Assembly (NCBI GenBank): GCA_964459205.1
Contig: CAYWKJ010000002.1
Span: 235 to 64,234, forward strand
Direction of reading: 5' to 3'
Length of the DNA stretch: 64,000 nucleotides
DNA from: an uncultured Candidatus Peribacteria bacterium
Lineage (GTDB): Bacteria > Patescibacteriota > Gracilibacteria > UBA1369 > UBA12473
Part shown: positions 1-64,000 of the stretch, in pieces
How positions within the stretch are numbered: position 1 is the first letter of the stretch
Layout: each line of letters begins with the position of its first letter
Made by a program: the position numbers and the translations under genes
The notes under the pieces: model-generated
Database searches by the model: none
The model's input: the letters and a program-made list of their open reading frames with translations, nothing else
Told to the model about the DNA's origin: nothing

Positions 1-1254
1 TCACCATTAATTGTCGGTGTTGGCCCACTAGATAACGAGTATTTCCTTGGTTCAGACGTCCCAGCCTTTTACAAACACACCAAGCGCGTCATGTATTTGG
101 ATGATGAACAAATGGTAGTAATTGATAGAAATGGCGCTCGGTTTTTTAATACCAAAACCAACGAGCCAATCGAGAAAAGAGTCATTGAACTTACACTCGA
201 CATCGAAAGTGCGGAAAAAGGTGATTACGCCCACTTTATGCTCAAAGAAATCATGGAACAAAAAGACACTTTAAGCCGCGCTATTAACCAAGAACCAGAA
301 CTTATTGAATCCATGGCTCAAGCCATTAAAGACGCCCGCGGCACCTTCCTAATTGGGTGTGGAACCGCCGGAAAAGTTGCCCTCACTGGATCGTATCTTT
401 TCTCACGTATTGCCAAAGAACATGTTAATTTTACTTTTGGCTCTGAATTTGCCAGTTATCAAGACTTTTTAACTGACAAAACACTTCTTTTATCAATTTC
501 TCAAAGCGGAGAAACAGCGGACAGTTTAGAAGCAATCGAAGTCGCCCAAAGCAAAGGCGTTAAAATCGCCTCAATTGTAAATGTAGAAAGCTCAACTATG
601 GCCCGCATATCAGATTTAGTTATTCCCATTAAAGCTGGGCCAGAAAAAGCAGTTGCCTCTACTAAGGCCACTACTTCTCAAATGGCAATCCTGACTTTAC
701 TAGCTTATGCCTGTGCTGGTCATTTAAATGAAGGCCAGCAACTACTCGCGGCCACTGCGGGGAAAATTAATGACATGTTAAACCCTCGTTACGAAGACCA
801 CATCAAAGCCTTAGCTGACAAAATCATGGATGTTGAGAGTATGTACATTATTGGGAAAGGATTAAACTATCCCATGGCCTTAGAAGCCGCTATCAAACTT
901 CAAGAAGTCTCCTACATCCATGCTGAAGGTTTTGCCGGCGGAGAGCTTAAACACGGACCAATTGCCTTAATTTCGGAGGGTGTACCATGTATTGCCATTG
1001 TTGCTAATGACGAAACTCGCGCCGACATCCTTAGCAATGCCATGGAAATCAAAGCTCGCGGTGGTTATATCATTGGCGTTTCTCCTGAAAATTCCGAAAT
1101 TTTTGATTATTGGATTAAGGTCCCAGACGCTGGCAATGCCTCCCCGATTGTGAACATTATTCCAATTCAAATTTTGGCTTATCACCTAGCAATTGGCCGA
1201 CAAAACAATCCAGATATGCCGCGCAATCTAGCTAAAAGCGTAACAGTTAAATAA
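1..1254 (+). CDS. glmS: Glutamine--fructose-6-phosphate aminotransferase (isomerising), C-terminal SIS domains; 5' end lies outside the window
   Basis: Frame 1 is open from nt 1 (SPLIVGVGPLDNEYFLGSDVPAF...) into the listed 387-aa ORF. It has SIS-type motifs GCGTAGKV, SQSGETADSL and GGELKHGPIALI, and the typical GlmS C-terminus PRNLAKSVTVK. Confidence 0.92.
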   Translation, partial: SPLIVGVGPLDNEYFLGSDVPAFYKHTKRVMYLDDEQMVVIDRNGARFFNTKTNEPIEKRVIELTLDIESAEKGDYAHFMLKEIMEQKDTLSRAINQEPELIESMAQAIKDARGTFLIGCGTAGKVALTGSYLFSRIAKEHVNFTFGSEFASYQDFLTDKTLLLSISQSGETADSLEAIEVAQSKGVKIASIVNVESSTMARISDLVIPIKAGPEKAVASTKATTSQMAILTLLAYACAGHLNEGQQLLAATAGKINDMLNPRYEDHIKALADKIMDVESMYIIGKGLNYPMALEAAIKLQEVSYIHAEGFAGGELKHGPIALISEGVPCIAIVANDETRADILSNAMEIKARGGYIIGVSPENSEIFDYWIKVPDAGNASPIVNIIPIQILAYHLAIGRQNNPDMPRNLAKSVTVK

Positions 1255-1342
1255 AAAACAACCCTTAAATAAGACAAGTTCCACTTATTTCCAAAAGTGT
1301 TCTTTTCCTGTAAAATTATTAGATTTAAAAACAAAAAACAAA

Positions 1343-1666
1343 ATGGCCATAAAAGAATCTGAAATCCAAGAGCTCCTTCAAAAATCACTCATCGATGATG
1401 AGATGAAAGACTCTTTACGCGCTCAACTGTCGCAAATGACCGAAGCCCAAAAAGAAGAACTCCTTGGGATTCTTCATAAAGAACAGGAGATGCTAGAGGA
1501 AGAAGTGACAAAAGAAAACGCGCCGATTTACGCCAAGTTAAAGGAAGATATGGACGTTTTACTTTATGAACACCTAAGAAAAGCTCGCCAAACACTGGAG
1601 TCACAAGACAAGCAAAGCGAAGGAGCTGACCTCGCCGCTTTAGAACAAGAACTAGACAATCTTTAA
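1343..1666 (+). CDS. Small acidic coiled-coil protein, function unknown
   Basis: A 107-aa ORF rich in E/K/L/Q with heptad-like spacing. It has no TM segment or signal peptide. Its stop is 2 nt before the next start (1669), which suggests translational coupling. The leader is A-rich. Confidence 0.6.
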   Translation: MAIKESEIQELLQKSLIDDEMKDSLRAQLSQMTEAQKEELLGILHKEQEMLEEEVTKENAPIYAKLKEDMDVLLYEHLRKARQTLESQDKQSEGADLAALEQELDNL

Positions 1667-1668
1667 CT

Positions 1669-3612
1669 ATGGAACACCTAGAAGCCCCACAATACGATGT
1701 TGAGGTCTCCGAACAGGCTGATGATCAGGCTGAAGAGGGAATAATTACTGATAAAGAACTTCAAGACTATAAAATAACCCTAGTAGAAACTTTTGACAGC
1801 GGGCTCAACTGGAGTTCTGCTGGACGAGAAGAGTTTAATCAAGCCTTCGAGGAAGCCTTAGACGAGCTTATTGATGTTAGCGCTCGTAATTTAGTAAACA
1901 CCGACACTCTTTCGCCTACTCGCGAAAAATTTGTAAAGCATGCAATTATGCAATATATGACCTCTTTTTCTACGATTGTTGCAAAGGACATTGGCATAGA
2001 ACGCGAAGCTGACGACGTAGCAAAAGCAAAAAAAAGCGTAGAAAAAATGTTTACTATTAGACAAAGATCTTTTACTCCCCCAGAAATCACCGAAGCATAT
2101 GAAACCAACAATGATGCTGAAGTGTCATTTTTACTACTAACAGATAGTAACGATGCTCCAGCAGAAGTACAAATTAAATACCAAGAACCTGGCAACGTTG
2201 AAAGGAATATGTCTGTGGAAACTGCTGAAATATTTTTAGAATCACAAGCCCAAACTGTAGAAGGAACAATTGCCCATGACGTGCGCCAAAACCGAGAAGC
2301 TTATCGCATTGATGGCGTAAATTACGAAATACAAGACCCCCATGCCCTATTACAGTTCGTCCATGACAGATGTGGACCTTTTACCGGCAATAACCCTAAT
2401 CCTACTAGGGCATACAGACTAGCAATAGATTTAGCAAAAACGCAGCTTCGCATTGCCAGTTCAAACGAAGAAGCCGGAGAAAAAATGGCAGCAGACAACA
2501 TCCCTATTGATCAATTAATAAGGGGCGTACAAGACTCCCCGACCTGTTGTCGTCATTATACCGCTGCTGTAACAACTATTTTTGAACAGATGCAAATTCT
2601 AGCAAAAAGAGCCGGGAATGACCTTTTGGACGATATTGTTGCTTTTGAAAACGATATGTCAGAAATGGCTCACGCAACCGTTGCTTTTGCTCGAGGGAAT
2701 GAAGTTACAGTATCAGATCCATTATGGTATGCAACTGGAGCTATAGAATCACCTGATGCCACCTTTTCAGGATCACATGCTAACTTAACATCTCTTTATA
2801 GAACCTTAAGTAAAGTCCCTGAAGGGCAACCCGAAAGACGCATCTTTGATATGGGTAGCGCCGAAAAATACGTAGTCAGAATGAAGGGCATGCCAGAAGA
2901 AGGAGATAACCAAATTCAACGATACTTAATGCGTACTCGAGAAGTCCTACTCCGCGAAGAATTACAAACGCCCGAAAACCTGATAAACACTAGTGACGTA
3001 ATATTTAAGACAGCACTTAGAATTGGCACAATCAACAGCGACATTGAAAGAGTTCATGCCACTGCATTACAAGCACAAGCTAAATATATGGCATTAATCA
3101 TAGATTCTAGATTAACAAATCAAACACTAGACACTGCAACTAGAGAACAACTTGAATACGAACTATCTCGCCTAAGAAGCAATGTCCTACCATTCTTGAA
3201 CTCAAAAATAACAGGAACAAATTGTGATTACGCCATAGCCAACGCGTATGAAGACGCCAGCAACGGCCTCTCTGAAACAAGCAGAGAGTCTTTGCTTCAG
3301 CAAACAGGTGAGACCATGTGCCTAATTGCAAAACAAGAACTGGCAGACCTTACTGGAGAATTACTATTTGCCGAGGCTAATCCAGGCAAAAGAGAACCCG
3401 AATCCTGGCCTCCAAGCCTAAGCAGCCATGGAGCTCAACGTACAATTGATGCTTTTATTCAGGTTGCCAATCGCCTAGAAAACGGACAACAATTATTAGA
3501 TCAGGTAGCTAGCCATATTGATTATATATTTGAACAAAAAAGAATTCAGTTTAGCAGCTGCCCTACATCCGAAGAATATCTAAGAGACATTCAAGATAAA
3601 TTAACCGCCTAA
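1669..3612 (+). CDS. Hypothetical 647-aa acidic protein with a transglutaminase-like (papain-fold) Cys-His-Asp core
   Basis: A long ORF with no signal peptide or TM segment. The segment ...DSPTCCRHYTAAVTTIF...(about 40 aa)...MAHATVAFARGNEVTVSDPLW has the spacing and local context of the transglutaminase-like core (C ... HAxVE ... DP). The triad would be Cys293/294 (2545-2550), His335 (2671-2673) and Asp350 (2716-2718). Confidence 0.7.
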   Translation: MEHLEAPQYDVEVSEQADDQAEEGIITDKELQDYKITLVETFDSGLNWSSAGREEFNQAFEEALDELIDVSARNLVNTDTLSPTREKFVKHAIMQYMTSFSTIVAKDIGIEREADDVAKAKKSVEKMFTIRQRSFTPPEITEAYETNNDAEVSFLLLTDSNDAPAEVQIKYQEPGNVERNMSVETAEIFLESQAQTVEGTIAHDVRQNREAYRIDGVNYEIQDPHALLQFVHDRCGPFTGNNPNPTRAYRLAIDLAKTQLRIASSNEEAGEKMAADNIPIDQLIRGVQDSPTCCRHYTAAVTTIFEQMQILAKRAGNDLLDDIVAFENDMSEMAHATVAFARGNEVTVSDPLWYATGAIESPDATFSGSHANLTSLYRTLSKVPEGQPERRIFDMGSAEKYVVRMKGMPEEGDNQIQRYLMRTREVLLREELQTPENLINTSDVIFKTALRIGTINSDIERVHATALQAQAKYMALIIDSRLTNQTLDTATREQLEYELSRLRSNVLPFLNSKITGTNCDYAIANAYEDASNGLSETSRESLLQQTGETMCLIAKQELADLTGELLFAEANPGKREPESWPPSLSSHGAQRTIDAFIQVANRLENGQQLLDQVASHIDYIFEQKRIQFSSCPTSEEYLRDIQDKLTA

Positions 3613-3618
3613 CCCCTC

Positions 3619-3647
3619 TTGCCTTACAGGAAATAATATGATATAAT
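3619..3647 (+). promoter_or_regulatory. Candidate sigma-70 promoter with extended -10 upstream of the 1481-aa gene
   Basis: TTGCCT (3619-3624), 17-nt spacer, TATAAT (3642-3647), with TG at 3639-3640. It lies 38 nt upstream of ATG 3685 and is followed by an A-rich leader. Confidence 0.4.
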
Positions 3648-3684
3648 TTATTAATGTCAAAAATAAAAATTAAAACAAAATAAC

Positions 3685-6600
3685 ATGCCAGAGCAATTCA
3701 CCCCTAGTGGAGAAGGTCCCGGTCGCTATCCTGAAATGGGCGACGCTGAACGTACGGATATGTACCGCACACTAGCTACACATAAAGCTCCAGATTTTGG
3801 TGAACATGGGCATGAAGCAATTGATGATGCAGATCGAATAACTTTAGAAGGAGCTGATGAATACTCTGCTCATGCCACTGATGATGCTGAAGAACTCAAA
3901 GGCATGTATGTTAGCCAAGCTATTTTGAATGCTTTCCAAAGTCAGTTTCCAGAAGATGGAGAACGCGCTGAAGAAATGATGTTCTACGCGCTTGATTATC
4001 TTAAAAGCGCACCAGAAAATGCTAGCGGCGTAAATATTGATTCAATTGGCAAAGACGACACCATCCGTATTTACAAAGATAGTTCAGATGCCGAACGCTG
4101 GAAACTTAGGGTAGAAAAACCAGGAGGAGTAGACCTCTTTAATGGTTTTCTTTTCCCATTAGGAGTTGAACAAAAACAATGCATTAGTGAAGCCCCTGCC
4201 AAATTTGAAGAAGCTAAGGGTGAATTTATGGAAAATCCTGTGGAAGGAGTTTTAAGTGGATCAGTTGATGGGATTTTACAAGGAGCCGAAGACCTAAGAG
4301 TTCGTGACCGCGTTATTGAAGATCTTGATCTTGCTACTCCCAAACTAGGAAAACTCCCTGCAGACGGGCCCGCAGAAAAACGCTGGGCCCTTACTTTGGA
4401 AGGGACTGATGCTGTCGATGAGGTTGTAGAAGTTACTCCATTGCTAGAAGCAAAAGCACAAATCCAAGACGCCATGACCGCTGATAATGGGAATGACACC
4501 GTAACCGAGGATTTAATCACCGAGCAACTTGCAATCATAAATGATGCGCTTAGTGAAATTAACAACGAAGAGCTAAAAACTCAAGTCACACAAGACCTAG
4601 ATTTAGAAACTCCACACATCACAGATAATGCTGACTACACCAAAACATGGACTTTAGGTCTGAATGAAGATGGCACTGTTGAGGCCACAGCCGAAGATAT
4701 CCCTCAAGAACACACTGATGTCTTTAATGCCAAACAAGATTTACTTAATCCACAAGCAAATGGAGCTCAGGTTGCAGAAAGCATTCAAACTCTTACAGAA
4801 AGCATCAATCTAGTAGTGCCCCCAGCAGACAGAGACGCCTTAGTTCTTAAATTGGAAATCGATCAACTAGACACTATTGTAACTGATGTTGGCAGCCAAT
4901 ATGACATTCTAGTCACCCATGGTGGCGATGGGGAAACAGTAGAAATTCAAGCCACACTAGACCAAACGGTCCTACTCGCATCCGCCACCGCAGAAAAAGA
5001 AACTCTTGTGGCTGCTCTTACGGAAGACCCTACAGTTAATGTTGACGCTGCAACAAACCTAGAAGGTCTCATTAACGAAATGCCAGAAGATGATCGAGCT
5101 GGCTTTGCAGAGTCCTTAGGCATCCCAGCTGAAGGGTTAGCTTTTGACACTGCAGATGGGCTTCCTTATCTCTTAGGATATGAAAGTGAATCCGTATACG
5201 TCGCACTCAATGAAGAACAATTCAGCGCAATGATTACCGACGCAAACGAAGCCACTTTGACAGCTTTATCGGCACTTGAGAACATTCCAGCGGGCGACCC
5301 TGAATCAGTAATCGCCTTAGAACAATTTCCTAATGAAGTTCAAGCCCTCATAACCGAAACTCAAGCCCTATTAGAAAAAACTCCTGAAGATAACTTAAAT
5401 ATCTGGGATCCTTATGGAACCCCAGCACGAGTTATCCGACCAAACTATGGAGAATCCTTAAATCTCACTATAGATGCGGCTGGTAAAAATGTAACCGTCT
5501 CCAAAGAAACCGCTATTGAAACTAGTTCTCGTGAAAGCATAAAAACCCTAGTAAACGCAATCTCTGATGGGTCAGCTACCCAAACAGAATTAGAGACCTT
5601 TCAAGCAGCCGTAACAGATCAGAGCATCACCGCCATAACCCCATATTTTTCAACAATAGATGACGGGGCCAATTACACCTTAGAAGTAACAGACACTACC
5701 ACTGATACTACGCATACTATCAACATTGACACAGATAACGTAGTCACCATAGACCCTGAACTAGCCGAAGCCGCAGAACCTCTTGCCGAAACCATTGAGC
5801 AAGCCAAGGAGCAATTAGCGGCTGTAAGAACTGCCATCGAGGCCCAAACTGATTCCAATTTAGTCGCCACAACTGATGTTGCTGAATTAAACGCCACTAT
5901 TTTGAGCGTAGAAGGAGAGCAGCGTGCAGAACTTTTATTTACACTTATGGAAGGTGGCGAAAGGATAGACATAGAGTCTCCAGGAACTGCTTCCCCAGAA
6001 CACAAAATCCCATGGTCACTCTCTTGGGACGAAAGTGGCTCCTCTATCAGCATTGAGCTTAATGAGGATGCTCTTACTAGGACAACTCAGGGAATAGATA
6101 AACGTCTAATGGAGGCATTAGATTCCACAGATAACCCACCAGCTTACGAGGCGATGCAAACCGAGCTACAAGAATACATAAATATTCTACCAGATAACTT
6201 TAACGTACTTGATTCTAATATTTGGCAAGGAGGACTATCTGATAATGATCCTCCAAATGATCATCCTTGGTACAAAATAGACACTGACGCAACCGATCCA
6301 GATGCTGTTACCAACACCGTGACCATTGTCCCGCAAATGACTGATGCCCAAAAAAACGTTCTTATCAAACATGGCGAACTAGAAACAGCTGTAGCTACAG
6401 ATGGAGCAGATCGAGAAGCTCCTCTTCAAGCATTAAATACCGCTATCCAAACAATTACAGACCTGGGAGAAAGTGACGCTGTAGTAAGATATATTTACGC
6501 TTATTCCGAGTTAGCAGCGGACTTAGAATACAGTTGGGATGACCAAGAATTCACACTTACCGTCGAGGAAGCCCCAACAGACATCGAAGCCAAAGCTGCT

Positions 6601-8130
6601 CCTGTTCAGGAACAGCTAACTATTTTTACCGAATCTCTTGCAGGATCCAGCGGATTTAGCCAAATCGAAGATGTCTCTACCGAGGCCATACAAACAGCCA
6701 TCAGTGGTGTTGCCGAAGCAGACCGCCCAGCCGTACTTGAACATCTTGGGCTAACAGACGGGAAAGAAATAACTGTCCCCATCGTGGCCAATAGTGACCT
6801 CACTATCCAATGCCCCTATATTCTTAGCACAAACGACGCCGCCGAAGTCATCTTACTTCCTAACATGGAACAATTTGGGCCAATGGCTAGACAAAGTTAC
6901 GACGATGCTGTCGAACATATAAGAACTGAACCTGAGTATAGCAGTCCTGGCCTCGATACATTCAACGCACTCGTATATTTACTGGAAGCAGAAAATGTCC
7001 CTGAAGAATATCAAGACGCCCTTTACACAGCTGTCCGCGGAGACGCCCCAGCTATTCAAGAAATAACTACTACAGATCCAGCCCGGACACTACTTGTGAC
7101 TTTCACAAGATACCCAGACCCAATTGGCAACTATTTAAGAATTGAAGAAAAACAAGAATACACTACCGCTGCAGAAATTCCATTAGGCGGAAGCATTGCC
7201 GATGAAAGCGACTTAGAAAAAACCATGACACATGGTGACACCGACTACGTAAATGATGAATATGTAAATGAATTTAGATGGATCCGCCCTTATGGTATCG
7301 GGGGGGATATAGAAAACTCTTATCGCTTAGAACGTATAGCTCCGGCCAATGTCGCCTCTGCCCTACGTAATTTAGATACAGTAGCTGAATCCGAAGGAAA
7401 TAGCTCTCTTAGCGACCTTAGTGAGGCATTAGCTACACTAAACACAGCCCTAGACGAAGTAACAGATCCAGATACCCGATCCAGAATTGAAGATAATCTT
7501 TGGTTGAGTGGAACACCAGAAAACTATGGGTTAGATGTCCGCATAGACGGAACTAATTACCCTTGCTATATATCAAAAACAGCTGACGGCCCTCTAGAAA
7601 TTACTCCTAATAGGCATGAATGGAAAACCATTCTAGAAAGCAATTATACACAAGCAATTACAAAACTAGAAGGGAGCCTAGAATTAGGAGTGGTCGGAGA
7701 ACCTCTCGAAAAAACATTGCGTTTAATTCATGAATTGGACGACAGCAACACCCAAATAAGTTTCCTACGAGGAATCGGTCTAGAGCAAACCTCAACTAAA
7801 GAAATTACTCAAACTGATGGAACAAAAATCCGCCTTACTTTACTGTGCCCAGAAGAAAGACGCTATATACCTAACGGAACATATAAGTACTTTCATATTG
7901 AAACAATAGCCCCTGAAGAGCCATATACCGACATAAGCCAGATCCCATTAAATGTTAGTGTCAGCCAAGATGAAGCTGAAAATTTAGGCTTAATAACCCA
8001 AACACCAGAAAACATTCAAAGTGGAACATGGAGTATCCCAGCAGAACACAACTCAGAATTTTCATGGATAAAACCATTCGGTCAAGGCTGGCGTGTAATC
8101 CACGATGCTGAGGCTCCAGCCACCCCATAA
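3685..8130 (+). CDS. Giant (1481 aa) highly acidic D/E/T-rich protein of unknown function with degenerate internal repeats and a duplicated C-terminal module
   Basis: An uninterrupted 4.4-kb ORF with no signal peptide or TM segment. It has recurrent beta-hairpin-like segments (KRWALTLEGTDAV, KTWTLGLNEDGTV, IPWSLSWDESGSS, LEYSWDDQEFTLTV...) separated by helical acidic linkers. It also has two C-terminal copies of a module ending EFRWIRPYGIGG / EFSWIKPFGQGW. Confidence 0.8.
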   Translation: MPEQFTPSGEGPGRYPEMGDAERTDMYRTLATHKAPDFGEHGHEAIDDADRITLEGADEYSAHATDDAEELKGMYVSQAILNAFQSQFPEDGERAEEMMFYALDYLKSAPENASGVNIDSIGKDDTIRIYKDSSDAERWKLRVEKPGGVDLFNGFLFPLGVEQKQCISEAPAKFEEAKGEFMENPVEGVLSGSVDGILQGAEDLRVRDRVIEDLDLATPKLGKLPADGPAEKRWALTLEGTDAVDEVVEVTPLLEAKAQIQDAMTADNGNDTVTEDLITEQLAIINDALSEINNEELKTQVTQDLDLETPHITDNADYTKTWTLGLNEDGTVEATAEDIPQEHTDVFNAKQDLLNPQANGAQVAESIQTLTESINLVVPPADRDALVLKLEIDQLDTIVTDVGSQYDILVTHGGDGETVEIQATLDQTVLLASATAEKETLVAALTEDPTVNVDAATNLEGLINEMPEDDRAGFAESLGIPAEGLAFDTADGLPYLLGYESESVYVALNEEQFSAMITDANEATLTALSALENIPAGDPESVIALEQFPNEVQALITETQALLEKTPEDNLNIWDPYGTPARVIRPNYGESLNLTIDAAGKNVTVSKETAIETSSRESIKTLVNAISDGSATQTELETFQAAVTDQSITAITPYFSTIDDGANYTLEVTDTTTDTTHTINIDTDNVVTIDPELAEAAEPLAETIEQAKEQLAAVRTAIEAQTDSNLVATTDVAELNATILSVEGEQRAELLFTLMEGGERIDIESPGTASPEHKIPWSLSWDESGSSISIELNEDALTRTTQGIDKRLMEALDSTDNPPAYEAMQTELQEYINILPDNFNVLDSNIWQGGLSDNDPPNDHPWYKIDTDATDPDAVTNTVTIVPQMTDAQKNVLIKHGELETAVATDGADREAPLQALNTAIQTITDLGESDAVVRYIYAYSELAADLEYSWDDQEFTLTVEEAPTDIEAKAAPVQEQLTIFTESLAGSSGFSQIEDVSTEAIQTAISGVAEADRPAVLEHLGLTDGKEITVPIVANSDLTIQCPYILSTNDAAEVILLPNMEQFGPMARQSYDDAVEHIRTEPEYSSPGLDTFNALVYLLEAENVPEEYQDALYTAVRGDAPAIQEITTTDPARTLLVTFTRYPDPIGNYLRIEEKQEYTTAAEIPLGGSIADESDLEKTMTHGDTDYVNDEYVNEFRWIRPYGIGGDIENSYRLERIAPANVASALRNLDTVAESEGNSSLSDLSEALATLNTALDEVTDPDTRSRIEDNLWLSGTPENYGLDVRIDGTNYPCYISKTADGPLEITPNRHEWKTILESNYTQAITKLEGSLELGVVGEPLEKTLRLIHELDDSNTQISFLRGIGLEQTSTKEITQTDGTKIRLTLLCPEERRYIPNGTYKYFHIETIAPEEPYTDISQIPLNVSVSQDEAENLGLITQTPENIQSGTWSIPAEHNSEFSWIKPFGQGWRVIHDAEAPATP

Positions 8131-8145
8131 TTATAAATAGAGTTG

Positions 8146-8154
8146 TGTTATAAT
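8146..8154 (+). promoter_or_regulatory. Candidate extended -10 element (TGtTATAAT) upstream of pyk
   Basis: TGTTATAAT at 8146-8154, 21 nt upstream of ATG 8175. No convincing -35 element. Confidence 0.3.
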
Positions 8155-8174
8155 AAGAGTGCTTGACCCTCCCT

Positions 8175-9593
8175 ATGACTCGTAAAAAGAATACCAAAAT
8201 TGTTTGTACTCTGGGGCCTTCCTCAGATTCAAAAGAAATAATCGAACAAATGCTAAATGCCGGGATGAATGTGGCTCGGCTTAATTTTTCGCATGGGTCT
8301 TATGACCATATGAAAAAAATCTACCGCAACCTACGTGCCGCCAGCAAAAAAACCGGGATACAGGTGGCCATGATGCAAGATTTGCAAGGGCCCAAAATTA
8401 GAGTTGGAAAACTCCCAAAAGAAGGGCTTGAACTTAAAAGAATGCAAACTGTAACGCTATTAACTGGGTGTAAAACCGCTAAAGAAGGCATTATTCCAGT
8501 CCCCTACTCTAATCTGCATAAAGATATCAAGCGCGGAGACATTCTTTTGCTTGATGATGGATATTTAGAATTGGTTGTAACTCATAAAAAAGGACGTAAA
8601 ATTAATTGCCGCGTAAAAACTGGCGGCATTTTAAAAACCAATAAAGGTATTAACTGTCCTACTGCCTCCTTGCGAGCTAAGGCTATTACACGCAAAGATC
8701 TTCTAGATTTAGACTTTGGACTTAAACAGGGCATTGATTATGTGTCACTCTCGTTTGTGAAATCTGCCAAAGATATCCACGCCTTACGCGCCGAACTTGT
8801 AAAACGTGGCCACCCGCAAGTGCAAATTATTGCTAAAATCGAACGCCATGAGGCTATCGCCAATCTAGAATCAATTGTAAAAGAAGCGGATGGGATTATG
8901 GTAGCGCGCGGAGATCTAGGCCTAGAAATCCCCGCCGAAAGGGTCCCAATCGCCCAAAAAGAAATCGTACGCTTAGGACTCATTTACGGAAAGCCTACGA
9001 TCATCGCCACTCAAATTCTTGAATCAATGATTAATAATCCGCGCGCCACACGCGCCGAGGTTAGTGACGCCGCCACTGCTATTTTTGATCATGCCGACGC
9101 TTTTATGCTTTCCGGAGAAACTTCGGTCGGCGCTCACCCTGTTCGCGCCGTCAGCACCCTGGCTAAAGTCGCGCACGCTGTCGAAAAAGAACTTCAAGAA
9201 AAAGAACACCTCTTAACTTATCCACATCAAGAAAAAAACTGCCCAATTAGCGATTCAATCTGTTTAAGCGCGGCCATGCTTGCCGAAGAACTCAAGGCAA
9301 AGGCTATCGTAGTCATCACCAAATCTGGTTACACCGCTCGCCAAATCATGAAACACCGCCCCAGCATCCCGACAATGGCTATCACTTATTCCGAAAAAAT
9401 CACCCGCCAGCTCAAATTAGTATGGGGCATGAATAAAAGTTATGTATCAAAAACTCAAATCAAAACAGACCGCATGGCCGACAAACTAGTCCCCCGCATA
9501 GTTAAAAAACTAAACTTAGCCAAAAAAGGTGACCAAATCGTTATTGTAAACGCTGGTCGCAAAAACAACTTCATCTCAACTATTGTGGTATAA
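8175..9593 (+). CDS. pyk: Pyruvate kinase
   Basis: KIVCTLGPSS, MNVARLNFSHGS, MVARGDLGLEIP and ATQILESM motifs. I prefer ATG 8175 over the TTG at 8163 used by the ORF track. CCTCC lies at 8168-8172. Confidence 0.93.
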   Translation: MTRKKNTKIVCTLGPSSDSKEIIEQMLNAGMNVARLNFSHGSYDHMKKIYRNLRAASKKTGIQVAMMQDLQGPKIRVGKLPKEGLELKRMQTVTLLTGCKTAKEGIIPVPYSNLHKDIKRGDILLLDDGYLELVVTHKKGRKINCRVKTGGILKTNKGINCPTASLRAKAITRKDLLDLDFGLKQGIDYVSLSFVKSAKDIHALRAELVKRGHPQVQIIAKIERHEAIANLESIVKEADGIMVARGDLGLEIPAERVPIAQKEIVRLGLIYGKPTIIATQILESMINNPRATRAEVSDAATAIFDHADAFMLSGETSVGAHPVRAVSTLAKVAHAVEKELQEKEHLLTYPHQEKNCPISDSICLSAAMLAEELKAKAIVVITKSGYTARQIMKHRPSIPTMAITYSEKITRQLKLVWGMNKSYVSKTQIKTDRMADKLVPRIVKKLNLAKKGDQIVIVNAGRKNNFISTIVV

Positions 9594-9600
9594 TCGCGAC

Positions 9601-10071
9601 ATGCGAATTATAGGTATAGATCCCGGATTAGCCACAATTGGTTTTGGCATACTAGACACTGATGGACCACGATCGGAGGTCCGAGATTTTGGCTATATTT
9701 CAACTCCCAAAACGCTTAGTAATGCCTCCCGTCTCGGCCAAATTGCCCGTGATCTCGAAGAAATCTGTACCAAATGGAAACCAGATGTCTGCGCTATTGA
9801 AGAGCTTTTCTTCAGTAAAAACACTTCCACCGCTCTAAAAGTGGCCGAAGCGCGCGGAGTTATCTTGCATACCATCAACAGATTGGGCTATCCTATTTTC
9901 GAATACAACCCCGGCCAAATCAAAATCGCAGTTACTGGGCACGGCAAAGCCACCAAGCCAGAAATGCAAAAAATGGTTAGCCTGATCCTCAAATTAAAAG
10001 AGATCCCCAAACCTGATGACGCCGCGGATGCTCTGGCCATTGCCCTCTGTCACGCCAACACCAAATTTTAG
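9601..10071 (+). CDS. ruvC: Crossover junction endodeoxyribonuclease RuvC
   Basis: MRIIGIDPGLATIGFGIL..., EELFF and DAADALAIALCH motifs. ATG 9601 is preferred over the upstream TTG at 9583. Confidence 0.9.
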   Translation: MRIIGIDPGLATIGFGILDTDGPRSEVRDFGYISTPKTLSNASRLGQIARDLEEICTKWKPDVCAIEELFFSKNTSTALKVAEARGVILHTINRLGYPIFEYNPGQIKIAVTGHGKATKPEMQKMVSLILKLKEIPKPDDAADALAIALCHANTKF

Positions 10072-10082
10072 CCCTCCTCTAA

Positions 10083-11519
10083 ATGAAAGGTTTCCTAACC
10101 GGTTTCGTTCTCTCCACATTACTCATGTTTAGCGTGGTTTATTTTAGCGTAGGAAACCCTAATTTAATGACCAGTTTATTTGAAATTCCAGAAGAAACCG
10201 TCGAGGTCGTAGAAATCATTGAAGAAACTCCGGAAACATCCAACAATCCAACTTATATTGATCACCTCCAAAAAGGAGACACTTTATTTGAAAGCGGATT
10301 TTACCCCTTAGCTATCACTGAGTATCAGATGGCTAGCGATCTAGAACCAACTCTCTCGGAACCTTTCACTAAATTAGGTGAAGCCTATTACTTAAATGAC
10401 GAATACGAAAACGCTAAAGCCACTCTCCAAACCGCATTAATAAACAATCCCAACAATATAACGGCTCAAGTCCTGCTTGGAAAAACACACTTATCACTCG
10501 AGTCTTTTGAAACAGCTAAAACTCAATTTGATTCTAGTGATCCCAGCAACACCGAGGTGCTTTACTACCGAGCCTTATTAAATGCTTATTTTGGAGACTA
10601 TGAAAACGCTACCATCGACCTAAATAAGGTTATAACTGCTGGAGATTACCCTAGTTACTCCCAAAACGCCCAAACAATAATTTCTTCCATTAACGAGGCC
10701 AATCTAGCCGAAGATGGCAATCCAAATTATTTAAAAACACTAATTGCGCAGAGTTTTTCTGAAAGCAATGAATCAAGCCTTGCTATCAGCTTACTTTATG
10801 ATGTCTTGCGCGAGGAACCGACTTATCGCGATGCTTGGATTATTTTGGGCTACACCTACCTTTCACTCGAACACTATCGCGATGCTCAAGACGCGCTTCT
10901 CAAAGCCCTAGAACTTGATCCAACCAAAACTGAAACCCGTTACTTCCTCGGGCTCGCTTACTTTGGCGAGGATGAATATGCCTCGGCCCTTACCCAAATC
11001 GAACTGGCCATTGAAAGTGGCTATGAACCACGCGTCCAGGCTTATCAAAAACTAGCTGATATCGCAGTCTTAGCCACTGAATATAAAAAAGCAGTCGAAG
11101 CTTATGAAAACGTTCTAGTTTTAAATTCTTCAGATGTTAACCTCTATATTCGCCCAGTTTGGCTCTATATCGACAAACTAGACCAACCCGATCGCGCCAT
11201 TGAACTAGCCGAACAAGCTGTTACCGAACACTTAAACGAAGCCATGAGCTATAACCTCTTAGGCTGGGCCTTAACGGCCGCCGGCGACTATTCCAACGCC
11301 GAATATAATCTAAACTACGCCTTAGTCCTAAATCCTGACTTAGCCGCTGCCTATCTTAACTTAGGCGTTTGGCACGAAAAACAAGGCCACACCACAGAAG
11401 CTCAAGAGCATTACAAACGAGCCTACACCCTTGATCCAGGAAGCTCTGTTGGTAACCTAGCTGCTAATCGTTATAACGAAATTCTAGCTCAAGAAGAATC
11501 CCTTAACCCTCCCACATGA
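10083..11519 (+). CDS. Membrane-anchored tetratricopeptide (TPR) repeat protein
   Basis: An N-terminal hydrophobic helix (FLTGFVLSTLLMFSVVYFSV) is followed by many 34-aa TPR-like units (A..Y..AL.L.P). Its stop overlaps the pilD start (ATGA at 11516-11519). Confidence 0.8.
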   Translation: MKGFLTGFVLSTLLMFSVVYFSVGNPNLMTSLFEIPEETVEVVEIIEETPETSNNPTYIDHLQKGDTLFESGFYPLAITEYQMASDLEPTLSEPFTKLGEAYYLNDEYENAKATLQTALINNPNNITAQVLLGKTHLSLESFETAKTQFDSSDPSNTEVLYYRALLNAYFGDYENATIDLNKVITAGDYPSYSQNAQTIISSINEANLAEDGNPNYLKTLIAQSFSESNESSLAISLLYDVLREEPTYRDAWIILGYTYLSLEHYRDAQDALLKALELDPTKTETRYFLGLAYFGEDEYASALTQIELAIESGYEPRVQAYQKLADIAVLATEYKKAVEAYENVLVLNSSDVNLYIRPVWLYIDKLDQPDRAIELAEQAVTEHLNEAMSYNLLGWALTAAGDYSNAEYNLNYALVLNPDLAAAYLNLGVWHEKQGHTTEAQEHYKRAYTLDPGSSVGNLAANRYNEILAQEESLNPPT

Positions 11520-12274
11520 TTCCTCTATTTCTCATCTTACTTTTTATTCTTGGACTACTCCTTGGAAGTTTTTTAAGTGTTCTAATTCACCGCCTTCATA
11601 CCGGTGAAAAAGGAATTGTCTTTGGATCATCGCTTTGTCCCAAATGCAATAAAAAACTCGGCCCACTCGAATTAATCCCTCTTATAAGCTACATACTACA
11701 AGGCGGCAAATGTAAAAAATGCAAAAAACACATTGCCTGGCACTATCCAGTCCTCGAACTATCCACTGGTTTACTATTTGTAGTAATGGCCATGACCGGG
11801 ATCACTCCCCTCCCGTTATTCGCGATTTACGCCCTAATTTTTGTCTTTATTTTCTTTTACGATCTTCTTTATCAAGAAATCCCAGACGCTATTATGCTTC
11901 CGGCTATTGTTTTAGCTGCTATAGCCACTTTCCATCCAGACACCGTCACTTTTTTAGATGGACTTTATGGAGCCCTGGCACTGGTAATCTTTTTCCTGCT
12001 TCAAATTATTATTTCCAAAGGAAAATGGCTTGGTGGCGGAGACCTCCGTATTGGTGCCTTTATGGGCTTTGTTTTGGGTCTTAAATTAACTATTTTAGCC
12101 GCCTTTTTTGGATATTTAATTGGTGCTGTTATCAGTGTTGGACTCCTAGCAAGTGGCAAAGCCAGTCGCAAAACCATGATCGCTTTTGGGCCTTTCTTAA
12201 TTTTAGGAACTTTAGTGGCACTTTTTTACGGACAACAACTCACTGACTGGTACCTAAATCTAATTTTGTTATGA
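11516..12274 (+). CDS. pilD: Prepilin (type IV leader) peptidase, A24 family
   Basis: An N-terminal Cys box (CPKC...CKKCKK), multiple TM helices, and catalytic Asp contexts (EIPD and GGGDLRIGAFMG). Confidence 0.88.
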   Translation: MIPLFLILLFILGLLLGSFLSVLIHRLHTGEKGIVFGSSLCPKCNKKLGPLELIPLISYILQGGKCKKCKKHIAWHYPVLELSTGLLFVVMAMTGITPLPLFAIYALIFVFIFFYDLLYQEIPDAIMLPAIVLAAIATFHPDTVTFLDGLYGALALVIFFLLQIIISKGKWLGGGDLRIGAFMGFVLGLKLTILAAFFGYLIGAVISVGLLASGKASRKTMIAFGPFLILGTLVALFYGQQLTDWYLNLILL

Positions 12275-13812
12275 AAACTAAAAATCCTGTTCTTCTTGTA
12301 ATTCTTGATGGTTTTGGTGAAGGTAAACCGCGCGATCTCGGCAATGCTCCAGTTCGTGCTGACATGAAATACTACAAATCTCTTCGTAAAAAACACCCTA
12401 CCACTTTCCTAAAAACCGACAGCGCTGCGGTTGGTCTTCCTAAAGACTCCCAAGGTGGATCCGAAGTTGGACATTTCACCATAGGCTCAGGTCGCATCAC
12501 TTGGCAATCTCTCGAAGAAATCAACCGCTCTATTAAAAAAGAAGACTTCTACAAACTAAAACCACTAAAACAAGCCTGTAAACACGACGCCCTCCATTTA
12601 ATTGGAATGATCTCGGATCAAGCTCTGCATGCTAACATTCATCACTTATTTGCCTTACTCGAAACTGCTAAACGCCAAAAAGTTAAAAAAATCTATATTC
12701 ACGCCATTTTAGACGGACGTGATGTACCCGAAAAAAGTGCTCCCAAATATTTAAAAATGATTGACCGTCGTATCAAAAAACTTGGCCTACAAGGAAAAGC
12801 CGAAGTTGTTTCTATGATTGGCCGCTACTATGCCATGGATCGAGACCAAAACTGGGAACGTACTGAAAAAGCCTACAATTTATTTGTACTTGGTGAAGGC
12901 GAACCAGCCCAGTCACCACTTAAAGGAATCGAGGCCGCTTATGCCAGCAATGTTAAAAGCGATTATTACGTTAAGCCAATAATAATCAACCCAAAAGCCA
13001 CTATTAAATCCAAAGATGCCGTGGTCTTTTTTAATTATCGCACCGACCGAGCACGCCAATTAACGTGGTCTTTAACAGGAGAAAAACCACCCAAAGCCAG
13101 TGGCATTAAAAAGCTTGGCTTTACTCCCCAGAAACGCGTGCGTCCTTATTTTGTAGCTATGGGCCCTTATTCCGAAAAAGCTCCGGTGTTATTCCCAACT
13201 CCCCTCATCAAAAAAAATCTCGCGGAAATATTAAGCAACAAAGGTTTCTCACAGCTACGCATTGCCGAAACCGAAAAATACGCGCACGTCACGTTCTTTT
13301 TTAACTCTCAAATCGAAAAACCTTACCCTAAAGAAGACCATATACTAGTCCCCTCACCAAAATGTCCCTCCTACGCTGAAAAACCCGAAATGAGTGCGCG
13401 CCAAGTCACTAAAAAACTAGTTGCAGCCATTAAAAAAAATAAATACGACGTTATTGTAGTTAATTATGCTAATGGCGACTTAGTTGGACACTCTGGCAGC
13501 CTAAAAGCAGCCATTGAATGCTGTAAGGTTCTTGATGAATGCTTAGAAAAGGTAATTCCCGAAGCTCTAAAACACGGTTACTCTACTATCTTAACTGCAG
13601 ACCATGGCAATTGTGATGAAATGCTTTATAAAAATGGAGAACCCAAACCATCACACACCTTAAACCCAGTTCCTTGTCTCTTAATTTCTGATCAAAAATA
13701 TAAGCTCAAAAAGAAACGAGGCCTCCAGGATATTGCTCCCACTATTCTTGAGCTTCTAAAAATCCCAAAACCCGCTATTATGACGGGCGAATCCCTAATC
13801 AAAAAATCTTAA
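12271..13812 (+). CDS. gpmI: 2,3-bisphosphoglycerate-independent phosphoglycerate mutase
   Basis: VLLVILDGFG, GGSEVGHFTIGSGR and ADHGN motifs; 513 aa. ATGA overlap with pilD. Confidence 0.92.
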   Translation: MKTKNPVLLVILDGFGEGKPRDLGNAPVRADMKYYKSLRKKHPTTFLKTDSAAVGLPKDSQGGSEVGHFTIGSGRITWQSLEEINRSIKKEDFYKLKPLKQACKHDALHLIGMISDQALHANIHHLFALLETAKRQKVKKIYIHAILDGRDVPEKSAPKYLKMIDRRIKKLGLQGKAEVVSMIGRYYAMDRDQNWERTEKAYNLFVLGEGEPAQSPLKGIEAAYASNVKSDYYVKPIIINPKATIKSKDAVVFFNYRTDRARQLTWSLTGEKPPKASGIKKLGFTPQKRVRPYFVAMGPYSEKAPVLFPTPLIKKNLAEILSNKGFSQLRIAETEKYAHVTFFFNSQIEKPYPKEDHILVPSPKCPSYAEKPEMSARQVTKKLVAAIKKNKYDVIVVNYANGDLVGHSGSLKAAIECCKVLDECLEKVIPEALKHGYSTILTADHGNCDEMLYKNGEPKPSHTLNPVPCLLISDQKYKLKKKRGLQDIAPTILELLKIPKPAIMTGESLIKKS

Positions 13813-14888
13813 TGAAAGCTGTTGTACTTGCCGGCGGAACCGGCACTCGCCTTTGGCCCTTAAGCCGAACAAGCAAACCCAAGCAATTCCAAAAACTGAC
13901 CTCCGGCAAAACCATGTTCGAAGAGACCATGGAGCGAATAAATTTTTTAAATCCCGAAGATATTTACATTGCTACGAACAAAAATTTTGTTCAACTAGTG
14001 AAAAACCAAGCACCAGATATACCAACCGAAAATATCATCGAAGAACCAGCTCTTCGCGACACAGCTTCTTGCATTGGATTAGCAGCCGCTGTAATCGCCA
14101 AAAAACACCCCAAAGAAGTCATGGCTGTTATCTACGCTGATCATCTAATTCAAGACCGCGATGAGTTCGTTCAAAAACTAAAAATTGCCGAAAAAGTCGC
14201 CAATGACCAAAAATCTCTCAACATTATTGAGGTTAATGCCAAATTCCCCAACGTAAACTTAGGTTACGTCCAAGTTGGCGAACAAATAGACGAAACTGAC
14301 GGCACACCAATTCTCTCCTTTAAAAAATTCACAGAAAAACCTGACCTAGAAACTGCCAAACAATTCCTAGAATCCGGCGACTACCTCTGGAACACTGGCT
14401 ATTATGTCTGGCGCGTGGATACAATCCTAGAAGCCTACAAAAACCACCTCCCCGACACTTACGAACGCTTAATGCGCATCCAAGACGCCCTCGGCACCCC
14501 TGAAGCCAATACTGTCCTCAACGCCGAATATCCGGAATGCCAAAAAATCTCAATTGACTACGCCATCATGGAAAAAGTCGACCCAACCACCGTCCGCATT
14601 ATCCCCGCAGACTTAGGCTGGAGCGACATTGGAACCTGGCTCTCCTTACACGAAGAACTCACCGACTCCCCTGACTCAAACCTTACTCGCGGCCAAACTC
14701 TCGAAATCGAAACCCAAGGCTCTATCATCTATAACGACGACCCTGATAAAACTATCGTAACTGTTGGTTTAGAGAATCTGGCGATCATCAATACTCCAGA
14801 CGCACTCCTTATCGTGGATAAAAACAAATCACAGGATGTTAAAAAGGCTGTAGAAAAATTAAAGGAAGAACAAGAAGGTTTACTATAA
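13812..14888 (+). CDS. manC: Mannose-1-phosphate guanylyltransferase (nucleotidyltransferase part only)
   Basis: MKAVVLAGGTGTRLWPLSR...KQF N-terminus and a typical GMP fold length. It lacks the C-terminal cupin, which is encoded separately downstream. Confidence 0.85.
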   Translation: MKAVVLAGGTGTRLWPLSRTSKPKQFQKLTSGKTMFEETMERINFLNPEDIYIATNKNFVQLVKNQAPDIPTENIIEEPALRDTASCIGLAAAVIAKKHPKEVMAVIYADHLIQDRDEFVQKLKIAEKVANDQKSLNIIEVNAKFPNVNLGYVQVGEQIDETDGTPILSFKKFTEKPDLETAKQFLESGDYLWNTGYYVWRVDTILEAYKNHLPDTYERLMRIQDALGTPEANTVLNAEYPECQKISIDYAIMEKVDPTTVRIIPADLGWSDIGTWLSLHEELTDSPDSNLTRGQTLEIETQGSIIYNDDPDKTIVTVGLENLAIINTPDALLIVDKNKSQDVKKAVEKLKEEQEGLL

Positions 14889-14987
14889 ATTTTGAAGTAA
14901 ATTTGTCAATCCCATCTCCTCTGGGCTTTACTTCCTTTTACTCCTGTTTTCCGCTAAACTATCGCCGTTATCAAAACCTCCTTTTTA

Positions 14988-15386
14988 ATGGAAACTCAAA
15001 TTAAGGTTAAACCCTGGGGAAGAGAAATCTGGTTCGCGCATAATGACAAATACGCCGGGAAAATTTTGGAACTTACTAAAGGCCATCGTTTTTCCCTGCA
15101 ATATCACGAAATCAAAGAAGAAACCCAATACCTCTACTCTGGAAAGGTTCGTTTTACCTACGGAACCGACAAAGATAACTTAACAGATGTCATTCTAAAC
15201 CCTGGTGACAAATTAGACATTACACCGGGCATGATTCACCGCGCTGAGGCCCTCGAAGATTCACAAATTTTCGAAGTTTCTACTCCTGAACTAGACGATG
15301 TCGTCAAAATTACTGATGACTACGGCCGTTCTGGAAAAGGCAACAACGAAGAACTTGATCGCCAGATCGCGGACCAACAAAATTAA
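14988..15386 (+). CDS. Cupin-domain protein resembling the type II phosphomannose isomerase cupin
   Basis: GHRFSLQYHEIKEE...PGMIHRAEA cupin motifs; 132 aa. It lies directly downstream of manC. CCTCC at 14977-14981 precedes the ATG. Confidence 0.75.
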   Translation: METQIKVKPWGREIWFAHNDKYAGKILELTKGHRFSLQYHEIKEETQYLYSGKVRFTYGTDKDNLTDVILNPGDKLDITPGMIHRAEALEDSQIFEVSTPELDDVVKITDDYGRSGKGNNEELDRQIADQQN

Positions 15387-15408
15387 CTTCTAATCTTTAC
15401 CTTTCATC

Positions 15409-18400
15409 ATGAACAAACGCATGATTACTCACCTCGGGCTTATCGCTCTGATGGTCATTACTCTTGGTTTTTTTGATCTTTCCTATGACACCCAAAGCAA
15501 CATCTTACCTAGTACCCCAGACAGCTTTGCTGATCAAAAAATTCACCTCGGACTAGACCTGCAAGGAGGAACCCAATTAGATTACAAACTAGACCTCCGC
15601 AAAGTTGACGAAGCCGACCAAGAAGACATTATCGAAGGTGTTTTAGAAGTACTAACTAGACGTGTTAACGGATTAGGAGTTTCTGAGCCCAATATCTATC
15701 GTTCCGAAATTGCCGACGAACAACACATCATTATTGAATTAGCTGGTATCAAAGATATTGAAGAGGCCAAAGCCGTAGTTGGAAAAACCATTCAATTAGA
15801 GTTCAAAGAAGAAGGCGGTGCTGAAATGACTGCCGAAAACCTAGCCCAAGTTGAAACCTCTGCTCAAGCTGCTTTAGATCGTATTTTAGCTGGAGAAGAT
15901 TTTATGGCCGTAGCTTCAGAAGAAGAGCTTGCTAACCCAGGTATCACCTCATATTTCCCTAGCGCTGATGAAGGTTATGAATTTGAAAGCCTATTAGCTG
16001 AAGGATACGCTGAGGCCTTAGCTGACATGGAAATTGGCGAAACTTACTCCGAACTTATTCAAACCAGTGATGGTTACACTTTTGATGTTTCTGGCAGCCT
16101 AACTCCACTTGAGGGTTACTACATTATTAAATTAATTGATGTCCGTGATGGAGAACAAATTATCGAAGAAGACAAAGAAGTAGAAGCTCGCCACGTATTA
16201 ATATCCTATGAAGGCTCAGCCGGAGCCAGTGTTACGCGCAGTAAGGGTGAAGCCGAAGATTTAGCCGAAGAAATCCTTGAAAAAGCTCAAAACGGCGAAT
16301 CTGTAGAAGAATTAGCCATGCAGTACTCGGATGAACCTGGCGCGGCTGATTCTGGCGGTTATCTTGGGTTTTTCGGGCCAAATGACATGGTCAAAGATTT
16401 TGAAGACGCGGCCTTTGCAATGGCGGTCGGAGACGTCTCATCTAAACTTGTAGAAACCGAATTTGGATTTCACATTATCGAAGTTATTGATATTAAAGAA
16501 GCAACCTCAGAAACTGTAATTGAAACTGAATACAATCTTGAAAAACTTTACTATTCTACTGCTCCAGACCCTTGGGGAGATACTGGTTTAACAGGAGAAC
16601 ATTTTGTCCACGCTGACGTGGCTTTCTCCCAAACCTACACTCCTTATGTAACCATTGAATTTAATTCCGAAGGAGCCAAGTTATTTGAAGAATTAACCGA
16701 AGCCAATATTGGCAAAAGAATTGCTATTTTTGTCGGTGGCGAACTAATTTCCGCGCCTAATGTAAATGAAAAAATAAATGGTGGACGAGCGCAAATCACT
16801 GGTAATTTTAGTGTCGAAGAAGCCTCTGAACTAGCTCGTGACCTAAATACTGGTGCTATCCCTGCTCCAGTTATCCTTGTTGGTCAGTACACTATTGGAG
16901 CTTCACTTGGGCAAAGCGCCCTTGCTACCAGCCTCAAAGCCGGTTTAGTCGGTTTAATCCTGCTTTTCCTTTACATGCTGTTTTATTACCGACTACCAGG
17001 ACTCATGGCTAACATTGCGCTACTTTTATACGCAATTCTATTAATTTTCTGTATTAAAGTCGCTATGCCACTAGCATTGGCTCTAATAATCTCGTTAGCA
17101 GTCTTTATCGTGCTGACCGCCATAATTATGCGCAGCAAGGATTCGGGTTGGGAAAAACTCCTATCCTTTTTGCTGGCCTGTTTTGTACTGTTCTTTTTAA
17201 CTTACCTTTTGTCTGATCACGTTGTTCTTACCCTAGCTGGTGTTGGTGGTGTGGTTCTTTCGATTGGTATGGCTGTTGATGCTAATATCCTTATTTTTGA
17301 GCGTCTCCGTGAAGAGCTCCGTAACGGGCGCCCACTTTCTGGAGCAATTGAGGTTGGCTTTGATCGTGCTTGGAGCTCAATCCGCGATTCAAACTTCTCT
17401 TCTCTTATTACCTGTGCGATTTTGATCTATTTTGGTTCTTCAATTATCCGTGGATTTGCGGTTAACTTGGCCCTTGGTATTTTGATTTCCATGTTCACAG
17501 CAATTATTATCACTCGCACCTTACTACGCGCTTTAGTTCACACTAAATTCGCTAACAGCAAATTCCTACTTGGTACTCCAAAAAGACCACACCCTCGCCT
17601 ACCAATTGTTAAAGCCCGCAAAGCTTGGTTCGGAATTTCTGGTGTGCTAATTGTGGCTGCTCTTATTATTATCCCAATCAAAGGATTAAACCTTGGTCTC
17701 GACTTTACTGGTGGGACATTACTTGAAGTCCAATTTAATGAAACTATCCCCACTAGTACTGAATTAAACGACAAAATAACAGAAGTAGAAGAAGAACTCC
17801 TAGGGGCAATAGACACCGCCTCTTATACGGAAGAAACCGAAACCACCTCCACATTGGAAGACGCTCCCCCAGATTTAACAGAAACTAGCTTTATAGCCTT
17901 AGAAGAAGATAAAGAAATCCCAATTGATTTTGGACAACCAATTGTAGTTTCCACTGACGAAAATCGCTTTATGATCCGCATGAAACACATTTCCACTGAA
18001 TCTCACGACGCGCTTATCTCGGCCTTTACTGACAGCTACGGTGAAATCGAAGAAACCCGCTACAACACTATTGGCCCAACTATTGGAGCTTCTATGAAGA
18101 GCAAGGCAGTTATGGCCCTGATTATGGCTTTAATCATGATCGTTCTTTATATTGCCTTTGCCTTCCGCAGCGTGCCTAAACACGTCAGTCCTTGGCGTTT
18201 TGGAGCCACGGCAATTGCCGCGCTTGTGCATGATGTGTTAATCACTGTTGGTATTTTTGTCCTGTTAGGCAGTATTCTTGGCGTAGAAATCGACGCCTTG
18301 TTTGTAACAGCGCTTCTAACCATTATGGGATTCTCGGTACACGATACAATTGTTACCTTTGACCGTGTCCGTGAAAACTTAAAACACCAAAAAGCTGGTG

Positions 18401-18636
18401 AAGATTTTGAAACTGTCTCCGAACGAGCAGTGAACGCAACTTTAGCTCGTTCCTTTAATACCTCTCTTTCAACGTTATTTACAGTGGCCGCGCTATTCTT
18501 CCTAGGTGCGGACTCCATTCATTACTTCCTGTTAGCCCTTATCGTTGGTCTTATCGCTGGTACTTACTCCTCGATCTTTACGGCTACCCCTCTACTAGCT
18601 GAATGGCAACAACGCAAAGCCCCTCGCCGCCGCTAG
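15409..18636 (+). CDS. secDF: Fused protein-export membrane protein SecD/SecF with an inserted tandem parvulin-type PPIase region
   Basis: SecD motifs (LGLDLQGGTQL, GVSEPNIYR, IAIFVGGELISAPNVNEKINGG...ITG), TM bundles, SecF motifs (LGLDFTGGT, YNTIGPTIG) and a second TM bundle. The insertion at 15829-16500 contains ARHVLISY...GGYLGFFGPNDMVKDFEDAAF...GFHIIEV. Confidence 0.92.
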   Translation: MNKRMITHLGLIALMVITLGFFDLSYDTQSNILPSTPDSFADQKIHLGLDLQGGTQLDYKLDLRKVDEADQEDIIEGVLEVLTRRVNGLGVSEPNIYRSEIADEQHIIIELAGIKDIEEAKAVVGKTIQLEFKEEGGAEMTAENLAQVETSAQAALDRILAGEDFMAVASEEELANPGITSYFPSADEGYEFESLLAEGYAEALADMEIGETYSELIQTSDGYTFDVSGSLTPLEGYYIIKLIDVRDGEQIIEEDKEVEARHVLISYEGSAGASVTRSKGEAEDLAEEILEKAQNGESVEELAMQYSDEPGAADSGGYLGFFGPNDMVKDFEDAAFAMAVGDVSSKLVETEFGFHIIEVIDIKEATSETVIETEYNLEKLYYSTAPDPWGDTGLTGEHFVHADVAFSQTYTPYVTIEFNSEGAKLFEELTEANIGKRIAIFVGGELISAPNVNEKINGGRAQITGNFSVEEASELARDLNTGAIPAPVILVGQYTIGASLGQSALATSLKAGLVGLILLFLYMLFYYRLPGLMANIALLLYAILLIFCIKVAMPLALALIISLAVFIVLTAIIMRSKDSGWEKLLSFLLACFVLFFLTYLLSDHVVLTLAGVGGVVLSIGMAVDANILIFERLREELRNGRPLSGAIEVGFDRAWSSIRDSNFSSLITCAILIYFGSSIIRGFAVNLALGILISMFTAIIITRTLLRALVHTKFANSKFLLGTPKRPHPRLPIVKARKAWFGISGVLIVAALIIIPIKGLNLGLDFTGGTLLEVQFNETIPTSTELNDKITEVEEELLGAIDTASYTEETETTSTLEDAPPDLTETSFIALEEDKEIPIDFGQPIVVSTDENRFMIRMKHISTESHDALISAFTDSYGEIEETRYNTIGPTIGASMKSKAVMALIMALIMIVLYIAFAFRSVPKHVSPWRFGATAIAALVHDVLITVGIFVLLGSILGVEIDALFVTALLTIMGFSVHDTIVTFDRVRENLKHQKAGEDFETVSERAVNATLARSFNTSLSTLFTVAALFFLGADSIHYFLLALIVGLIAGTYSSIFTATPLLAEWQQRKAPRRR

Positions 18637-18665
18637 ACTTAAAAAAAAGAATCCGTATAATACAA

Positions 18666-18690
18666 GGGAGCCTCCAAAAGGCTCCCTTTC
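18666..18690 (+). terminator. Candidate rho-independent terminator after secDF
   Basis: GGGAGCC (18666-18672), loop TCCAAAA, GGCTCCC (18680-18686), then TTTC. The short T tract makes this only moderately convincing. Confidence 0.45.
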
Positions 18691-18698
18691 AAAATCGT

Positions 18699-18775
18699 GC
18701 GCCAGTAGCTCAGTGGATTAGAGCACTGGTCTTCGGAACCAGGTGTCGGGGGTTCGAATCCCTCCTGGCGCACCA
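18699..18775 (+). tRNA. tRNA-Arg (anticodon UCG), CCA encoded
   Basis: Hand-folded cloverleaf. Acceptor stem GCGCCAG/CTGGCGC and D arm GCTC-AGTGGATTA-GAGC. Anticodon arm CTGGT-CTTCGGA-ACCAG (anticodon TCG). T arm GGGGG-TTCGAAT-CCCTC, then discriminator A and CCA (18773-18775). Confidence 0.93.
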
Positions 18776-18831
18776 GAATAAAAACTTGACCATATAAAAA
18801 ATATGTGTTTTTATCAAACCTAAAAAACACT

Positions 18832-19413
18832 ATGAAATTTTGCGAACTCTTACAAACCGCAAGACTAAGCTCTCCAGACTATTACCACCATCAAAACCTT
18901 AGTCGTCCCCGGCATATGCCTCCAGTGGACACCAGCCAATTAAGTATACCTCCCATGATCGGGACAGAGCGAACTCAACTCAGAACTCCAGTTGAAGGAG
19001 AACAGTGGAACATACTACAAGTACAAGGAAGAAAAGGGAGAATTGGCTATAGAATGTCCACTGGCATACATTGGCCCTCTCTTCTTGCCCGCCGCTTAAA
19101 ACAATACGCTGAACACCATGATGCCGAAGTACGTCACTTAACCTGCACACCTTTTAATCAAGTCTCAAACGTAACTGAAGCTCGTGCCCTCGAGAGTGTA
19201 AAAAAAGATACGCGCAAGTCATCGCCGCTCTTCGCATGCGTTTTTCAAAAGAACTGGGGCTATTTATTGCCGATATTTAAAGAAACTCATCGCCCCAATC
19301 CTCTAAGAAACTCTCCAACACTTCCTCCGTATAAACATCTACCTCTTCCCAATCCAGGACTAATATTCGGAAAATTTCTTCAGAAACTTCGGCCCGAGTG
19401 CGACCATCATTAG
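18832..19413 (+). CDS. Orphan basic ORF of doubtful status (alternative in-frame ATG at 18955 preceded by CCTCC)
   Basis: This is the only long open frame in the 450-nt gap after the tRNA. Its composition is atypical (R/H/P/T-rich) and I recognise no motif. The last 137 nt run antisense through the 3' end of the convergent SLH gene. Confidence 0.3.
   Translation: MKFCELLQTARLSSPDYYHHQNLSRPRHMPPVDTSQLSIPPMIGTERTQLRTPVEGEQWNILQVQGRKGRIGYRMSTGIHWPSLLARRLKQYAEHHDAEVRHLTCTPFNQVSNVTEARALESVKKDTRKSSPLFACVFQKNWGYLLPIFKETHRPNPLRNSPTLPPYKHLPLPNPGLIFGKFLQKLRPECDHH
18915..19068 (+). repeat. Imperfect long-range inverted repeat (about 26 bp of helix in four segments) enclosing ~80 nt; candidate structured RNA or regulatory hairpin
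   Basis: Pairings read directly: TATG 18915-18918 with CATA 19065-19068; CCAGTGGAC 18922-18930 with GTCCACTGG 19056-19064; AGCCAATT 18934-18941 with AATTGGCT 19041-19048; CTCCC 18950-18954 with GGGAG 19036-19040. Confidence 0.4.
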
Positions 19414-21619
19414 GGTTAAAACTACCCTCTGTCTCTTCCAATAAGCCCATTTCATAAGCAGTTGCTAAGTATGGTGCGTACCAAGCACTAGAATAAACAT
19501 CATCATACGGTAAATCATTTAAATTAGCCCAGTCTGGCACTTCTATCCCATAAGACTCCATAATCATCTTTAAAGCCTCTACTTTGCTAACCGTATTAGC
19601 TGGATAAAAATTGCCATCGTTATAGCCCTGCACCCAACCTTGCTCATAGGCATAACAAACATATGGCGCAAACCATTCATCAGTTACATCTGGAAAACAA
19701 TCGCTATACTCATCCTCAGGTGGAGTTTCACTTAACCAACCATAAACCATAACTTTAATTAATTCAGCTCTATTAATCTCTTTATCTGGTTTAAAAGTTC
19801 CATCTTCATACCCCTCTAACACACCTAAATAAGTTAAAAACTTAATGGCTTCATAATTTTTATGATTTGGATATACATCAGAAAAATTCACTCCAGCAAT
19901 ATCAGCTTGGACTTCATTACTGTAGTAAGCACTTTCATTATAATCCTCATCGTAAGCAGTCACGACAAAATAAAAGGTGTCTTCCCACAAATCAGTTACT
20001 GTCGCGTGCGTAATATGCGCTCCATCAATAACATTGCTTAAATAATAATCCCCACTCTCCATTCCATAGTAAACATAGTAACCAGCTGCGCCATCAACCC
20101 GAGTCCAGTTAAGGGTCACATAATCCTCTCCAACCGAAGTCAGGTCAATTTCCGTAACTGTTAAATCATCTAAAATGTCTTCTTCACTCCAACCAGAAAT
20201 ATTATCACCAGCCGCATCTCCTTCCTTATCATCGTCATCAGCTTCAACCTCTACTTCACTCTCTTCAGTAACACTCACTTCATAAGTGTCTCCTTCTAAG
20301 AAGTCTCCCAATTCAACCGAATAATAATAATTATATCCAATAGAAAAAGCCTCATCTTCAGTTTCAATGGCTGTTGGATCTTCGGAAAGTGGCATCACCA
20401 TGACCGTAATAACGGTATAATCCTCCTCTAATGGTAAAGTAATAGTCCCCTCCTCATCACCAGCCTCAATAGTAGACCAAATCGCATCATCAGTTAAATA
20501 ATCATACTCTGATTCTGGTAACACAATTAACCCTAAATCAATTTCTGCATCCTTAGAAACCGTTAATTGAAAATCACTATCTAAATCGTCGGCATCTAAA
20601 TAAAACTGCAAATAATTAGCTCCAAACAAGGCCGGAAGCACAAAACTACTCACAGAATCGTTTTCCACAGGATATTCATCTTCCCAATAATAATTATGAA
20701 TTGCCACAAACGGATACTCCATACCCTCTTCATAAGGAGTCCAAATATAGTTCCAATACGCAAATGTCATATAAACATCCCTAATATCATCTCCTTGCTC
20801 ACTAATCACCTGATAATAAGCCTCATAGGCATCCCAAACATCTGGAACTTCCTCATAAAAATAAGCGTTCACCACGTCTTTAATTAACGTCCAATCATCA
20901 TAATACTCACTCAAAAATATTGGCCAAATAGCAGCGCCATACTCAAACAAACTCCCCTCGGGAATCACGCCTGTAAGAACTGAATAGTCTGTGTTTTCAA
21001 AATAATGATAAAGGTAATCATAATAATCATTTACCTCATCATAAACATATTCCTCAGACCAAGTAGCAGTTTGTTCGGCAAAGTTAATATCCTGATCATA
21101 TCCAGCAAAATATCCCTGATAGCCAAACTGAATCACATGAAACAATTCGTGAGCCACTGTAACTTGCAATAACTCATCCGAAAGGGATGGATCCACCGCA
21201 ATATAAATTTCATCACTAGGAAGAATTCCAGTCACTCCAAGTGTGCCCCGGCTAATATAAAAATTTCGATCATCTAAGATTAAATACACTATGTCCTGAT
21301 CATCCAAAGGTGTTGGCATGCCCAATTCATCTATTTCTGCTTCCCAACTGAACTCAGCGTATTCAGCAATCTTTTCAACTAAATCTGGCACTCCATCAGC
21401 ATCATCATCAGTACCATTGTAAACTGCTGGACTAAACTCAATCATAAAATGTTCCGTACTAATAGAATGGAGTTTATGACTACCAGAGGTAACATCTGTC
21501 TCAAAATTAACAGCCGACGCCACTGTTGGCATTAACAAGAGGCCTAGCAAGCCAAAAGCCCCCAAAAAGGGGGCTATAAATTTAAATATAAATGATCTGG
21601 AAGTGGGAGGAAACTTCAT
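19277..21619 (-). CDS. Secreted SLH-domain protein with HExxH zinc-metalloprotease motif and a fibronectin type III domain
   Basis: Signal peptide (FLGAFGLLGLLLMPTVASA), VAHELFHVIQ (HExxH at 21137-21151) and an FN3-like segment (VTLNWTRVDGAAGYYVYYG...FYFVVTAYD). The C-terminus has three SLH repeats (FSDVYPNH...GVLEGYEDGTFKPD, FPDVTDEW...VQGYNDGNFYP, ...FNPNDGRTRAEV). Confidence 0.85.
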   Translation of the reverse strand: MKFPPTSRSFIFKFIAPFLGAFGLLGLLLMPTVASAVNFETDVTSGSHKLHSISTEHFMIEFSPAVYNGTDDDADGVPDLVEKIAEYAEFSWEAEIDELGMPTPLDDQDIVYLILDDRNFYISRGTLGVTGILPSDEIYIAVDPSLSDELLQVTVAHELFHVIQFGYQGYFAGYDQDINFAEQTATWSEEYVYDEVNDYYDYLYHYFENTDYSVLTGVIPEGSLFEYGAAIWPIFLSEYYDDWTLIKDVVNAYFYEEVPDVWDAYEAYYQVISEQGDDIRDVYMTFAYWNYIWTPYEEGMEYPFVAIHNYYWEDEYPVENDSVSSFVLPALFGANYLQFYLDADDLDSDFQLTVSKDAEIDLGLIVLPESEYDYLTDDAIWSTIEAGDEEGTITLPLEEDYTVITVMVMPLSEDPTAIETEDEAFSIGYNYYYSVELGDFLEGDTYEVSVTEESEVEVEADDDDKEGDAAGDNISGWSEEDILDDLTVTEIDLTSVGEDYVTLNWTRVDGAAGYYVYYGMESGDYYLSNVIDGAHITHATVTDLWEDTFYFVVTAYDEDYNESAYYSNEVQADIAGVNFSDVYPNHKNYEAIKFLTYLGVLEGYEDGTFKPDKEINRAELIKVMVYGWLSETPPEDEYSDCFPDVTDEWFAPYVCYAYEQGWVQGYNDGNFYPANTVSKVEALKMIMESYGIEVPDWANLNDLPYDDVYSSAWYAPYLATAYEMGLLEETEGSFNPNDGRTRAEVSEEIFRILVLDWEEVDVYTEEVLESFLEDWGDEFL

Positions 21620-21649
21620 AATATAAACCGTTATGAGATAAGAAGGGGT

Positions 21650-24600
21650 TTAAACCGCCTCCTCCACTTGTGAGAAGACTGAATTAAACATCGTAATGAT
21701 CTTAAACATTTCAGCTCTATTGACCGTGTTAAACGGATCAAAGGTGCCATCTGGGTATCCAGAGACAATGCCAAGCTCATACGCTGTTTGGATCATATCA
21801 GAAGTCTCATCATAAATGCCAGACCCATCTCCAATATCAGGGAAGCTAAAGGTGTCATAATCAGTGTATTCAGCTCCTAAAATCTCAAAACCAAGTTGAA
21901 CAACTTCCCAACGAAGTGCTGAACTAGTACCAGTATCAAAATCTTCATTAATAACGTCTGAAAGAAGGGTCAAATCCATTCCAGAATCGTAAATGCATTG
22001 GACATAACCGCTAGCCCAGTGATCTTCCATCCAATCCACTTCACTAGATAAATCCACGCTATCAGGATCACAAGAAGTCTCACCTAAGCCCATTTCCAAA
22101 GTAAATGCTAACTCAGACATAATTTTAATAAGTTGGAAGCGTGTAAGTTGATTAGCTGGCCCCATGTATCCGGTTAAGTTACCGAAAGAATCTTTGTATC
22201 CAGCAAAGAAAGCATGGGCAATCGCCATGTCCATATACTTGGTGTACCAAGCATCATAATCTACGTCTTGCATATAACCGGCCGCCGCATCAGCTGCCAC
22301 TAATTGAGTTTCGAGCTTAACTTGTGCCACATCAAAAATCTCTGCAATAGCTTCATTAAGTTCTTCACCAGTTAAATCACCATCATCATAAGAATTTAAC
22401 TGAGCACGCAAGCTAGCAGTCAAAATAGTTATATCCTTATGCATATGAGGAAGAACTGTATCGTCGTCCTCTCCCGGAATCAATTCTAATAATTCCGATA
22501 GTACTTCATTCATTTCATCTTCTAAGTCATCATCCAATTCCTCAGTATCAATTAAATCCGAAATCACCGCGGCAAAACGAGTAATTTGGCTTTCCCAAGA
22601 AAATAGGTCTTCAAAAATATCCTCGGCCCGATCAACAAGATCACTACGATTTGCTAATAAGTTAGCAATTTCGATCTTATTCCCACTATCATCATCAAGG
22701 TCAAATATGCCAAGCTCAACATCCTCAGTGAATTTTTGTTCAAAAACTGTATCACCATCATCAGTTTCAACCGTAAGCGTCACATAACGCTCTACTTTTG
22801 AATCCACCATGCTAAACAATGCTAGCAAACCATCTTGATGCCCAAAAATACCAGAATCCAACACTAAACTAGTCATATCACCATTGCGATCCAAGTTATC
22901 ATAGCCAGTGTAGTCAAAGTGATTCTCAAGCATTACTGGCATGTAAGCTGGGATTACAGATCCATCACTTACTTCCATGGTCACAGTATAAAGATGCTCT
23001 TCACCAGCCGGAGATCCTTCACCATCTAAATTCCCAATTCGCACGTGAATTAAGGCTTTTTCATGAAATTTATTAATCCAATCTTCTTGAGTAACCAAAT
23101 TAAAGCTCACCATATAACCATCACTGTATTCGTATACATATTCACCATCTTCCACTAGTTCGTTCAAGAAAACCTCGATACTAGTATTTTGGTAATTAGA
23201 TTGAAAATCAATAAAAGGCTCATAATCTGAATCATCTGGATCTAAATCAGCTTTCATCTTAAACAAAATCCCATCCTTACCAGAATGAATATCTGAAATA
23301 AAACTGGTCATAGTCGGATTGTTAATCTCAACCTCCAACCAATCTTCACCAGATTCAAACTCAATTGTTTGCATTGGACGACCAATTACCGCTCCTTCAA
23401 AATTCACGGTACCATCCCATTCCGTAACATCCATAGAATCATCAGGGTCTGTATATCCCCAGTTAACACTCATATATAGAACATCTGGGTAATCTGAGTT
23501 TGTCCATAGCTCAGCAAAATCAGAAAATACTTCTTCGTCATCAACATCTTCAGTTTGGTCTTCATCATCAACCTCATCCACCACGTATTCGTAAACAATT
23601 TCCATCACAAGATTTTCAACCGTCATACAGTTATTATCTTCATCAGATTCTTCCACATCATCACCAGCATCCACACAAGCCTTAACATCATAACTCTCAT
23701 CTTCGTCTAAAATTAGTGGTTGAATAATTGAAACACCATCAGCCTCTAAGAAAGAGCGATCAGATAATGTTGAAGAATTATAGGTGTAAGCAGGATTATC
23801 AAGGTCATCAACATAAATATAAACTCCCACATCAGTATCAGAATCTACAGAGCCCTCATTTCCAACTTGTATACTTAAACGATTGCTCTCGTCCGTATAA
23901 ATATCTTGAAGAACAAAATCAACATAATCATCATCCTGTGGCTCTGGGTCAGTATCATCTACTGGGTCATCTTCCTCCTCGAAATGAAAAGCAACCTCCA
24001 TACAATTATTATCCTCATCAGATTCTTCAACCGACTCTAGGTAATCTACGCACGCTTCAATTACTTGATACTCGGTAACTGTAAACGGCTGCAAAAGAGA
24101 TGTCCCTCCAACCTCTACAAAACTCTGATCAGACAAAGTTTTCCAAGAATAAGTTTTATCAAGTTCACCATCAACCCAGATATAAGTCACTCCTCCGGTA
24201 GTAATTTCCGCCGGAGCATCACCTTCATTGCCAACCTGGATAGTAAGAGTATCCCCATCCAAATAGATGTCTTGCAAAACTAAATCAGGTAATCCAGCCT
24301 CAAAAGTAACTTCTAGACAATTATTATCTTCATCAGATTCTTCAACCACATCCTTAGCGTCTACACAAGCTTCCACCGTGTGGTCTCCAGTTAACATGCC
24401 TGGAGAAATAGTAGCTGTTCCATCAACCTGCAAAAAGCTCTTATCAGAAAGAGTTTCCCAAGAATAAGTGTATTGAAGTTCATCATCAATATAAATATAG
24501 GTGTGACCGGCAGTCGTAGACTCAACATCGACATCGCCAGTATTCCCAACAACAACATCTAAATAAGAATCTTCATCCAAAGAAACCTCTAAAACTTCTA

Positions 24601-25354
24601 AATCTGGTAAATCTGATTCAAAGCTAACTTCCAGACAGTTATCATCTTCGTCAGATTCTTCAACAATTCCAGAATAATCAACACAGGCTTTAACATCATG
24701 ATTACCTTCTAATACCTCAGGTGTAAGCACTGAAGATTCACCAACCTGTAAAAAATCTCGATCACTCAAGGTTGTCCAGGCATACTTCCAAGCCGCACTA
24801 TCCATATCATCAATCCAAATATAGGTAGTACCAGCAGTGGTTGATTCAACATCAACCTCACCCTCGTTCCCAACTTCAATAGTCAGTTTATCGTCATCAT
24901 CTAAAGTAATGCTCTGTAGCACTAAATTTGGTAAACCAGTGTCAAGCTCTTCGGTTACACAATTATTATCTTCATCCGTTTCATCCACAACATCAGTACT
25001 GTCCACACAAGCCATAACTGTATGCGCTCCCTCGAGAAGTTCGGGGCGTAAAACCGTGAAACCATCAACCTCTAGAAAACTAACGTCATCTAAAGTGGAC
25101 CAAGAATAAGACCAGGCCGCATCATTCATATCATCAATATAAATCGATGTAACACCAGCCGTATCAGTTGGGATATCTGAATCTCCAACATTACTCATAT
25201 AAACACTTAAATAGCCGCTATCATCAATATAAACAGCCGTCATCTCCAAATCATAAGTAGAATCCGTAGAAGCTACTGCAAAAGCCAAGCTCGGCAGTAA
25301 CGAGCAAAAGAGCGTTGTAATAGTAAGAACGCTAATAAGTTTTTTGAAAACCAT
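21650..25354 (-). CDS. Secreted SLH-domain surface protein with five tandem CARDB-like domains
   Basis: I prefer the start at ATG 25354 (MVFKKLISVLTITTLFCSLLPSLAFA signal peptide) over the upstream ATG at 25432. Five ~105-aa units begin LPDL/LPNL and end ESDEDNNC. A long acidic middle region follows, then C-terminal SLH repeats (FPDIGDGS...GIVSGYPDGTFDPFNTVNRAEM). Confidence 0.85.
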   Translation of the reverse strand: MVFKKLISVLTITTLFCSLLPSLAFAVASTDSTYDLEMTAVYIDDSGYLSVYMSNVGDSDIPTDTAGVTSIYIDDMNDAAWSYSWSTLDDVSFLEVDGFTVLRPELLEGAHTVMACVDSTDVVDETDEDNNCVTEELDTGLPNLVLQSITLDDDDKLTIEVGNEGEVDVESTTAGTTYIWIDDMDSAAWKYAWTTLSDRDFLQVGESSVLTPEVLEGNHDVKACVDYSGIVEESDEDDNCLEVSFESDLPDLEVLEVSLDEDSYLDVVVGNTGDVDVESTTAGHTYIYIDDELQYTYSWETLSDKSFLQVDGTATISPGMLTGDHTVEACVDAKDVVEESDEDNNCLEVTFEAGLPDLVLQDIYLDGDTLTIQVGNEGDAPAEITTGGVTYIWVDGELDKTYSWKTLSDQSFVEVGGTSLLQPFTVTEYQVIEACVDYLESVEESDEDNNCMEVAFHFEEEDDPVDDTDPEPQDDDYVDFVLQDIYTDESNRLSIQVGNEGSVDSDTDVGVYIYVDDLDNPAYTYNSSTLSDRSFLEADGVSIIQPLILDEDESYDVKACVDAGDDVEESDEDNNCMTVENLVMEIVYEYVVDEVDDEDQTEDVDDEEVFSDFAELWTNSDYPDVLYMSVNWGYTDPDDSMDVTEWDGTVNFEGAVIGRPMQTIEFESGEDWLEVEINNPTMTSFISDIHSGKDGILFKMKADLDPDDSDYEPFIDFQSNYQNTSIEVFLNELVEDGEYVYEYSDGYMVSFNLVTQEDWINKFHEKALIHVRIGNLDGEGSPAGEEHLYTVTMEVSDGSVIPAYMPVMLENHFDYTGYDNLDRNGDMTSLVLDSGIFGHQDGLLALFSMVDSKVERYVTLTVETDDGDTVFEQKFTEDVELGIFDLDDDSGNKIEIANLLANRSDLVDRAEDIFEDLFSWESQITRFAAVISDLIDTEELDDDLEDEMNEVLSELLELIPGEDDDTVLPHMHKDITILTASLRAQLNSYDDGDLTGEELNEAIAEIFDVAQVKLETQLVAADAAAGYMQDVDYDAWYTKYMDMAIAHAFFAGYKDSFGNLTGYMGPANQLTRFQLIKIMSELAFTLEMGLGETSCDPDSVDLSSEVDWMEDHWASGYVQCIYDSGMDLTLLSDVINEDFDTGTSSALRWEVVQLGFEILGAEYTDYDTFSFPDIGDGSGIYDETSDMIQTAYELGIVSGYPDGTFDPFNTVNRAEMFKIITMFNSVFSQVEEAV
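23611..25276 (-). repeat. Tandem array of five CARDB-like coding repeats (~315 nt period)
   Basis: Repeated protein pattern (V/L)GN.G..D...T..G.TYI.IDD......Y.W.TLSD.SFL.V.G......P..L.G.H.V.ACVD....V.ESDEDNNC. An acidic spacer separates units 4 and 5. Confidence 0.8.
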
Positions 25355-25489
25355 GATTATTGGGTTAAAGTTTATAAAGACCTCAAAGAAGAGGCTAACA
25401 TAGTTTGCACACCAGAAAAACGAGACTTGCATAAAAACATTACAAAGATAGATAATAGCCCCCTAGAAAAGACTTTACAAATCCACAAA

Positions 25490-27646
25490 ATGCTCGCGGA
25501 AATCCTACTACCAGTAAAACTCGGAAAAGAAAGTGGAAGCCTAACTTATAGACTACCAAAAAAGTTAGCGAATAAAGTGCGCGTGGGAAATGCCGTGCGA
25601 GTCCCCCTCCGAAACCAGATTAAAACAGGTCTAGTACGAGAACTACACGAACGGGAACTTAAATTTGAGCCCAAAGATGTGCTTTCTATTAAAGAAGGGA
25701 ATGAAATTTTGGCGCCGTGGCAGCTAGAACTCGCCGAATGGATGGCAGATTACTATTTTGCGCCTTTATATAAGGTATTGAAAATGATGCTGCCCAAAAA
25801 ACTATGGAAACCAAACTCGGGAATCCCGCACGAAAAGGCTTTTGTGAGAACTACGATGGAGGCGCCCAAAAAACTGGGATCCAAGCAACAGGCAGTCCTA
25901 GCACTATTTACAGAAGGACAGCAACTTTCTCGAAAAAAACTGGGTGAATTTTCGCTAGCCACACTGCGTAGCTTAGAAAAAAAGGGACTCATAAAAGAAA
26001 CCACCGGAGAAATAAAAGGAATTAATCTAAAAACCAAGAATAACAACGACAAAAAAACTCTTAGCAAAGAACAACAAACAGTTTTTGATGGTGTTTTAAA
26101 TAGTGATAAAAGGGTTTCATTACTACATGGAGTAACGGGATCTGGAAAAACCGAAGTTTATTTTCAATTAGTTCAAGAAATGATCAAGCAAGGGAAACAG
26201 GTTATTTTGATGGTTCCAGAAATTTCTTTAACGCCACAATTCATTGAATATTTTGCGCACGAATTTAAAGAAAAAATAGCGATTCTGCATAGTCGCCTTT
26301 CACTTGGCGAACGAGAACGAGAATGGTGGCGCATTCATGAAGGTGATGCTCAAGTTGTAATTGGGTCACGCTCTGCTATTTTTGCGCCGGTCAAAAACTT
26401 AGGACTCATTATAATCGATGAAGAACATGAATGGAGCTACAAACAGGATCAAACTCCTTATTATCACGCTCGAAAAGTTGCTCTCAAGATTTCAGCGCTA
26501 ACTGATGCGCGAGTGGTCCTGGGCAGTGCCACACCAGATATAGAAACCCGCTATGCCGCGGAAAATAAAAAAATCAATCTATTCACCCTAAACGAACGAA
26601 TTTTGCCAGGAAGCTCTATGCCAGAGGTTGAAGTAATAGATATGCGCGAAGAGTTACACAAAAAAAACTTCAGTATCTTTAGCGATCGTTTATATATCAA
26701 ACTGCAAGAAACACTCGCCAAAAAAGAGCAGGCTATTTTATTTTTGAATCGCCGTGGTCATTCCTCATCAATTTTGTGCCGAGATTGTGGATATACAGCG
26801 GAGTGCAAAAGCTGTGATGTTAGTTTGACGCACCACAAATCACGCGCTGGAAATGAATGGTTAACCTGTCATCACTGTTCTGCTAACCAAAGTCTTCCGA
26901 ATGCTTGTCCGGAATGTGGTGGTGTGGCCATTAAATCAATTGGGATTGGGACACAACAGGTTGAAGATGAACTAAGAAAGCGATTCCCAACCATGCGCAT
27001 TGCCCGCGCTGACAAAGACACAACTGGCCAAAAAGACAGTTTTGAAAAACTATACAAAGCCCTCAAAAATCACGAAATTGATGTACTAGTGGGGACGCAA
27101 ATGATTGGAAAAGGATTAGATTTACCAAATGTCACACTAGTTGGAGTTGTTTTGGCAGATATTGGCCTGCATATTCCGGACTTCCGCGCGGCGGAAAGAA
27201 ATTTTCAATTAATGATGCAAGTCGCGGGGCGCGCCGGGCGTGCGGATAAAAAAGGCTCAGCCATTATCCAAACGTATAATCCGGAGCATCCCAGCCTTGA
27301 GTGCGCCTCCACCCACAACTACCTTCCGTTTTTCAAAACAGAAATCTCGTCCCGGCGCGCCCTAAATTATCCCCCCTTTACCCGCACCATTAAGCTAACT
27401 TTCAAGTCTTTTGATCAAAAAACTTGTTCATCCGAAGCTAACGCTATAGCCGACGCTCTCAAAAAACACTCCCCTAGCTATAATGTTGATTGCGCCCCCG
27501 CTCTTATTTACAAAAGACACAACAAATACCGCTATCATGTTTACCTTCAAGGTCCAAATCCTCATCAAACTCTCAAATCCTTCCTAAATACACATTCCCT
27601 CAAAGAAGGCTGGGCTATAGACACGGATCCAGTGGTAATGAACTAA
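25490..27646 (+). CDS. priA: Primosomal protein N' (replication restart helicase PriA)
   Basis: Walker A GVTGSGKTEVY, IIDEEHE box, a Cys4-Cys4 zinc cluster (CRDCGY..CKSCD...CHHC...CPECG) and QVAGRAGR. ATG 25490 (MLAEILLPVKL) is preferred over the TTG at 25427. Confidence 0.92.
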   Translation: MLAEILLPVKLGKESGSLTYRLPKKLANKVRVGNAVRVPLRNQIKTGLVRELHERELKFEPKDVLSIKEGNEILAPWQLELAEWMADYYFAPLYKVLKMMLPKKLWKPNSGIPHEKAFVRTTMEAPKKLGSKQQAVLALFTEGQQLSRKKLGEFSLATLRSLEKKGLIKETTGEIKGINLKTKNNNDKKTLSKEQQTVFDGVLNSDKRVSLLHGVTGSGKTEVYFQLVQEMIKQGKQVILMVPEISLTPQFIEYFAHEFKEKIAILHSRLSLGEREREWWRIHEGDAQVVIGSRSAIFAPVKNLGLIIIDEEHEWSYKQDQTPYYHARKVALKISALTDARVVLGSATPDIETRYAAENKKINLFTLNERILPGSSMPEVEVIDMREELHKKNFSIFSDRLYIKLQETLAKKEQAILFLNRRGHSSSILCRDCGYTAECKSCDVSLTHHKSRAGNEWLTCHHCSANQSLPNACPECGGVAIKSIGIGTQQVEDELRKRFPTMRIARADKDTTGQKDSFEKLYKALKNHEIDVLVGTQMIGKGLDLPNVTLVGVVLADIGLHIPDFRAAERNFQLMMQVAGRAGRADKKGSAIIQTYNPEHPSLECASTHNYLPFFKTEISSRRALNYPPFTRTIKLTFKSFDQKTCSSEANAIADALKKHSPSYNVDCAPALIYKRHNKYRYHVYLQGPNPHQTLKSFLNTHSLKEGWAIDTDPVVMN

Positions 27647-27688
27647 CATTTTTGGTATTGTTCCAAAGACGAAATAACCTCCAAATCT

Positions 27689-28654
27689 ATGAAACGCGTT
27701 CTTTCCGGTGTTCAACCGAGTGGACATCCACACATTGGCAATTATTTAGGTGCTATGAAACGCCACGTGGCTCATCAAGAAGAATTTGAGTCTTTTATTT
27801 TTATTGCTAACTATCACGCCCTAACTACCACCCGCGACGGACAAACCTTACGAGACTTCACCACGGAACTAGCTCTCGACTACCTTGCAATTGGCCTCGA
27901 CCCTGACAAAACCACTCTTTTCCGTCAAAGCGACGTTCCCGAACACACTGAATTAGCCTGGATTCTTTCCTGTATAACTCCCATGGGGATCCTTGAACGT
28001 TGCCATGCCTGGAAAGACGCCGAAGCTAAAAAGAAAAAGGAACCTTCCGCTGGCTTATTTACCTATCCAGTACTAATGGCCGCGGATATTTTGATGTACA
28101 AACCAGACCTTGTTCCAGTTGGGAAAGACCAAAAACAACACGTTGAGGTCACTCGCGATTTAGCTCTCAAATTCAACAACCTATATGGAGAAACTTTCCC
28201 ACTCCCTGAACCAAATATTAGCGAAGAGGTTCAAACTGTAGTTGGGACCGATGGTGAAAAAATGAGTAAAAGCTACGGCAACACCATTGCCATGTTTGGA
28301 GACGATGCCCAGCTCAAAAAAGAAGTCATGGGAATTATAACTGACTCCACTCCCCTCGAAGAACCAATGGCTCCTGATACTTGTAATGTTTTTAAACTTT
28401 ATTCTTATTTCGCAACACCAGAAGAGATCAAAACCTTCAAAGACAAATATCTTGCCGGAGGTTTTGGCTATGGCAATGCTAAAAAAACACTTCTAGAAAA
28501 ACTTCACGAAGTTCTAGATCCTTTTCGCCAAAAAAGAGTTGAGCTAAAAGGTAATATGGACTATGTTGAGGAAGTGTTAAAAACCGGCGCGAATAAGGCT
28601 CGAGCGATAGCGCAAAAGACCTTAGCCGAAGTTCGGGATAAAGTCGGCCTCTAA
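27689..28654 (+). CDS. trpS: Tryptophan--tRNA ligase
   Basis: GVQPSGHPHIGNYLGA (HIGH-type) and KMSKS motifs; 321 aa. CCTCC lies at 27678-27682. Confidence 0.93.
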   Translation: MKRVLSGVQPSGHPHIGNYLGAMKRHVAHQEEFESFIFIANYHALTTTRDGQTLRDFTTELALDYLAIGLDPDKTTLFRQSDVPEHTELAWILSCITPMGILERCHAWKDAEAKKKKEPSAGLFTYPVLMAADILMYKPDLVPVGKDQKQHVEVTRDLALKFNNLYGETFPLPEPNISEEVQTVVGTDGEKMSKSYGNTIAMFGDDAQLKKEVMGIITDSTPLEEPMAPDTCNVFKLYSYFATPEEIKTFKDKYLAGGFGYGNAKKTLLEKLHEVLDPFRQKRVELKGNMDYVEEVLKTGANKARAIAQKTLAEVRDKVGL

Positions 28655-28668
28655 CCCTTCCAACCTAA

Positions 28669-30291
<1,623 letters not shown>

Positions 30292-30311
30292 AACACTTTG
30301 GCCCTCCCAAA

Positions 30312-31679
30312 ATGCGCTTTAAATACACTGCAACCAACACGGAAGGCAAAACCTTAACCGGTATTATTAATGCCGAGACAGAAGAAGAAGCTCGCGAAAA
30401 GCTAAATCATTTAGGTTTTTCAATTTTAGAAATTAACGCTGCCCCAGAAACAGAAGGAACAGCTGCACAAAATTTAGAAAAATTCGAATTTGAAGCCACT
30501 GACAAAAACGGGAAAAAAATAAAAGGAAGCATCCCCGCTAAAGACCGTGAGGCCGCTTATAAGCGATTAATTGAGGAATATAGCTTCACAATCCAGTATT
30601 TAGCTCCAGCCAACGCCACTGAAGGTGAAAAAACCCGCTATCGCTTAGAGGGAGTCGACGCCTTAACTGAAGGGGCAACCCCACAAGACACAAAAGGAGA
30701 CGAAGCCATGCAAGAAGTTGTTGAAACACCAGAATTTGTCGCCGAAAAAGAATCATTAATTGCTCATGTTGATGGGATTATAGAAAAAATTCACAATCTC
30801 CTTTCAACCTTTGAAGGAAAAATCTCTCCTGAAAAAAGGGCTTTAATTGAAAACGACATCGACAAACTTCTTCGCATCAAAAGTTCTAATAATTTAGATT
30901 ATATTCGCCACACTTGTAAGGAATTACTTGAAAAAACCCAAGAAGAAGAAGTGTTCCTAACAAACCAAACTCACGAAGATGAGCGCAATACCATGGTGTT
31001 AGAAAGCCAAAAACTTATGATGGAGTTAAACAAAGCTTCTGGGGCCAAAACTAATGTTGGTCTCCAAATGAAATCATCCTTAAGTGCCTTAGAAGAAAAA
31101 CTAACTGGGGGAAAATTTGAGTTTTTGCTGGAACCAGTCCGCAATCTCCAAAATATGTTTACTCCAGATCCCGAAACACTCAAAATCAAAACTCAACTTA
31201 AATCACTACGTTCTCAAGAATGGACAGCCCTAAAAGTGGCCATAAAATCGCCAAAAGACACTCGTCCCGCCGCTTTGCAAAACCTTAAAGATCTTCGCAA
31301 CCAAGAAAAAGCAATCCGCGCCAAGCTACACGCCATTAAACAACTCCGGCACGAAAACAACTTAATGATCCGCAAAGAACGTGAAATCTATTTCATCGAA
31401 GAAATTAGCACCTTTACTGGAGCATTACTGGCCTTTTATATTATTTATTATTTTCTAGGACATTACGTAACTACCACCAGCTTAGAAATGGATCCAATCC
31501 TGGGTGTTCCCTTTGATCTAAGTAAATCTGTTTTATATAAATACTTACTTGCTATAATATTTTTAATTCATGCCAGCACCAGCGTTAAGTTAAACTTCTT
31601 TATAAGGAGCAAAATCGCCACAATCACCTTTGGAACTATAACGCTAGCTTTGTCGCTAATGGTGCTTTTTAACTTTTAA
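30312..31679 (+). CDS. Membrane protein with two GspF/PilC-N-terminal-like domains, a long coiled coil and a C-terminal TM region
   Basis: MRFKYTATNTEGKTLTGIINAETEEEAREKLNHLGFSILEI and FEFEATDKNGKKIKGSIPAKDREAAYKRLIEEYSF match the F.Y.A.d..G....G.i.A.....A...L...G pattern of type II secretion / type IV pilus platform N-domains. Hydrophobic helices lie at the C-terminus. Confidence 0.7.
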   Translation: MRFKYTATNTEGKTLTGIINAETEEEAREKLNHLGFSILEINAAPETEGTAAQNLEKFEFEATDKNGKKIKGSIPAKDREAAYKRLIEEYSFTIQYLAPANATEGEKTRYRLEGVDALTEGATPQDTKGDEAMQEVVETPEFVAEKESLIAHVDGIIEKIHNLLSTFEGKISPEKRALIENDIDKLLRIKSSNNLDYIRHTCKELLEKTQEEEVFLTNQTHEDERNTMVLESQKLMMELNKASGAKTNVGLQMKSSLSALEEKLTGGKFEFLLEPVRNLQNMFTPDPETLKIKTQLKSLRSQEWTALKVAIKSPKDTRPAALQNLKDLRNQEKAIRAKLHAIKQLRHENNLMIRKEREIYFIEEISTFTGALLAFYIIYYFLGHYVTTTSLEMDPILGVPFDLSKSVLYKYLLAIIFLIHASTSVKLNFFIRSKIATITFGTITLALSLMVLFNF

Positions 31680-31681
31680 CT

Positions 31682-32467
31682 ATGCTGCCAACTTTATTTG
31701 AACTAGGGCCTTTTACAATCTACACACTTTGGGTTTGTGTAGTCATTGCTCTTTTAATCGGGACTCTACTCATTCTCAAAAAAGCCAAATATCAACGAAT
31801 GGATATCCATTTTTTACTGGACCATAGCCTAAGTTTATTTATTGGAGCTGCTTTGTTTTCACGTCTAGTATTTGCCCTGACTAATTGGGGATATTTTGGG
31901 CCACCAAGTTTTTTTGGAACCATCCAACAAATTATATTCTTCTGGCAACCCGGATACTCATTTTGGGGCGCGATGCTAGGTTTTACCCTTGTATTCTTAA
32001 TCCATTGCCATCGCCAAGAACAAGATCCCTTAGAATGGCTCGAAGTCGCCATTAAACCGCTTTTTATTGGAATTATGATCGGAAATCTTGGACAATTTTT
32101 AGATGGTCAAGCATACGGCAAAGAAACCATTCTCCCCTGGGGTATAACTTTTGAAAGCACTAATGTTAAGTATACCGTTCCAATTCATCCTACTCAGCTT
32201 TATTCAATCATTATTATTTTAACGATTCTTTTAACTCGGCAAAAAGTCATTACTAAATGGCCAAAATTAGGAGAAAAATACAACTGGGCTATATTTGCCC
32301 TTAGTGTTTACGCCTTTGCTAGATTCTTATTAGAATTTATTCGCGGAGACGACACTTTCCAAATTGGACCAGTCCGCATCGGACACCTAGTAGCTTTAAT
32401 TCTATTTGGAATTTTCGCTCATATGCTTTATAAAAGAACGCGAACCATTAAACCCAATAAAAAATGA
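31682..32467 (+). CDS. lgt: Prolipoprotein diacylglyceryl transferase
   Basis: A polytopic membrane protein with the HPTQLYS signature and GDD..Q region; 261 aa. Confidence 0.85.
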   Translation: MLPTLFELGPFTIYTLWVCVVIALLIGTLLILKKAKYQRMDIHFLLDHSLSLFIGAALFSRLVFALTNWGYFGPPSFFGTIQQIIFFWQPGYSFWGAMLGFTLVFLIHCHRQEQDPLEWLEVAIKPLFIGIMIGNLGQFLDGQAYGKETILPWGITFESTNVKYTVPIHPTQLYSIIIILTILLTRQKVITKWPKLGEKYNWAIFALSVYAFARFLLEFIRGDDTFQIGPVRIGHLVALILFGIFAHMLYKRTRTIKPNKK

Positions 32468-32895
32468 GCCCTCTCAAACTTTTAAGCCCAAGTTACCTTT
32501 TTACAATTCAGCCAGGATCTGAATTCAAATTCATGGTACCCCTTATCGTTCTGTTTTTAATTCTCACCGTCGGATCCTTTTATATTGATGGCTGGATCAA
32601 AAAACAACCACACCGCGCTGCTATCCGCGAATTACTGCCTAAATTTGGATCACGTCTTAGATTACTCGGAATTATTGGTTTTCTCCTCCTGTTTGCTCGT
32701 TACGAAAACATCCCCTATTTCGCCATGCGTTTCATGCTCCTAGCTTTCCTAATTGGTATTGCTGCTTATATTGGATACAGTCTTTACAAGTACAAAACAC
32801 ATCTTCCTGAGCTCTTAGAAACCCGTAAGAAAAAAGCTACTCATCACAAGTACTTGCCAAAGAGTAAAAAGAAGAAGAAAAAGAAGAAACGATAG
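32464..32895 (+). CDS. Small membrane protein with poly-lysine C-terminus
   Basis: Three predicted TM helices. It ends ...KYLPKSKKKKKKKKR (8 Lys at 32866-32889). ATGA overlap with lgt. Confidence 0.6.
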   Translation: MSPLKLLSPSYLFTIQPGSEFKFMVPLIVLFLILTVGSFYIDGWIKKQPHRAAIRELLPKFGSRLRLLGIIGFLLLFARYENIPYFAMRFMLLAFLIGIAAYIGYSLYKYKTHLPELLETRKKKATHHKYLPKSKKKKKKKKR

Positions 32896-32898
32896 ACT

Positions 32899-33396
32899 CT
32901 ATTTCAACTTCACAATCTTATACACGACCTTTCCAGCCGGCACATGAGCGTCAACTTGATCGCCGACTTTATGATCTAACAAAGCCTCCCCAATCGGAGA
33001 TTCATTAGAAATCCGATGACTTAGCGGATCTGCCTCAGTAGAACCAACTATTGTATAAGTTTCATTTTCACCATCACGTGGTTTAATTCGTTTAATTGTG
33101 ACCTCACTACCAAGCTCAACTACTTTGCCCTGTTTGTGGGTAATAATCTTCGCATGCTTAACTTTTTCCTCTAATTCAATAATACGAGCCTCCAAAAAAG
33201 CCTGTTCATTTTTAGCTTCTTCATACTCAGAGTTCTCTGATAGATCACCATAAGAAATCGCCTCTTCTAGACGCTTGGCCACCTCCCGACGCCGGACATT
33301 TTTCAGATTCTCTAACTCATCATTTAATTGTTTTAAACCCTCTTTTGTAACAAAAGTAACCTTATCATCTTTCATGGTAGCGTCGCGCTTTGGCAT
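32899..33396 (-). CDS. greA: Transcription elongation factor GreA
   Basis: An N-terminal coiled coil (TKEGLKQLNDELENLK...SENSEYEEAKNEQAFLEARI) and a C-terminal FKBP-like domain. The start is ambiguous between ATG 33396 and ATG 33375. Confidence 0.9.
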   Translation of the reverse strand: MPKRDATMKDDKVTFVTKEGLKQLNDELENLKNVRRREVAKRLEEAISYGDLSENSEYEEAKNEQAFLEARIIELEEKVKHAKIITHKQGKVVELGSEVTIKRIKPRDGENETYTIVGSTEADPLSHRISNESPIGEALLDHKVGDQVDAHVPAGKVVYKIVKLK

Positions 33397-33415
33397 TATT
33401 AAGTGTTTTTAAAGA

Positions 33416-34573
33416 CTAATTACGAATTCGAACACTAGTTGGGTGTTCTTTGAGTTTCTGAAGCACTTTGGCCTCAATTTGACGGATACGTTCACGCGTT
33501 ACTCCAAACTCCTGACCAACTTCCTCTAAAGTATGGCCAATGCCATCTTTAAGTCCAAACCGCATTTCAATAATCTTTCGTTCTCGCGGTGAAAGGTACT
33601 GGAGCATTTCATGGATATTCTCCTTAATGATATTACGATTTGTAAGATCTGACGGAGAAAGTGAATCCTGGTCCTCAATAAAATCTCCTAATTTACTATC
33701 TTCTTCAGCTCCCACTGGCGCCTCTAAAGACACAATATCCTGAGAAATCTTCATAATATGGCGCACTTTCTTTACTTCCATAGTCATTTCAGCCGCCAAT
33801 TCTTCAATTAATGGTTCACGACCCAACTCCTGCATTAAACGACGTTGCGTATGCGTAAGTTTATTGATCGTTTCCACCATATGAACTGGAATACGAATCG
33901 TGCGAGCCTGATCAGCAATCGCTCGGGTTATCGCCTGACGAATCCACCAAGTAGCATAAGTTGAGAATTTAAATCCACGATCTGGATCAAATTTTTCAAC
34001 AGCTCGGAAAAGACCAATATTCCCTTCCTGAATTAAATCAAGGAACGAAAGACCACGTCCGATATATTTTTTTGCAATACTAACCACCAAACGAAGATTA
34101 GCCTCAGCAAGCTGCTTTTTAGCAGATTGATCGCCCTTAGCAATTCGACGAGCTAAATCCGCCTCTTCTTTAGCAGTTAACAGATCAACTTTTCCAATTT
34201 CACACAAATACATTCGAATCGAATCATTCGCAATATCACTTAAATCAACCTCTTTACGAGCCTTTTTATCAGCCTCTTCCTTGGTTGGTTTCTTTTTATC
34301 ACCTTCACCCTCTTTTTTAGGAGCTTTTTTCTTTTTATCCCAAATCAACTTATCTTTCACATCAATCACATCAATACCTAAATCCAAAAACAAAGTATAA
34401 ATCTCATCCAGCAACAAAACATCCTCCTCAGCATCTGGCACCGCCTTCATCAATTCTTGTTGTGTCACAAAACCACGTTCACGACCTTTTTTAATCAGTT
34501 TTTTAACTGCCGGAGGATAATCGTCTAACTTATCGTCTGTAAAATGAGAAATGAATTTTCTAGTTCGCGCCAT
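33416..34573 (-). CDS. rpoD: RNA polymerase primary sigma factor (sigma-70 family)
   Basis: Region 2 ([17 protein letters not shown]...[15 protein letters not shown]), region 3 and region 4.2 ([20 protein letters not shown]). I prefer ATG 34573 (MARTRK...), which abuts the dnaG stop at 34578-34580. Confidence 0.92.
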
Positions 34574-34577
34574 GCAT

Positions 34578-36347
34578 TTAGGAGAAAAGTGCAGAATACT
34601 CTTGGAAGAGCTTTGCTTCTGTCTCAACGTCATTTGATTTTTGCGCCTCTCTAATCTGTTCCATTAACTCTTTAGCTTGATTTTTATGGGAGCTCTGAAC
34701 CAGCCTCTCCCCCACTGCAATCATTTCCTTAGTCAGCATCTCTTCAGAAAGATCAGAATTTTTATTCTCAGCATAGAGCATTACTACCTCCCATTTCTGC
34801 TGCTCTTCCTCCTGTAAATTGGCAAAAATAACGTGAACGTCGACACAAGCCTCGGCATTATACTGAGAAAGAACAGATTTGTAAACTGTTTTTAAGGGTT
34901 CTTCAAACATCTTTTCAGAAACAGTCAAGACTTCTTTGCTAACCTGTTCCGGGAACCGCAACAAAAGCCCTAAAAAGTAATCAGGATCAGAAACCTTTCC
35001 AGTTATTTGAGCAGCCTTTACATCCTTATGAGAACGCTCATAAGCATATGGATCCTTTTTGAGTGAATTATACTCGTCGTAAACAAACTTAGGATCAGTT
35101 TTAAGTAAAAATCCAAGCTGTTTAATAAAATGATCTCGCTCCATTGACCCCGCCTTTTTAAGCAACGGCAAAAACTCTTTAAGTGCCTTCTGCTTACCTT
35201 CTAAAGTGGAACAATCATGCTGCTTGCCAGCCAACTCCAAGTAATAATCCAAATAAAACGGAGCTGCAGCCACTGCTTTCTCCCACAAAGCTGGATCTTG
35301 TTTAATACACTCATCTGGATCCTTACCCTCTGGGACCTGAATAACTCGCATATTAAGACCAAAATGCTGACCTAACTCCACCGCGCGCTTAAGAGCGTCT
35401 TGCCCAGCTGAATCAGTATCAAAAGCAAAGGCCACATTATGCGTAAACCTCTTAATTAACTTAATTTGCGCCTCAGTTAACGCTGTACCAGAACTAGCCA
35501 CCACATTTCGAATCCCCGCTTGGTGCGAAGCCATTACATCCATATAACCCTCTACTACCACGGCCAAATCTTGCTCACGAATCGCTTTTTTAGCCTTATC
35601 AAAACCATAAAGCACATCACTTTTATGATAAATCGGTGACTCTGGTGAGTTAAGGTATTTAGGCTGTTCGCCTTTTTTTAAAGCTCGCCCCCCAAACCCA
35701 ACCACTCGTCCCTTGGCATCCCAAATTGGAAACATTAATCTTAGCCTAAAACGATCGTAAACTCGTCCGCCTCCCGTGTCTTTAGCAACCACCAAACCCA
35801 ACTCCAATAAATCCTTTTTTGAACACTTTTTTTGTACAAGATGTTCATAAGTCGCTTCAAATGAATCTGGCGATAATCCAACCTGAAATTCCTGAATTGT
35901 AGCGGCGGTAAAGCCACGGTTCTCCAAATATTGAAGAGATTTTTTCCCTTCTTTTGAGGACCGCAATAAATCCTGATAAAACTTACTAGTTTCATCATTA
36001 ATTCCGTACAAAACTTGTTTATGGTCTTTAGTTTCCTGCGATACAGGAGCTGCCATTTTATACTCTGACATTTCAAGACCAGCTCGATCTGCCAAAATCT
36101 CTATCGCGCCTTTAAAATCAACCCCTTCAATTTCTTGAATAAAAGTGAACATATCACCTCCTTTATTACAACCAAAACAATATGCCAGTTGCCGCTCTGG
36201 GCTAACCACAAAACTGGGAGTTTTCTCCTGATGAAAAGGGCAGCAAGCCTTAAGACTGCGGCCCGCCCGCTTAAGTTGCACATAAGGCGCCACCACCTGC
36301 TCAATGGTTAGCCTATTCTTAATATCAGCAACAACATCTCCTTTCAT
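34578..36347 (-). CDS. dnaG: DNA primase
   Basis: Zinc finger [11 protein letters not shown]...CFGC and TOPRIM motifs ([16 protein letters not shown]). It lies immediately upstream of rpoD, as in the classical macromolecular-synthesis operon. Confidence 0.92.
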
Positions 36348-36381
36348 AAATAAACCTTAAGGGACGCCACTATAACGCATT

Positions 36382-37665
36382 TTATGGCCTAAATCGAGTA
36401 GTCATGCGTGGGAAAGGAATACACTCACGAATATGCTCAACTCCACACACAAAACGAACCATCCGCTCCAATCCTAAACCAAACCCGCTATGAGGGACAG
36501 ATCCATACTTTCGCAAGTCTAAATACCATTGATATTCTGGCCCGTCCATATCCTCTTCTTCAATCGCTTTTTTAAGAATTTCATAAGAATCCTCACGTTG
36601 CGAGCCTCCAATCAACTCACCAGACCCCTCAGTGCCAATAAGATCATTATTCAAAACTAATTCTGGATTTTCCGGGTCAACTTTCATGTAAAACGGCTTA
36701 ATAGCGCGTGGCCATTTATGAATAAAAACTGGCACATCGCTGTCTTTAGTGATCGTAACCTCGTCATCATTGCCTAAGTCCTCACCAAACTTAATATCCG
36801 ATCCCTTAGATCGAAGATCCTCAATCGCTTCGGTATAAGTTAAACGTTTAAATGGAGCCTTAATTTTAGTAAGTGGCTCAATATCGCGTCCCAAAACCTC
36901 AAGCTCCTTTTTACAGCGCTCTACACAACGCTCCACAATAAACACAATCATATTTTCTTGAATTTCCATACTCTCCTCATGCTCCACAAATGCTGCCTCT
37001 GCATCCATCATCCAGAACTCAGTTAAATGGCGTTTAGTTTTACTTTTTTCCGCCCGAAAAGTTGGCCCAAAATCAAACCCCCGACCAACCGACATAATGG
37101 CGGCCTCCAGGTACAATTGACCAGACTGACTCAAAAAAAGTGTATCATCTTCAAAATATTCAATTTCAAACAAAGTAGTAGCTCCTTCACAAGCATTTGG
37201 CGTCAAAATTGGTGTATCAATTTTTACAAAACCATTCTCATGAAAATAGTCATAAACCGCGCTAATCACGCAATCACGAACCCGCTGAATTGCCCACTGT
37301 TTTTTGGATCGCAGCCACAAATGACGATGATCAAGCAAAAAATCCGGACCATGCTCTTTTTTCGCAATTGGGTACTCCTCTTCGGGGATATGAACAATTT
37401 CTATTCCCGTTACTTGCAACTCAAAAACATCATCTTTTTTTGGGTGCTGCGAGACTGTTCCGGTGATTTTACAGGAAGTTTCCATGGTCATTTTTTCGGC
37501 CTCAGCCAACAAATCAGGCTCCGTTACAACTCCTTGCGTCATCCCACTACCATCACGCAATTGCAGAAAATAAATTTTTCCACTTCCACGCTTATTAAAC
37601 ATCCAGCCACGAATTGTAACTTCCTTATCAACATGGCTCCCTAAATCTTTTATAAGAACATTCAT
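36382..37665 (-). CDS. asnS: Asparagine--tRNA ligase (short Thermus/archaeal-like form)
   Basis: Class II aaRS with FRAEKSKTKRHLTEFWMMDAE (the EFWM context is typical of AsnRS) and a C-terminal YQWYLDLRKYGSVPHSGFGLGLERM; 427 aa. Confidence 0.85.
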   Translation of the reverse strand: MNVLIKDLGSHVDKEVTIRGWMFNKRGSGKIYFLQLRDGSGMTQGVVTEPDLLAEAEKMTMETSCKITGTVSQHPKKDDVFELQVTGIEIVHIPEEEYPIAKKEHGPDFLLDHRHLWLRSKKQWAIQRVRDCVISAVYDYFHENGFVKIDTPILTPNACEGATTLFEIEYFEDDTLFLSQSGQLYLEAAIMSVGRGFDFGPTFRAEKSKTKRHLTEFWMMDAEAAFVEHEESMEIQENMIVFIVERCVERCKKELEVLGRDIEPLTKIKAPFKRLTYTEAIEDLRSKGSDIKFGEDLGNDDEVTITKDSDVPVFIHKWPRAIKPFYMKVDPENPELVLNNDLIGTEGSGELIGGSQREDSYEILKKAIEEEDMDGPEYQWYLDLRKYGSVPHSGFGLGLERMVRFVCGVEHIRECIPFPRMTTRFRP

Positions 37666-37674
37666 AAGAATTAA

Positions 37675-38751
37675 TTAAGTTTTATTTGCGCGGCCTTTCA
37701 TGACCACTAATCCACCCAAAATTACCATAAGCCCTAGCATTATCGAAAGAGCAACCATTTTTTGAGCTGACCCAAGAAAAAGCGCTGTTCCCCCAAAAAT
37801 AACCGACACTGTATAGATAAAAAACACAGCCTGACGCTCTGAAAAGCCAGCCTTCATTAAACGATGATGAATATGACGCAAATCGCCCTTAAACGGCGAT
37901 TGTTTCTGATAAATTCGACGCCCGATCACCCAGAGCGCATCTAAAATAGGGAATCCCATAATAAGCAGGGCTGTAGCGATTTTCCCGCCCGAAAAAATAG
38001 CCAGTGTCGCTAGCATAAATCCCAGGAACATACTGCCCGTGTCCCCCATCAAAATCTTAGCTGGTGTAAAATCAAATAACCAAAAAGCAAAGGCCGATCC
38101 CGCCAAAATAATAGCGAGCAGCGCCACGTCAGCCTGGTCTATATAATGAAAATTCGGACGAATCGCCAGGACAAACATAACTACCGACCCAATAGTCGTC
38201 AGTCCACTCACAATTCCGGGGACACCATCCATCCAATTCAACGTATTCATAAGAAGTATTATCCACAAAATCGTAAACAAATCCGCCAACACCGTAAAAT
38301 TGTAAACAGTATCGGCAATCGTAATCGGAATTTCGTAAGTATCTAAATAAATCAGTCCACCAAGAGGGTTTGTAACAGAAGTAATTCCCACTCCCGCCAA
38401 AATCACTGTTACCGCCGCTAACAACTGCACACCAAGTCTTAAAAACGGATTTAAACCAAAACGATCATCCAAAAAACTCACTCCCACAATCATTGTCGCC
38501 GCAATCAACACCCCCCATAAATGCTTATCAAAATCCATAAAAATTCCCAGACATATCAAAAACACCACAAAAATAATTAATCCCCCACTATAAGGAATCG
38601 GAGCCCGTTTAAGCCCGTACTTTTTAGGCCGATCAAGAAGCCCGAGTCGCGGAAACGCATAAAGCGAAAAAGCAGTCAGCACAAACGTGAGCGCAAAGGC
38701 GACAAAACCTGGGAGAAGATATGGCTGGAGGGCTTGTAAATAAGCAATCAT
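37675..38751 (-). CDS. Polyprenyl-phosphate N-acetylhexosamine-1-phosphate transferase, WecA/TagO-like (MraY/WecA superfamily)
   Basis: About 10 TM helices, with GLLDRPKKYGLKRAPIPYSGG, DDRFGL, NTLNWMDGVPG, GDTGSMFLG and HIHHRL motifs. It lacks the MraY-specific N-terminal GTPTMGG context. Confidence 0.8.
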   Translation of the reverse strand: MIAYLQALQPYLLPGFVAFALTFVLTAFSLYAFPRLGLLDRPKKYGLKRAPIPYSGGLIIFVVFLICLGIFMDFDKHLWGVLIAATMIVGVSFLDDRFGLNPFLRLGVQLLAAVTVILAGVGITSVTNPLGGLIYLDTYEIPITIADTVYNFTVLADLFTILWIILLMNTLNWMDGVPGIVSGLTTIGSVVMFVLAIRPNFHYIDQADVALLAIILAGSAFAFWLFDFTPAKILMGDTGSMFLGFMLATLAIFSGGKIATALLIMGFPILDALWVIGRRIYQKQSPFKGDLRHIHHRLMKAGFSERQAVFFIYTVSVIFGGTALFLGSAQKMVALSIMLGLMVILGGLVVMKGRANKT

Positions 38752-38759
38752 GACGGACG

Positions 38760-39605
38760 TTATTCTAACACAAAATTCTTAACTGGACTCAAAAAACCAC
38801 TATTAAGTTCCGCTAGGCTGACCAGATGATCATTATGAAGAACCGCGAAAATAGTATCAGTATGCGGCGGACTACCACCCACATGAACCTTTTGACCCTG
38901 ATTTAAAGCCCACATTTCATTCTCATTAACCTTTATGGTTGGCCAACCAGCCACAATTTGCTCGAGTGGAATAAGGTTTTCGGAGGTGATTTCGGTGGCC
39001 TTGCTAAGTGCAAATTCTCCCACGTGAGTGCGACGAAGTGCCGTCATAATCGCTCCACAACCAAGTACTTGGCCCAAATCATGAACAATTGAACGGATAT
39101 AGGTGCCGCTGGAGCAAGCTATCGTAAGCTGAGCTATAGGGCCGTCTAGATTTTCGAGCGTAAGTTTATCGATACGAACTTGGCGTGATTTAAGTTCGAC
39201 CTTTTCACCTTTGCGTGCCAGATCATAAGCACGCTGACCATTTATTTTAAGAGCGGAAAAAGCAGGCGGTATTTGCTCGATTTCGCCCCGGAATTGCTCG
39301 AGGGCCTGCTCAAGTTGCGCGCGAGTAGGCAAAGGGACGTCTGTTTCGACAATTTGGCCCTCACTATCATAAGTATCGCTAGTTTTGCCAAATTCAAGTG
39401 TAGCTTCGTACTCTTTGTCCGCGCCCATAAGGTATTCTATAAGCTTTGTTCCCTCGCCTACTGCCAAGACCAAAACTCCGGTAGCAAGCGGGTCCAACGT
39501 ACCAAGGTGACCAATTTTGCGCACCTTAAGCACGCGGCGGGCCTGGGCCACCATATCAAACGAAGTTACGCCCGCTGGTTTGTCTAAAATAAAAAAACCT
39601 TTCAT
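38760..39605 (-). CDS. truB: tRNA pseudouridine(55) synthase
   Basis: GHLGTLDPLATGVLVLAVGEGTK catalytic Asp motif; 281 aa. Confidence 0.92.
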   Translation of the reverse strand: MKGFFILDKPAGVTSFDMVAQARRVLKVRKIGHLGTLDPLATGVLVLAVGEGTKLIEYLMGADKEYEATLEFGKTSDTYDSEGQIVETDVPLPTRAQLEQALEQFRGEIEQIPPAFSALKINGQRAYDLARKGEKVELKSRQVRIDKLTLENLDGPIAQLTIACSSGTYIRSIVHDLGQVLGCGAIMTALRRTHVGEFALSKATEITSENLIPLEQIVAGWPTIKVNENEMWALNQGQKVHVGGSPPHTDTIFAVLHNDHLVSLAELNSGFLSPVKNFVLE

Positions 39606-39640
39606 GGGTTTAGCGTAACGAAAGGCAGAGACGTCTGCAA

Positions 39641-40984
39641 CTAACTTTCCATATATCGGTTCCCCCGTTCGACTTGTCCAGGAAGGATTTCAACCTCAAC
39701 TTCACGAGCCAAGAAATTACGCACAATTTGACGATCATCAGAAGGAATACGCTTTTTCCCAACCACTTGAAAAGGCTCACAGCCTTTCCCGGCCACAATA
39801 ACTGTGTCACCCTCACGCGCGATTGCCAATCCCAAACGAATCGCCTGCCGACGATTAGGAATTTTCCAAAAATGAGCACCTTCCTGACGCGGAATACCAG
39901 CGGCAACTTCCTCAATAATCTGGAGATTATCTTCAGTATAAGGGTCATCATCAGTAAGAATAATTTCATCAGCGTATTTATCAACAATCTGCCCCATTGT
40001 AGGACGTTTAGTCCGGTCACGATCACCAGTCGCTCCAAATACAAAAATAAGCCGCTTAGCAGTTAATCCGCGAAACATGGCCAGTAGTTTTTCAAGTGAA
40101 TCCGGGGCATGCGCATAATCAACAATCGCTGTATATTTTTGTCCTTCATCAATACGCTCAATCCGACCAGGAACCGGACGAGCTTTAGCTAAAGCATGCT
40201 GAATTGTTTGCAAATTAATCTGCAAAGCAACTCCTACTGTAGCCGCCGCCAAAGCATTCTCAATATTAAAATTACCAGGGAGCGGAAGTTCAATTTCCGC
40301 TTGATCATTTGGGACTTTCAAAACAAATCGACTTCCAGACGCCGTACAAGCAGGAGCTAATGCCTGATATGAGCCCTTATGCATTCCATATAAATAAGTC
40401 CGATCTGCTACAAACTGTTCAAAATAAGGAGCCCGTGGGTCATCAGCATTAATAATAGCGACTTTAGGCACATCTGGCTTACGCTTGGTGTAATTAAGAA
40501 GACCAAAAAGCTTCCCTTTTGCCTTCACATATTCTTCCTCTGTATTGTGGTAATCTAAATGATCATGAGAAAGGTTAGTAAAAACCGCCATATCCACACT
40601 CACACCCCACATTCGAGACTGATCCATGGCATGTGAAGTCACCTCCACCACCGCATATTTACATCCCTTATCCGCCATCCAACGTAATAATTGTTGGAAC
40701 TTAAATGGCGGCAAAGTAGTCATTTTAAAATTATTCGTAAAAATCTGATCTTCTATCTGAAAATCAGCCGTCGTAATCATGCCAGCCTTATAGCCAGCCT
40801 CGCGTAAAATATCAAAAAGCAAATGACAAGTTGTGGTTTTACCATTAGTTCCAGTCACCCCAATAATTGTCATCCGATCCGCCGGAAAACGATAATAAAC
40901 CGCTGCCAAAACCGCCATTACTTTATGATAAACAAGGCGTAATGGGTGGTGCTGCGGAATCTTATTTTTCAGTTTTTGAAACAT
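39641..40984 (-). CDS. murE: UDP-N-acetylmuramoyl-L-alanyl-D-glutamate--(diamino acid) ligase, MurE family
   Basis: GVTGTNGKTTT P-loop, TSHAMDQ, NLSHDHLDYH, DYAHAPDSL and GATGDRDRTKRP. The start at 40984 is preceded by CTCCTCCC and overlaps the upstream gene by 23 nt; an alternative ATG lies at 40918. Confidence 0.88.
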   Translation of the reverse strand: MFQKLKNKIPQHHPLRLVYHKVMAVLAAVYYRFPADRMTIIGVTGTNGKTTTCHLLFDILREAGYKAGMITTADFQIEDQIFTNNFKMTTLPPFKFQQLLRWMADKGCKYAVVEVTSHAMDQSRMWGVSVDMAVFTNLSHDHLDYHNTEEEYVKAKGKLFGLLNYTKRKPDVPKVAIINADDPRAPYFEQFVADRTYLYGMHKGSYQALAPACTASGSRFVLKVPNDQAEIELPLPGNFNIENALAAATVGVALQINLQTIQHALAKARPVPGRIERIDEGQKYTAIVDYAHAPDSLEKLLAMFRGLTAKRLIFVFGATGDRDRTKRPTMGQIVDKYADEIILTDDDPYTEDNLQIIEEVAAGIPRQEGAHFWKIPNRRQAIRLGLAIAREGDTVIVAGKGCEPFQVVGKKRIPSDDRQIVRNFLAREVEVEILPGQVERGNRYMES

Positions 40985-41339
40985 GGGAGGAGAAATATTT
41001 TCTTGCGGCCATGATATCTTGCTCTATCTGTTTTTTCAATGCCTCTGGGGAATCAAACTTTTCAGTGTCACGCAAACGCTGCAAAACTTGAACTAAGACT
41101 GGCTCTTTAACTTGTGGGTCATCAGTATTTAGTAAATGGATTTCTATGGAAGGATGAGCATCTGGAAAAGTGGGCCGCGGCCCCACATGCATTGCCGCTT
41201 CTTGCGCCTCTAAGAGGGCAACGTAAATGCCTGGCTCTGGCTCCTGTCCGGATTCAAGTTCCAAATTTAAAGTTGGATAGCCAAGTTGCCGGCCGCGGCC
41301 ATGACCAGGAATAATTTTTGCAGAAAATTCTAACATCAC
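40962..41339 (-). CDS. Stand-alone riboflavin kinase (RibF C-terminal domain type)
   Basis: GHGRGRQLGYPTLNL, GIYV, HVGPRPTF, IEIHLL and LRDTEKFDSPEALKKQIEQD match the bacterial flavokinase domain. No FMN-adenylyltransferase domain is attached. The listed start is GTG at 41339, and an ATG follows at 41336. Confidence 0.85.
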   Translation of the reverse strand: MMLEFSAKIIPGHGRGRQLGYPTLNLELESGQEPEPGIYVALLEAQEAAMHVGPRPTFPDAHPSIEIHLLNTDDPQVKEPVLVQVLQRLRDTEKFDSPEALKKQIEQDIMAARKYFSSHVSKTEK

Positions 41340-41354
41340 ATCTAAATAAAAAAT

Positions 41355-42647
41355 CTAAACTAACATCGCCAGTACCCACCACCATAAATAAGCTAAATCA
41401 TTTTTAAAAAACGGAGTATCAAACAATCCATGAGTCAAAATCACCACTAACATCGCCAAACCAATTAACTGCAGTTGAGTAGAAGGCCCATCCTTAAATC
41501 GCGCCCAAAACCGTTGCAAAAACGGTGGTAAATGCGGCGCCTCGCGATGCAGAATTTTTATAAATGCCAACACAATCAGCCAGGTCATCGCAAACAAGCC
41601 AAGCAGCCCCGTATTAAGCCAAAACGCCAACACTTCATTATGCGGATGCAACATTACCCATTCCAAAGGAGCGTGCCCCAAAACATCTGGAGCCGCCAGC
41701 ATATATTGAACCTCAAACTGCCCCAAACCAACACCCACAATCGGGGCCTCTTTAATTAAATTTAATGAAATCTCATAAACCTCCATACGAACGCTAGAAG
41801 AAGTTCTTCCTTCAAAATCTAAAAACTGATCAAATTTTTGCGTACCTTGCTGCGTAACCAACAAAACCGCCACCAAAGTGGCGGCAAAACCAAGCCCCCA
41901 CAATTTATGCTTTCTCGAAATACGCGGATGCAATAACAAATAAAATCCCGTTCCAACTCCTAATGCTATAAACGAAGCATAAGATTGTGTCCCCCACAAA
42001 GCAATAGCCATCACTAAAGTCATGGCCATTAAAACCCAACCCCAACTCTTATTTTTTTCATAAAAAAACTTAACAGCCAAAGCTCCTCCAGCAAGCACTA
42101 CTGGCGCCAAATAAAGTGCTAAATAATTAGCAGATTCAAACGGACCAGAAGCCCGCGCATCAATTGTAATAAAATCACCGCTCACCACCTGATAAATCGC
42201 CCATAACGACAACCCAAAACCAGACACTACCAAAGCCCTAAAAGATCGTGTCCACCACTTATCTTTTCCACGCACAGCATTTGCCATAAAAAAGAACATC
42301 GCCGGCACCACAATCCACCCTTTCCAAACTCCTTGTGCAATGCGTTCACTCTGAATTTCTACACCATCAATGTTAAACGTAATTTCCGGCACAATATTCA
42401 TCGAAATCGTGGCGGCTACTAAAAACAAAACCATTGGCCACAGAGGACTTTTTTGCCCTTGCTTTACATGATATTTAAACCACTTAAAACAATTCCTTTC
42501 ACGCACAAACTGAGTCAACCCCCAAGCAACCAAAATAAGCACCACCACCTCGAGTAAAGTGGTTGGCACACCAGCTATCTCAAAACGCACGAGATAGAGT
42601 GGGAAAAGTAAAGGAAGTAAGGAGAGCCAAAAACGGTACTTCGTCAT
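41355..42647 (-). CDS. O-antigen ligase / Wzy-like polytopic membrane protein
   Basis: About 10-12 TM helices and a Wzy_C-type loop motif (HPHNEVLAFWLNTGLLGL). Confidence 0.75.
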   Translation of the reverse strand: MTKYRFWLSLLPLLFPLYLVRFEIAGVPTTLLEVVVLILVAWGLTQFVRERNCFKWFKYHVKQGQKSPLWPMVLFLVAATISMNIVPEITFNIDGVEIQSERIAQGVWKGWIVVPAMFFFMANAVRGKDKWWTRSFRALVVSGFGLSLWAIYQVVSGDFITIDARASGPFESANYLALYLAPVVLAGGALAVKFFYEKNKSWGWVLMAMTLVMAIALWGTQSYASFIALGVGTGFYLLLHPRISRKHKLWGLGFAATLVAVLLVTQQGTQKFDQFLDFEGRTSSSVRMEVYEISLNLIKEAPIVGVGLGQFEVQYMLAAPDVLGHAPLEWVMLHPHNEVLAFWLNTGLLGLFAMTWLIVLAFIKILHREAPHLPPFLQRFWARFKDGPSTQLQLIGLAMLVVILTHGLFDTPFFKNDLAYLWWWVLAMLV

Positions 42648-42662
42648 AATAAATATTTTAAT

Positions 42663-43334
42663 CTAGGATGCCCCAGATGCCAAATCTCGCAAAACACTTT
42701 CTGGATCTTCAGCCTTAGTCACTCCTGAGGCAAGTAATACTCCAGACGCCCCAAGTTCAACAGAAATCTTCACGTCCTGTGCATTTTTCACACCAGCACC
42801 AACCAATGTTCGATCACTACCAATCAATTCAACGGCTCCTCGAACCACCTCTGGCTGCGCCGTAGAAACAGAAATATCACCACCAATCAATTCTGGCGGC
42901 TCAACCGCCACTAAATCAGGACCAAATTTGGCAATTTCTCCCCCTTCTTCAGGGGTCTCAGCACAAACTACCGTATAAAGCCCAACTTCCTTAGCTCGCT
43001 CAATTGATACTTTCAACAACTCAAAATCACCATCTTTCACAATCCTCCGCTCCGAATGATTAAGCAATGTCCCAAATGCCCCAGCTGCCTTCACGGCTTC
43101 GGGTAAAACATGCCCCGTATAAGATCCAAACTGCGCCGGATCAATATGCTGCGCAAATACCGGGATAGCTACTGCCGATGCAATTCGCGAAATATCAGAA
43201 GGCTGCACTGCTACACCCATTTGCACCCCAGTTTCCTGCATTACTTTGGCATGAAGAATTGCCAAATCCAAAGCTCCCGGCCCAATCGCCGACTCGTATG
43301 TTTTAAAGTTCGTAATAATTACCGGAAGATTCAT
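42663..43334 (-). CDS. tpiA: Triosephosphate isomerase, short archaeal-type
   Basis: At 223 aa it is shorter than the ~250 aa of bacterial TIM. It has archaeal-type motifs ITNFKTY, IPVFAQHIDP, TGHVLPEAVK, GTLLNHSE, VAVEPPELIGG and GVLLASGVTKAEDPE. Confidence 0.88.
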   Translation of the reverse strand: MNLPVIITNFKTYESAIGPGALDLAILHAKVMQETGVQMGVAVQPSDISRIASAVAIPVFAQHIDPAQFGSYTGHVLPEAVKAAGAFGTLLNHSERRIVKDGDFELLKVSIERAKEVGLYTVVCAETPEEGGEIAKFGPDLVAVEPPELIGGDISVSTAQPEVVRGAVELIGSDRTLVGAGVKNAQDVKISVELGASGVLLASGVTKAEDPESVLRDLASGAS

Positions 43335-43379
43335 GGACCAAATTTACCGTGCAAACCTCAAAAAAGCACGACTTACCCA

Positions 43380-43408
43380 TTGATTTCATCCCCATTTTAT
43401 GTTAAAAT
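43380..43408 (+). promoter_or_regulatory. Candidate sigma-70 promoter with extended -10 upstream of the 1838-aa gene
   Basis: TTGATT (43380-43385), 17-nt spacer, TAAAAT (43403-43408), with TG at 43400-43401. An A-rich leader with no SD precedes ATG 43441. Confidence 0.35.
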
Positions 43409-43440
43409 TAAAAGATTTAAAAAACTAAAATCAAAAAACC

Positions 43441-46400
43441 ATGGATTTCTTCAAAAAAATCAAACAAAAGGCCTGCCGCATGGCCTGCGACCATTTAGCG
43501 TCTGCAAAACCGGCGCGACTTGTATTCTTTACAGCAGGAGGTGAAGGCCCCAGCTCAGAAGATCAAACAGCATATGAGGCCAAAAAACAACAACTAGAGG
43601 CAGAACAAGAAACCCTTGAAGGCATTTCACCAGATGCTGAAACTCGAGCAGAAGTCCAAGCAACATTCCAAACCTTAAACACACTATTAGACGCTTTCTG
43701 GACAGCTCCCTCAGAGGAAGGAGATGAACAAGATTTCACCGTAACAGAACGCGGCCAATTTGATACTTACAAAGATACTGCTCTAGAAAAACACAATGAT
43801 TTACTAATTGAGCTAGCGCGAAGACAAGTCGACGAACGAATAGCACTTAGAGGAGAAGCTGTTGATCGTGCTGTTGCAGAAGCAACAGAGCCAACAGAAT
43901 CTCCAGAAGCAGCTTCTAAAACTCCTGCTCAACATCGCGCTGAACTCTTATCAAGTGGGCACATTGTTGAAGTTAAACCTGAGGGATATCTAAAAGACAT
44001 GGCTAGAGACAATGGCATGACTTACGACCAAATAGTAGAATTAAATGACTTAATCAGTCCAAATTTTCACGTTAACAAAGCCAAAGGCTGGTGTTATGCA
44101 GACGACACTGTATATGTATACACCTCCCCTCGCGCCGCTGAAGAAGCTGAGGTAGCTTTAGGATTTCGTGAAGCCTCAGAACATGCTGAGTTTATTGACG
44201 ACACTCCAGAAACTGTTGTCACCGGAGAAGCACTAGCAGAAGCGGCTAGTGAAAGTTACGCCCGCGAACAAGCTCAAGCAGCTGAACTATATGGAGAAAA
44301 AGGAGCTGATGTAGTTGGCACCCGCGAAGCCCTGCTTGCTCAGAAAGGACGTGGACGTGGTAGAAAAGAAAGCTTCCGCGGAACATTACTATCACAAGGA
44401 GCAGAAGGAATGATAGATCCTAGCATGCGCCTCCCTCTTGCTGCCCAAGATTGGAACGATCTCAAAGATAGTTGGGATACAGTCCAGGGGAGAGCAGGTA
44501 TCGAAGAATGGCTTAAGCGTCCAACTTTTAAAGCAGCTGGTATTGATGTTGATGAATACCTACAAGCCTTAGCCAAAGATGGCACTGACACTGTACGGTT
44601 TCAAGATTTACTTAGCGCTGTTTACAGAGGTCCTGCCCAAGGAGAAGGACTTGTTCTTGGTCTAGCCCAACAACTCACTGGGCTATCAATTGACACCAAA
44701 GAACACAAAAAAGTTCTCAGAAAAATTAAAGGGAATTTCACCAACGATTATGATCGGATGATGGACACCCTTACTCTCGAAACAACCGAAAAAACATACA
44801 TTGGTGATGGGATGGTACGCGTTAGCTTAGAAAGCGATGATCAAACTCTAACTCTAGAAGTGCCACTTGAACAGGTCGTGACTCTTGATGAAGATGCACT
44901 TGATATGCCTCTCGAAGATCTCACCGACACAGAAATTCAAGCAATGATTGACGATGGAGATGATCTAAGCTTTTACATGAGCCCCGAAGGACAACTTATG
45001 TCTGCTAGAGGTGAAGATGTAAGCGGAGCTATCACTGAAGGAAATATAGAAAACCTAGCTGCGGAACACCAAGTAGAACGCGCCATTGTGATGGCTATGG
45101 AAACCATTTACCAAGACGTAAGTGGGCTCTATGACCTTACCGGCAATCTTACTTATGTCGAAGCTCAAGCCGACGAAAGTTACATTGACACTCGCAGCCG
45201 CGTAGAAGCGCTAAGAGATAGTGGATCAGAATATGGCCCAGTAGCCGCTAATTTCTCTACTCGCTTGGGAGAAGCTTTAGCTGACAATCAATGGAGTAAC
45301 CGAGATTTAGAATCTCTTGGATTTATCCGTAAAGGAGACGAAATCACTTACGAAGATATCGAATCTGGTCGCAAATACACCATTCGCAAAGAAGAACTTT
45401 TTAAATACTACTCTGGAGACGCTGTAATTGATGAAATTCTAGATAAATTCTTAATTCAAGAACACACGGACGATGGCTCAATTGCAACTACTTTCAAACT
45501 TGGAGATGCTATTGCTTTTGTTAACAATGACGTTATCCGCCTTGGCCTCTCACAACATCCAGAAATGGTCGAAGAATATGGAGGTGGAGATATCGAAGCT
45601 GCCTTAGTAGCACTCAGACTCCGTGGAGAACAACTTACTGAAGATGGACAAGATCTCAGCGCTGATCAAATGACACTCATTCAAGATGGATATTTGATCC
45701 ACGCTACTATGCGTCACGCCTCTGAAGTTCAAGAAGGCCGCGCTGCCGCCGCTGAACTTAGCGAAGCTGCTCGTGAAGGACAAGAATCATTACAAGAAGA
45801 AAGCACAGAAATCCGAGTATTTCTTCCAGATGAATATCTTGAAGCCATTTACGCGACGAATCCTCAATTCGACAATCCTAAAGATCGCGCTTTGATTGCC
45901 GACCGAATTAGAATTGGATTCCATGTTGGGACTGTAAAAATAATTGATGATGGGGTTACTCACACTCGAACTCACGTTTTCTATGATGCCAATGGCAATG
46001 AAGTAGACCGATTTGATGTTGATCGAACTATTCGCGAAGCTGGCACCTTGGATGCCACACGACTAGCTTCAATCGGAGTTGGTGTTAACCCAGTTAATAT
46101 TCAAGGGCTTGGTGAAAACGGCAACCAATCACTAAGCTTTGGATTTGCTGGTGGATATAATTTTGTTAATCAAACAGCCAATATTGGAGCTGGTGCACGC
46201 TATACAGTAGAGTTTAAAAATGGAATCCAAGTATACGCTGATGCTGGTGTTAGTTTAGGAGGCGGAGCAGTTGGTGGTGGAATTAATATCCCAATTGGCC
46301 AAATGCGCCTTGATCTCCATGGACACGCTTATGTTGGTGTTCCTGGTGGTAGCGTTGGAGCAATGCTTACACTAGGTAACATTGAAAATCGTTACGAATC

Positions 46401-48957
46401 AAAAGTCACCAAGAAATTCGAAAAAAATGGATTCTCTGCTATTGATGAAGCTATTGCGGCAGCTGGTCAACAGCCAAGTCTCGAAGTTACCGAACTCATT
46501 CTAGCTCACGAAGACTTTAGTGGTATGGGACTCGCTGATATCTACGCTACCTTTGAAAATGCTGGAGGACCATCATTTGATGAAATCAAAAACGAACCTG
46601 GATTCCAACAATTTGTAATGGATATGTATAGACAGCAACGGAGTGCTAGAGCTGACGAAATTCTACATGGAATTGCAGCCAACCCTTTAAGCCCAGCCAA
46701 CATCACAATTGGAGTAGAGGCTCAAATAGTCGGTGGCTTTGTTTGTCTTTGCCCAGTAATTGGGACCGCGGTTTACAGTCAAAAACTTGCTTTCCGCAGT
46801 CCAACTGGAATCCCATACGAAATCCAAGGAGATGATGTACTACTCCAACAGTTATTGCACACGGAAATAGATGTAAAGACTGGAGTATTACGAGGCCAAG
46901 TGCCAAAACTTGTTCGCGATCCAGAAAATCCAGAAGATGGCTATGTCGTAGCCATGGAAGGAGAAGCTCACGAGGGCTTACTTATGGGAGCTGAAGCAGT
47001 TGCTTCTTATAATCAAGAATTACGTGGTAGTGGGCTCTTTTTAGTCCCCACTAAAGTTAGACAACCAGGTGAAGATGGTGAAATGATAGAACGAACCTTA
47101 ATGGAACTTAGCATTGCGGAGGCTAATGGCAGCTTAGAAATTATTCCTGATCCTGCTTTAGCCGACCAACTTGCTGTTACTTATAAAAAAGGGGAAGGAG
47201 GCGACTCAGACAGTTACTTATTAGCATTTTCGCCAGGCACTAATCTTTCTATTCGTCGGGTTAATCTTCATTACCCATACGAAAAAAATGGCTCTTATGA
47301 AAGAACTATCATTGTGATTACTGAACAAGGCTCTGGCGTCACTTATGATCAATTACTTGATCAACACGCACCAATGCTCCGTCGTTCCGCTGGAAAACGC
47401 ACTATTTCTGATCTTGCTCATTCAACTGACTATCTAGATGGAGAAATTAACGCTCCAGTCCAAACTCTTTCTAGGTATATGGATCGAGATCCTGATCAAA
47501 TGCATGACTGGACTGAAATTTCTGAACAAGACGCCCTTGCCCGAGATTATCTTAATGATCTTGGCTACCCAGGCTTTGGAGAAGAAGTCAGCGAAGCCAC
47601 ATTGGCTGAATTTGAATCAGCCGCTAGAGAGTTAATGGACCAAAGCAACGCCAGCAATAAACAGTTTAGAATTGATTTCAAAAAATTCTCAACAATCGGC
47701 GGGAATCCCGATCCAGTTAAACTACAAGAACTTTGCGGGGCCAAGGCAGAAGAATTATTTGGACGTGAACTTACCCCGGCTGAATTAACTCAATTCATCC
47801 AAACTCTAGCAATCTTTAGTTTTGTAGATCTTCATAACGATGCTAGCGAGTTAACTGGTGAGGCTCGTGAAAAAGCTCTAAAAGAACAACAAAAAAGTTA
47901 CGAAAGAATGCTTCATGGCTACATGACACAACGCTTAACCATTGAATTCAGCAAACACGTTAGTAACAAAACCCAAGTAAAACAAATGGTCGAACTAGTA
48001 GTTAGCCGCTTAGAAATTTCTGCTGATGAATGGGAAATGTTTGACCCAGAATCCGGCGGCGAACTCCCTACAGGAGGAGTATTTGGATCAATTGTTGGGA
48101 CAGACCGTATCCGTGGTATTCGCCTTACTGAAAACTACCAAGACCAAGAATTCTATGAAATCCTTAAGCTAACACCTTTTGATTTACGCAGCAGTGACCC
48201 AGTAGAAAGAGAAGTAGCTCGTGCTATTGTTGCTATTCTAAATCCACTACCCGAAGAAACAGAAATGACACCAGAAAATGTGGAAGCTGCCCGTGAATTC
48301 TTACTTGATGACTTTACGCAAAGAATGGTTCTTGTGTGGGCTTATAAAAACCCCGAACAACACCAAACCCTCAGCAGGATGTCAGTTATCGCTAAACAAA
48401 ACGATACAAATTTTGCCGAAGCCCTTGTATATCCCGGGCACCAAGAATTACTCACCGAACTCCAAGATTTTGTTCAAGAATCTCGAGAAGCTGAATTATC
48501 AGCCGTACCAAAACGTATTAAACTTAGAGAAAACGTTTACTTAAACTTCGAAAATGTAGAAGCTAGTTTCTTTGTTTTCCAACGTTGTGGAAATGTTTCG
48601 CTCTACCTAAATGAAGACATCTTCATTGAAAACGAAGCTGGAGCTGTAATTGGGGTAGTTGATGAACGCCACGTCATGGTTCAAGCCGAAGCAGCCGAAA
48701 GACAACTCATTGTTGGTCTTGGTGTTAGTCAAAAAGTTAAACACATTGGTGACCATACAAGCGACGTTGTTGAGCATCATGAAGAACCTGAACCTGAACA
48801 ACCTGACCAAGGAGGAACCGTAGAAGAAGGTGGATTTACCCCTACTACTGTTGAAGAAGGCACTTCTAGCCATGAAGAAGGAGAATCTGGCCACAGTGAT
48901 GATGATCCAGAGGACAGTGACACTTCAGGAGCCCCAATGGGTGGTGGCAGCAGCTAA
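43441..48957 (+). CDS. Giant (1838 aa) protein of unknown function with a LysM-like segment, a Gly-rich amphipathic beta region and an acidic disordered tail
   Basis: An uninterrupted 5.5-kb ORF with no obvious signal peptide. A LysM-like segment lies at 43957-44095 (HIVEVKPEGYLKDMARDNGMTYDQIVELNDLISPNFHV). A Gly-rich alternating segment lies at 46060-46400. The C-terminus is HEEPEPEQPDQGG...SDDDPEDSD. Confidence 0.8.
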   Translation: MDFFKKIKQKACRMACDHLASAKPARLVFFTAGGEGPSSEDQTAYEAKKQQLEAEQETLEGISPDAETRAEVQATFQTLNTLLDAFWTAPSEEGDEQDFTVTERGQFDTYKDTALEKHNDLLIELARRQVDERIALRGEAVDRAVAEATEPTESPEAASKTPAQHRAELLSSGHIVEVKPEGYLKDMARDNGMTYDQIVELNDLISPNFHVNKAKGWCYADDTVYVYTSPRAAEEAEVALGFREASEHAEFIDDTPETVVTGEALAEAASESYAREQAQAAELYGEKGADVVGTREALLAQKGRGRGRKESFRGTLLSQGAEGMIDPSMRLPLAAQDWNDLKDSWDTVQGRAGIEEWLKRPTFKAAGIDVDEYLQALAKDGTDTVRFQDLLSAVYRGPAQGEGLVLGLAQQLTGLSIDTKEHKKVLRKIKGNFTNDYDRMMDTLTLETTEKTYIGDGMVRVSLESDDQTLTLEVPLEQVVTLDEDALDMPLEDLTDTEIQAMIDDGDDLSFYMSPEGQLMSARGEDVSGAITEGNIENLAAEHQVERAIVMAMETIYQDVSGLYDLTGNLTYVEAQADESYIDTRSRVEALRDSGSEYGPVAANFSTRLGEALADNQWSNRDLESLGFIRKGDEITYEDIESGRKYTIRKEELFKYYSGDAVIDEILDKFLIQEHTDDGSIATTFKLGDAIAFVNNDVIRLGLSQHPEMVEEYGGGDIEAALVALRLRGEQLTEDGQDLSADQMTLIQDGYLIHATMRHASEVQEGRAAAAELSEAAREGQESLQEESTEIRVFLPDEYLEAIYATNPQFDNPKDRALIADRIRIGFHVGTVKIIDDGVTHTRTHVFYDANGNEVDRFDVDRTIREAGTLDATRLASIGVGVNPVNIQGLGENGNQSLSFGFAGGYNFVNQTANIGAGARYTVEFKNGIQVYADAGVSLGGGAVGGGINIPIGQMRLDLHGHAYVGVPGGSVGAMLTLGNIENRYESKVTKKFEKNGFSAIDEAIAAAGQQPSLEVTELILAHEDFSGMGLADIYATFENAGGPSFDEIKNEPGFQQFVMDMYRQQRSARADEILHGIAANPLSPANITIGVEAQIVGGFVCLCPVIGTAVYSQKLAFRSPTGIPYEIQGDDVLLQQLLHTEIDVKTGVLRGQVPKLVRDPENPEDGYVVAMEGEAHEGLLMGAEAVASYNQELRGSGLFLVPTKVRQPGEDGEMIERTLMELSIAEANGSLEIIPDPALADQLAVTYKKGEGGDSDSYLLAFSPGTNLSIRRVNLHYPYEKNGSYERTIIVITEQGSGVTYDQLLDQHAPMLRRSAGKRTISDLAHSTDYLDGEINAPVQTLSRYMDRDPDQMHDWTEISEQDALARDYLNDLGYPGFGEEVSEATLAEFESAARELMDQSNASNKQFRIDFKKFSTIGGNPDPVKLQELCGAKAEELFGRELTPAELTQFIQTLAIFSFVDLHNDASELTGEAREKALKEQQKSYERMLHGYMTQRLTIEFSKHVSNKTQVKQMVELVVSRLEISADEWEMFDPESGGELPTGGVFGSIVGTDRIRGIRLTENYQDQEFYEILKLTPFDLRSSDPVEREVARAIVAILNPLPEETEMTPENVEAAREFLLDDFTQRMVLVWAYKNPEQHQTLSRMSVIAKQNDTNFAEALVYPGHQELLTELQDFVQESREAELSAVPKRIKLRENVYLNFENVEASFFVFQRCGNVSLYLNEDIFIENEAGAVIGVVDERHVMVQAEAAERQLIVGLGVSQKVKHIGDHTSDVVEHHEEPEPEQPDQGGTVEEGGFTPTTVEEGTSSHEEGESGHSDDDPEDSDTSGAPMGGGSS

Positions 48958-49002
48958 ATGCATACATTAATTAACAATTTTCTTGATTCCTAACTTATAA
49001 AC

Positions 49003-52000
49003 ATGAAGTCCCACACAAAACAAAAACTAAAAATAATTCCGCTCATTGTAGTGGGATTGCTGGCAATCATGCTCCCGAGCACTGCTTTCGCCTATGTTAG
49101 CCAATACGCCAGCATCACCAACGAATTATCAGCTGAAATCGATCCACTCGAATCCAGCCCAGATTACGATGAAACTCCAGCTGATGAATACGCTTGTGAA
49201 GCCAGATGGCAATTACACGAACATTTCTTTTACGCAAACAATACTGCCAACTACGACTATTGGATGACAATTCACGCTTTTGCTATTGTTTTGGATTATG
49301 ATTATGCAGGTGGGACTCATGATGCTAATCCAGAAAGCAATGACTTCTTAAGTAATGTCGATACTTCAACTTTATTATGTACTTTAGCGGACAATACTTA
49401 TCATGACTGTTCATTTGATGTAGATACCGATTTAGGGACTGAAATCGCGTCTGGATCAGAATGGAACGGAACTTCTGTTACTTATCAAGAACTAGACTTT
49501 TTGCCAGGAAATCCACGCGGTCTTTTATGGCAATATTCCTCTGATGACCCAGGGAATATCTATGAAACTCCTTGGCTAAATGGAAGAGATAACATGTGGG
49601 AAGATGTGCCAGATTTTGGAGAAGAAATTTCTTTTGAGCTGCTTGCCTACGACGAAGAATACACCGCAACTACAACTTCCTACACTTTAACAGAGGTCAT
49701 GTATATTGACCCTGATGATGACTACGGAAGCCTTAGCAATTGGTACCATATTTACACAAATCAAGCAGACCCAGACGGAGATGACGACTCTGACGCTGAC
49801 CCGGATGGCGACTATGTTTACTGGTACGGAATGAATGGTATTGCCCGTTCAGTTTTTGCCGATTGTGTGGATGCTTGTGTGAGTTTAGAAATGACCACTC
49901 CAACCGAAATGACTGCTGATGACGCTGATGGGATTACTAATATTCAAATTGAAGCCACTAGTGATAATGATGACAGTCCAGAATGGGACGGAACTTACAC
50001 TTATTCTAGTGATGGCACCTGTGAATTTGCTGAAACTTGGACTGGAGCCTGGCTTGGCACAGGTGACGCCACTCTTTCGGAAACCGATGACACCAGTGTG
50101 TATGTTTATGACTGTACCGCTGGCGATACTATTTATGTCGAAGACGTTGATTACAGCGCCGAATGTAACGCTGAAATTGAGATTGGTGATGCTTGTGTTG
50201 ATTTAAATATTACTCAACCACCAACAACTATAACCGCCGAGGCAATTGCTGATGGACATGTAATCGTAACTATCGAAGCCAATGCTGCTAGTGGCGACAC
50301 TTGGCTTGGGGAATATACTTTCTCAGCTGAGGCTGAAGACGGCAGCCCTTCAGATGGGCGCTTTCACTCAAACTATACCGCTGGCTTAGCTGGCGCGGGA
50401 ACTAATTCATACACTACTACGGCCGAAACTGTGCACTTTTTTGACGGTTCCCCAGGTGACACAATTTATGTTGAAGAAACTACATACCCCCTCGCCTGTT
50501 TAGACCAAGTTGGATCCGAGGAGCTTTATTGTGCTGATCTTAGTGTAACTCCACTTACTTTTACTTACGAAGAAGCTGTAAATCTTGTTTCTATTGATAT
50601 CGAAGCCGAAGATCAAATTGGCGAAGCATGGCCCACAACTTATACCATCGAAGGTGATGGAACTTGTAAGTTCACCGAAGACGCTAATGACGTCCCAACT
50701 GATAGTGGTGTTTCTTCACTAACTTCCTCGGCTAGCACTATTTACATTTATGGTTGTAGCCCCGAAGAACAAATCACTGTTACGGATGTTGATTACCCAG
50801 TTGATTGTAGCGCTCAAGCAGAGGTTCTTGATGAAGATCTTGTTTGTCGCTCAATGAGCATTCTACCCACAGCTATCACTTACGAAGAAAGTCTTGAAAT
50901 CCAAGAAATTAGCTACGAAACCCTTGATCAAAACGATAACGCGTGGACAGATGGATCCTACACACTTTACAGCACTGGAGGCACCTGTCTCTTTACTGAA
51001 ACTCAAGCTGAAGCCGAAGCTGGCACTGGTGTAGCCAATCTAGCAACCACCGCCACCACGGCTTATGTTTATAACTGTGATGGCGGCGAAACTATTCATG
51101 CCCAAGAAAACACTTACCCTGATGACTGTTTTGCTGAAATTCCAGTAGGAACCGAAACTTTAGTATGTGCTTCAATCGAGGCCATTCCAACTTCTATCAC
51201 TTATGAAGAAGTTCAAGAAATCGTTGAAATCAATTTTAGCACTTATGATCAAAATAGTGATGACTGGGAAAGCCTTTATAATGTCTTTAGCGAAACTGAC
51301 ACTTGTCTCTTTGCCGAAACTTATGAAGATCTTGAAAGCGGTAACGGCCAAACCTCACTTGATTCTATTGCCAGCACCACTGTTTACGTAACAGGCTGTG
51401 GATCTGGAGAAATAATCAAAATCGAAGAAATCTACTTCCCTGATGATTGTTATATAAATATTCCAATTGGCACCGAAGAATTAGTCTGTGCCGACTTAGT
51501 AACTGAACCAACTTCCTTCACCTATGAAGAAAGTCTCGAAATCCAAGAAGTTGTTATAACTGCCGGTGATCAACACAACGCCACTTGGGATGGTACTTAC
51601 AACATTTGGAGCACTGGCGAAGCCTGTTTATTCACCGAAACTCTCCAAGAAGCAGAATCTGGCTCAGGTGAAATCTCACTCGATACTGTAGCTGAAACTT
51701 TTTATGTTTATAACTGTGCACAAGGAGATATAGTCTATGTTTTTGAACAAACTTATCCTGATGACTGTTTAGCCGAAATTCCATTTGGAACTGAAGAATT
51801 AGTCTGTACTGAAATGACTGTTTCCAAAGACTCACTCACCTACGAGGAAAGCCAAACCATTACCGAAATCACCTTAAGTTCAGTTGATCAAAACGGTGAT
51901 GATTGGCCAATTCGCTATGATATTTGGGGCTTAGAAAGAACCTGTTTATTCACAGAAACTTATGAGGACGCCGAAGCCGGACTTGGCACTGATGTCTTAA

Positions 52001-54954
52001 GTTTAAGAGATGAAAACTCAACCTTTTATGTTTATGGTTGTGACACAACTGATACCATTTATATAGAAGACGTTGATTATTCAGATGTCTGTTCCGCTGA
52101 ATTACCGATCGCGGAAGAAGAACTTTACTGTGCCGACTTAGTGACTGAACCAGTCACTTTCACTTATGAAGAAAGTCTAGAAATCCAAGAAGTTGTCATA
52201 ACTGCCAATAACCAAAATAGTGAAACTTGGTACGGTACTTATAATATTTGGAGCACTGGTGAAGCCTGTTTATTCACCGAAACCCTCGAAGAAGCAGAAG
52301 CTGGTGGCGGAGAAATCTCACTTGATCTTACTGTAGATTCTACTGGTGAAAATATGTTCTATGTGTATAACTGTGCCGCCGGCGACACTGTTTATGTTTT
52401 TGAACAAAATTATCCGGATATCTGTTTAGCAGAAATCACTATTGATACAGCTTGTATCAGCATTACCCTAGACCCAGCTACAACTACTGAAACTGATGTA
52501 ACCTTTACTATTACTTCTGACCCAACTGATTGGGCCGGACCATGGATTTGGTCTACCACCAACCCAGACGGAGTATTCACCATTGGCACTGAAAGTGGGA
52601 GCGAAATAACAACCACTTCAACCACCGTGAATTACTCTGGAGAGGCTGAAGATGTAATCTCTGTTTATGAAGCTGGTGATTATGGTGATGTTTGTTACGC
52701 CACAGCTGTTTTGGATACTGCTCCATACTGTGGTGACGGCAATCTAGATGAAGGCGAAGAATGTGACGACGGTAATAATGTTAATAGTGATGGCTGTACA
52801 GCCACCTGTGAATTAGAAGAAGCCCCCTACTGCGGAAACGGCATCATCGAAGAAGGTGAAGATTGTGATGATGGCGAATTAAACGGCACCGAATTAAGCA
52901 GCTGTAACAGCGTTTGTGGCGTTGAAGGCGGCGGTGGCGGCGGTGGTGGTGGTGGCGGTGGTGGTGGCGGCGGTGCAGATGACTACTGTTATAAGCTTCG
53001 CTTCACTGACCCAGAAGACTTTGTTGGTCAAGATGCCGGATCCTGTACTGACGATGAAGAAGAAAACGACTATTTCTGTTCTCGAAGTAACGACATCTAC
53101 ACTTTCTCTGGTTACACCGCTGGTGATGAAATCGAGTTCTATGTAGAAGCTCGCAACAATATGGAAAGTAAATGGAAAGGATCAGGCAATGACTATGACT
53201 ACGAAATCGTTTGGGAATCTGACGACGCAACAGCCACTTTAGACTTTACTCAAGACGAAAACACCTCAACTGGTACTTATACCGTTGGAGACTCTGATTT
53301 TGAACTAACTGTGGAAGTAAACAGCTCATGTTCAGCTACATTTGAGCAAGAAGAGGAAGAAGTCGAACCTCCAGAAGTTGATCGCACCGACTATATTGAA
53401 AAAAGTGTTTACACCTATAACTTTGGTTGGTTTGAATCTGATGAAACTTCATCCATTAATAGCGACGGATTTACAAGATATGCTCATGACTATGACTACG
53501 CCTTCTACAAAATTCGCTATTACTCATCTGATGCTGCCTCTGGCAACCCAGAATCCATTGTAATTGCTGATGATATCGCGACCGATATCGAAGGCATAAT
53601 TGCTGATGATGAATTATCTGATTTAGATGGTGGATACATTGAACTTCGCATTCCTGGCGCCGAAACTGGTGTAGGAGCTGAAGGAGGAACTGAAGAAGTT
53701 TACGAATGGATGGATACTGATGCTTCCACTGATGCAACTATGGTCATCTACTACTCAGCCAGCGAAGATGATGTTCCAGAATGTAGCACTTTAGCTTCTG
53801 AAGACGCTGACAATACAACCTGTTATGAAGGCTCAATTTCTTCAGAAATAACAATTAATAATCTTCAAGATATCAAAGATGACTCTGATGGTGACATTAT
53901 TGTGAAATATGTAGGACGTGTTCACAATGGGACTGACTTTGTTTGTGATGAACTAACGGAACGCACCGATGTTACTTGTCCGGTTCAGGTTCTAGAAAAC
54001 ACAGTTACAGCCACTGACCCAGATGGTGGAGAGTTAACTGACAGCGCTATTATTACTGTTATTTGTCCTTACATGCTCACCCAAAATGCTGGTGATGTTT
54101 ATATCGAAGGAGATCTAAGCACTTATGATGTTTCTTGTTACGAAGAATTCTCTACCTTTGCTAGCAGTGATGCTGTTGTTATGGGTAAAGAAGTTAGCTT
54201 CTTATCTCGTCTTTCTAGTTACATCTCAAGTAAAAGTAATGACTTTGTTAAAGATCTAAGTACAGTTTGGAGCAAAATCAAAACCACTGATGATGGTGAC
54301 ATTGCTTCTTTTGAAGCTGTTTCCCAAAACACTGATCAAGTTGAATCCCAATTTGATTCCAGCAAGGTTACCGAAGATGATGGCGAAGAAAGAATCATTA
54401 TTTCTAACTTTGACCAATTTACATCAATTGCAGATCATTTGATCTCTAATCCAAGCCAAAACGTTTACAAATTCACGGGGACAGATGTGGTGTTTGATTT
54501 AGGAGCAAATAAAGTACCGGCTGGCGCCTATACAATTATCATCGAAGACGCTGATCTCCGGATTCGCGACAATATTGAATATGATGACACTGGTCATGAT
54601 TTTACAGATCTAGATGAAATTCCATCGATTGCCTTTATTGTGCTTGGTGGAGATGTTTATGTTGAAAACGACCCAGCTTACGTAACCGACATGGTTGGAG
54701 TCTACTACATCGAAGAACGCGCCGGAGTAGGTGGAAATCTTGATGGTGATTGGACCGATCCATTTACCACGCTCACGATTTACGGATCTGTTTACGGAAA
54801 TATCAATAGTCTACTTGGAAACCGTACTTTTGCCGGACCAGCTAACTATAGCCATGGTAATGTTGTGCTTCGCTATGACGAGCGCATCTTCCTAAACACT
54901 CCTCCAGGTCTTGAAGAGTATGTAGATATCTCTTCTGAACGAACTGTCCACTAA
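49003..54954 (+). CDS. Giant (1983 aa) secreted repeat protein: N-terminal domain, nine ~105-aa four-Cys repeats, two Cys-rich CxDG repeats, poly-Gly hinge and a large C-terminal region
   Basis: Signal peptide MKSHTKQKLKIIPLIVVGLLAIMLPSTAFA. A DPDGDDDSDADPDGD calcium-binding-like run lies at 49771-49815. The repeat array lies at 49873-52722. Two Cys-rich units follow: PYCGDGNLDEGEECDDGNNVNSDGCTATCELE and PYCGNGIIEEGEDCDDGELNG...C. Then come 16 consecutive Gly and a ~650-aa acidic/beta-rich C-terminal part. Confidence 0.85.
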   Translation: MKSHTKQKLKIIPLIVVGLLAIMLPSTAFAYVSQYASITNELSAEIDPLESSPDYDETPADEYACEARWQLHEHFFYANNTANYDYWMTIHAFAIVLDYDYAGGTHDANPESNDFLSNVDTSTLLCTLADNTYHDCSFDVDTDLGTEIASGSEWNGTSVTYQELDFLPGNPRGLLWQYSSDDPGNIYETPWLNGRDNMWEDVPDFGEEISFELLAYDEEYTATTTSYTLTEVMYIDPDDDYGSLSNWYHIYTNQADPDGDDDSDADPDGDYVYWYGMNGIARSVFADCVDACVSLEMTTPTEMTADDADGITNIQIEATSDNDDSPEWDGTYTYSSDGTCEFAETWTGAWLGTGDATLSETDDTSVYVYDCTAGDTIYVEDVDYSAECNAEIEIGDACVDLNITQPPTTITAEAIADGHVIVTIEANAASGDTWLGEYTFSAEAEDGSPSDGRFHSNYTAGLAGAGTNSYTTTAETVHFFDGSPGDTIYVEETTYPLACLDQVGSEELYCADLSVTPLTFTYEEAVNLVSIDIEAEDQIGEAWPTTYTIEGDGTCKFTEDANDVPTDSGVSSLTSSASTIYIYGCSPEEQITVTDVDYPVDCSAQAEVLDEDLVCRSMSILPTAITYEESLEIQEISYETLDQNDNAWTDGSYTLYSTGGTCLFTETQAEAEAGTGVANLATTATTAYVYNCDGGETIHAQENTYPDDCFAEIPVGTETLVCASIEAIPTSITYEEVQEIVEINFSTYDQNSDDWESLYNVFSETDTCLFAETYEDLESGNGQTSLDSIASTTVYVTGCGSGEIIKIEEIYFPDDCYINIPIGTEELVCADLVTEPTSFTYEESLEIQEVVITAGDQHNATWDGTYNIWSTGEACLFTETLQEAESGSGEISLDTVAETFYVYNCAQGDIVYVFEQTYPDDCLAEIPFGTEELVCTEMTVSKDSLTYEESQTITEITLSSVDQNGDDWPIRYDIWGLERTCLFTETYEDAEAGLGTDVLSLRDENSTFYVYGCDTTDTIYIEDVDYSDVCSAELPIAEEELYCADLVTEPVTFTYEESLEIQEVVITANNQNSETWYGTYNIWSTGEACLFTETLEEAEAGGGEISLDLTVDSTGENMFYVYNCAAGDTVYVFEQNYPDICLAEITIDTACISITLDPATTTETDVTFTITSDPTDWAGPWIWSTTNPDGVFTIGTESGSEITTTSTTVNYSGEAEDVISVYEAGDYGDVCYATAVLDTAPYCGDGNLDEGEECDDGNNVNSDGCTATCELEEAPYCGNGIIEEGEDCDDGELNGTELSSCNSVCGVEGGGGGGGGGGGGGGGGADDYCYKLRFTDPEDFVGQDAGSCTDDEEENDYFCSRSNDIYTFSGYTAGDEIEFYVEARNNMESKWKGSGNDYDYEIVWESDDATATLDFTQDENTSTGTYTVGDSDFELTVEVNSSCSATFEQEEEEVEPPEVDRTDYIEKSVYTYNFGWFESDETSSINSDGFTRYAHDYDYAFYKIRYYSSDAASGNPESIVIADDIATDIEGIIADDELSDLDGGYIELRIPGAETGVGAEGGTEEVYEWMDTDASTDATMVIYYSASEDDVPECSTLASEDADNTTCYEGSISSEITINNLQDIKDDSDGDIIVKYVGRVHNGTDFVCDELTERTDVTCPVQVLENTVTATDPDGGELTDSAIITVICPYMLTQNAGDVYIEGDLSTYDVSCYEEFSTFASSDAVVMGKEVSFLSRLSSYISSKSNDFVKDLSTVWSKIKTTDDGDIASFEAVSQNTDQVESQFDSSKVTEDDGEERIIISNFDQFTSIADHLISNPSQNVYKFTGTDVVFDLGANKVPAGAYTIIIEDADLRIRDNIEYDDTGHDFTDLDEIPSIAFIVLGGDVYVENDPAYVTDMVGVYYIEERAGVGGNLDGDWTDPFTTLTIYGSVYGNINSLLGNRTFAGPANYSHGNVVLRYDERIFLNTPPGLEEYVDISSERTVH
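49873..52722 (+). repeat. Nine tandem ~315-nt coding repeats (four conserved Cys per unit)
   Basis: Unit consensus is roughly (V/Y)C..L...P..FTYEES.EI.E......DQN...W...Y.I.S.G..CLFTET...AE.G.G...L.......FYVYNC..GD..Y..E..YPDDC.AEIP.GTEEL. Units 6 (51484-51800) and 8 (52126-52449) are nearly identical. Confidence 0.85.
52723..52926 (+). repeat. Two Cys-rich repeats of the CGDG...GE.CDDGN...DGC...C type
   Basis: PYCGDGNLDEGEECDDGNNVNSDGCTATCELEEA followed by PYCGNGIIEEGEDCDDGELNGTELSSCNSVCGVE. The pattern resembles the myxobacterial-type cysteine-rich repeat family, recognised from memory. Confidence 0.6.
52927..52974 (+). repeat. (GGY)16 tract encoding 16 consecutive glycines
   Basis: ggc ggc ggt ggc ggc ggt ggt ggt ggt ggc ggt ggt ggt ggc ggc ggt, read directly. 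Confidence 0.95.
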
Positions 54955-55063
54955 GAGGTGGGCCTGTACGCTACGACCAGAACGAATCGGATAACGGCCT
55001 AACAGTTCTTTATTTGTGACCGCACTACCTTCCCTTTCACCTTATTTATGCTACACTTCGATC

Positions 55064-56038
55064 ATGAACAATGTTGTCCTCTTATTCGGCGAAGACCAAT
55101 TTTGCATCCACGAAAAAATTGAATTCTGGAAAGCAAAGTTTATCGAAAAATATGGTGATGACATGAACCTGGACGAAATCGAAGGAGACACTCCCCCCAA
55201 TCAAATTATCGAGTCAGCCGAAGCTATGCCTTTTCTCGGTGATAAACGCCTTATTATCGTCAAAGGATTCCTCGCCAAACAAGATTCTGACACGCAAAAA
55301 AAGATGGTTTCACTTTTAGAAAGAGTCCCGGAAAGCACTACCCTCGTCTTTTTAGAAATAAATCCCCCAGACAAACGAAAAGCCTTATTTAAAAAACTAC
55401 AAAAAGAAGCAAGATGCGAAGAATGCAAACCACTAATTGGCAATGATTTAACCGAGTGGATCATCTCTCGTGTCAAAGCTATGGATAGCGACATTGATTG
55501 GGGAAATGCTACCTATTTGGGCAGTTTAATAAGCTCAGATTCCTGGCGACTGAAAAATGAAATCGAAAAATGTGCCCTAGCCTCCCCTGGCGAAAAAATC
55601 ACCCGTGAAAAAATAGATGAAATGGTGAGCAGCAGTGGCAATACCACGGTTTTTAAACTTACTGATGCCCTTGGCGCTCGCCAACCAGAAGAAGCCATTA
55701 GTCACTTTCATCAATTAGTAGAAAAAGGCGAAGCTATTCCCATGATTTTCTCCATGCTAGTACGCCAATTTAGAATGATTATTCAAATCAAAGAACTTCA
55801 GGGACAAGGCATGGCGCACGCGCAAATCGCCTCCAAAATCAGCCAACATCCCTACGCTGTAAATTCAGTAGCCAGCCAAACCCAAAACTTCACGGAAAAC
55901 GAACTAAAAATAGTCTACAAAAAACTTCTAAAAATCGATCGCGGTCTTAAAACCGGCGAATTCCGTTATCAAACCTCGGATCAACGAGAATTCATGCTCC
56001 AAATCGAAAAATTCATTCTAGAGTGTTGCGCTACATAG
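55064..56038 (+). CDS. holA: DNA polymerase III subunit delta
   Basis: MNNVVLLFGEDQFCIHEKI N-terminus typical of HolA, with the length and helical C-terminal domain of the family. ATG 55064 is preferred over the GTG at 55016. Confidence 0.8.
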   Translation: MNNVVLLFGEDQFCIHEKIEFWKAKFIEKYGDDMNLDEIEGDTPPNQIIESAEAMPFLGDKRLIIVKGFLAKQDSDTQKKMVSLLERVPESTTLVFLEINPPDKRKALFKKLQKEARCEECKPLIGNDLTEWIISRVKAMDSDIDWGNATYLGSLISSDSWRLKNEIEKCALASPGEKITREKIDEMVSSSGNTTVFKLTDALGARQPEEAISHFHQLVEKGEAIPMIFSMLVRQFRMIIQIKELQGQGMAHAQIASKISQHPYAVNSVASQTQNFTENELKIVYKKLLKIDRGLKTGEFRYQTSDQREFMLQIEKFILECCAT

Positions 56039-56043
56039 CTATC

Positions 56044-57513
56044 CTACATAAACGCCTCAGGCTTTTTAGTATGCCAATCTGTTGCCTGCTGAAAAGCATG
56101 CCCTACATTTAAAATGCGACCTTCTTGAAATTGCGGCCCAATAATCTGTAAACCAATCGGCAAGCCACTGCTAGAAAATCCGCACGGCACTGATAATCCC
56201 GGCACCCCGGCGGCTGAAGCTGGAATCGTTAAAGCATCCGCCATATACATGGCCAAAGGATCATCAACCTTATCTCCTGCTTTAAAAGCTGGAAATGGCG
56301 ACGCTGGCGCACAAATCACATCAACTCCTTTAAAAGCTTTATCAAAATCTTCAATAATTTTTGTTCGCACGCGCTGCGCTTTTTTGTAATAAGCATCATA
56401 ATATCCCGCCGAAAGAACATATGTTCCCATCATAATTCGACGTTTAATCTCTGGCCCAAAACTCACTGATCGCTGTTTAAAATAATAATCAATCAAATCT
56501 TCAGCCTCTTTATCTGGTTTAGACCCAAATCGAACACCATCAAAACGAGCCAAATTAGCCGAAAGCTCAGCTGGAGTCGCAATATAATACATAGCAATTG
56601 CGTATTCGGTCATTGGTAAGCTGATTTCCTTAACCTCAGCACCCATCTCTTCTAGTTGTTTAACCCCCGCCATTACTGCTTCCTTCACATCCTCCTCTAC
56701 TCCTTCTACAAAATATTCTTTTGGTACTCCAATTTTAAGTCCCTTTACATCACCAGTTAAAAGTGAACCATAATCCGGCACTTCCTCAGGTGGCGTAGTT
56801 AAATCATTTGAATCTTGCCCCGCCATAGCTTGCAAAATATAAGTTAAATCTTCGGCAGTTTTAGCTACTGGACCTACTGTATCCCACGAAGAAGCAAAAG
56901 CCGTCACTCCAAAACGTGAAACTCTTCCATAAGTCACTTTTAAACCAGAGACTGAACACAAAGAAGCTGGTTGTCGAATCGAACCACCAGTATCAGTTCC
57001 AATAGCTCCTAAACAAAAATCCGCAGATACGGCCGCAATTGACCCCCCAGAAGATCCTCCAGCTACACGCTCTAAATCCCAAGGATTCCGCGTGTAACCA
57101 AAACAGGAATGCTCTGTAGAAGCGCCACACGCAAACTCATCTAAATTTGTTTTTCCGACCATCACCATGCCGGCGTCCTTCAGTCGTTTAACAACTGTGG
57201 CGTCATATGGTGGCACAAAGTTCTTCATTCCAGGTGAAGCACAAGTAGTTGTAACTCCCTTAGTATTCAATAAATCCTTAACACCAATCGGAATCCCTTC
57301 CAATAATCCCAATTCTTTACCACTGGCAATTTTTTCATCAACACGAGCTGCCTCCGTAAGCGCCCCCTCCCCTGTTACCGTCACAAAAGAATTCACTTTC
57401 CCATCATATTTTTTAATCCGCTCCAAGCATGATTCCGTGAGCTCTACCGCCGAAAACTTTTTCGCCTTAAGCCCCTCTTTTGCGTCCTTAATTGTTTGTG
57501 TCGCAAGTGACAT
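56044..57513 (-). CDS. gatA: Glutamyl-tRNA(Gln)/aspartyl-tRNA(Asn) amidotransferase subunit A
   Basis: Amidase signature GGSSGGSIAAV and GTDTGGSIRQPA; 489 aa. It lies downstream of and overlapping gatC. Confidence 0.93.
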   Translation of the reverse strand: MSLATQTIKDAKEGLKAKKFSAVELTESCLERIKKYDGKVNSFVTVTGEGALTEAARVDEKIASGKELGLLEGIPIGVKDLLNTKGVTTTCASPGMKNFVPPYDATVVKRLKDAGMVMVGKTNLDEFACGASTEHSCFGYTRNPWDLERVAGGSSGGSIAAVSADFCLGAIGTDTGGSIRQPASLCSVSGLKVTYGRVSRFGVTAFASSWDTVGPVAKTAEDLTYILQAMAGQDSNDLTTPPEEVPDYGSLLTGDVKGLKIGVPKEYFVEGVEEDVKEAVMAGVKQLEEMGAEVKEISLPMTEYAIAMYYIATPAELSANLARFDGVRFGSKPDKEAEDLIDYYFKQRSVSFGPEIKRRIMMGTYVLSAGYYDAYYKKAQRVRTKIIEDFDKAFKGVDVICAPASPFPAFKAGDKVDDPLAMYMADALTIPASAAGVPGLSVPCGFSSSGLPIGLQIIGPQFQEGRILNVGHAFQQATDWHTKKPEAFM

Positions 57514-57800
57514 TACATAACTGGTTTAACCTTGATTTGATCTTTTTCAATCGGCAATTCCGAACACTCCAAAAGCTTCTTAGGATTTTCGCAATCAACA
57601 ACCTCATCCTCGCGCAAAACATTAGTAAGCCCAGTAACTTGTGAAGTAGGCTCTACTCCATCTGTATCCACCTTATTTAAACACTCCATATACTCAAAAA
57701 CACCCGAAAGCTGCTGCGCAAAAACCTCAACCTCAGCTTCGTCAAGAGAAAGACGAGCTAATTTGGCCACATGTTTAACCTGATCTTTGGAGATTTTCAT
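57513..57800 (-). CDS. gatC: Glutamyl-tRNA(Gln)/aspartyl-tRNA(Asn) amidotransferase subunit C
   Basis: A 95-aa protein with VKHVAKLARLSLDEAEVEVFAQQLSGVFEYM, typical of GatC. It shares 1 nt (57513) with gatA. Confidence 0.9.
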   Translation of the reverse strand: MKISKDQVKHVAKLARLSLDEAEVEVFAQQLSGVFEYMECLNKVDTDGVEPTSQVTGLTNVLREDEVVDCENPKKLLECSELPIEKDQIKVKPVM

Positions 57801-57838
57801 GATTTGAGTCTAACCTAAAAACGTGTAAAATAAAAGCT

Positions 57839-58132
57839 ATGAACACTGTGCTTAATATCAAAAAAGTCTCCCTCCTTTTCTTTATTCTTTTTGGAGGGGC
57901 ACACATCTTTTCATCGCTCATGTTGGCGAACGATTATTTTAGTGATAATATGCGCCTCCTGAATGGCACGCTTGATATTCCAGCTATTATCTGTGGATTT
58001 ATTTACGCCGCAACAAGCCTTAAACTCTATTTAGAAGACATGGGCAAATCCACTAAAACATTTGATTTAGTTGCTGGTGTCATCGGTGGACTAATTCTGA
58101 TCGCACTTCTGTACGTAAACTTCCTTCTCTAA
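57839..58132 (+). CDS. Small membrane protein (three predicted TM helices), unknown function
   Basis: Hydrophobic segments LLFFILFGGAHIFSSLMLA, IPAIICGFIYAATSL and LVAGVIGGLILIALLYVNFLL. TAATG overlap with the next gene. Confidence 0.6.
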   Translation: MNTVLNIKKVSLLFFILFGGAHIFSSLMLANDYFSDNMRLLNGTLDIPAIICGFIYAATSLKLYLEDMGKSTKTFDLVAGVIGGLILIALLYVNFLL

Positions 58133-58578
58133 TGAAAAAGAAAGTAATGGCCTTCGGCACCTTTGACTATTTGCACGCTGGGCACGAGAATTATCTCAAA
58201 AAAGCGGCTGCTTTAGGCGAACAATTAATCGTGGTAATTGCCCGCGATCGTACTGCCGAAAGCATCCGCGGAACCTGTCCAGATCACTCCGAACGCCAAC
58301 GCCTAAACCGCATCAAAGCACTCCCTTACGTAACAAAAGCCGTCCTCGGCGACTTAAATGACAAATACAAAGTTCTCAAAAAACACAAACCAGATGTGAT
58401 TGTCCTTGGTTATGACCAATTTGTATTCACTCAACAGCTTTCTAAGGTACTTATCACCTTAAAATCCGCGGCCGAAATCGTTCGTTTAAAACCGTACAAA
58501 CCAGAAATGTACAAAAGCTCCATCATCCGCGAAACCTCCCTTAAATGTCCTTCAAAACCTCTACAAGTCGTAGCCTAA
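58132..58578 (+). CDS. Cytidylyltransferase-fold nucleotidyltransferase, RibL-like (candidate archaeal-type FMN adenylyltransferase)
   Basis: GTFDYLHAGH (HxGH) motif, LIVVIARD and DVIVLGYDQ; 148 aa. It lacks the RTxGISTT motif of TagD/CCT-type cytidylyltransferases. The layout matches my recollection of archaeal RibL. Confidence 0.65.
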   Translation: MKKKVMAFGTFDYLHAGHENYLKKAAALGEQLIVVIARDRTAESIRGTCPDHSERQRLNRIKALPYVTKAVLGDLNDKYKVLKKHKPDVIVLGYDQFVFTQQLSKVLITLKSAAEIVRLKPYKPEMYKSSIIRETSLKCPSKPLQVVA

Positions 58579-59453
58579 AAATGGCTCTCTCTAATTTATG
58601 GCGCAATAAACTCTTAAGTAGTGCCACCATTATTGTAATGGGACTAATTTTATTTATTTTTAATGTGATTTTTACAGTTAATGTTCTGGCCAATCAAGCT
58701 ATTAACGAACTCGAAGCCAAGGTTGATATGATTTTCTACCTCCAGGAAACAGCAGATTCCATTCTTATAAACCAATTAGTCCAAGAACTTGAATCTCTCC
58801 CCGAAACCGCCACTGTAACCTACATTTCCAAAGAAGAAGCCTTAAATAATTTACTAGAAAAATACGAAGAAACCGGCGAAGACAACCCTTTTGACACCTA
58901 TGATTTAGAAAACCCACTCCCCGCCAGCGTACATGTTATTACCGAAGACGCGGCTGATCACGAAACCATTATGAACTTTTTGATGCAAACCCAATACGAC
59001 ACCGTGCTCCTCGACATTGAAAGTAATGAAGAAAACCGCCAAATCGTCCAAAACCTTATCCATATCACTACTTTTACTCACAAACTATTACTGGGCATTA
59101 TCATTACTTTTTTAATAGGTAGTGCCATGATTATTGCCAATGCCATTCACATCACTATTTGGGGCCGCAAAAAAGAACTCAACATCATGAAATTAGTTGG
59201 GGCTTCACCTGGATTTATCAAAGCTCCATTCCTAATGGAAGGGGCTCTTTATGGTCTTTTCTCTTCACTAATCGGAGTTTTGCTTTTAGCTGGCTTTATT
59301 CACACTCTAGAACTAGAAACTTTTAGTTACTTAGACTTAAACATCCACTATTTCTCATTGTTTTTGATTCAAGCCCTAATTTGTATCTTAATGGGCATGA
59401 CTGCTAGCTTTTTAGCAACGCATTACTACCTTAAACATCACGCAAAAGTATGA
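58545..59453 (+). CDS. ftsX: Cell-division ABC transporter permease FtsX
   Basis: N-terminus ...SLKMALSNLWRNKLLSSATIIVM, an extracytoplasmic domain and three C-terminal TM helices. ATG 58545 is preceded by ACCTCC (58534-58539) and gives an FtsX-like N-terminus. An alternative ATG lies at 58581. No ftsE is adjacent. Confidence 0.85.
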   Translation: MSFKTSTSRSLKMALSNLWRNKLLSSATIIVMGLILFIFNVIFTVNVLANQAINELEAKVDMIFYLQETADSILINQLVQELESLPETATVTYISKEEALNNLLEKYEETGEDNPFDTYDLENPLPASVHVITEDAADHETIMNFLMQTQYDTVLLDIESNEENRQIVQNLIHITTFTHKLLLGIIITFLIGSAMIIANAIHITIWGRKKELNIMKLVGASPGFIKAPFLMEGALYGLFSSLIGVLLLAGFIHTLELETFSYLDLNIHYFSLFLIQALICILMGMTASFLATHYYLKHHAKV

Positions 59454-60202
59454 ACCCGCGCTCTTTTACGATAAGTGGTATCGTTATTAGAATATCTGAT
59501 TTAGGGGAATCTGATCGATTTGTAACTTTACTAACTCCAGACCGTGGCAAAATCACCACCATTGGGAAAAATCTCCGAACCTTAAAAAGTCGCCGCAACA
59601 CCCAATTAGAATTAATGAACCGCGTTCAGGCAAAACTCTGGCGCAGCCGTAACCATCACTATTTAAGCGAATGCAAACTAGAAGAAAGATTTAATGAACT
59701 CAAAAAAAATCTCGCCAGCTCAACTTCCGCCGCTTTTATCATCGAGGCCACAGAACGCTTAACCGCCGAAGAACACCATATCCCCCATCTTTATGACTTA
59801 CTTGAACAAACCCTCTCACTCATTGACTTTTACCCCAAAAAGCACGAATTATTGCGCGAAGCCTATCTTATCAAGTTACTTAACTTAGTAGGTAGCATCA
59901 GTAGTTTCCGAGCCTGTGCCGAATGCAAAAAACCACTCCCCCAGGAAGATGCCTTCCTAGACGAAGACCATTCTACGATTCACTGCATAACTTGCAGCGA
60001 CAAAACCGCCAGCTACTTACGCCGCATTCCACTTGAAACTCTTAAACTCATGCATTTTTTACTATCCCACCCTATCCCGGCCGCTCTCAAACTAAAAATT
60101 ACCAAAGAACACATAAACATCATCGACGAATTTGGACGCACTTTCCTAAAAAAAGACCTGCACTATCCACTTAAGTCAGAGGCGTTTTTAAACACTTATT
60201 AA
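59450..60202 (+). CDS. recO: DNA repair protein RecO
   Basis: N-terminal OB fold GIVIRISDLGESDRFVTLLTPDRGKI and a zinc finger CAECKK...HCITCSD; 250 aa. Confidence 0.85.
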   Translation: MNPRSFTISGIVIRISDLGESDRFVTLLTPDRGKITTIGKNLRTLKSRRNTQLELMNRVQAKLWRSRNHHYLSECKLEERFNELKKNLASSTSAAFIIEATERLTAEEHHIPHLYDLLEQTLSLIDFYPKKHELLREAYLIKLLNLVGSISSFRACAECKKPLPQEDAFLDEDHSTIHCITCSDKTASYLRRIPLETLKLMHFLLSHPIPAALKLKITKEHINIIDEFGRTFLKKDLHYPLKSEAFLNTY

Positions 60203-62274
60203 TTAGGGCCATATAACTTAACAGAGCAATGCCCATTTTTTCGACAACAAATAAAATACGGACCACGATTATCAACTCCATACCCAATATAATCTTGTGG
60301 TTTTAATCCTCCCCCAGTGCTACTCAAAAATACATTAATTTGATCTTCATAAGGCTCTTTTGCGGGTAACTCATCAAACCCTATACCCAATTTATTTGCA
60401 TCACGAATTATTTCGCCCAAAGTATCATCAGGCACCACCTCACGAACTTTTTGTAGGGCAAATTTCTCTCGTAAGTAAGTTTGCTTTGCTTCGGTTGTAT
60501 CCAACTCACTCCATTCTGAACTTTCGGGAGCTGGGTCTATCGGAGTTGGGCTAATAGTTGGCATTACATCCTGTGGAGGTGGAGTATCAAGTGGGTCCCC
60601 ATTATCACCCTCCATTAAAACTGTCTCACAATGACGATCTCGACAAAAAACCAAACGCCAAGTACCATTATTTTCCATCAAACCAATCTGATCAGTAGTG
60701 AGAATCACTGGCCAAGCCGGGTAATTACTCTCAATATGAGTTTTTAAGGCTTTTTTAAATTTATCAACCTGCGGGCCAGTTCGCAAAGGATGCCGAGTCG
60801 AAACATTATCAGCATAGGCATTTTCTACTGCGTACTGATAATCCCGATCTGCTCCAGAATTACGGCTCGGCCGATGAAATCCTATACCCTCATAACAACA
60901 ACCCAATTCCTCAACCGCAAAAGTTAAATAAAATGGCTGCACAACCTGCTCATAAAGCTCCCCTTCACCAGAATCCAAACCACTATACGCACGATCAAAA
61001 TGCCGATCTAAACGAGCCCGATAATCACTAGTGGCTCTAGGCCCACAATAGAGTCGACCAAAAGCCGTATGGTCCCAAGTCCCATCACTAGGCAACACAT
61101 CTTCTAAATGACCTAATACCATCACGGGATTATAATCCACTCGCAACTTAGGAGAATATTTAGGAGAATCTTGCTCAGCTTTAGAATTATAAAACACCAC
61201 GTAAGCACCTTCATCATCATATCCAACCCCAACCCCATCTTCAGGCTGCAACTTACCGGTAGATCTCTTAATATGCTTAACATAGGCCTCCAACTTAGCC
61301 ACAAAAGGAGGATAATTTATAATGGCATTACTTGCGTCAGCTTTTTCAATAGCACTTGAAAGATTTCCGCCAACTCCCAATGAAACAAATTCAAAATTAT
61401 CTGATGGAGCAGCAGGCACAGCCTCCTCTTCGTCATCCTCTAAAAAAGGCTGCGCACAGATTTCACCCTCATATTGCAAAAGCGCCTTCTCCATCAAAAA
61501 AGCCAAAAATAACTTACAAGCATTATAATGATCATAAGTTTGCCCCTCACTCATATCTAAATTTCGTCTTGCTCTAAGACCAGCTCCTTCCATCAAAACA
61601 TGAAAACAAGAATAAGAAAAACAGTCATATTCAGGTTCATAACGATGAAAAAAATCTCGTCCAATTGGGTGCTCTCCAGACTCAGCCCGAGCCACAGCCA
61701 CCATCATGGCTAAAAGATCATCCTCAGTCATCATATTCATAAACTCCGTCATATAAAGTCCATAATACTCATGACTTTGCATATCATGCATTGCCGCGCG
61801 CGCGTATTCATTAATAAAATCAATATCACTAACTTGCCTTTCTTGCGGAGAAACTGGCACTGGCAACATCATATCGCTTGGTAATGGATCAGGTACATTA
61901 TTAAAAGGATTCACCCCCAAACGATAAAATTCCTGCAAATGAATAAAATCCCTTGCCTCAGAATGACCAGAAGACGCCAAACCCATTAATTTTTGCATTA
62001 TTTCCTCATGTGTCTCACCGATTTTACCCTTATAAAAATAAACTCCAGGCACATGTTCAACAAGCTCTACACCATCTATAATTAATTCCGAACTCTCATC
62101 AAGTTCCCCATTATAAACAGGCTGCATATTAGCAACATCTTGGACTACCTCTCTTAAGGCCCCAGATCCCCTTTCATGTATAATCTCCCCCCAATCTTGC
62201 TCCTCTCTTGCACAACTAAAGCCCTCAAATTCTGGACATTCTTGAAAAACCAATCTATTAGGATAAAAAACCAT
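60199..62274 (-). CDS. Orphan 691-aa cytoplasmic-looking protein with three copies of a ~65-aa module
   Basis: A long ORF with no signal peptide or TM segment. The repeated module ends are ...KLQPEDGVGVGYDDEGAYVVFYNSK, ...ILTTDQIGLMENNGTWRLVFCRDRHCETVLMEG and ...LKPQDYIGYGVDNRGPYFICCRKNGHCSVKLYGPN. Confidence 0.75.
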   Translation of the reverse strand: MVFYPNRLVFQECPEFEGFSCAREEQDWGEIIHERGSGALREVVQDVANMQPVYNGELDESSELIIDGVELVEHVPGVYFYKGKIGETHEEIMQKLMGLASSGHSEARDFIHLQEFYRLGVNPFNNVPDPLPSDMMLPVPVSPQERQVSDIDFINEYARAAMHDMQSHEYYGLYMTEFMNMMTEDDLLAMMVAVARAESGEHPIGRDFFHRYEPEYDCFSYSCFHVLMEGAGLRARRNLDMSEGQTYDHYNACKLFLAFLMEKALLQYEGEICAQPFLEDDEEEAVPAAPSDNFEFVSLGVGGNLSSAIEKADASNAIINYPPFVAKLEAYVKHIKRSTGKLQPEDGVGVGYDDEGAYVVFYNSKAEQDSPKYSPKLRVDYNPVMVLGHLEDVLPSDGTWDHTAFGRLYCGPRATSDYRARLDRHFDRAYSGLDSGEGELYEQVVQPFYLTFAVEELGCCYEGIGFHRPSRNSGADRDYQYAVENAYADNVSTRHPLRTGPQVDKFKKALKTHIESNYPAWPVILTTDQIGLMENNGTWRLVFCRDRHCETVLMEGDNGDPLDTPPPQDVMPTISPTPIDPAPESSEWSELDTTEAKQTYLREKFALQKVREVVPDDTLGEIIRDANKLGIGFDELPAKEPYEDQINVFLSSTGGGLKPQDYIGYGVDNRGPYFICCRKNGHCSVKLYGPN

Positions 62275-62314
62275 ATAAATAATTTATAACTTTATCCTGT
62301 TATTATAACACGGT

Positions 62315-64000
62315 TTATGCCTTTTGTACAGATATAACCCCCTTTATCTTTTCCAATTCACGTAACAAGGTAGTTAGCTTTTCATAACAAGAAACCGAAA
62401 CTATTAAATCACGCACAACATTATTACCTTTTCTAGAAACAAGTGGGAAATCAATTACATCCTTGCCCATGTCAGCTACTACACTTAACACGTCCCGCAA
62501 TAGCCCTACCCGATTATCTGCCTTAATTCGAATCGTAATCGGATACTTCTTTTTCCCATCCTCCGAAGCCCAAGTAGCTTCTAACAAGCGATCTGACTCA
62601 ACTTTTTTAAGCTGAAAACAATTCTTTTTATGGACTCGAATACTGTTACCCCTAGTAACATAACCCACAATACTATGCGGGAAACGTGGCTTACAACAAG
62701 CCGACAAAGTTATTGGCAAATCACTTTCTCCAGTAATCAATACTCTTTCTTGCGGCTCTTCATCCTCTAAAGCAGCATCCTCTAACTCAAACTGCCGCTC
62801 TGGAGCCTCTGCCATAATCTCCTTTTCCGAAAACAAATTCCTAATCAAGCCTCCCACATGCATTGAACCATTCCCAATAAGTTCAATCATATTTTCACGA
62901 TCCGCCATAGAATGCCGCTTCCCACCATAATTCTTTAAAAGTCCACAATTAGGGCCAAGCAATGGTTTGTTTAAACGTTTAAGCTCTTTGTTAATAAGTT
63001 CACGACCTAATTTAATATTCTTTTCACGATCTTGCGTTCTAAACCAAGCTTTAATTCTAGTTCTCGCCTGCGCAGTTTTTACAAACGACAACCAATACCG
63101 ATTCGGGTTTGGGTGCTTACGAGTCAAAACCTCCACCACATCACCGCTCTGCAACTTATGATCAAGACTTACAATATTTCCATTAATTTTAGCCTGATGA
63201 CAACGATTACCAACATCACTATGAATGGCATACGCAAAATCCACTGGAGTTGCTCCTTTAGGCAAATCCTTAACATCACCCTGTGGTGTTAATACAAAAA
63301 TCCGATCCTCAAAAACATTTACGCCCATCATATCTATCTCATTTGGTGCTTGCTGCAAATCCTCCTGTAATTGCTCTAATCCATAAAGCCAATCCACATG
63401 ATGCCTAAACATTTTCAAATTCTCACTTCTCTCAGAAGTGCTTGGAGATAACGCTAATTTCAAATCCTCTATTTCCATCAAGGAGAATCCCCCATCTTTC
63501 AAAAACTTCTCCAAACTTTTATTAAAATTACTATCTTTAGCAAGGGCCTTTTCAAACTGAGATCTTTTCCCTGGAGATTTGTCTAATAATTTATGAAAAC
63601 GCTTTAAAAGTCGTCGCTCATACAAAATATTCTGCAAATCATGACGAGAAAAACTAAGCGCCTCCGGGCTATCTTTGTACCACCAGTGCGACGCAATACC
63701 ATATTCCGCCTCCCGGTTCATACTCTGCGTCCGAATCTGAAGCTCAACTGGTTCATTTTTCAGCACTGCTTTCCCGATCACCGTGGTATGCAAACTACGA
63801 TATCCATTAATTTTAGGCACCGCAATATAATCCTTAAACCGACCAGCCATCGGGGTCCAACTATTATGAATAGCCCCTAAAGTTGTATAGCAATGCCCGA
63901 CAAATTCTTTTCCTTCGCGATGCTGTTCTGGAAGAACAATCCTCATGGCAAAAAGATCATAAATATTATCAATCGAATTTAAATTCTTACGCTTAAGTTT
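62315..64000 (-). CDS. relA: RelA/SpoT-family (p)ppGpp synthetase (synthetase, TGS and ACT regions); N-terminus lies beyond the window
   Basis: The frame stays open upstream of the listed ATG to nt 64000 (...KLKRKNLNSIDNIYDLFAMRIVL). It has YRSLHTTV and ELQIRT synthetase motifs, TGS (IFVLTPQGDVKDLPKGATPVDFAYAIHSDVGNRC) and a C-terminal ACT-like domain. Confidence 0.9.
   Translation of the reverse strand, partial: KLKRKNLNSIDNIYDLFAMRIVLPEQHREGKEFVGHCYTTLGAIHNSWTPMAGRFKDYIAVPKINGYRSLHTTVIGKAVLKNEPVELQIRTQSMNREAEYGIASHWWYKDSPEALSFSRHDLQNILYERRLLKRFHKLLDKSPGKRSQFEKALAKDSNFNKSLEKFLKDGGFSLMEIEDLKLALSPSTSERSENLKMFRHHVDWLYGLEQLQEDLQQAPNEIDMMGVNVFEDRIFVLTPQGDVKDLPKGATPVDFAYAIHSDVGNRCHQAKINGNIVSLDHKLQSGDVVEVLTRKHPNPNRYWLSFVKTAQARTRIKAWFRTQDREKNIKLGRELINKELKRLNKPLLGPNCGLLKNYGGKRHSMADRENMIELIGNGSMHVGGLIRNLFSEKEIMAEAPERQFELEDAALEDEEPQERVLITGESDLPITLSACCKPRFPHSIVGYVTRGNSIRVHKKNCFQLKKVESDRLLEATWASEDGKKKYPITIRIKADNRVGLLRDVLSVVADMGKDVIDFPLVSRKGNNVVRDLIVSVSCYEKLTTLLRELEKIKGVISVQKA

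What the first reader, a model, noticed from the sequence alone, without database searches (positions are those of the whole stretch)
1343..8130. Three-gene acidic module: coiled-coil protein, transglutaminase-like protein and 1481-aa repeat protein
- **Arrangement:** Three co-directional ORFs sit between glmS and pyk.
- **Coupling:** The first two are 2 nt apart. The third has its own near-consensus extended -10 promoter (3619-3647).
- **Localisation:** None has a signal peptide or TM helix.
- **Composition:** All are strongly acidic. Only the middle one shows a recognisable catalytic core.
- **Size:** Together they occupy 6.7 kb of what looks like a small, streamlined genome, which argues for an important lineage-specific function.
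- **Candidates:** A protease or cross-linking enzyme with its scaffold or substrate, a cytoskeletal or attachment structure, or effectors exported by a non-Sec route.
Basis: partly seen in the sequence, partly recalled or inferred. Interest (0 to 1): 0.6.

Follow-up and report, generated by a model that had tools for sequence, protein, structure and literature searches.

The report
Two accessory units, not one module
The three acidic genes between glmS and pyk in this small Peribacteria (CPR) genome are real, but no relative carries all three: they are a conserved pair (a small helical protein plus a divergent transglutaminase-like enzyme) next to an independently transcribed giant protein of a lineage-specific family, all fast-evolving and dispensable.

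Summary
The three ORFs, their 2-nt spacing, the promoter-like site before the third gene, and the lack of signal peptide or TM helix are all confirmed. The "three-gene module" is not.

- **Synteny:** No relative has all three genes. The glmS-pyk gap is a variable slot. It is empty in 5 of 9 genomes of the family, including one of the same genus. It holds only the 107-aa and ~640-aa pair in G002 and four metagenome contigs, and only the giant protein in G003.
- **Pair:** The small and middle genes form a tightly coupled two-gene unit, with the same 2-nt gap in three relatives.
- **Middle protein:** It belongs to a rare Patescibacteria-only family that Pfam does not recognise. It has an invariant Cys-His-Asp. 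A confident core model (pLDDT 88.6) has only transglutaminase-like proteins as plausible PDB neighbours, and weakly (best E 0.018).
- **Giant protein:** It belongs to a family found in two Peribacterales families. The family is defined by a ~165-aa N-terminal domain followed by variable acidic tails. One member carries a canonical transglutaminase core. Only its C-terminal duplication is statistically supported as a repeat.
- **Evolution:** The three proteins are 35-63% identical to their orthologues, where neighbouring genes are 78-95% identical.
- **Acidity:** It is ordinary for this proteome (median pI 5.6).

Function remains inferred.

The parts
1288..1316 (+). Weak promoter-like site (TTTCCA-17-TAAAAT, 9 of 12) in the glmS / 107-aa gene gap
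   Evidence: This is a consensus match only.
1343..1666 (+). P0001: a 107-aa acidic protein rich in Leu, Glu and Gln. It is probably all-helical and is the partner of P0002.
   Evidence: Searches give the sequence and composition. Orthologues stand directly upstream of every P0002 orthologue (A3, 34-63% identity). It has no Pfam, NCBIfam, PHROG or PADLOC family.
1669..3612 (+). P0002: a 647-aa multidomain protein. It has an N-terminal helical region, a small beta region, a transglutaminase-like core, a conserved extension to about residue 440, and a variable helical C-terminus.
2251..2928 (+). P0002 residues 195-420: the Cys-His-Asp core domain. The codons are C294 at 2548-2550, H335 at 2671-2673 and D350 at 2716-2718.
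   Evidence: The AF2 model has pLDDT 88.6 and pTM 0.86. The top Foldseek PDB hits are 9crn TglA (E 0.018, prob 0.96), 4xz7 TGase, 3isr and 4fgo LapG. Invariance is shown. hhalign against Peribacteria Transglut_core puts C, H and D in register at E 0.062.
3619..3647 (+). Promoter-like site with an extended -10 (TTGCCT-17-TG-TATAAT) before P0003
   Evidence: A like site stands before the G003 orthologue.
3685..8130 (+). P0003: a 1481-aa acidic (pI <=4.05), Thr/Asp/Glu-rich, Cys-poor protein with no export signal
   Evidence: The G003 orthologue aligns over residues 1-1219 at 35% identity.
3685..4179 (+). N-terminal ~165-aa domain that defines a Peribacterales-restricted protein family
   Evidence: Alignment A2. 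The domain is in 9 of 9 genomes of the family, at 1-3 copies each, and in 4 genomes of a second family, but in none of the other 188 genomes sampled from the order. A paralogue lies on contig C55 of the same genome.
6985..7374 (+). C-terminal module, copy 1 (residues ~1101-1230)
7765..8127 (+). C-terminal module, copy 2 (residues ~1361-1481). The G003 orthologue has one copy, so this copy is extra.

Best explanation
**Two unrelated accessory units share one slot.** They sit in a gain-and-loss-prone gap between glmS and pyk of a Candidatus Peribacteria (Patescibacteria/CPR) genome.

**Unit 1: P0001 plus P0002.**
- It is a translationally coupled operon.
- P0002 is a divergent member of the transglutaminase-like (papain-fold) cysteine enzymes.
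- Inferred mechanism: C294, at the start of a helix, attacks a protein amide (a peptide bond or a Gln side chain) to form a thioester. H335 and D350 act as the charge relay. The thioester is then resolved by water (protease or deamidase) or by an amine (cross-link).
- P0001, a small helical protein made in step with P0002, most likely binds it as an adaptor, chaperone or inhibitor.

**Unit 2: P0003.**
- It has its own promoter.
- It belongs to a family built from a conserved ~165-aa N-terminal "head" and a fast-changing acidic tail. The head is probably the docking or localisation part. The tail is linker-rich or modular and acts as scaffold or cargo.
- None of the three proteins has a Sec signal, so the default location is the cytoplasm.

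**Shown and inferred.** Shown: the anatomy, family membership, distribution, synteny and rate of divergence. Inferred: catalysis, the P0001-P0002 complex, the role of the head domain, and location.
For: **Organism**
- Record titles of related loci name Candidatus Peribacteria / Peregrinibacteria.

**Pair as a unit**
- The order glmS, ~107-114-aa gene, ~536-677-aa gene, pyk occurs in G002 and in contigs L033, L034, L054 and L055.
- The 2-nt gap is kept in G002, L033 and L054.

**P0003 is independent of the pair**
- G003 has the big protein in the slot without the pair. G002 and four contigs have the pair without the big protein.
- A promoter-like site stands before P0003 in both G000 and G003.

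**The slot is variable**
- It is empty in G001 and G004-G007. G008 holds an unrelated 1329-aa signal-peptide protein there.

**Fold of P0002**
- bear on it.
- An exhaustive HMMER search found only 35 relatives in 1.84 billion representatives. The few that carry a name are Patescibacteria. One of 22 weakly hits Pfam DUF553, a transglutaminase-like domain (7.7e-4).

**N-domain family**
- Tails are low-complexity acidic repeats such as (TEA)n and (EEPKV)n, or other domains.
- One member (G008, 696 aa) carries Pfam Transglut_core at E 4e-15.
- A 190-aa head-only form exists.

**Fast evolution against G002/G003**
- Neighbouring genes: glmS 95%, pyk 81/78%, ruvC 80%.
- The three proteins: P0001 63%, P0002 42%, P0003 35%.
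Against: - P0002 is not matched by Pfam Transglut_core at any threshold tried.
- Profile-profile support is marginal (E 0.062).
- No Foldseek hit reaches E 0.001, and TM-scores are only 0.35-0.40.
- No activity, complex or expression data exist.
- I obtained no structure for P0001, for P0003 or for the N-domain.
- The long Pro/Glu/Thr-rich linkers of family members are more typical of envelope-spanning or surface proteins than of cytoplasmic ones. The cytoplasmic default may therefore be wrong.
- Adjacency in G000 together with the N-domain/Transglut_core fusion in G008 could mean the two units are functionally linked after all.
Confidence: 0.6

Rival explanations
1. **A true functional trio, like LapG/LapA.** P0002 would be the protease or cross-linker that cuts or couples N-domain proteins such as P0003, for example at the conserved ...G(F/Y)LFP end of the head domain. 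This would release or fix the acidic tail. P0001 would regulate it.
For: - The genes are adjacent in G000.
- LapG (4fgo) is among the structural neighbours, though weakly: rank 41, E 3.9.
- A family member fuses the N-domain to a canonical transglutaminase core.
- Eight of the nine genomes of the family carry 1-4 other Transglut_core proteins.
Against: - There is no co-occurrence. The N-domain is in 9 of 9 family genomes, while P0002 is in only 2 of them.
- The pair occurs without any big gene next to it in 5 loci, and the big gene occurs without the pair in G003.
- The transglutaminase core fused in G008 belongs to the canonical Pfam family, not to the P0002 family.
- Distant P0002 relatives lie in unrelated contexts.
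Confidence: 0.15
2. **Inter-organism weaponry or attachment.** P0002 would be an effector with P0001 as its chaperone or immunity protein. P0003 would be a surface or attachment protein. All would leave the cell by a non-Sec route and evolve fast through conflict with a host or with phages.
For: - Divergence is extreme next to conserved neighbours.
- Presence is patchy.
- A small helical gene is tightly coupled upstream of a papain-fold enzyme.
- The linkers and composition are typical of surface proteins.
- CPR bacteria are widely thought to live attached to hosts (general knowledge; Peribacteria background in PMC4736985).
Against: - No export signal is present.
- No type VII system was found: there is a single FtsK and no WXG100.
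- There are no PADLOC or PHROG matches of note.
- The genes sit at a fixed chromosomal place with no mobile-element marks.
- The large surface proteins of this genome do carry N-terminal hydrophobic signals, unlike these three.
Confidence: 0.15
3. **Decaying or neutral accessory genes.** The Cys-His-Asp motif would be a relic (a pseudoenzyme) and the rapid divergence would reflect relaxed constraint rather than function.
For: - The genes are often lost.
- Divergence is very high.
- The G002 orthologue lacks the last ~110 residues.
- The His/Asp motif of the Peribacteria subgroup (HATVAF...SDP) departs from the HA(W/Y)N...D(T/P)T of the wider family.
Against: - The long frames are intact in every lineage seen.
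- 80 or more invariant positions cluster around the triad across four orthologues at 33-43% overall identity.
- The gene coupling and the promoter are conserved.
Confidence: 0.1

Closest known systems
Transglutaminase-like superfamily (Pfam Transglut_core PF01841, papain-fold clan), including bacterial transglutaminase-like cysteine proteinases such as LapG
   Same: - A Cys-His-Asp triad, with Cys at the start of a long helix and His and Asp on or just after the following beta-strands.
- Family-wide motifs G-V-C-R-H-[YF], H-A-[WY]-N and D-x-T.
- Best structural neighbours: 9crn TglA, 4xz7 TGase, 3isr and 4fgo.
   Different: - It is not detected by PF01841 or any other Pfam or NCBIfam model.
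- It is embedded between unique helical and beta regions, with a conserved 80-residue extension after the triad.
- It is restricted to Patescibacteria.
- Its partner gene, P0001, has no counterpart in the known systems.
LapG / LapA (a periplasmic transglutaminase-like protease that cuts off the N-terminal retention module of a giant acidic repeat adhesin)
   Same: - A papain-fold enzyme encoded next to a giant acidic modular protein.
- That giant protein has a small conserved N-terminal globular domain separate from the variable remainder.
   Different: - There is no outer membrane, type I secretion system, signal peptide or RTX repeats.
- The two genes do not co-occur in relatives.
- The resemblance is an analogy only.
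Acidic hub or scaffold proteins and polymorphic "conserved head, variable tail" families (for example HubP/PopZ-type hubs, or LXG-type effectors with small helical partners)
   Same: - A conserved N-terminal domain followed by acidic low-complexity linkers and interchangeable C-termini.
- Several paralogues per genome, each at a fixed place.
   Different: - There is no sequence or profile similarity to any of these.
- No type VII system is present.
- This comparison rests on architecture alone.

Membership tests
Transglutaminase-like superfamily (Transglut_core, PF01841) | Significant match to the family profile | tested here: not met
   There is no hit for P0002 or for its core alone, even at E<=10. 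A PF01841 scan of the whole genome finds two other loci and not this one.
Transglutaminase-like superfamily (Transglut_core, PF01841) | Conserved Cys-His-Asp triad in that order | tested here: met
   C294, H335 and D350 are invariant in 4 orthologues. C and H are invariant in 27 family members, and the Asp column is conserved as D-x-T or D-P.
Transglutaminase-like superfamily (Transglut_core, PF01841) | Papain-like core: nucleophile at the N-terminus of a helix packed on an antiparallel sheet that carries His and Asp | tested here: met
   The core model (pLDDT 88.6) has helix 100-120 starting at the Cys, strands 129-136, 141-148 and 151-155, the His at residue 141 and the Asp at 156. This is a prediction, not a solved structure.
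Transglutaminase-like superfamily (Transglut_core, PF01841) | Significant structural or profile-profile similarity to known members | tested here: inconclusive
   Foldseek best hits are 9crn (E 0.018, prob 0.96), 4xz7 (E 0.18, prob 0.89) and 3isr (E 1.0), with none at or below 0.001. hhalign gives E 0.062 with the triad in register. One relative hits DUF553 at 7.7e-4.
Transglutaminase-like superfamily (Transglut_core, PF01841) | Thiol-dependent protease, deamidase or transamidase activity | not testable with these tools
   This needs expression and assay of the wild type against a C294A mutant.
Conserved three-gene operon or module | The three genes co-occur and are syntenic in relatives | tested here: not met
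   None of 40 relatives, nor any metagenome contig found, has all three genes. G002 has the pair only, G003 has the big gene only, and the slot is empty in five genomes.
Peribacterales N-domain family (defined here, alignment A2) | Match to the ~165-aa N-terminal domain profile starting at the first residues of the protein | tested here: met
   P0003 residues 1-~165 match at E 3e-61. P0003 is one of the sequences the profile was built from, so independent support comes from the direct protein search. In that search all family genomes match residues ~5-170 (E 1e-8 to 1e-24).
Type VII secretion LXG-effector / Lap-chaperone pairs | A type VII system (EssC-type multi-FtsK ATPase, WXG100 proteins) in the genome | tested here: not met
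   There is a single FtsK_SpoIIIE protein of 780 aa and no WXG100 above noise in a genome that is 95% complete.
Phage or anti-phage defence genes | Match to PHROGs or PADLOC models | tested here: not met
   There are no PHROG hits. The only PADLOC hit is a 37-residue stretch of P0003 against PDC-S39 at E 0.0011. The same stretch gives a below-threshold DUF7380 hit.

The most novel reading that the evidence does not exclude
The ~165-aa N-terminal domain would be a so-far-undescribed sorting or docking head. It would direct a polymorphic set of acidic cargo proteins to a cell-surface or host-contact structure of Peribacteria without a Sec signal. The cargo includes giant modular tails and transglutaminase-type enzymes. 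The P0001-P0002 pair would be the matching processing enzyme with its adaptor. Together they would form a lineage-specific host-interaction apparatus of an uncultured CPR clade.
Probability: 0.12. Interest if true: 0.7.

Novelty: new variant of a known kind. Interest (0 to 1): 0.35.

Why it matters
- CPR/Patescibacteria genomes are small, yet they spend much coding space on large orphan proteins whose roles in the presumed host-attached life are unknown.
- This work splits one such "island" into two defined, searchable families:
  - a Patescibacteria-only branch of the transglutaminase-like cysteine enzymes, with an obligate small partner;
  - a Peribacterales-only "conserved head plus variable acidic tail" family.
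- It also shows that both are accessory and fast-evolving, which marks them as candidates for interaction with other organisms rather than housekeeping.
- The gain is modest. It gives better annotation and two testable protein families, not a new mechanism.

Tried and rejected
**Searches of the three proteins that found nothing useful**
- Pfam, NCBIfam, PHROGs and PADLOC gave only sub-threshold scraps.
- PDB sequence searches with profiles A1, A6 and A2 found nothing significant. USP2 at E 0.19 is only suggestive of a papain-type enzyme.

**Structure work**
- The full-length P0002 model was poor (pLDDT 59.8). Its Foldseek search returned only helical look-alikes.
- I therefore re-modelled the core alone with a deeper alignment.
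- Foldseek of the core against viral structures found nothing.

**Word-indexed protein searches**
- Two searches for the N-domain (L018 region 1-175, and alignment A7) found only the query itself. Low-complexity words probably swamped them.
- Scans of genome and metagenome contigs found few extra loci (5 and 6), which confirms rarity.

**Repeats**
- BLAST of P0003 against itself found nothing.
- An iterated HMM seeded with three eye-picked units is circular beyond its first round. I do not count it as proof.

**Hypotheses rejected**
- Type VII secretion: the genome lacks the system.
- Mobile-element insertion: there are no flanking repeats and no tandem repeats.

**Not available**
- Literature on S. 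pyogenes TglA (PDB 9crn), and on Peregrinibacteria together with transglutaminase, was not found in the library.
Full report
**What is there.** Table 11 gives three co-directional ORFs:
- 1343-1666: P0001, 107 aa.
- 1669-3612: P0002, 647 aa.
- 3685-8130: P0003, 1481 aa.

Upstream lies the 3' part of glmS. Downstream lie pyk, ruvC, a TPR protein and the prepilin peptidase gene. P0001 and P0002 are 2 nt apart. The 72-nt gap before P0003 holds TTGCCT-17-TGaTATAAT at 3619-3647. The G003 orthologue has TTGCTT-17-TGTTATAAT at the same place. No protein has a hydrophobic stretch that could be a signal peptide or TM helix. Calculated pI values are 4.44, 4.61 and <=4.05.

**Organism.** The window is contig C2 of a 1.30-Mb, 80-contig assembly that is 95% complete. 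Titles of related public records name Candidatus Peribacteria / Peregrinibacteria, a CPR/Patescibacteria lineage. G008 is the Rifle groundwater genome GW2011_GWF2_39_17. The proteome as a whole is acidic: in a crude ORF set the median pI is 5.6 and 24% of ORFs are below 4.7. Acidity therefore does not single out these genes. Most other giant acidic proteins of the genome begin with a hydrophobic signal-like segment, and P0003 does not.

**The trio is not a conserved module.** I looked at the glmS-pyk gap in every genome of the family and in metagenome contigs.

| Genome or contig | Content of the glmS-pyk gap |
|---|---|
| G001 (same genus), G004, G005, G006, G007 | Empty: glmS and pyk are 57-225 nt apart |
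| G008 | One unrelated 1329-aa protein with a signal peptide, on the other strand |
| G002 (same genus) | Small gene plus P0002 homologue only |
| Logan contigs L033, L034, L054, L055 | Small gene plus P0002 homologue only |
| G003 (same genus) | A 313-aa gene on the minus strand plus a 1264-aa P0003 orthologue, without the pair |
| G000 (this window) | Pair plus P0003 |

The slot is a hot spot where two different cargoes come and go, and both are dispensable within a single genus.

**Unit 1: P0001 and P0002.**
- *Coupling.* Five independent lineages keep the small gene directly before the large one, three of them with the same 2-nt gap. The small proteins align over their whole length (34-63% identity). 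They are rich in Leu, Glu and Gln, so they are presumably helical.
- *Conservation.* P0002 orthologues are 33-43% identical, with 80-odd invariant positions concentrated around C294-R-H, H335 and D350-P.
- *Family size.* The word-indexed search found only two relatives among 5.8 billion proteins. The exhaustive HMMER search found 35 among 1.84 billion representatives. The few with names are Uhrbacteria or "Patescibacteria group" hypothetical proteins.
- *Shared motifs.* The distant members share only the core: P-I-D-x-L-L-M-x(4)-G-V-C-R-H-[YF], then H-A-[WY]-N, then [FI]-D-x-T. Cys and His are invariant in 27 sequences.
- *Profile tests.* Pfam does not see the family. One of 22 members touches DUF553, a transglutaminase-like domain, at 7.7e-4. 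hhalign against an alignment of ten bona fide Transglut_core domains from the same bacterial family puts Cys, His and Asp in register, but at E 0.062 only. With the shallow four-sequence profile the E-value was 0.6.
- *Structure.* The full-length model was poor. The core (residues 195-420), modelled with 27 sequences, gave pLDDT 88.6 and pTM 0.86. The Cys sits at the N-terminus of a 21-residue helix, and the His and Asp sit on or just after the following strands.
- *Fold search.* Foldseek against the PDB ranks S. pyogenes TglA first (9crn, E 0.018, prob 0.96) and "a TGase" second (4xz7, E 0.18, prob 0.89). A putative cysteine protease (3isr) and LapG (4fgo) come further down. Nothing reaches E 0.001.

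My reading is that P0002 is a new, very divergent branch of the transglutaminase-like papain-fold enzymes. The fold assignment is likely (about 0.8). The activity is inferred.

**Unit 2: P0003.**
- *The head domain.* Only its first ~165 residues have relatives beyond the G003 orthologue.
- *Distribution.* That N-terminal domain (alignment A2) occurs in all nine genomes of the family, at 1-3 copies each, and in four genomes of one other family of the order. It is absent from the other 188 genomes sampled.
- *Paralogues.* Copies sit at fixed places:
  - next to yebC in G000:C55, G002:C5 and G001:C34;
  - after ligA in G003:C33, G002:C19 and G001:C167;
  - in the glmS-pyk slot in G000 and G003.

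  This points to vertical descent rather than mobility.
- *Tails.* After the conserved ...RWKLKV...G(F/Y)LFP end of the domain come low-complexity acidic linkers such as (TEA)n, (PETEPEPA)n, (EEPKV)n and (EEYEE)n, and then unrelated C-termini.
- *Variants.* The G008 member carries a canonical Pfam Transglut_core (E 4e-15). A 190-aa head-only form exists in the second family.
- *Known families.* The domain has no relative in Pfam, NCBIfam, PHROGs, PADLOC or the PDB by sequence.
- *Repeats.* P0003 aligns with the G003 protein over residues 1-1219 (35% identity). Its last 70 residues match the end of that protein again (E 1.6e-5). P0003 therefore carries an extra copy of the C-terminal module. 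The "dozen hairpin-plus-helix repeats" seen by eye are at noise level in sequence statistics, and no DNA repeats exist.

**Rate of change.** The table gives identity between G000 and the two same-genus genomes.

| Protein | Identity to G002 / G003 |
|---|---|
| glmS | 95% / 95% |
| pyk | 81% / 78% |
| ruvC | 80% (G003) |
| P0001 | 63% (G002) |
| P0002 | 42% (G002) |
| P0003 | 35% (G003) |

P0002 identity is hardly lower (37-39%) against contigs whose pyk is only 62-67% identical. Divergence therefore plateaus early. This could mean fast change outside a constrained core, or old allelic lineages.

**Are the two units linked?**
- *For a link:* the genes are adjacent in G000, the N-domain is fused to a transglutaminase core in G008, and there is an analogy to LapG/LapA.
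- *Against a link:*
  - There is no co-occurrence: the N-domain is in 9 of 9 family genomes and P0002 in 2 of 9.
  - The promoters are independent.
  - The fused core belongs to a different family.
  - Distant P0002 relatives lie in unrelated contexts:
    - among orphan giants in an Uhrbacterium;
    - beside mreB and glycosyltransferases;
    - inside a MacB/FtsX-type ABC operon, preceded by a 61-aa helical ORF.

I put a functional link at about 0.15.

**Location.** There are no Sec signals and no type VII system. Peribacteria are reported to have type II secretion and type IV pilus genes and many large exported proteins (PMC4736985). I take the cytoplasm as the default location. The Pro/Glu/Thr-rich linkers would suit an envelope-spanning protein, so this stays open.

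**Verdict.** The interpretation as one important module is not supported. Two poorly known, narrowly distributed protein families remain, one of them a divergent transglutaminase-like enzyme with an obligate small partner. Both are accessory and fast-evolving. Interest is moderate to low. It would rise if the N-terminal head proved to be a new targeting device.

Noticed in passing
window 43441-48957 (+) and 60199-62274 (-); also G000 contigs C12:8171-12976, C18:1559-5533, C28:8101-11505, C52:2339-5434: Several large proteins (690-1840 aa) without a signal peptide begin with a similar short motif...(R/N)R(L/F/W)V(F/K)..., often followed by G/P/E-rich residues. Examples are ARLVFFTAGGEGP, KRLVFRNPGE, RRFVFQNNPGG, NRWVKFGAEGP, QRLIFQQAPE and NRLVFQECPE. 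This may be a second family with a conserved N-terminus and a variable body in this genome.
   Followed up: no
G000 contig C55 (L014 3793-4923): The second N-domain protein of this genome, next to yebC, runs into about 70 tandem Thr-Glu-Ala repeats and then into a run of N. Its true length is unknown and the contig probably broke on the repeat.
   Followed up: partly
G002:C19 (L049 3277-5022 and 8020-9765): Two identical copies of the ligA-adjacent N-domain gene with its folC-like neighbour lie 4.7 kb apart, the second after a partial ligA. This is either a recent segmental duplication or an assembly artefact.
   Followed up: no
G003 (L013 6689-7630, -) and G004 (L067 5015-5923, -): Basic ORFs of 313 and 302 aa with no family match lie beside glmS. 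In G003 the ORF sits inside the glmS-pyk slot (...RQFAALLPEAKQRRTYRRHG...). It may be another cargo of the slot or a remnant of a mobile gene.
   Followed up: partly
window 8146-8154 and 8163-8178: TGTTATAAT (an extended -10) stands just before pyk. Orthologues begin at the residues encoded from ATG 8176, so pyk probably starts there and not at TTG 8163, and it has its own promoter.
   Followed up: partly
L070 6085-13257 (JGI metagenome contig): A 1199-aa distant relative of P0002 sits inside a MacB/FtsX-type ABC transporter operon, in the order ATPase, 61-aa helical ORF, relative, two permeases. FtsEX-type systems control extracellular hydrolases, so this is a lead for how some members might be regulated or exported.
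   Followed up: no
P0003 residues 1239-1275 (window about 7399-7509): One short stretch gives sub-threshold hits both to Pfam DUF7380 (25.6 bits against a cut-off of 27) and to the PADLOC candidate PDC-S39 (E 0.0011). It is too short to interpret.
   Followed up: no

Follow-up and report, generated by a model that had tools for sequence, protein, structure and literature searches.

In classical Shine–Dalgarno (SD) initiation, the motif lies about 5–9 nt upstream of the initiation codon. In the S1-dependent enhancers of E. coli and in non-SD leaders of cyanobacteria and plastids, a single-stranded pyrimidine tract promotes SD-independent binding of the 30S subunit; S1 reportedly favours pyrimidine-rich single strands (Boni et al. 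1991). Specialised ribosomes with the reverse pairing, an SD of CCUCC and an anti-SD of GGAGG, were reportedly engineered by Hui and de Boer in 1987. Among natural systems with few SD sequences, the Bacteroidia have A-rich, Kozak-like start regions, and their anti-SD is sequestered by bS21, bS18, and bS6. Peregrinibacteria are frequently devoid of bS21 (PMC9297842), and Ca. Peribacter belongs to an SD-scarce class (PMC10783764). The Peregrinibacteria 16S rRNA tails published to date, three sequences from five genomes (GAACACTTCCTTA, GAACATTCCCTTA, and GATTACCTCTTTT), are all pyrimidine-rich and lack the CCUCC anti-SD core (PMC10783764 Table 4 and S4).

These systems bear on how bacteria choose a start codon without SD pairing. 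Leaderless mRNAs, A-rich leaders free of structure, and Kozak-like adenines are the solutions recognised so far, and a conserved, discrete pentamer rich in C beside the AUG would add another type of start signal to them. Here we describe a CCTCC box in a 64,000-nucleotide stretch of DNA (the window) from a Candidatus Peregrinibacteria (CPR) genome. The box looks like an undescribed start-site signal of one group of uncultivated Peregrinibacteria, and no earlier description of it was found in the searchable literature. That the host is a Peregrinibacterium, and that the loss of the anti-SD in these bacteria is already in print, are points beyond the first-pass annotation of the window.

CCTCC pentamers upstream of start codons

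Eight CCTCC pentamers that the first-pass annotation had placed before start codons, together with their ATGs, were all verified at their positions, and the identities of the genes were confirmed by profile searches. On the forward strand, the box precedes pyk (8168–8172; ATG 8175, gap of 2 nt), a TPR gene (10073–10077, directly after the ruvC stop; ATG 10083, gap of 5 nt), pilD (11508–11512; ATG 11516, gap of 3 nt), a cupin gene (14977–14981; ATG 14988, gap of 6 nt), trpS (27678–27682; ATG 27689, gap of 6 nt), a PilC-N-like gene (30303–30307; ATG 30312, gap of 4 nt), and ftsX (58535–58539; ATG 58545, gap of 5 nt). On the reverse strand, it precedes murE (40986–40990, reading GGAGG on the forward strand; ATG 40984, gap of 1 nt). 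Three of these starts lie within upstream ORFs: the pilD box falls in the 3'-terminal part of the TPR gene (end at 11519, ATGA overlap), the murE box is inside a riboflavin-kinase ORF, and the ftsX box is inside the preceding ORF with an overlap of 34 nt. The ftsX start that the motif had singled out at first pass is family-like, with the FtsX profile matching from residue 7 and with an ftsX of 302 aa and an overlap of 34 nt in a relative as well.

Several further sites carry the box in degenerate or uncertain form. CCCTTCC precedes pyrG (28655–28661, forward strand; ATG 28672, gap of 10 nt), and the second-tier variant CTTCC precedes a cytidylyltransferase-like gene (58120–58124, forward strand; ATG 58132, gap of 7 nt). 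The CTCCT already pointed out before rpoD is present on the reverse strand (34580–34584), 6 nt upstream of ATG 34573; this ATG is likely the true start, giving a protein of family length (385 aa vs 383–389 aa in relatives). Also present, as had been claimed, is CCTCC before the in-frame ATG 18955 of an orphan ORF (18949–18953, forward strand; gap of 1 nt), whose status is uncertain; the ORF gave no Pfam hit and shows no similarity to the ORF at the corresponding position in the relative L158. The consensus of the box is a-a-C-CCUCC-Y.

The box is enriched at starts. With the gene starts of the window assigned mechanically and blind to the motif (in every long ORF, the first ATG), CCTCC is found at −15 to −1 of 8 of 39 genes against 0.26 expected from the sense-CDS rate (binomial p = 1.8 × 10^-10); the enrichment reported at first pass stands, with its frequency of 1 in 6 genes corrected to about 1 in 5. 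Two controls proposed there, internal ATGs and shuffled upstream sequences, both set the gene starts of the window apart: the pentamer precedes 9 of 1254 internal ATGs (0.7%; Fisher test vs starts, p = 6.5 × 10^-9), and shuffled upstream 15-mers give a mean of 0.85 genes with CCTCC and a maximum of 6 in 20,000 trials, vs 8 real genes. CCTCC-N(1–6)-ATG occurs 17 times on both strands of the window vs 8.9 expected, an excess that corresponds to the start-associated set because 8 of the 17, or 9 with ATG 18955, are gene starts. When the window was combined with five close relatives, 20 of 99 genes had the box, and de novo motif discovery, likewise proposed at first pass, gave CCTCC and CCCTCC as the leading k-mers (p of about 1 × 10^-20). 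Among relatives with independent gene calls, the box precedes 16 of 88 genes vs 0.73 expected (p = 4 × 10^-17), and its frequency, about 20% in each of the three gene sets, is below a majority of genes.

The gap to the ATG measures 1–6 nt for 20 of the 22 occurrences in one gene set and for 15 of the 17 in another, and the box lies exclusively on the sense strand. In the clade genes without CCTCC, the commonest pyrimidine 5-mers are CTTCC and TTCCT. The start profile of the window shows enrichment of A at −9 to −11 and a general depletion of G. As the first-pass annotation had stated, SD sequences are absent (GGAGG, AGGAG, or GGAG upstream of 0 of 39 window genes), and GGAGG was found upstream of none of the 99 clade genes, whereas the same script recovered AGGAGG from Firmicutes loci. 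Its statement that the motif runs in the sense of the canonical anti-SD also holds, so that pairing of this pyrimidine-only box with a canonical 16S tail is impossible.

Conservation of the box and neighbouring promoter-like sequences

An extended −10 promoter-like box, TGtTATAAT, lies upstream of pyk (8146–8154, forward strand), 13 nt upstream of CCTCC and ending 20 nt before the ATG, which would imply a leader of about 13–17 nt from the inferred transcription start. In the alignment of the pyk upstream regions of seven genomes, TGnTATAAT and CCTCC are the only conserved islands; the box itself is kept in six of the seven, with CCTTCC in L002. No other CCTCC gene is accompanied by a TATAAT within 45 nt. 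A −10 box ending about 6–8 nt before the start, the arrangement of leaderless genes, is found at none of the CCTCC genes but is found at ruvC, which is without CCTCC and whose TGgTATAAT (9586–9594, forward strand; context, not a box), conserved in L002–L004 and L159, ends 6 nt before ATG 9601. Judged by this spacing, ruvC appears to be a leaderless-type start within the same genome as the boxes.

The box persists at the orthologues of pyk, the TPR gene, pilD, the cupin gene, the PilC-N-like gene, and ftsX down to about 51–62% protein identity, while the flanks diverge, as would be expected if it were under purifying selection at orthologous starts. The TPR box is kept in L002, L003, and L004 (L159 has CCTCTCCC), the pilD box in L002 and L004 (L003 has CCCCTTCCCT), and the cupin box in L002, L003, and L004, with no box in L006 and L159. 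The PilC-N box is exact in L155, L157, and L158, the same three genomes that have an exact CCTCC at the position orthologous to that of pyrG; L156 has CATCCTC before the PilC-N-like gene and, like the window, CTCCT before rpoD. The ftsX box occurs in L162 with a spacing of 2 nt, CCTCC lies 13 nt upstream of murE in L157, and trpS in relatives has the variants CCTCT, CCCTC, or CCTCA. Across genomes, the box comes and goes at pyrG, priA, and dnaG.

The box is restricted to one clade. Peregrinibacteria at or below 51% pyk identity have no box, and instead have TATAAT-type upstream words near the ATG, a placement that has the appearance of a leaderless-type pattern. The limitation of the motif to one subclade, and the presence of leaderless-type promoters alongside it, are further observations beyond those made at first pass.

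Possible roles and readers of the box

The sense-strand specificity, the spacing of 1–6 nt, and the location inside upstream genes point to a translation-initiation signal at the mRNA level. The enrichment, placement, strand specificity, conservation, and clade restriction of the box are observations, whereas this role and the nature of the reader are what we infer from here on: with a probability of about one half, the CCUCC box is a lineage-specific, non-SD translation-initiation signal that part of the 30S subunit recognises as a C-rich single strand. A single-stranded tract is suggested because the box is pyrimidine-only and the published Peregrinibacteria tails are also pyrimidine-rich; the box is not complementary to any of these tails. 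Spanning roughly −2 to −11, from the E-site codon toward the place of a classical SD, the box would help the 30S subunit to settle at the correct AUG in about 20% of genes, including those with very short leaders and operon genes that start within the preceding ORF. The remaining genes would depend on leaderless starts (with a −10 box 6–7 nt from the ATG), on stop/start overlap, or on G-poor, A-rich, unstructured leaders. The candidate reader would belong to the 30S platform or to the mRNA exit channel and would most likely be a protein, for example bS1 or one of its neighbours on the platform, and Watson–Crick pairing with the 16S 3' tail appears less likely than a protein reader. Against S1 in particular, its sites in E. 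coli are farther upstream and are U/A-rich, not C-rich. Of the three meanings offered at first pass, the one that best matches the evidence is a recognition element of a non-canonical kind, used by the ribosome or by a protein. It is unlikely that the leaders are designed to escape pairing with the anti-SD, because general G-depletion would not conserve one exact pentamer, and the published tails already lack the CCUCC core.

It is also possible, though we consider it rather unlikely, that CCUCC is read through a partner absent from known bacteria, either a re-written 16S segment or a pocket of a platform protein. In the former case, a GGAGG-like linker or extended tail would make a natural 'mirror-image' SD; in the latter, an anti-SD-like tract borne by the mRNA would be bound, standing in for the tail sequence that the 16S rRNA has lost. 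Strikingly, the box spells out the anti-SD, and does so in a CPR lineage whose published 16S tails no longer contain it. If true, either partner would represent a new bacterial mode of start-site selection, and an rRNA segment as the reader would be a natural precedent for orthogonal ribosome–mRNA pairs.

With the exact box at only about 20% of genes, it could serve not in general docking but in the regulation, processing, or stability of a subset. In a processing or stability signal, an endonuclease would cut at or just after the box and free the downstream cistrons as leaderless or near-leaderless mRNAs, and the same nuclease may also mature the pyrimidine-rich 16S 3' end. We regard this as improbable. 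The box does have the same sense as the 16S tail, many boxes are at internal operon genes, and with the AUG 1–6 nt away the remaining leader would be short enough to allow initiation of the leaderless type, which the lineage clearly uses; however, pyk would need no processing, as a promoter of its own is located about 20 nt upstream, we know of no nuclease of such specificity, and 16S 3' maturation needs the 30S context, not a bare motif. An equally low chance is given to a regulatory operator, at which a trans-acting RNA-binding protein or a small RNA would control the translation of a subset of genes. Its occurrence at only about 1 in 5 genes and its overlap with the ribosome landing zone, as in many translational operators, would suit such a role, but the genes serve unrelated functions (glycolysis, tRNA synthetases, pili, cell division, cell wall, and replication) and the membership shifts across genomes, as for pyrG, priA, and dnaG, which looks like a general signal and not a regulon.

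The pairing of CCUCC with a G-rich (GGAGG-like) 16S 3' tail or post-helix-45 linker, which would correspond to the engineered Hui and de Boer ribosomes, is quite improbable as a specific proposal, even though the exact 5-mer is conserved, strand-specific, and SD-like in position. Most variants of the box are C-to-U changes or U insertions (CTTCC, CCTTCC, and CCTCT) that would keep G–U pairs, the spacing of 1–6 nt would suit a partner closer to helix 45, and only two substitutions would convert TGGAUC to TGGAGG. However, the three published tail sequences are pyrimidine-rich, a frequency of about 20% is low for a primary SD system, and 16S 3' ends of the form helix 45 + TGGA + N0–6 + GGRGG gave zero matches in 241 million metagenome records; the clade is represented in JGI metagenomes. 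Similarly, TGGAGG was absent among the matches listed (at least 120 stretches) for TGGAKK, and the minimum free energy folds of −40 to +40 around the eight starts contained no consistent G-rich partner in cis. The first-pass suggestion of a partner for G-rich RNA thus finds neither a cis partner in these folds nor a G-rich-box 16S tail in the metagenomes.

A by-product of composition, in which G-poor, unstructured leaders are selected and CCTCC is merely a frequent word in them, is still harder to maintain. The 20 nt upstream of starts contain 9% G, and start regions are less stably folded than internal windows whether or not the box is present, but eight or more genes were never reached in the 20,000 shuffles. 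In addition, pyrimidine 5-mers of the same composition (CCCCT and TCCCC, with four C and one T and no overlap with the extended box) are rare in clade genes, occurring at 2 each, with CCCCC at 1, vs 20 for CCTCC; the exact pentamer is kept at orthologous sites with diverging flanks; and the leaders of distant Peregrinibacteria are equally G-poor, yet without the box. The shuffles and the conservation largely refute this explanation. Finally, an artefact of picking ATGs that happen to follow CCTCC, conceivable as the starts in the first-pass annotation were chosen by eye, is refuted by the enrichment seen with motif-blind starts (all eight being the first ATG of the ORF) and recurring in the 88 independently called genes, by the agreement of the pyk, trpS, and PilC-N starts with independent gene calls, and by in-frame stops directly upstream of several starts, such as the TAA before the ftsX ATG.

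Comparison with known start signals

The box should sharpen start-codon prediction in these metagenome-assembled genomes, and the exactness of the motif provides a concrete experimental handle. Like the SD, it is a short, exact, sense-strand motif a few nt before start codons, occurs at the leading and at the internal genes of operons, exceeds the background about 20-fold, and is kept in orthologues. Unlike the SD, it is the complement of that sequence and identical to the canonical anti-SD core, its spacing of 1–6 nt is shorter than the classical distance, and it is found in only about 20% of genes, in a lineage whose known 16S tails are pyrimidine-rich and degenerate. The mRNA motif of the Hui and de Boer system is exactly the same, but a natural 16S rRNA with a GGAGG anti-SD was not found in the 241 million metagenome records. 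Starts of the type seen in leaderless mRNAs (GeneMarkS-2 group C, in which the −10 box and the start are about 10 nt apart) coexist with the box in the same genome, as for ruvC, and are dominant in more distant Peregrinibacteria; the box genes differ, with a −10 box some 20 nt before the start in pyk and with several boxes located within preceding ORFs.

SD-independent initiation in Bacteroidia resembles the present case in the near absence of SD sequences, in G-depleted, unstructured starts, and in the use of other mRNA features (PMC13000453). The features there are scattered adenines (−3, −6, −12, and −13), a pattern not matched here, where a discrete C-rich pentamer is found; most Bacteroidia also keep the anti-SD, whereas Peregrinibacteria are often without bS21 and their published tails are without CCUCC. 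The S1-dependent enhancers share with the box a pyrimidine tract upstream of the start, but are U-rich or A/U-rich, loosely placed, and farther upstream, whereas the box is an exact C-rich pentamer adjoining the AUG.

CCTCC pentamers at the start codons of the window

The first-pass annotation had noted an exact CCTCC pentamer 1–6 nt upstream of eight start codons, and all eight pentamers and start codons were found as described: pyk (8168–8172, ATG 8175), a TPR gene (10073–10077, ATG 10083), pilD (11508–11512, ATG 11516), a cupin gene (14977–14981, ATG 14988), trpS (27678–27682, ATG 27689), a PilC-N-like gene (30303–30307, ATG 30312), ftsX (58535–58539, ATG 58545), and, on the minus strand, murE (40986–40990, ATG 40984). 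Profile searches upheld the gene names, identifying pyruvate kinase, a TPR protein, prepilin peptidase, a small cupin, TrpS, a GspF/PilC N-terminal-domain protein, FtsX, and MurE, respectively. When gene starts were re-derived blind to the motif, with every long non-overlapping ORF begun at its first ATG, the starts of all box genes (8/8) were reproduced; those of pyk, trpS, and PilC-N are the same in independent gene calls of public assemblies. As for the predictive value claimed for the motif, the ftsX start agrees with this blind rule, and the orphan ORF (18805–19413) was not usable, having no Pfam match and being unlike the ORF at the corresponding position of the related locus L158.

The enrichment that had been roughly estimated by hand was borne out, with CCTCC lying at −15 to −1 of 8 of the 39 window genes versus 0.26 predicted from its sense-strand coding rate (p = 1.8e-10), and at only 9 of 1254 internal ATGs (Fisher p = 6.5e-9). 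Shuffled upstream 15-mers gave a mean of 0.85 genes and never reached 8 in 20,000 trials. The arrangement CCTCC-N(1–6)-ATG occurs 17 times in the window against 8.9 expected, the excess being exactly the gene-start set. The pentamer is not depleted inside genes (35 in sense CDS versus ~26 expected from base composition by hand calculation). The reported lack of Shine-Dalgarno (SD) sequences also holds, since GGAGG, AGGAG, and GGAG are found upstream of 0/39 window genes, and the same script returned AGGAGG as the top word on Firmicutes loci. The 20 nt preceding the window starts contain just 9% G.

Several other genes required attention to their boundaries. The relA/spoT gene (62315–64000, minus strand) passes the window end, and its deposited product is of 806 aa (P0174), so that the listed 543-aa ORF from ATG 63946 begins at an internal start; exact-protein look-ups of ftsX and of this truncated ORF returned no record. 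The longest ORF of rpoD (33416–34633, minus strand; 405 aa) overlaps dnaG, and the lengths in relatives (383–389 aa) point to ATG 34573 (385 aa), 4 nt past the dnaG stop. MurE (39641–40984, minus strand) has just 447 residues and aligns to the family profile only from about profile position 68–86, so that it lacks the customary N-terminal domain; its orthologue in a 1.43-Mb genome is equally long. SecD, SecF, and a PPIC-type peptidyl-prolyl isomerase domain are fused in one 1075-aa protein (15409–18636), a fusion conserved in relatives. No Pfam match above threshold was obtained for three very large ORFs (3685–8130, 43441–48957, and 49003–54954; 1481, 1838, and 1983 aa), which are without the box and have A-rich, G-free leaders.

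Recurrence in relatives and other types of start

By its pyruvate kinase homologues, the window belongs to Candidatus Peregrinibacteria, a lineage of the CPR/Patescibacteria. A scan of genome collections with pyk yielded 25 loci, among which the close relatives are five at 63–85% pyk identity (L002–L006), and the box recurs at orthologous starts in these. It precedes pyk in four of the five and in L159, a locus of the second set described below (6/7 genomes including the window), the TPR and cupin genes in three relatives each, and pilD in two. The pyk upstream regions of the seven genomes share just two conserved islands, an extended −10 box (TGnTATAAT) and, 13–16 nt downstream of it, CCTCC, the rest having diverged; such a pattern indicates that the pentamer is under purifying selection, and the distance implies a leader of just ~13–17 nt. 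In a de novo word count over 99 genes of the window and close relatives, CCTCC ranked first (20 genes, ~20-fold over coding background, p ~ 1e-20) and CCCTCC second (14 genes), with an aligned consensus of a-a-C-CCTCC-Y. Counts are low for pyrimidine 5-mers that match CCTCC in composition without overlapping the extended box (CCCCT, 2; TCCCC, 2; CCCCC, 1), so that the box is more than C-richness. In clade genes that do not carry exact CCTCC, the most frequent pyrimidine 5-mers are TTCCT and CTTCC.

The enrichment was repeated in a second set of relatives obtained through PilC-N and RelA homologues (L155–L159 and L162, including 65 kb of a 1.43-Mb contig) and carrying independent gene calls, where the box lies within 18 nt of 16/88 starts versus 0.73 expected (p = 4e-17), again mostly 1–6 nt from the ATG. 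Four of five genomes retain the box at PilC-N, and the 1.43-Mb genome retains it at ftsX; at pyrG, exact CCTCC is present in three relatives and CCCTTCC in the window. Two cupin orthologues without the box (L006, 9224; L159, 19426) have unusually G-rich upstream sequences (gtgggagcaATG and tatcagggATG), unlike the other leaders of these genomes. Neither CCTCC nor GGAGG was found as a start-region word in 170 genes of distant Peregrinibacteria (pyk identity ≤51%).

Other kinds of start coexist with the box. The extended −10 box of ruvC (TGgTATAAT; 9586–9603 with the start) ends 6 nt before ATG 9601 and is conserved in L002–L004 and L159, and its transcript probably starts at or beside the AUG as a leaderless mRNA. 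Four-nucleotide stop/start overlaps are also used in the window genome. Within 18 nt upstream of starts in the distant loci (L007–L016, L018, L023, and L025), the top words are TATAA and TAAT, with TATAAT enriched too; such ATG-adjacent −10 boxes, the mark of leaderless mRNAs, suggest that leaderless initiation is dominant there. Window genes without CCTCC show T at −13/−12, A at −11 to −9, and nearly no G from −13 to −1, and CTTAA and TTAAC are also enriched upstream of starts. The −13 to −9 pattern may either represent a further start-region feature, weaker than the box, or reflect stop codons lying upstream.

Nature of the element and its possible reader

The box is strictly confined to the sense strand, lies 1–6 nt from the ATG at any intergenic distance (−34 to +99 nt), and falls inside the preceding ORF for pilD, murE, and ftsX; GGAGG is upstream of 0/99 clade genes. 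Its strandedness, narrow spacing, and in-ORF location favor an mRNA-level role in initiation over a promoter element. The box genes are functionally unrelated and their membership drifts between genomes, which speaks for a signal of general use and against a regulon. Start regions fold less than internal windows whether or not the box is present, and the folds revealed no consistent cis G-rich partner or hairpin for it.

A box made of pyrimidines has no complement in a tail of pyrimidines, and the canonical and all published Peregrinibacteria 16S tails are pyrimidine-rich. The box would instead be read as single-stranded RNA by a component of the 30S platform or exit channel, a proposal that we make with modest confidence. 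The known preference of ribosomal protein bS1 for single-stranded, pyrimidine-rich RNA makes it the obvious candidate. It is also possible that the box is a processing site releasing near-leaderless cistrons, or a translational operator.

That the box pairs with an altered rRNA segment is quite improbable. The short spacing and the tolerated variants, which are C-to-U changes and U insertions, weakly favor it, but a G-rich 16S tail (GGRGG in the post-helix-45 region) had 0 matches in 241 million metagenome records. A scan for TGGAKK linkers gave at least 120 matches; among the matches listed, most are GGATTACCTCC tails of other organisms, none reads TGGAGG, none comes from this clade, and no flanking protein exceeds 41% identity to Peregrinibacteria proteins. 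The window itself carries no rRNA, just a tRNA-Arg (18699–18775), and as its ends are filled by relA (right) and glmS (left), the 65.5-kb contig is without rRNA; the 16S signature was likewise absent from 26 loci checked and from later loci of the 1.43-Mb genome. A scan of viral contigs gave four contigs that match by sequence pattern. In many environmental 16S genes (L035–L154), the linker before the anti-SD reads GGATTACCTCC rather than GGATCACCTCC, often followed by CTAGGGAG, complementary to the tail. One metagenome contig (L101) carries a complete 16S gene (2436–3900, minus strand) ending GGATTATCCCTTTT with no CCUCC core, and the genes beside it have leaders very poor in G and rich in A and C (aaaaaaccATG, for example). 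The contig also encodes ClpP, RimK, and ferritin, with kinship to the clade not demonstrable, and appears to come from a further organism that lacks SD sequences and has a degenerate anti-SD.

A pure composition artefact is effectively refuted by the shuffles, the scarcity of same-composition 5-mers, and the pyk upstream conservation, as is start misannotation by the repeated enrichment on 88 independently called genes.

Comparison with the known biology of the lineage

The first observation is confirmed and extended: the statistical case for the box is overwhelming, and the box is conserved, confined to one clade, and constrained in position. Ca. Peribacter is known to be SD-scarce (PMC10783764), and the 16S 3' tails of five Peregrinibacteria genomes read GAACACTTCCTTA, GAACATTCCCTTA, or GATTACCTCTTTT in place of GATCACCTCCTTA (PMC10783764 Table 4 and S4, from Amin et al. 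2018). Ribosomal protein bS21 is often missing in Peregrinibacteria (PMC9297842). Era, missing from most Patescibacteria (CPR) (PMC10582724), was dropped as a candidate reader of ACCUCC-like sequence. We found no earlier description of a C-rich or CCUCC start motif in the literature, for CPR or elsewhere. The absence of SD sequences thus was already known for the lineage, whereas the CCUCC box appears undescribed; known lineage biology explains the former half of the finding but not the latter, and we regard the box as a non-SD start-region signal, with a substantial chance that its mechanism of recognition is new.
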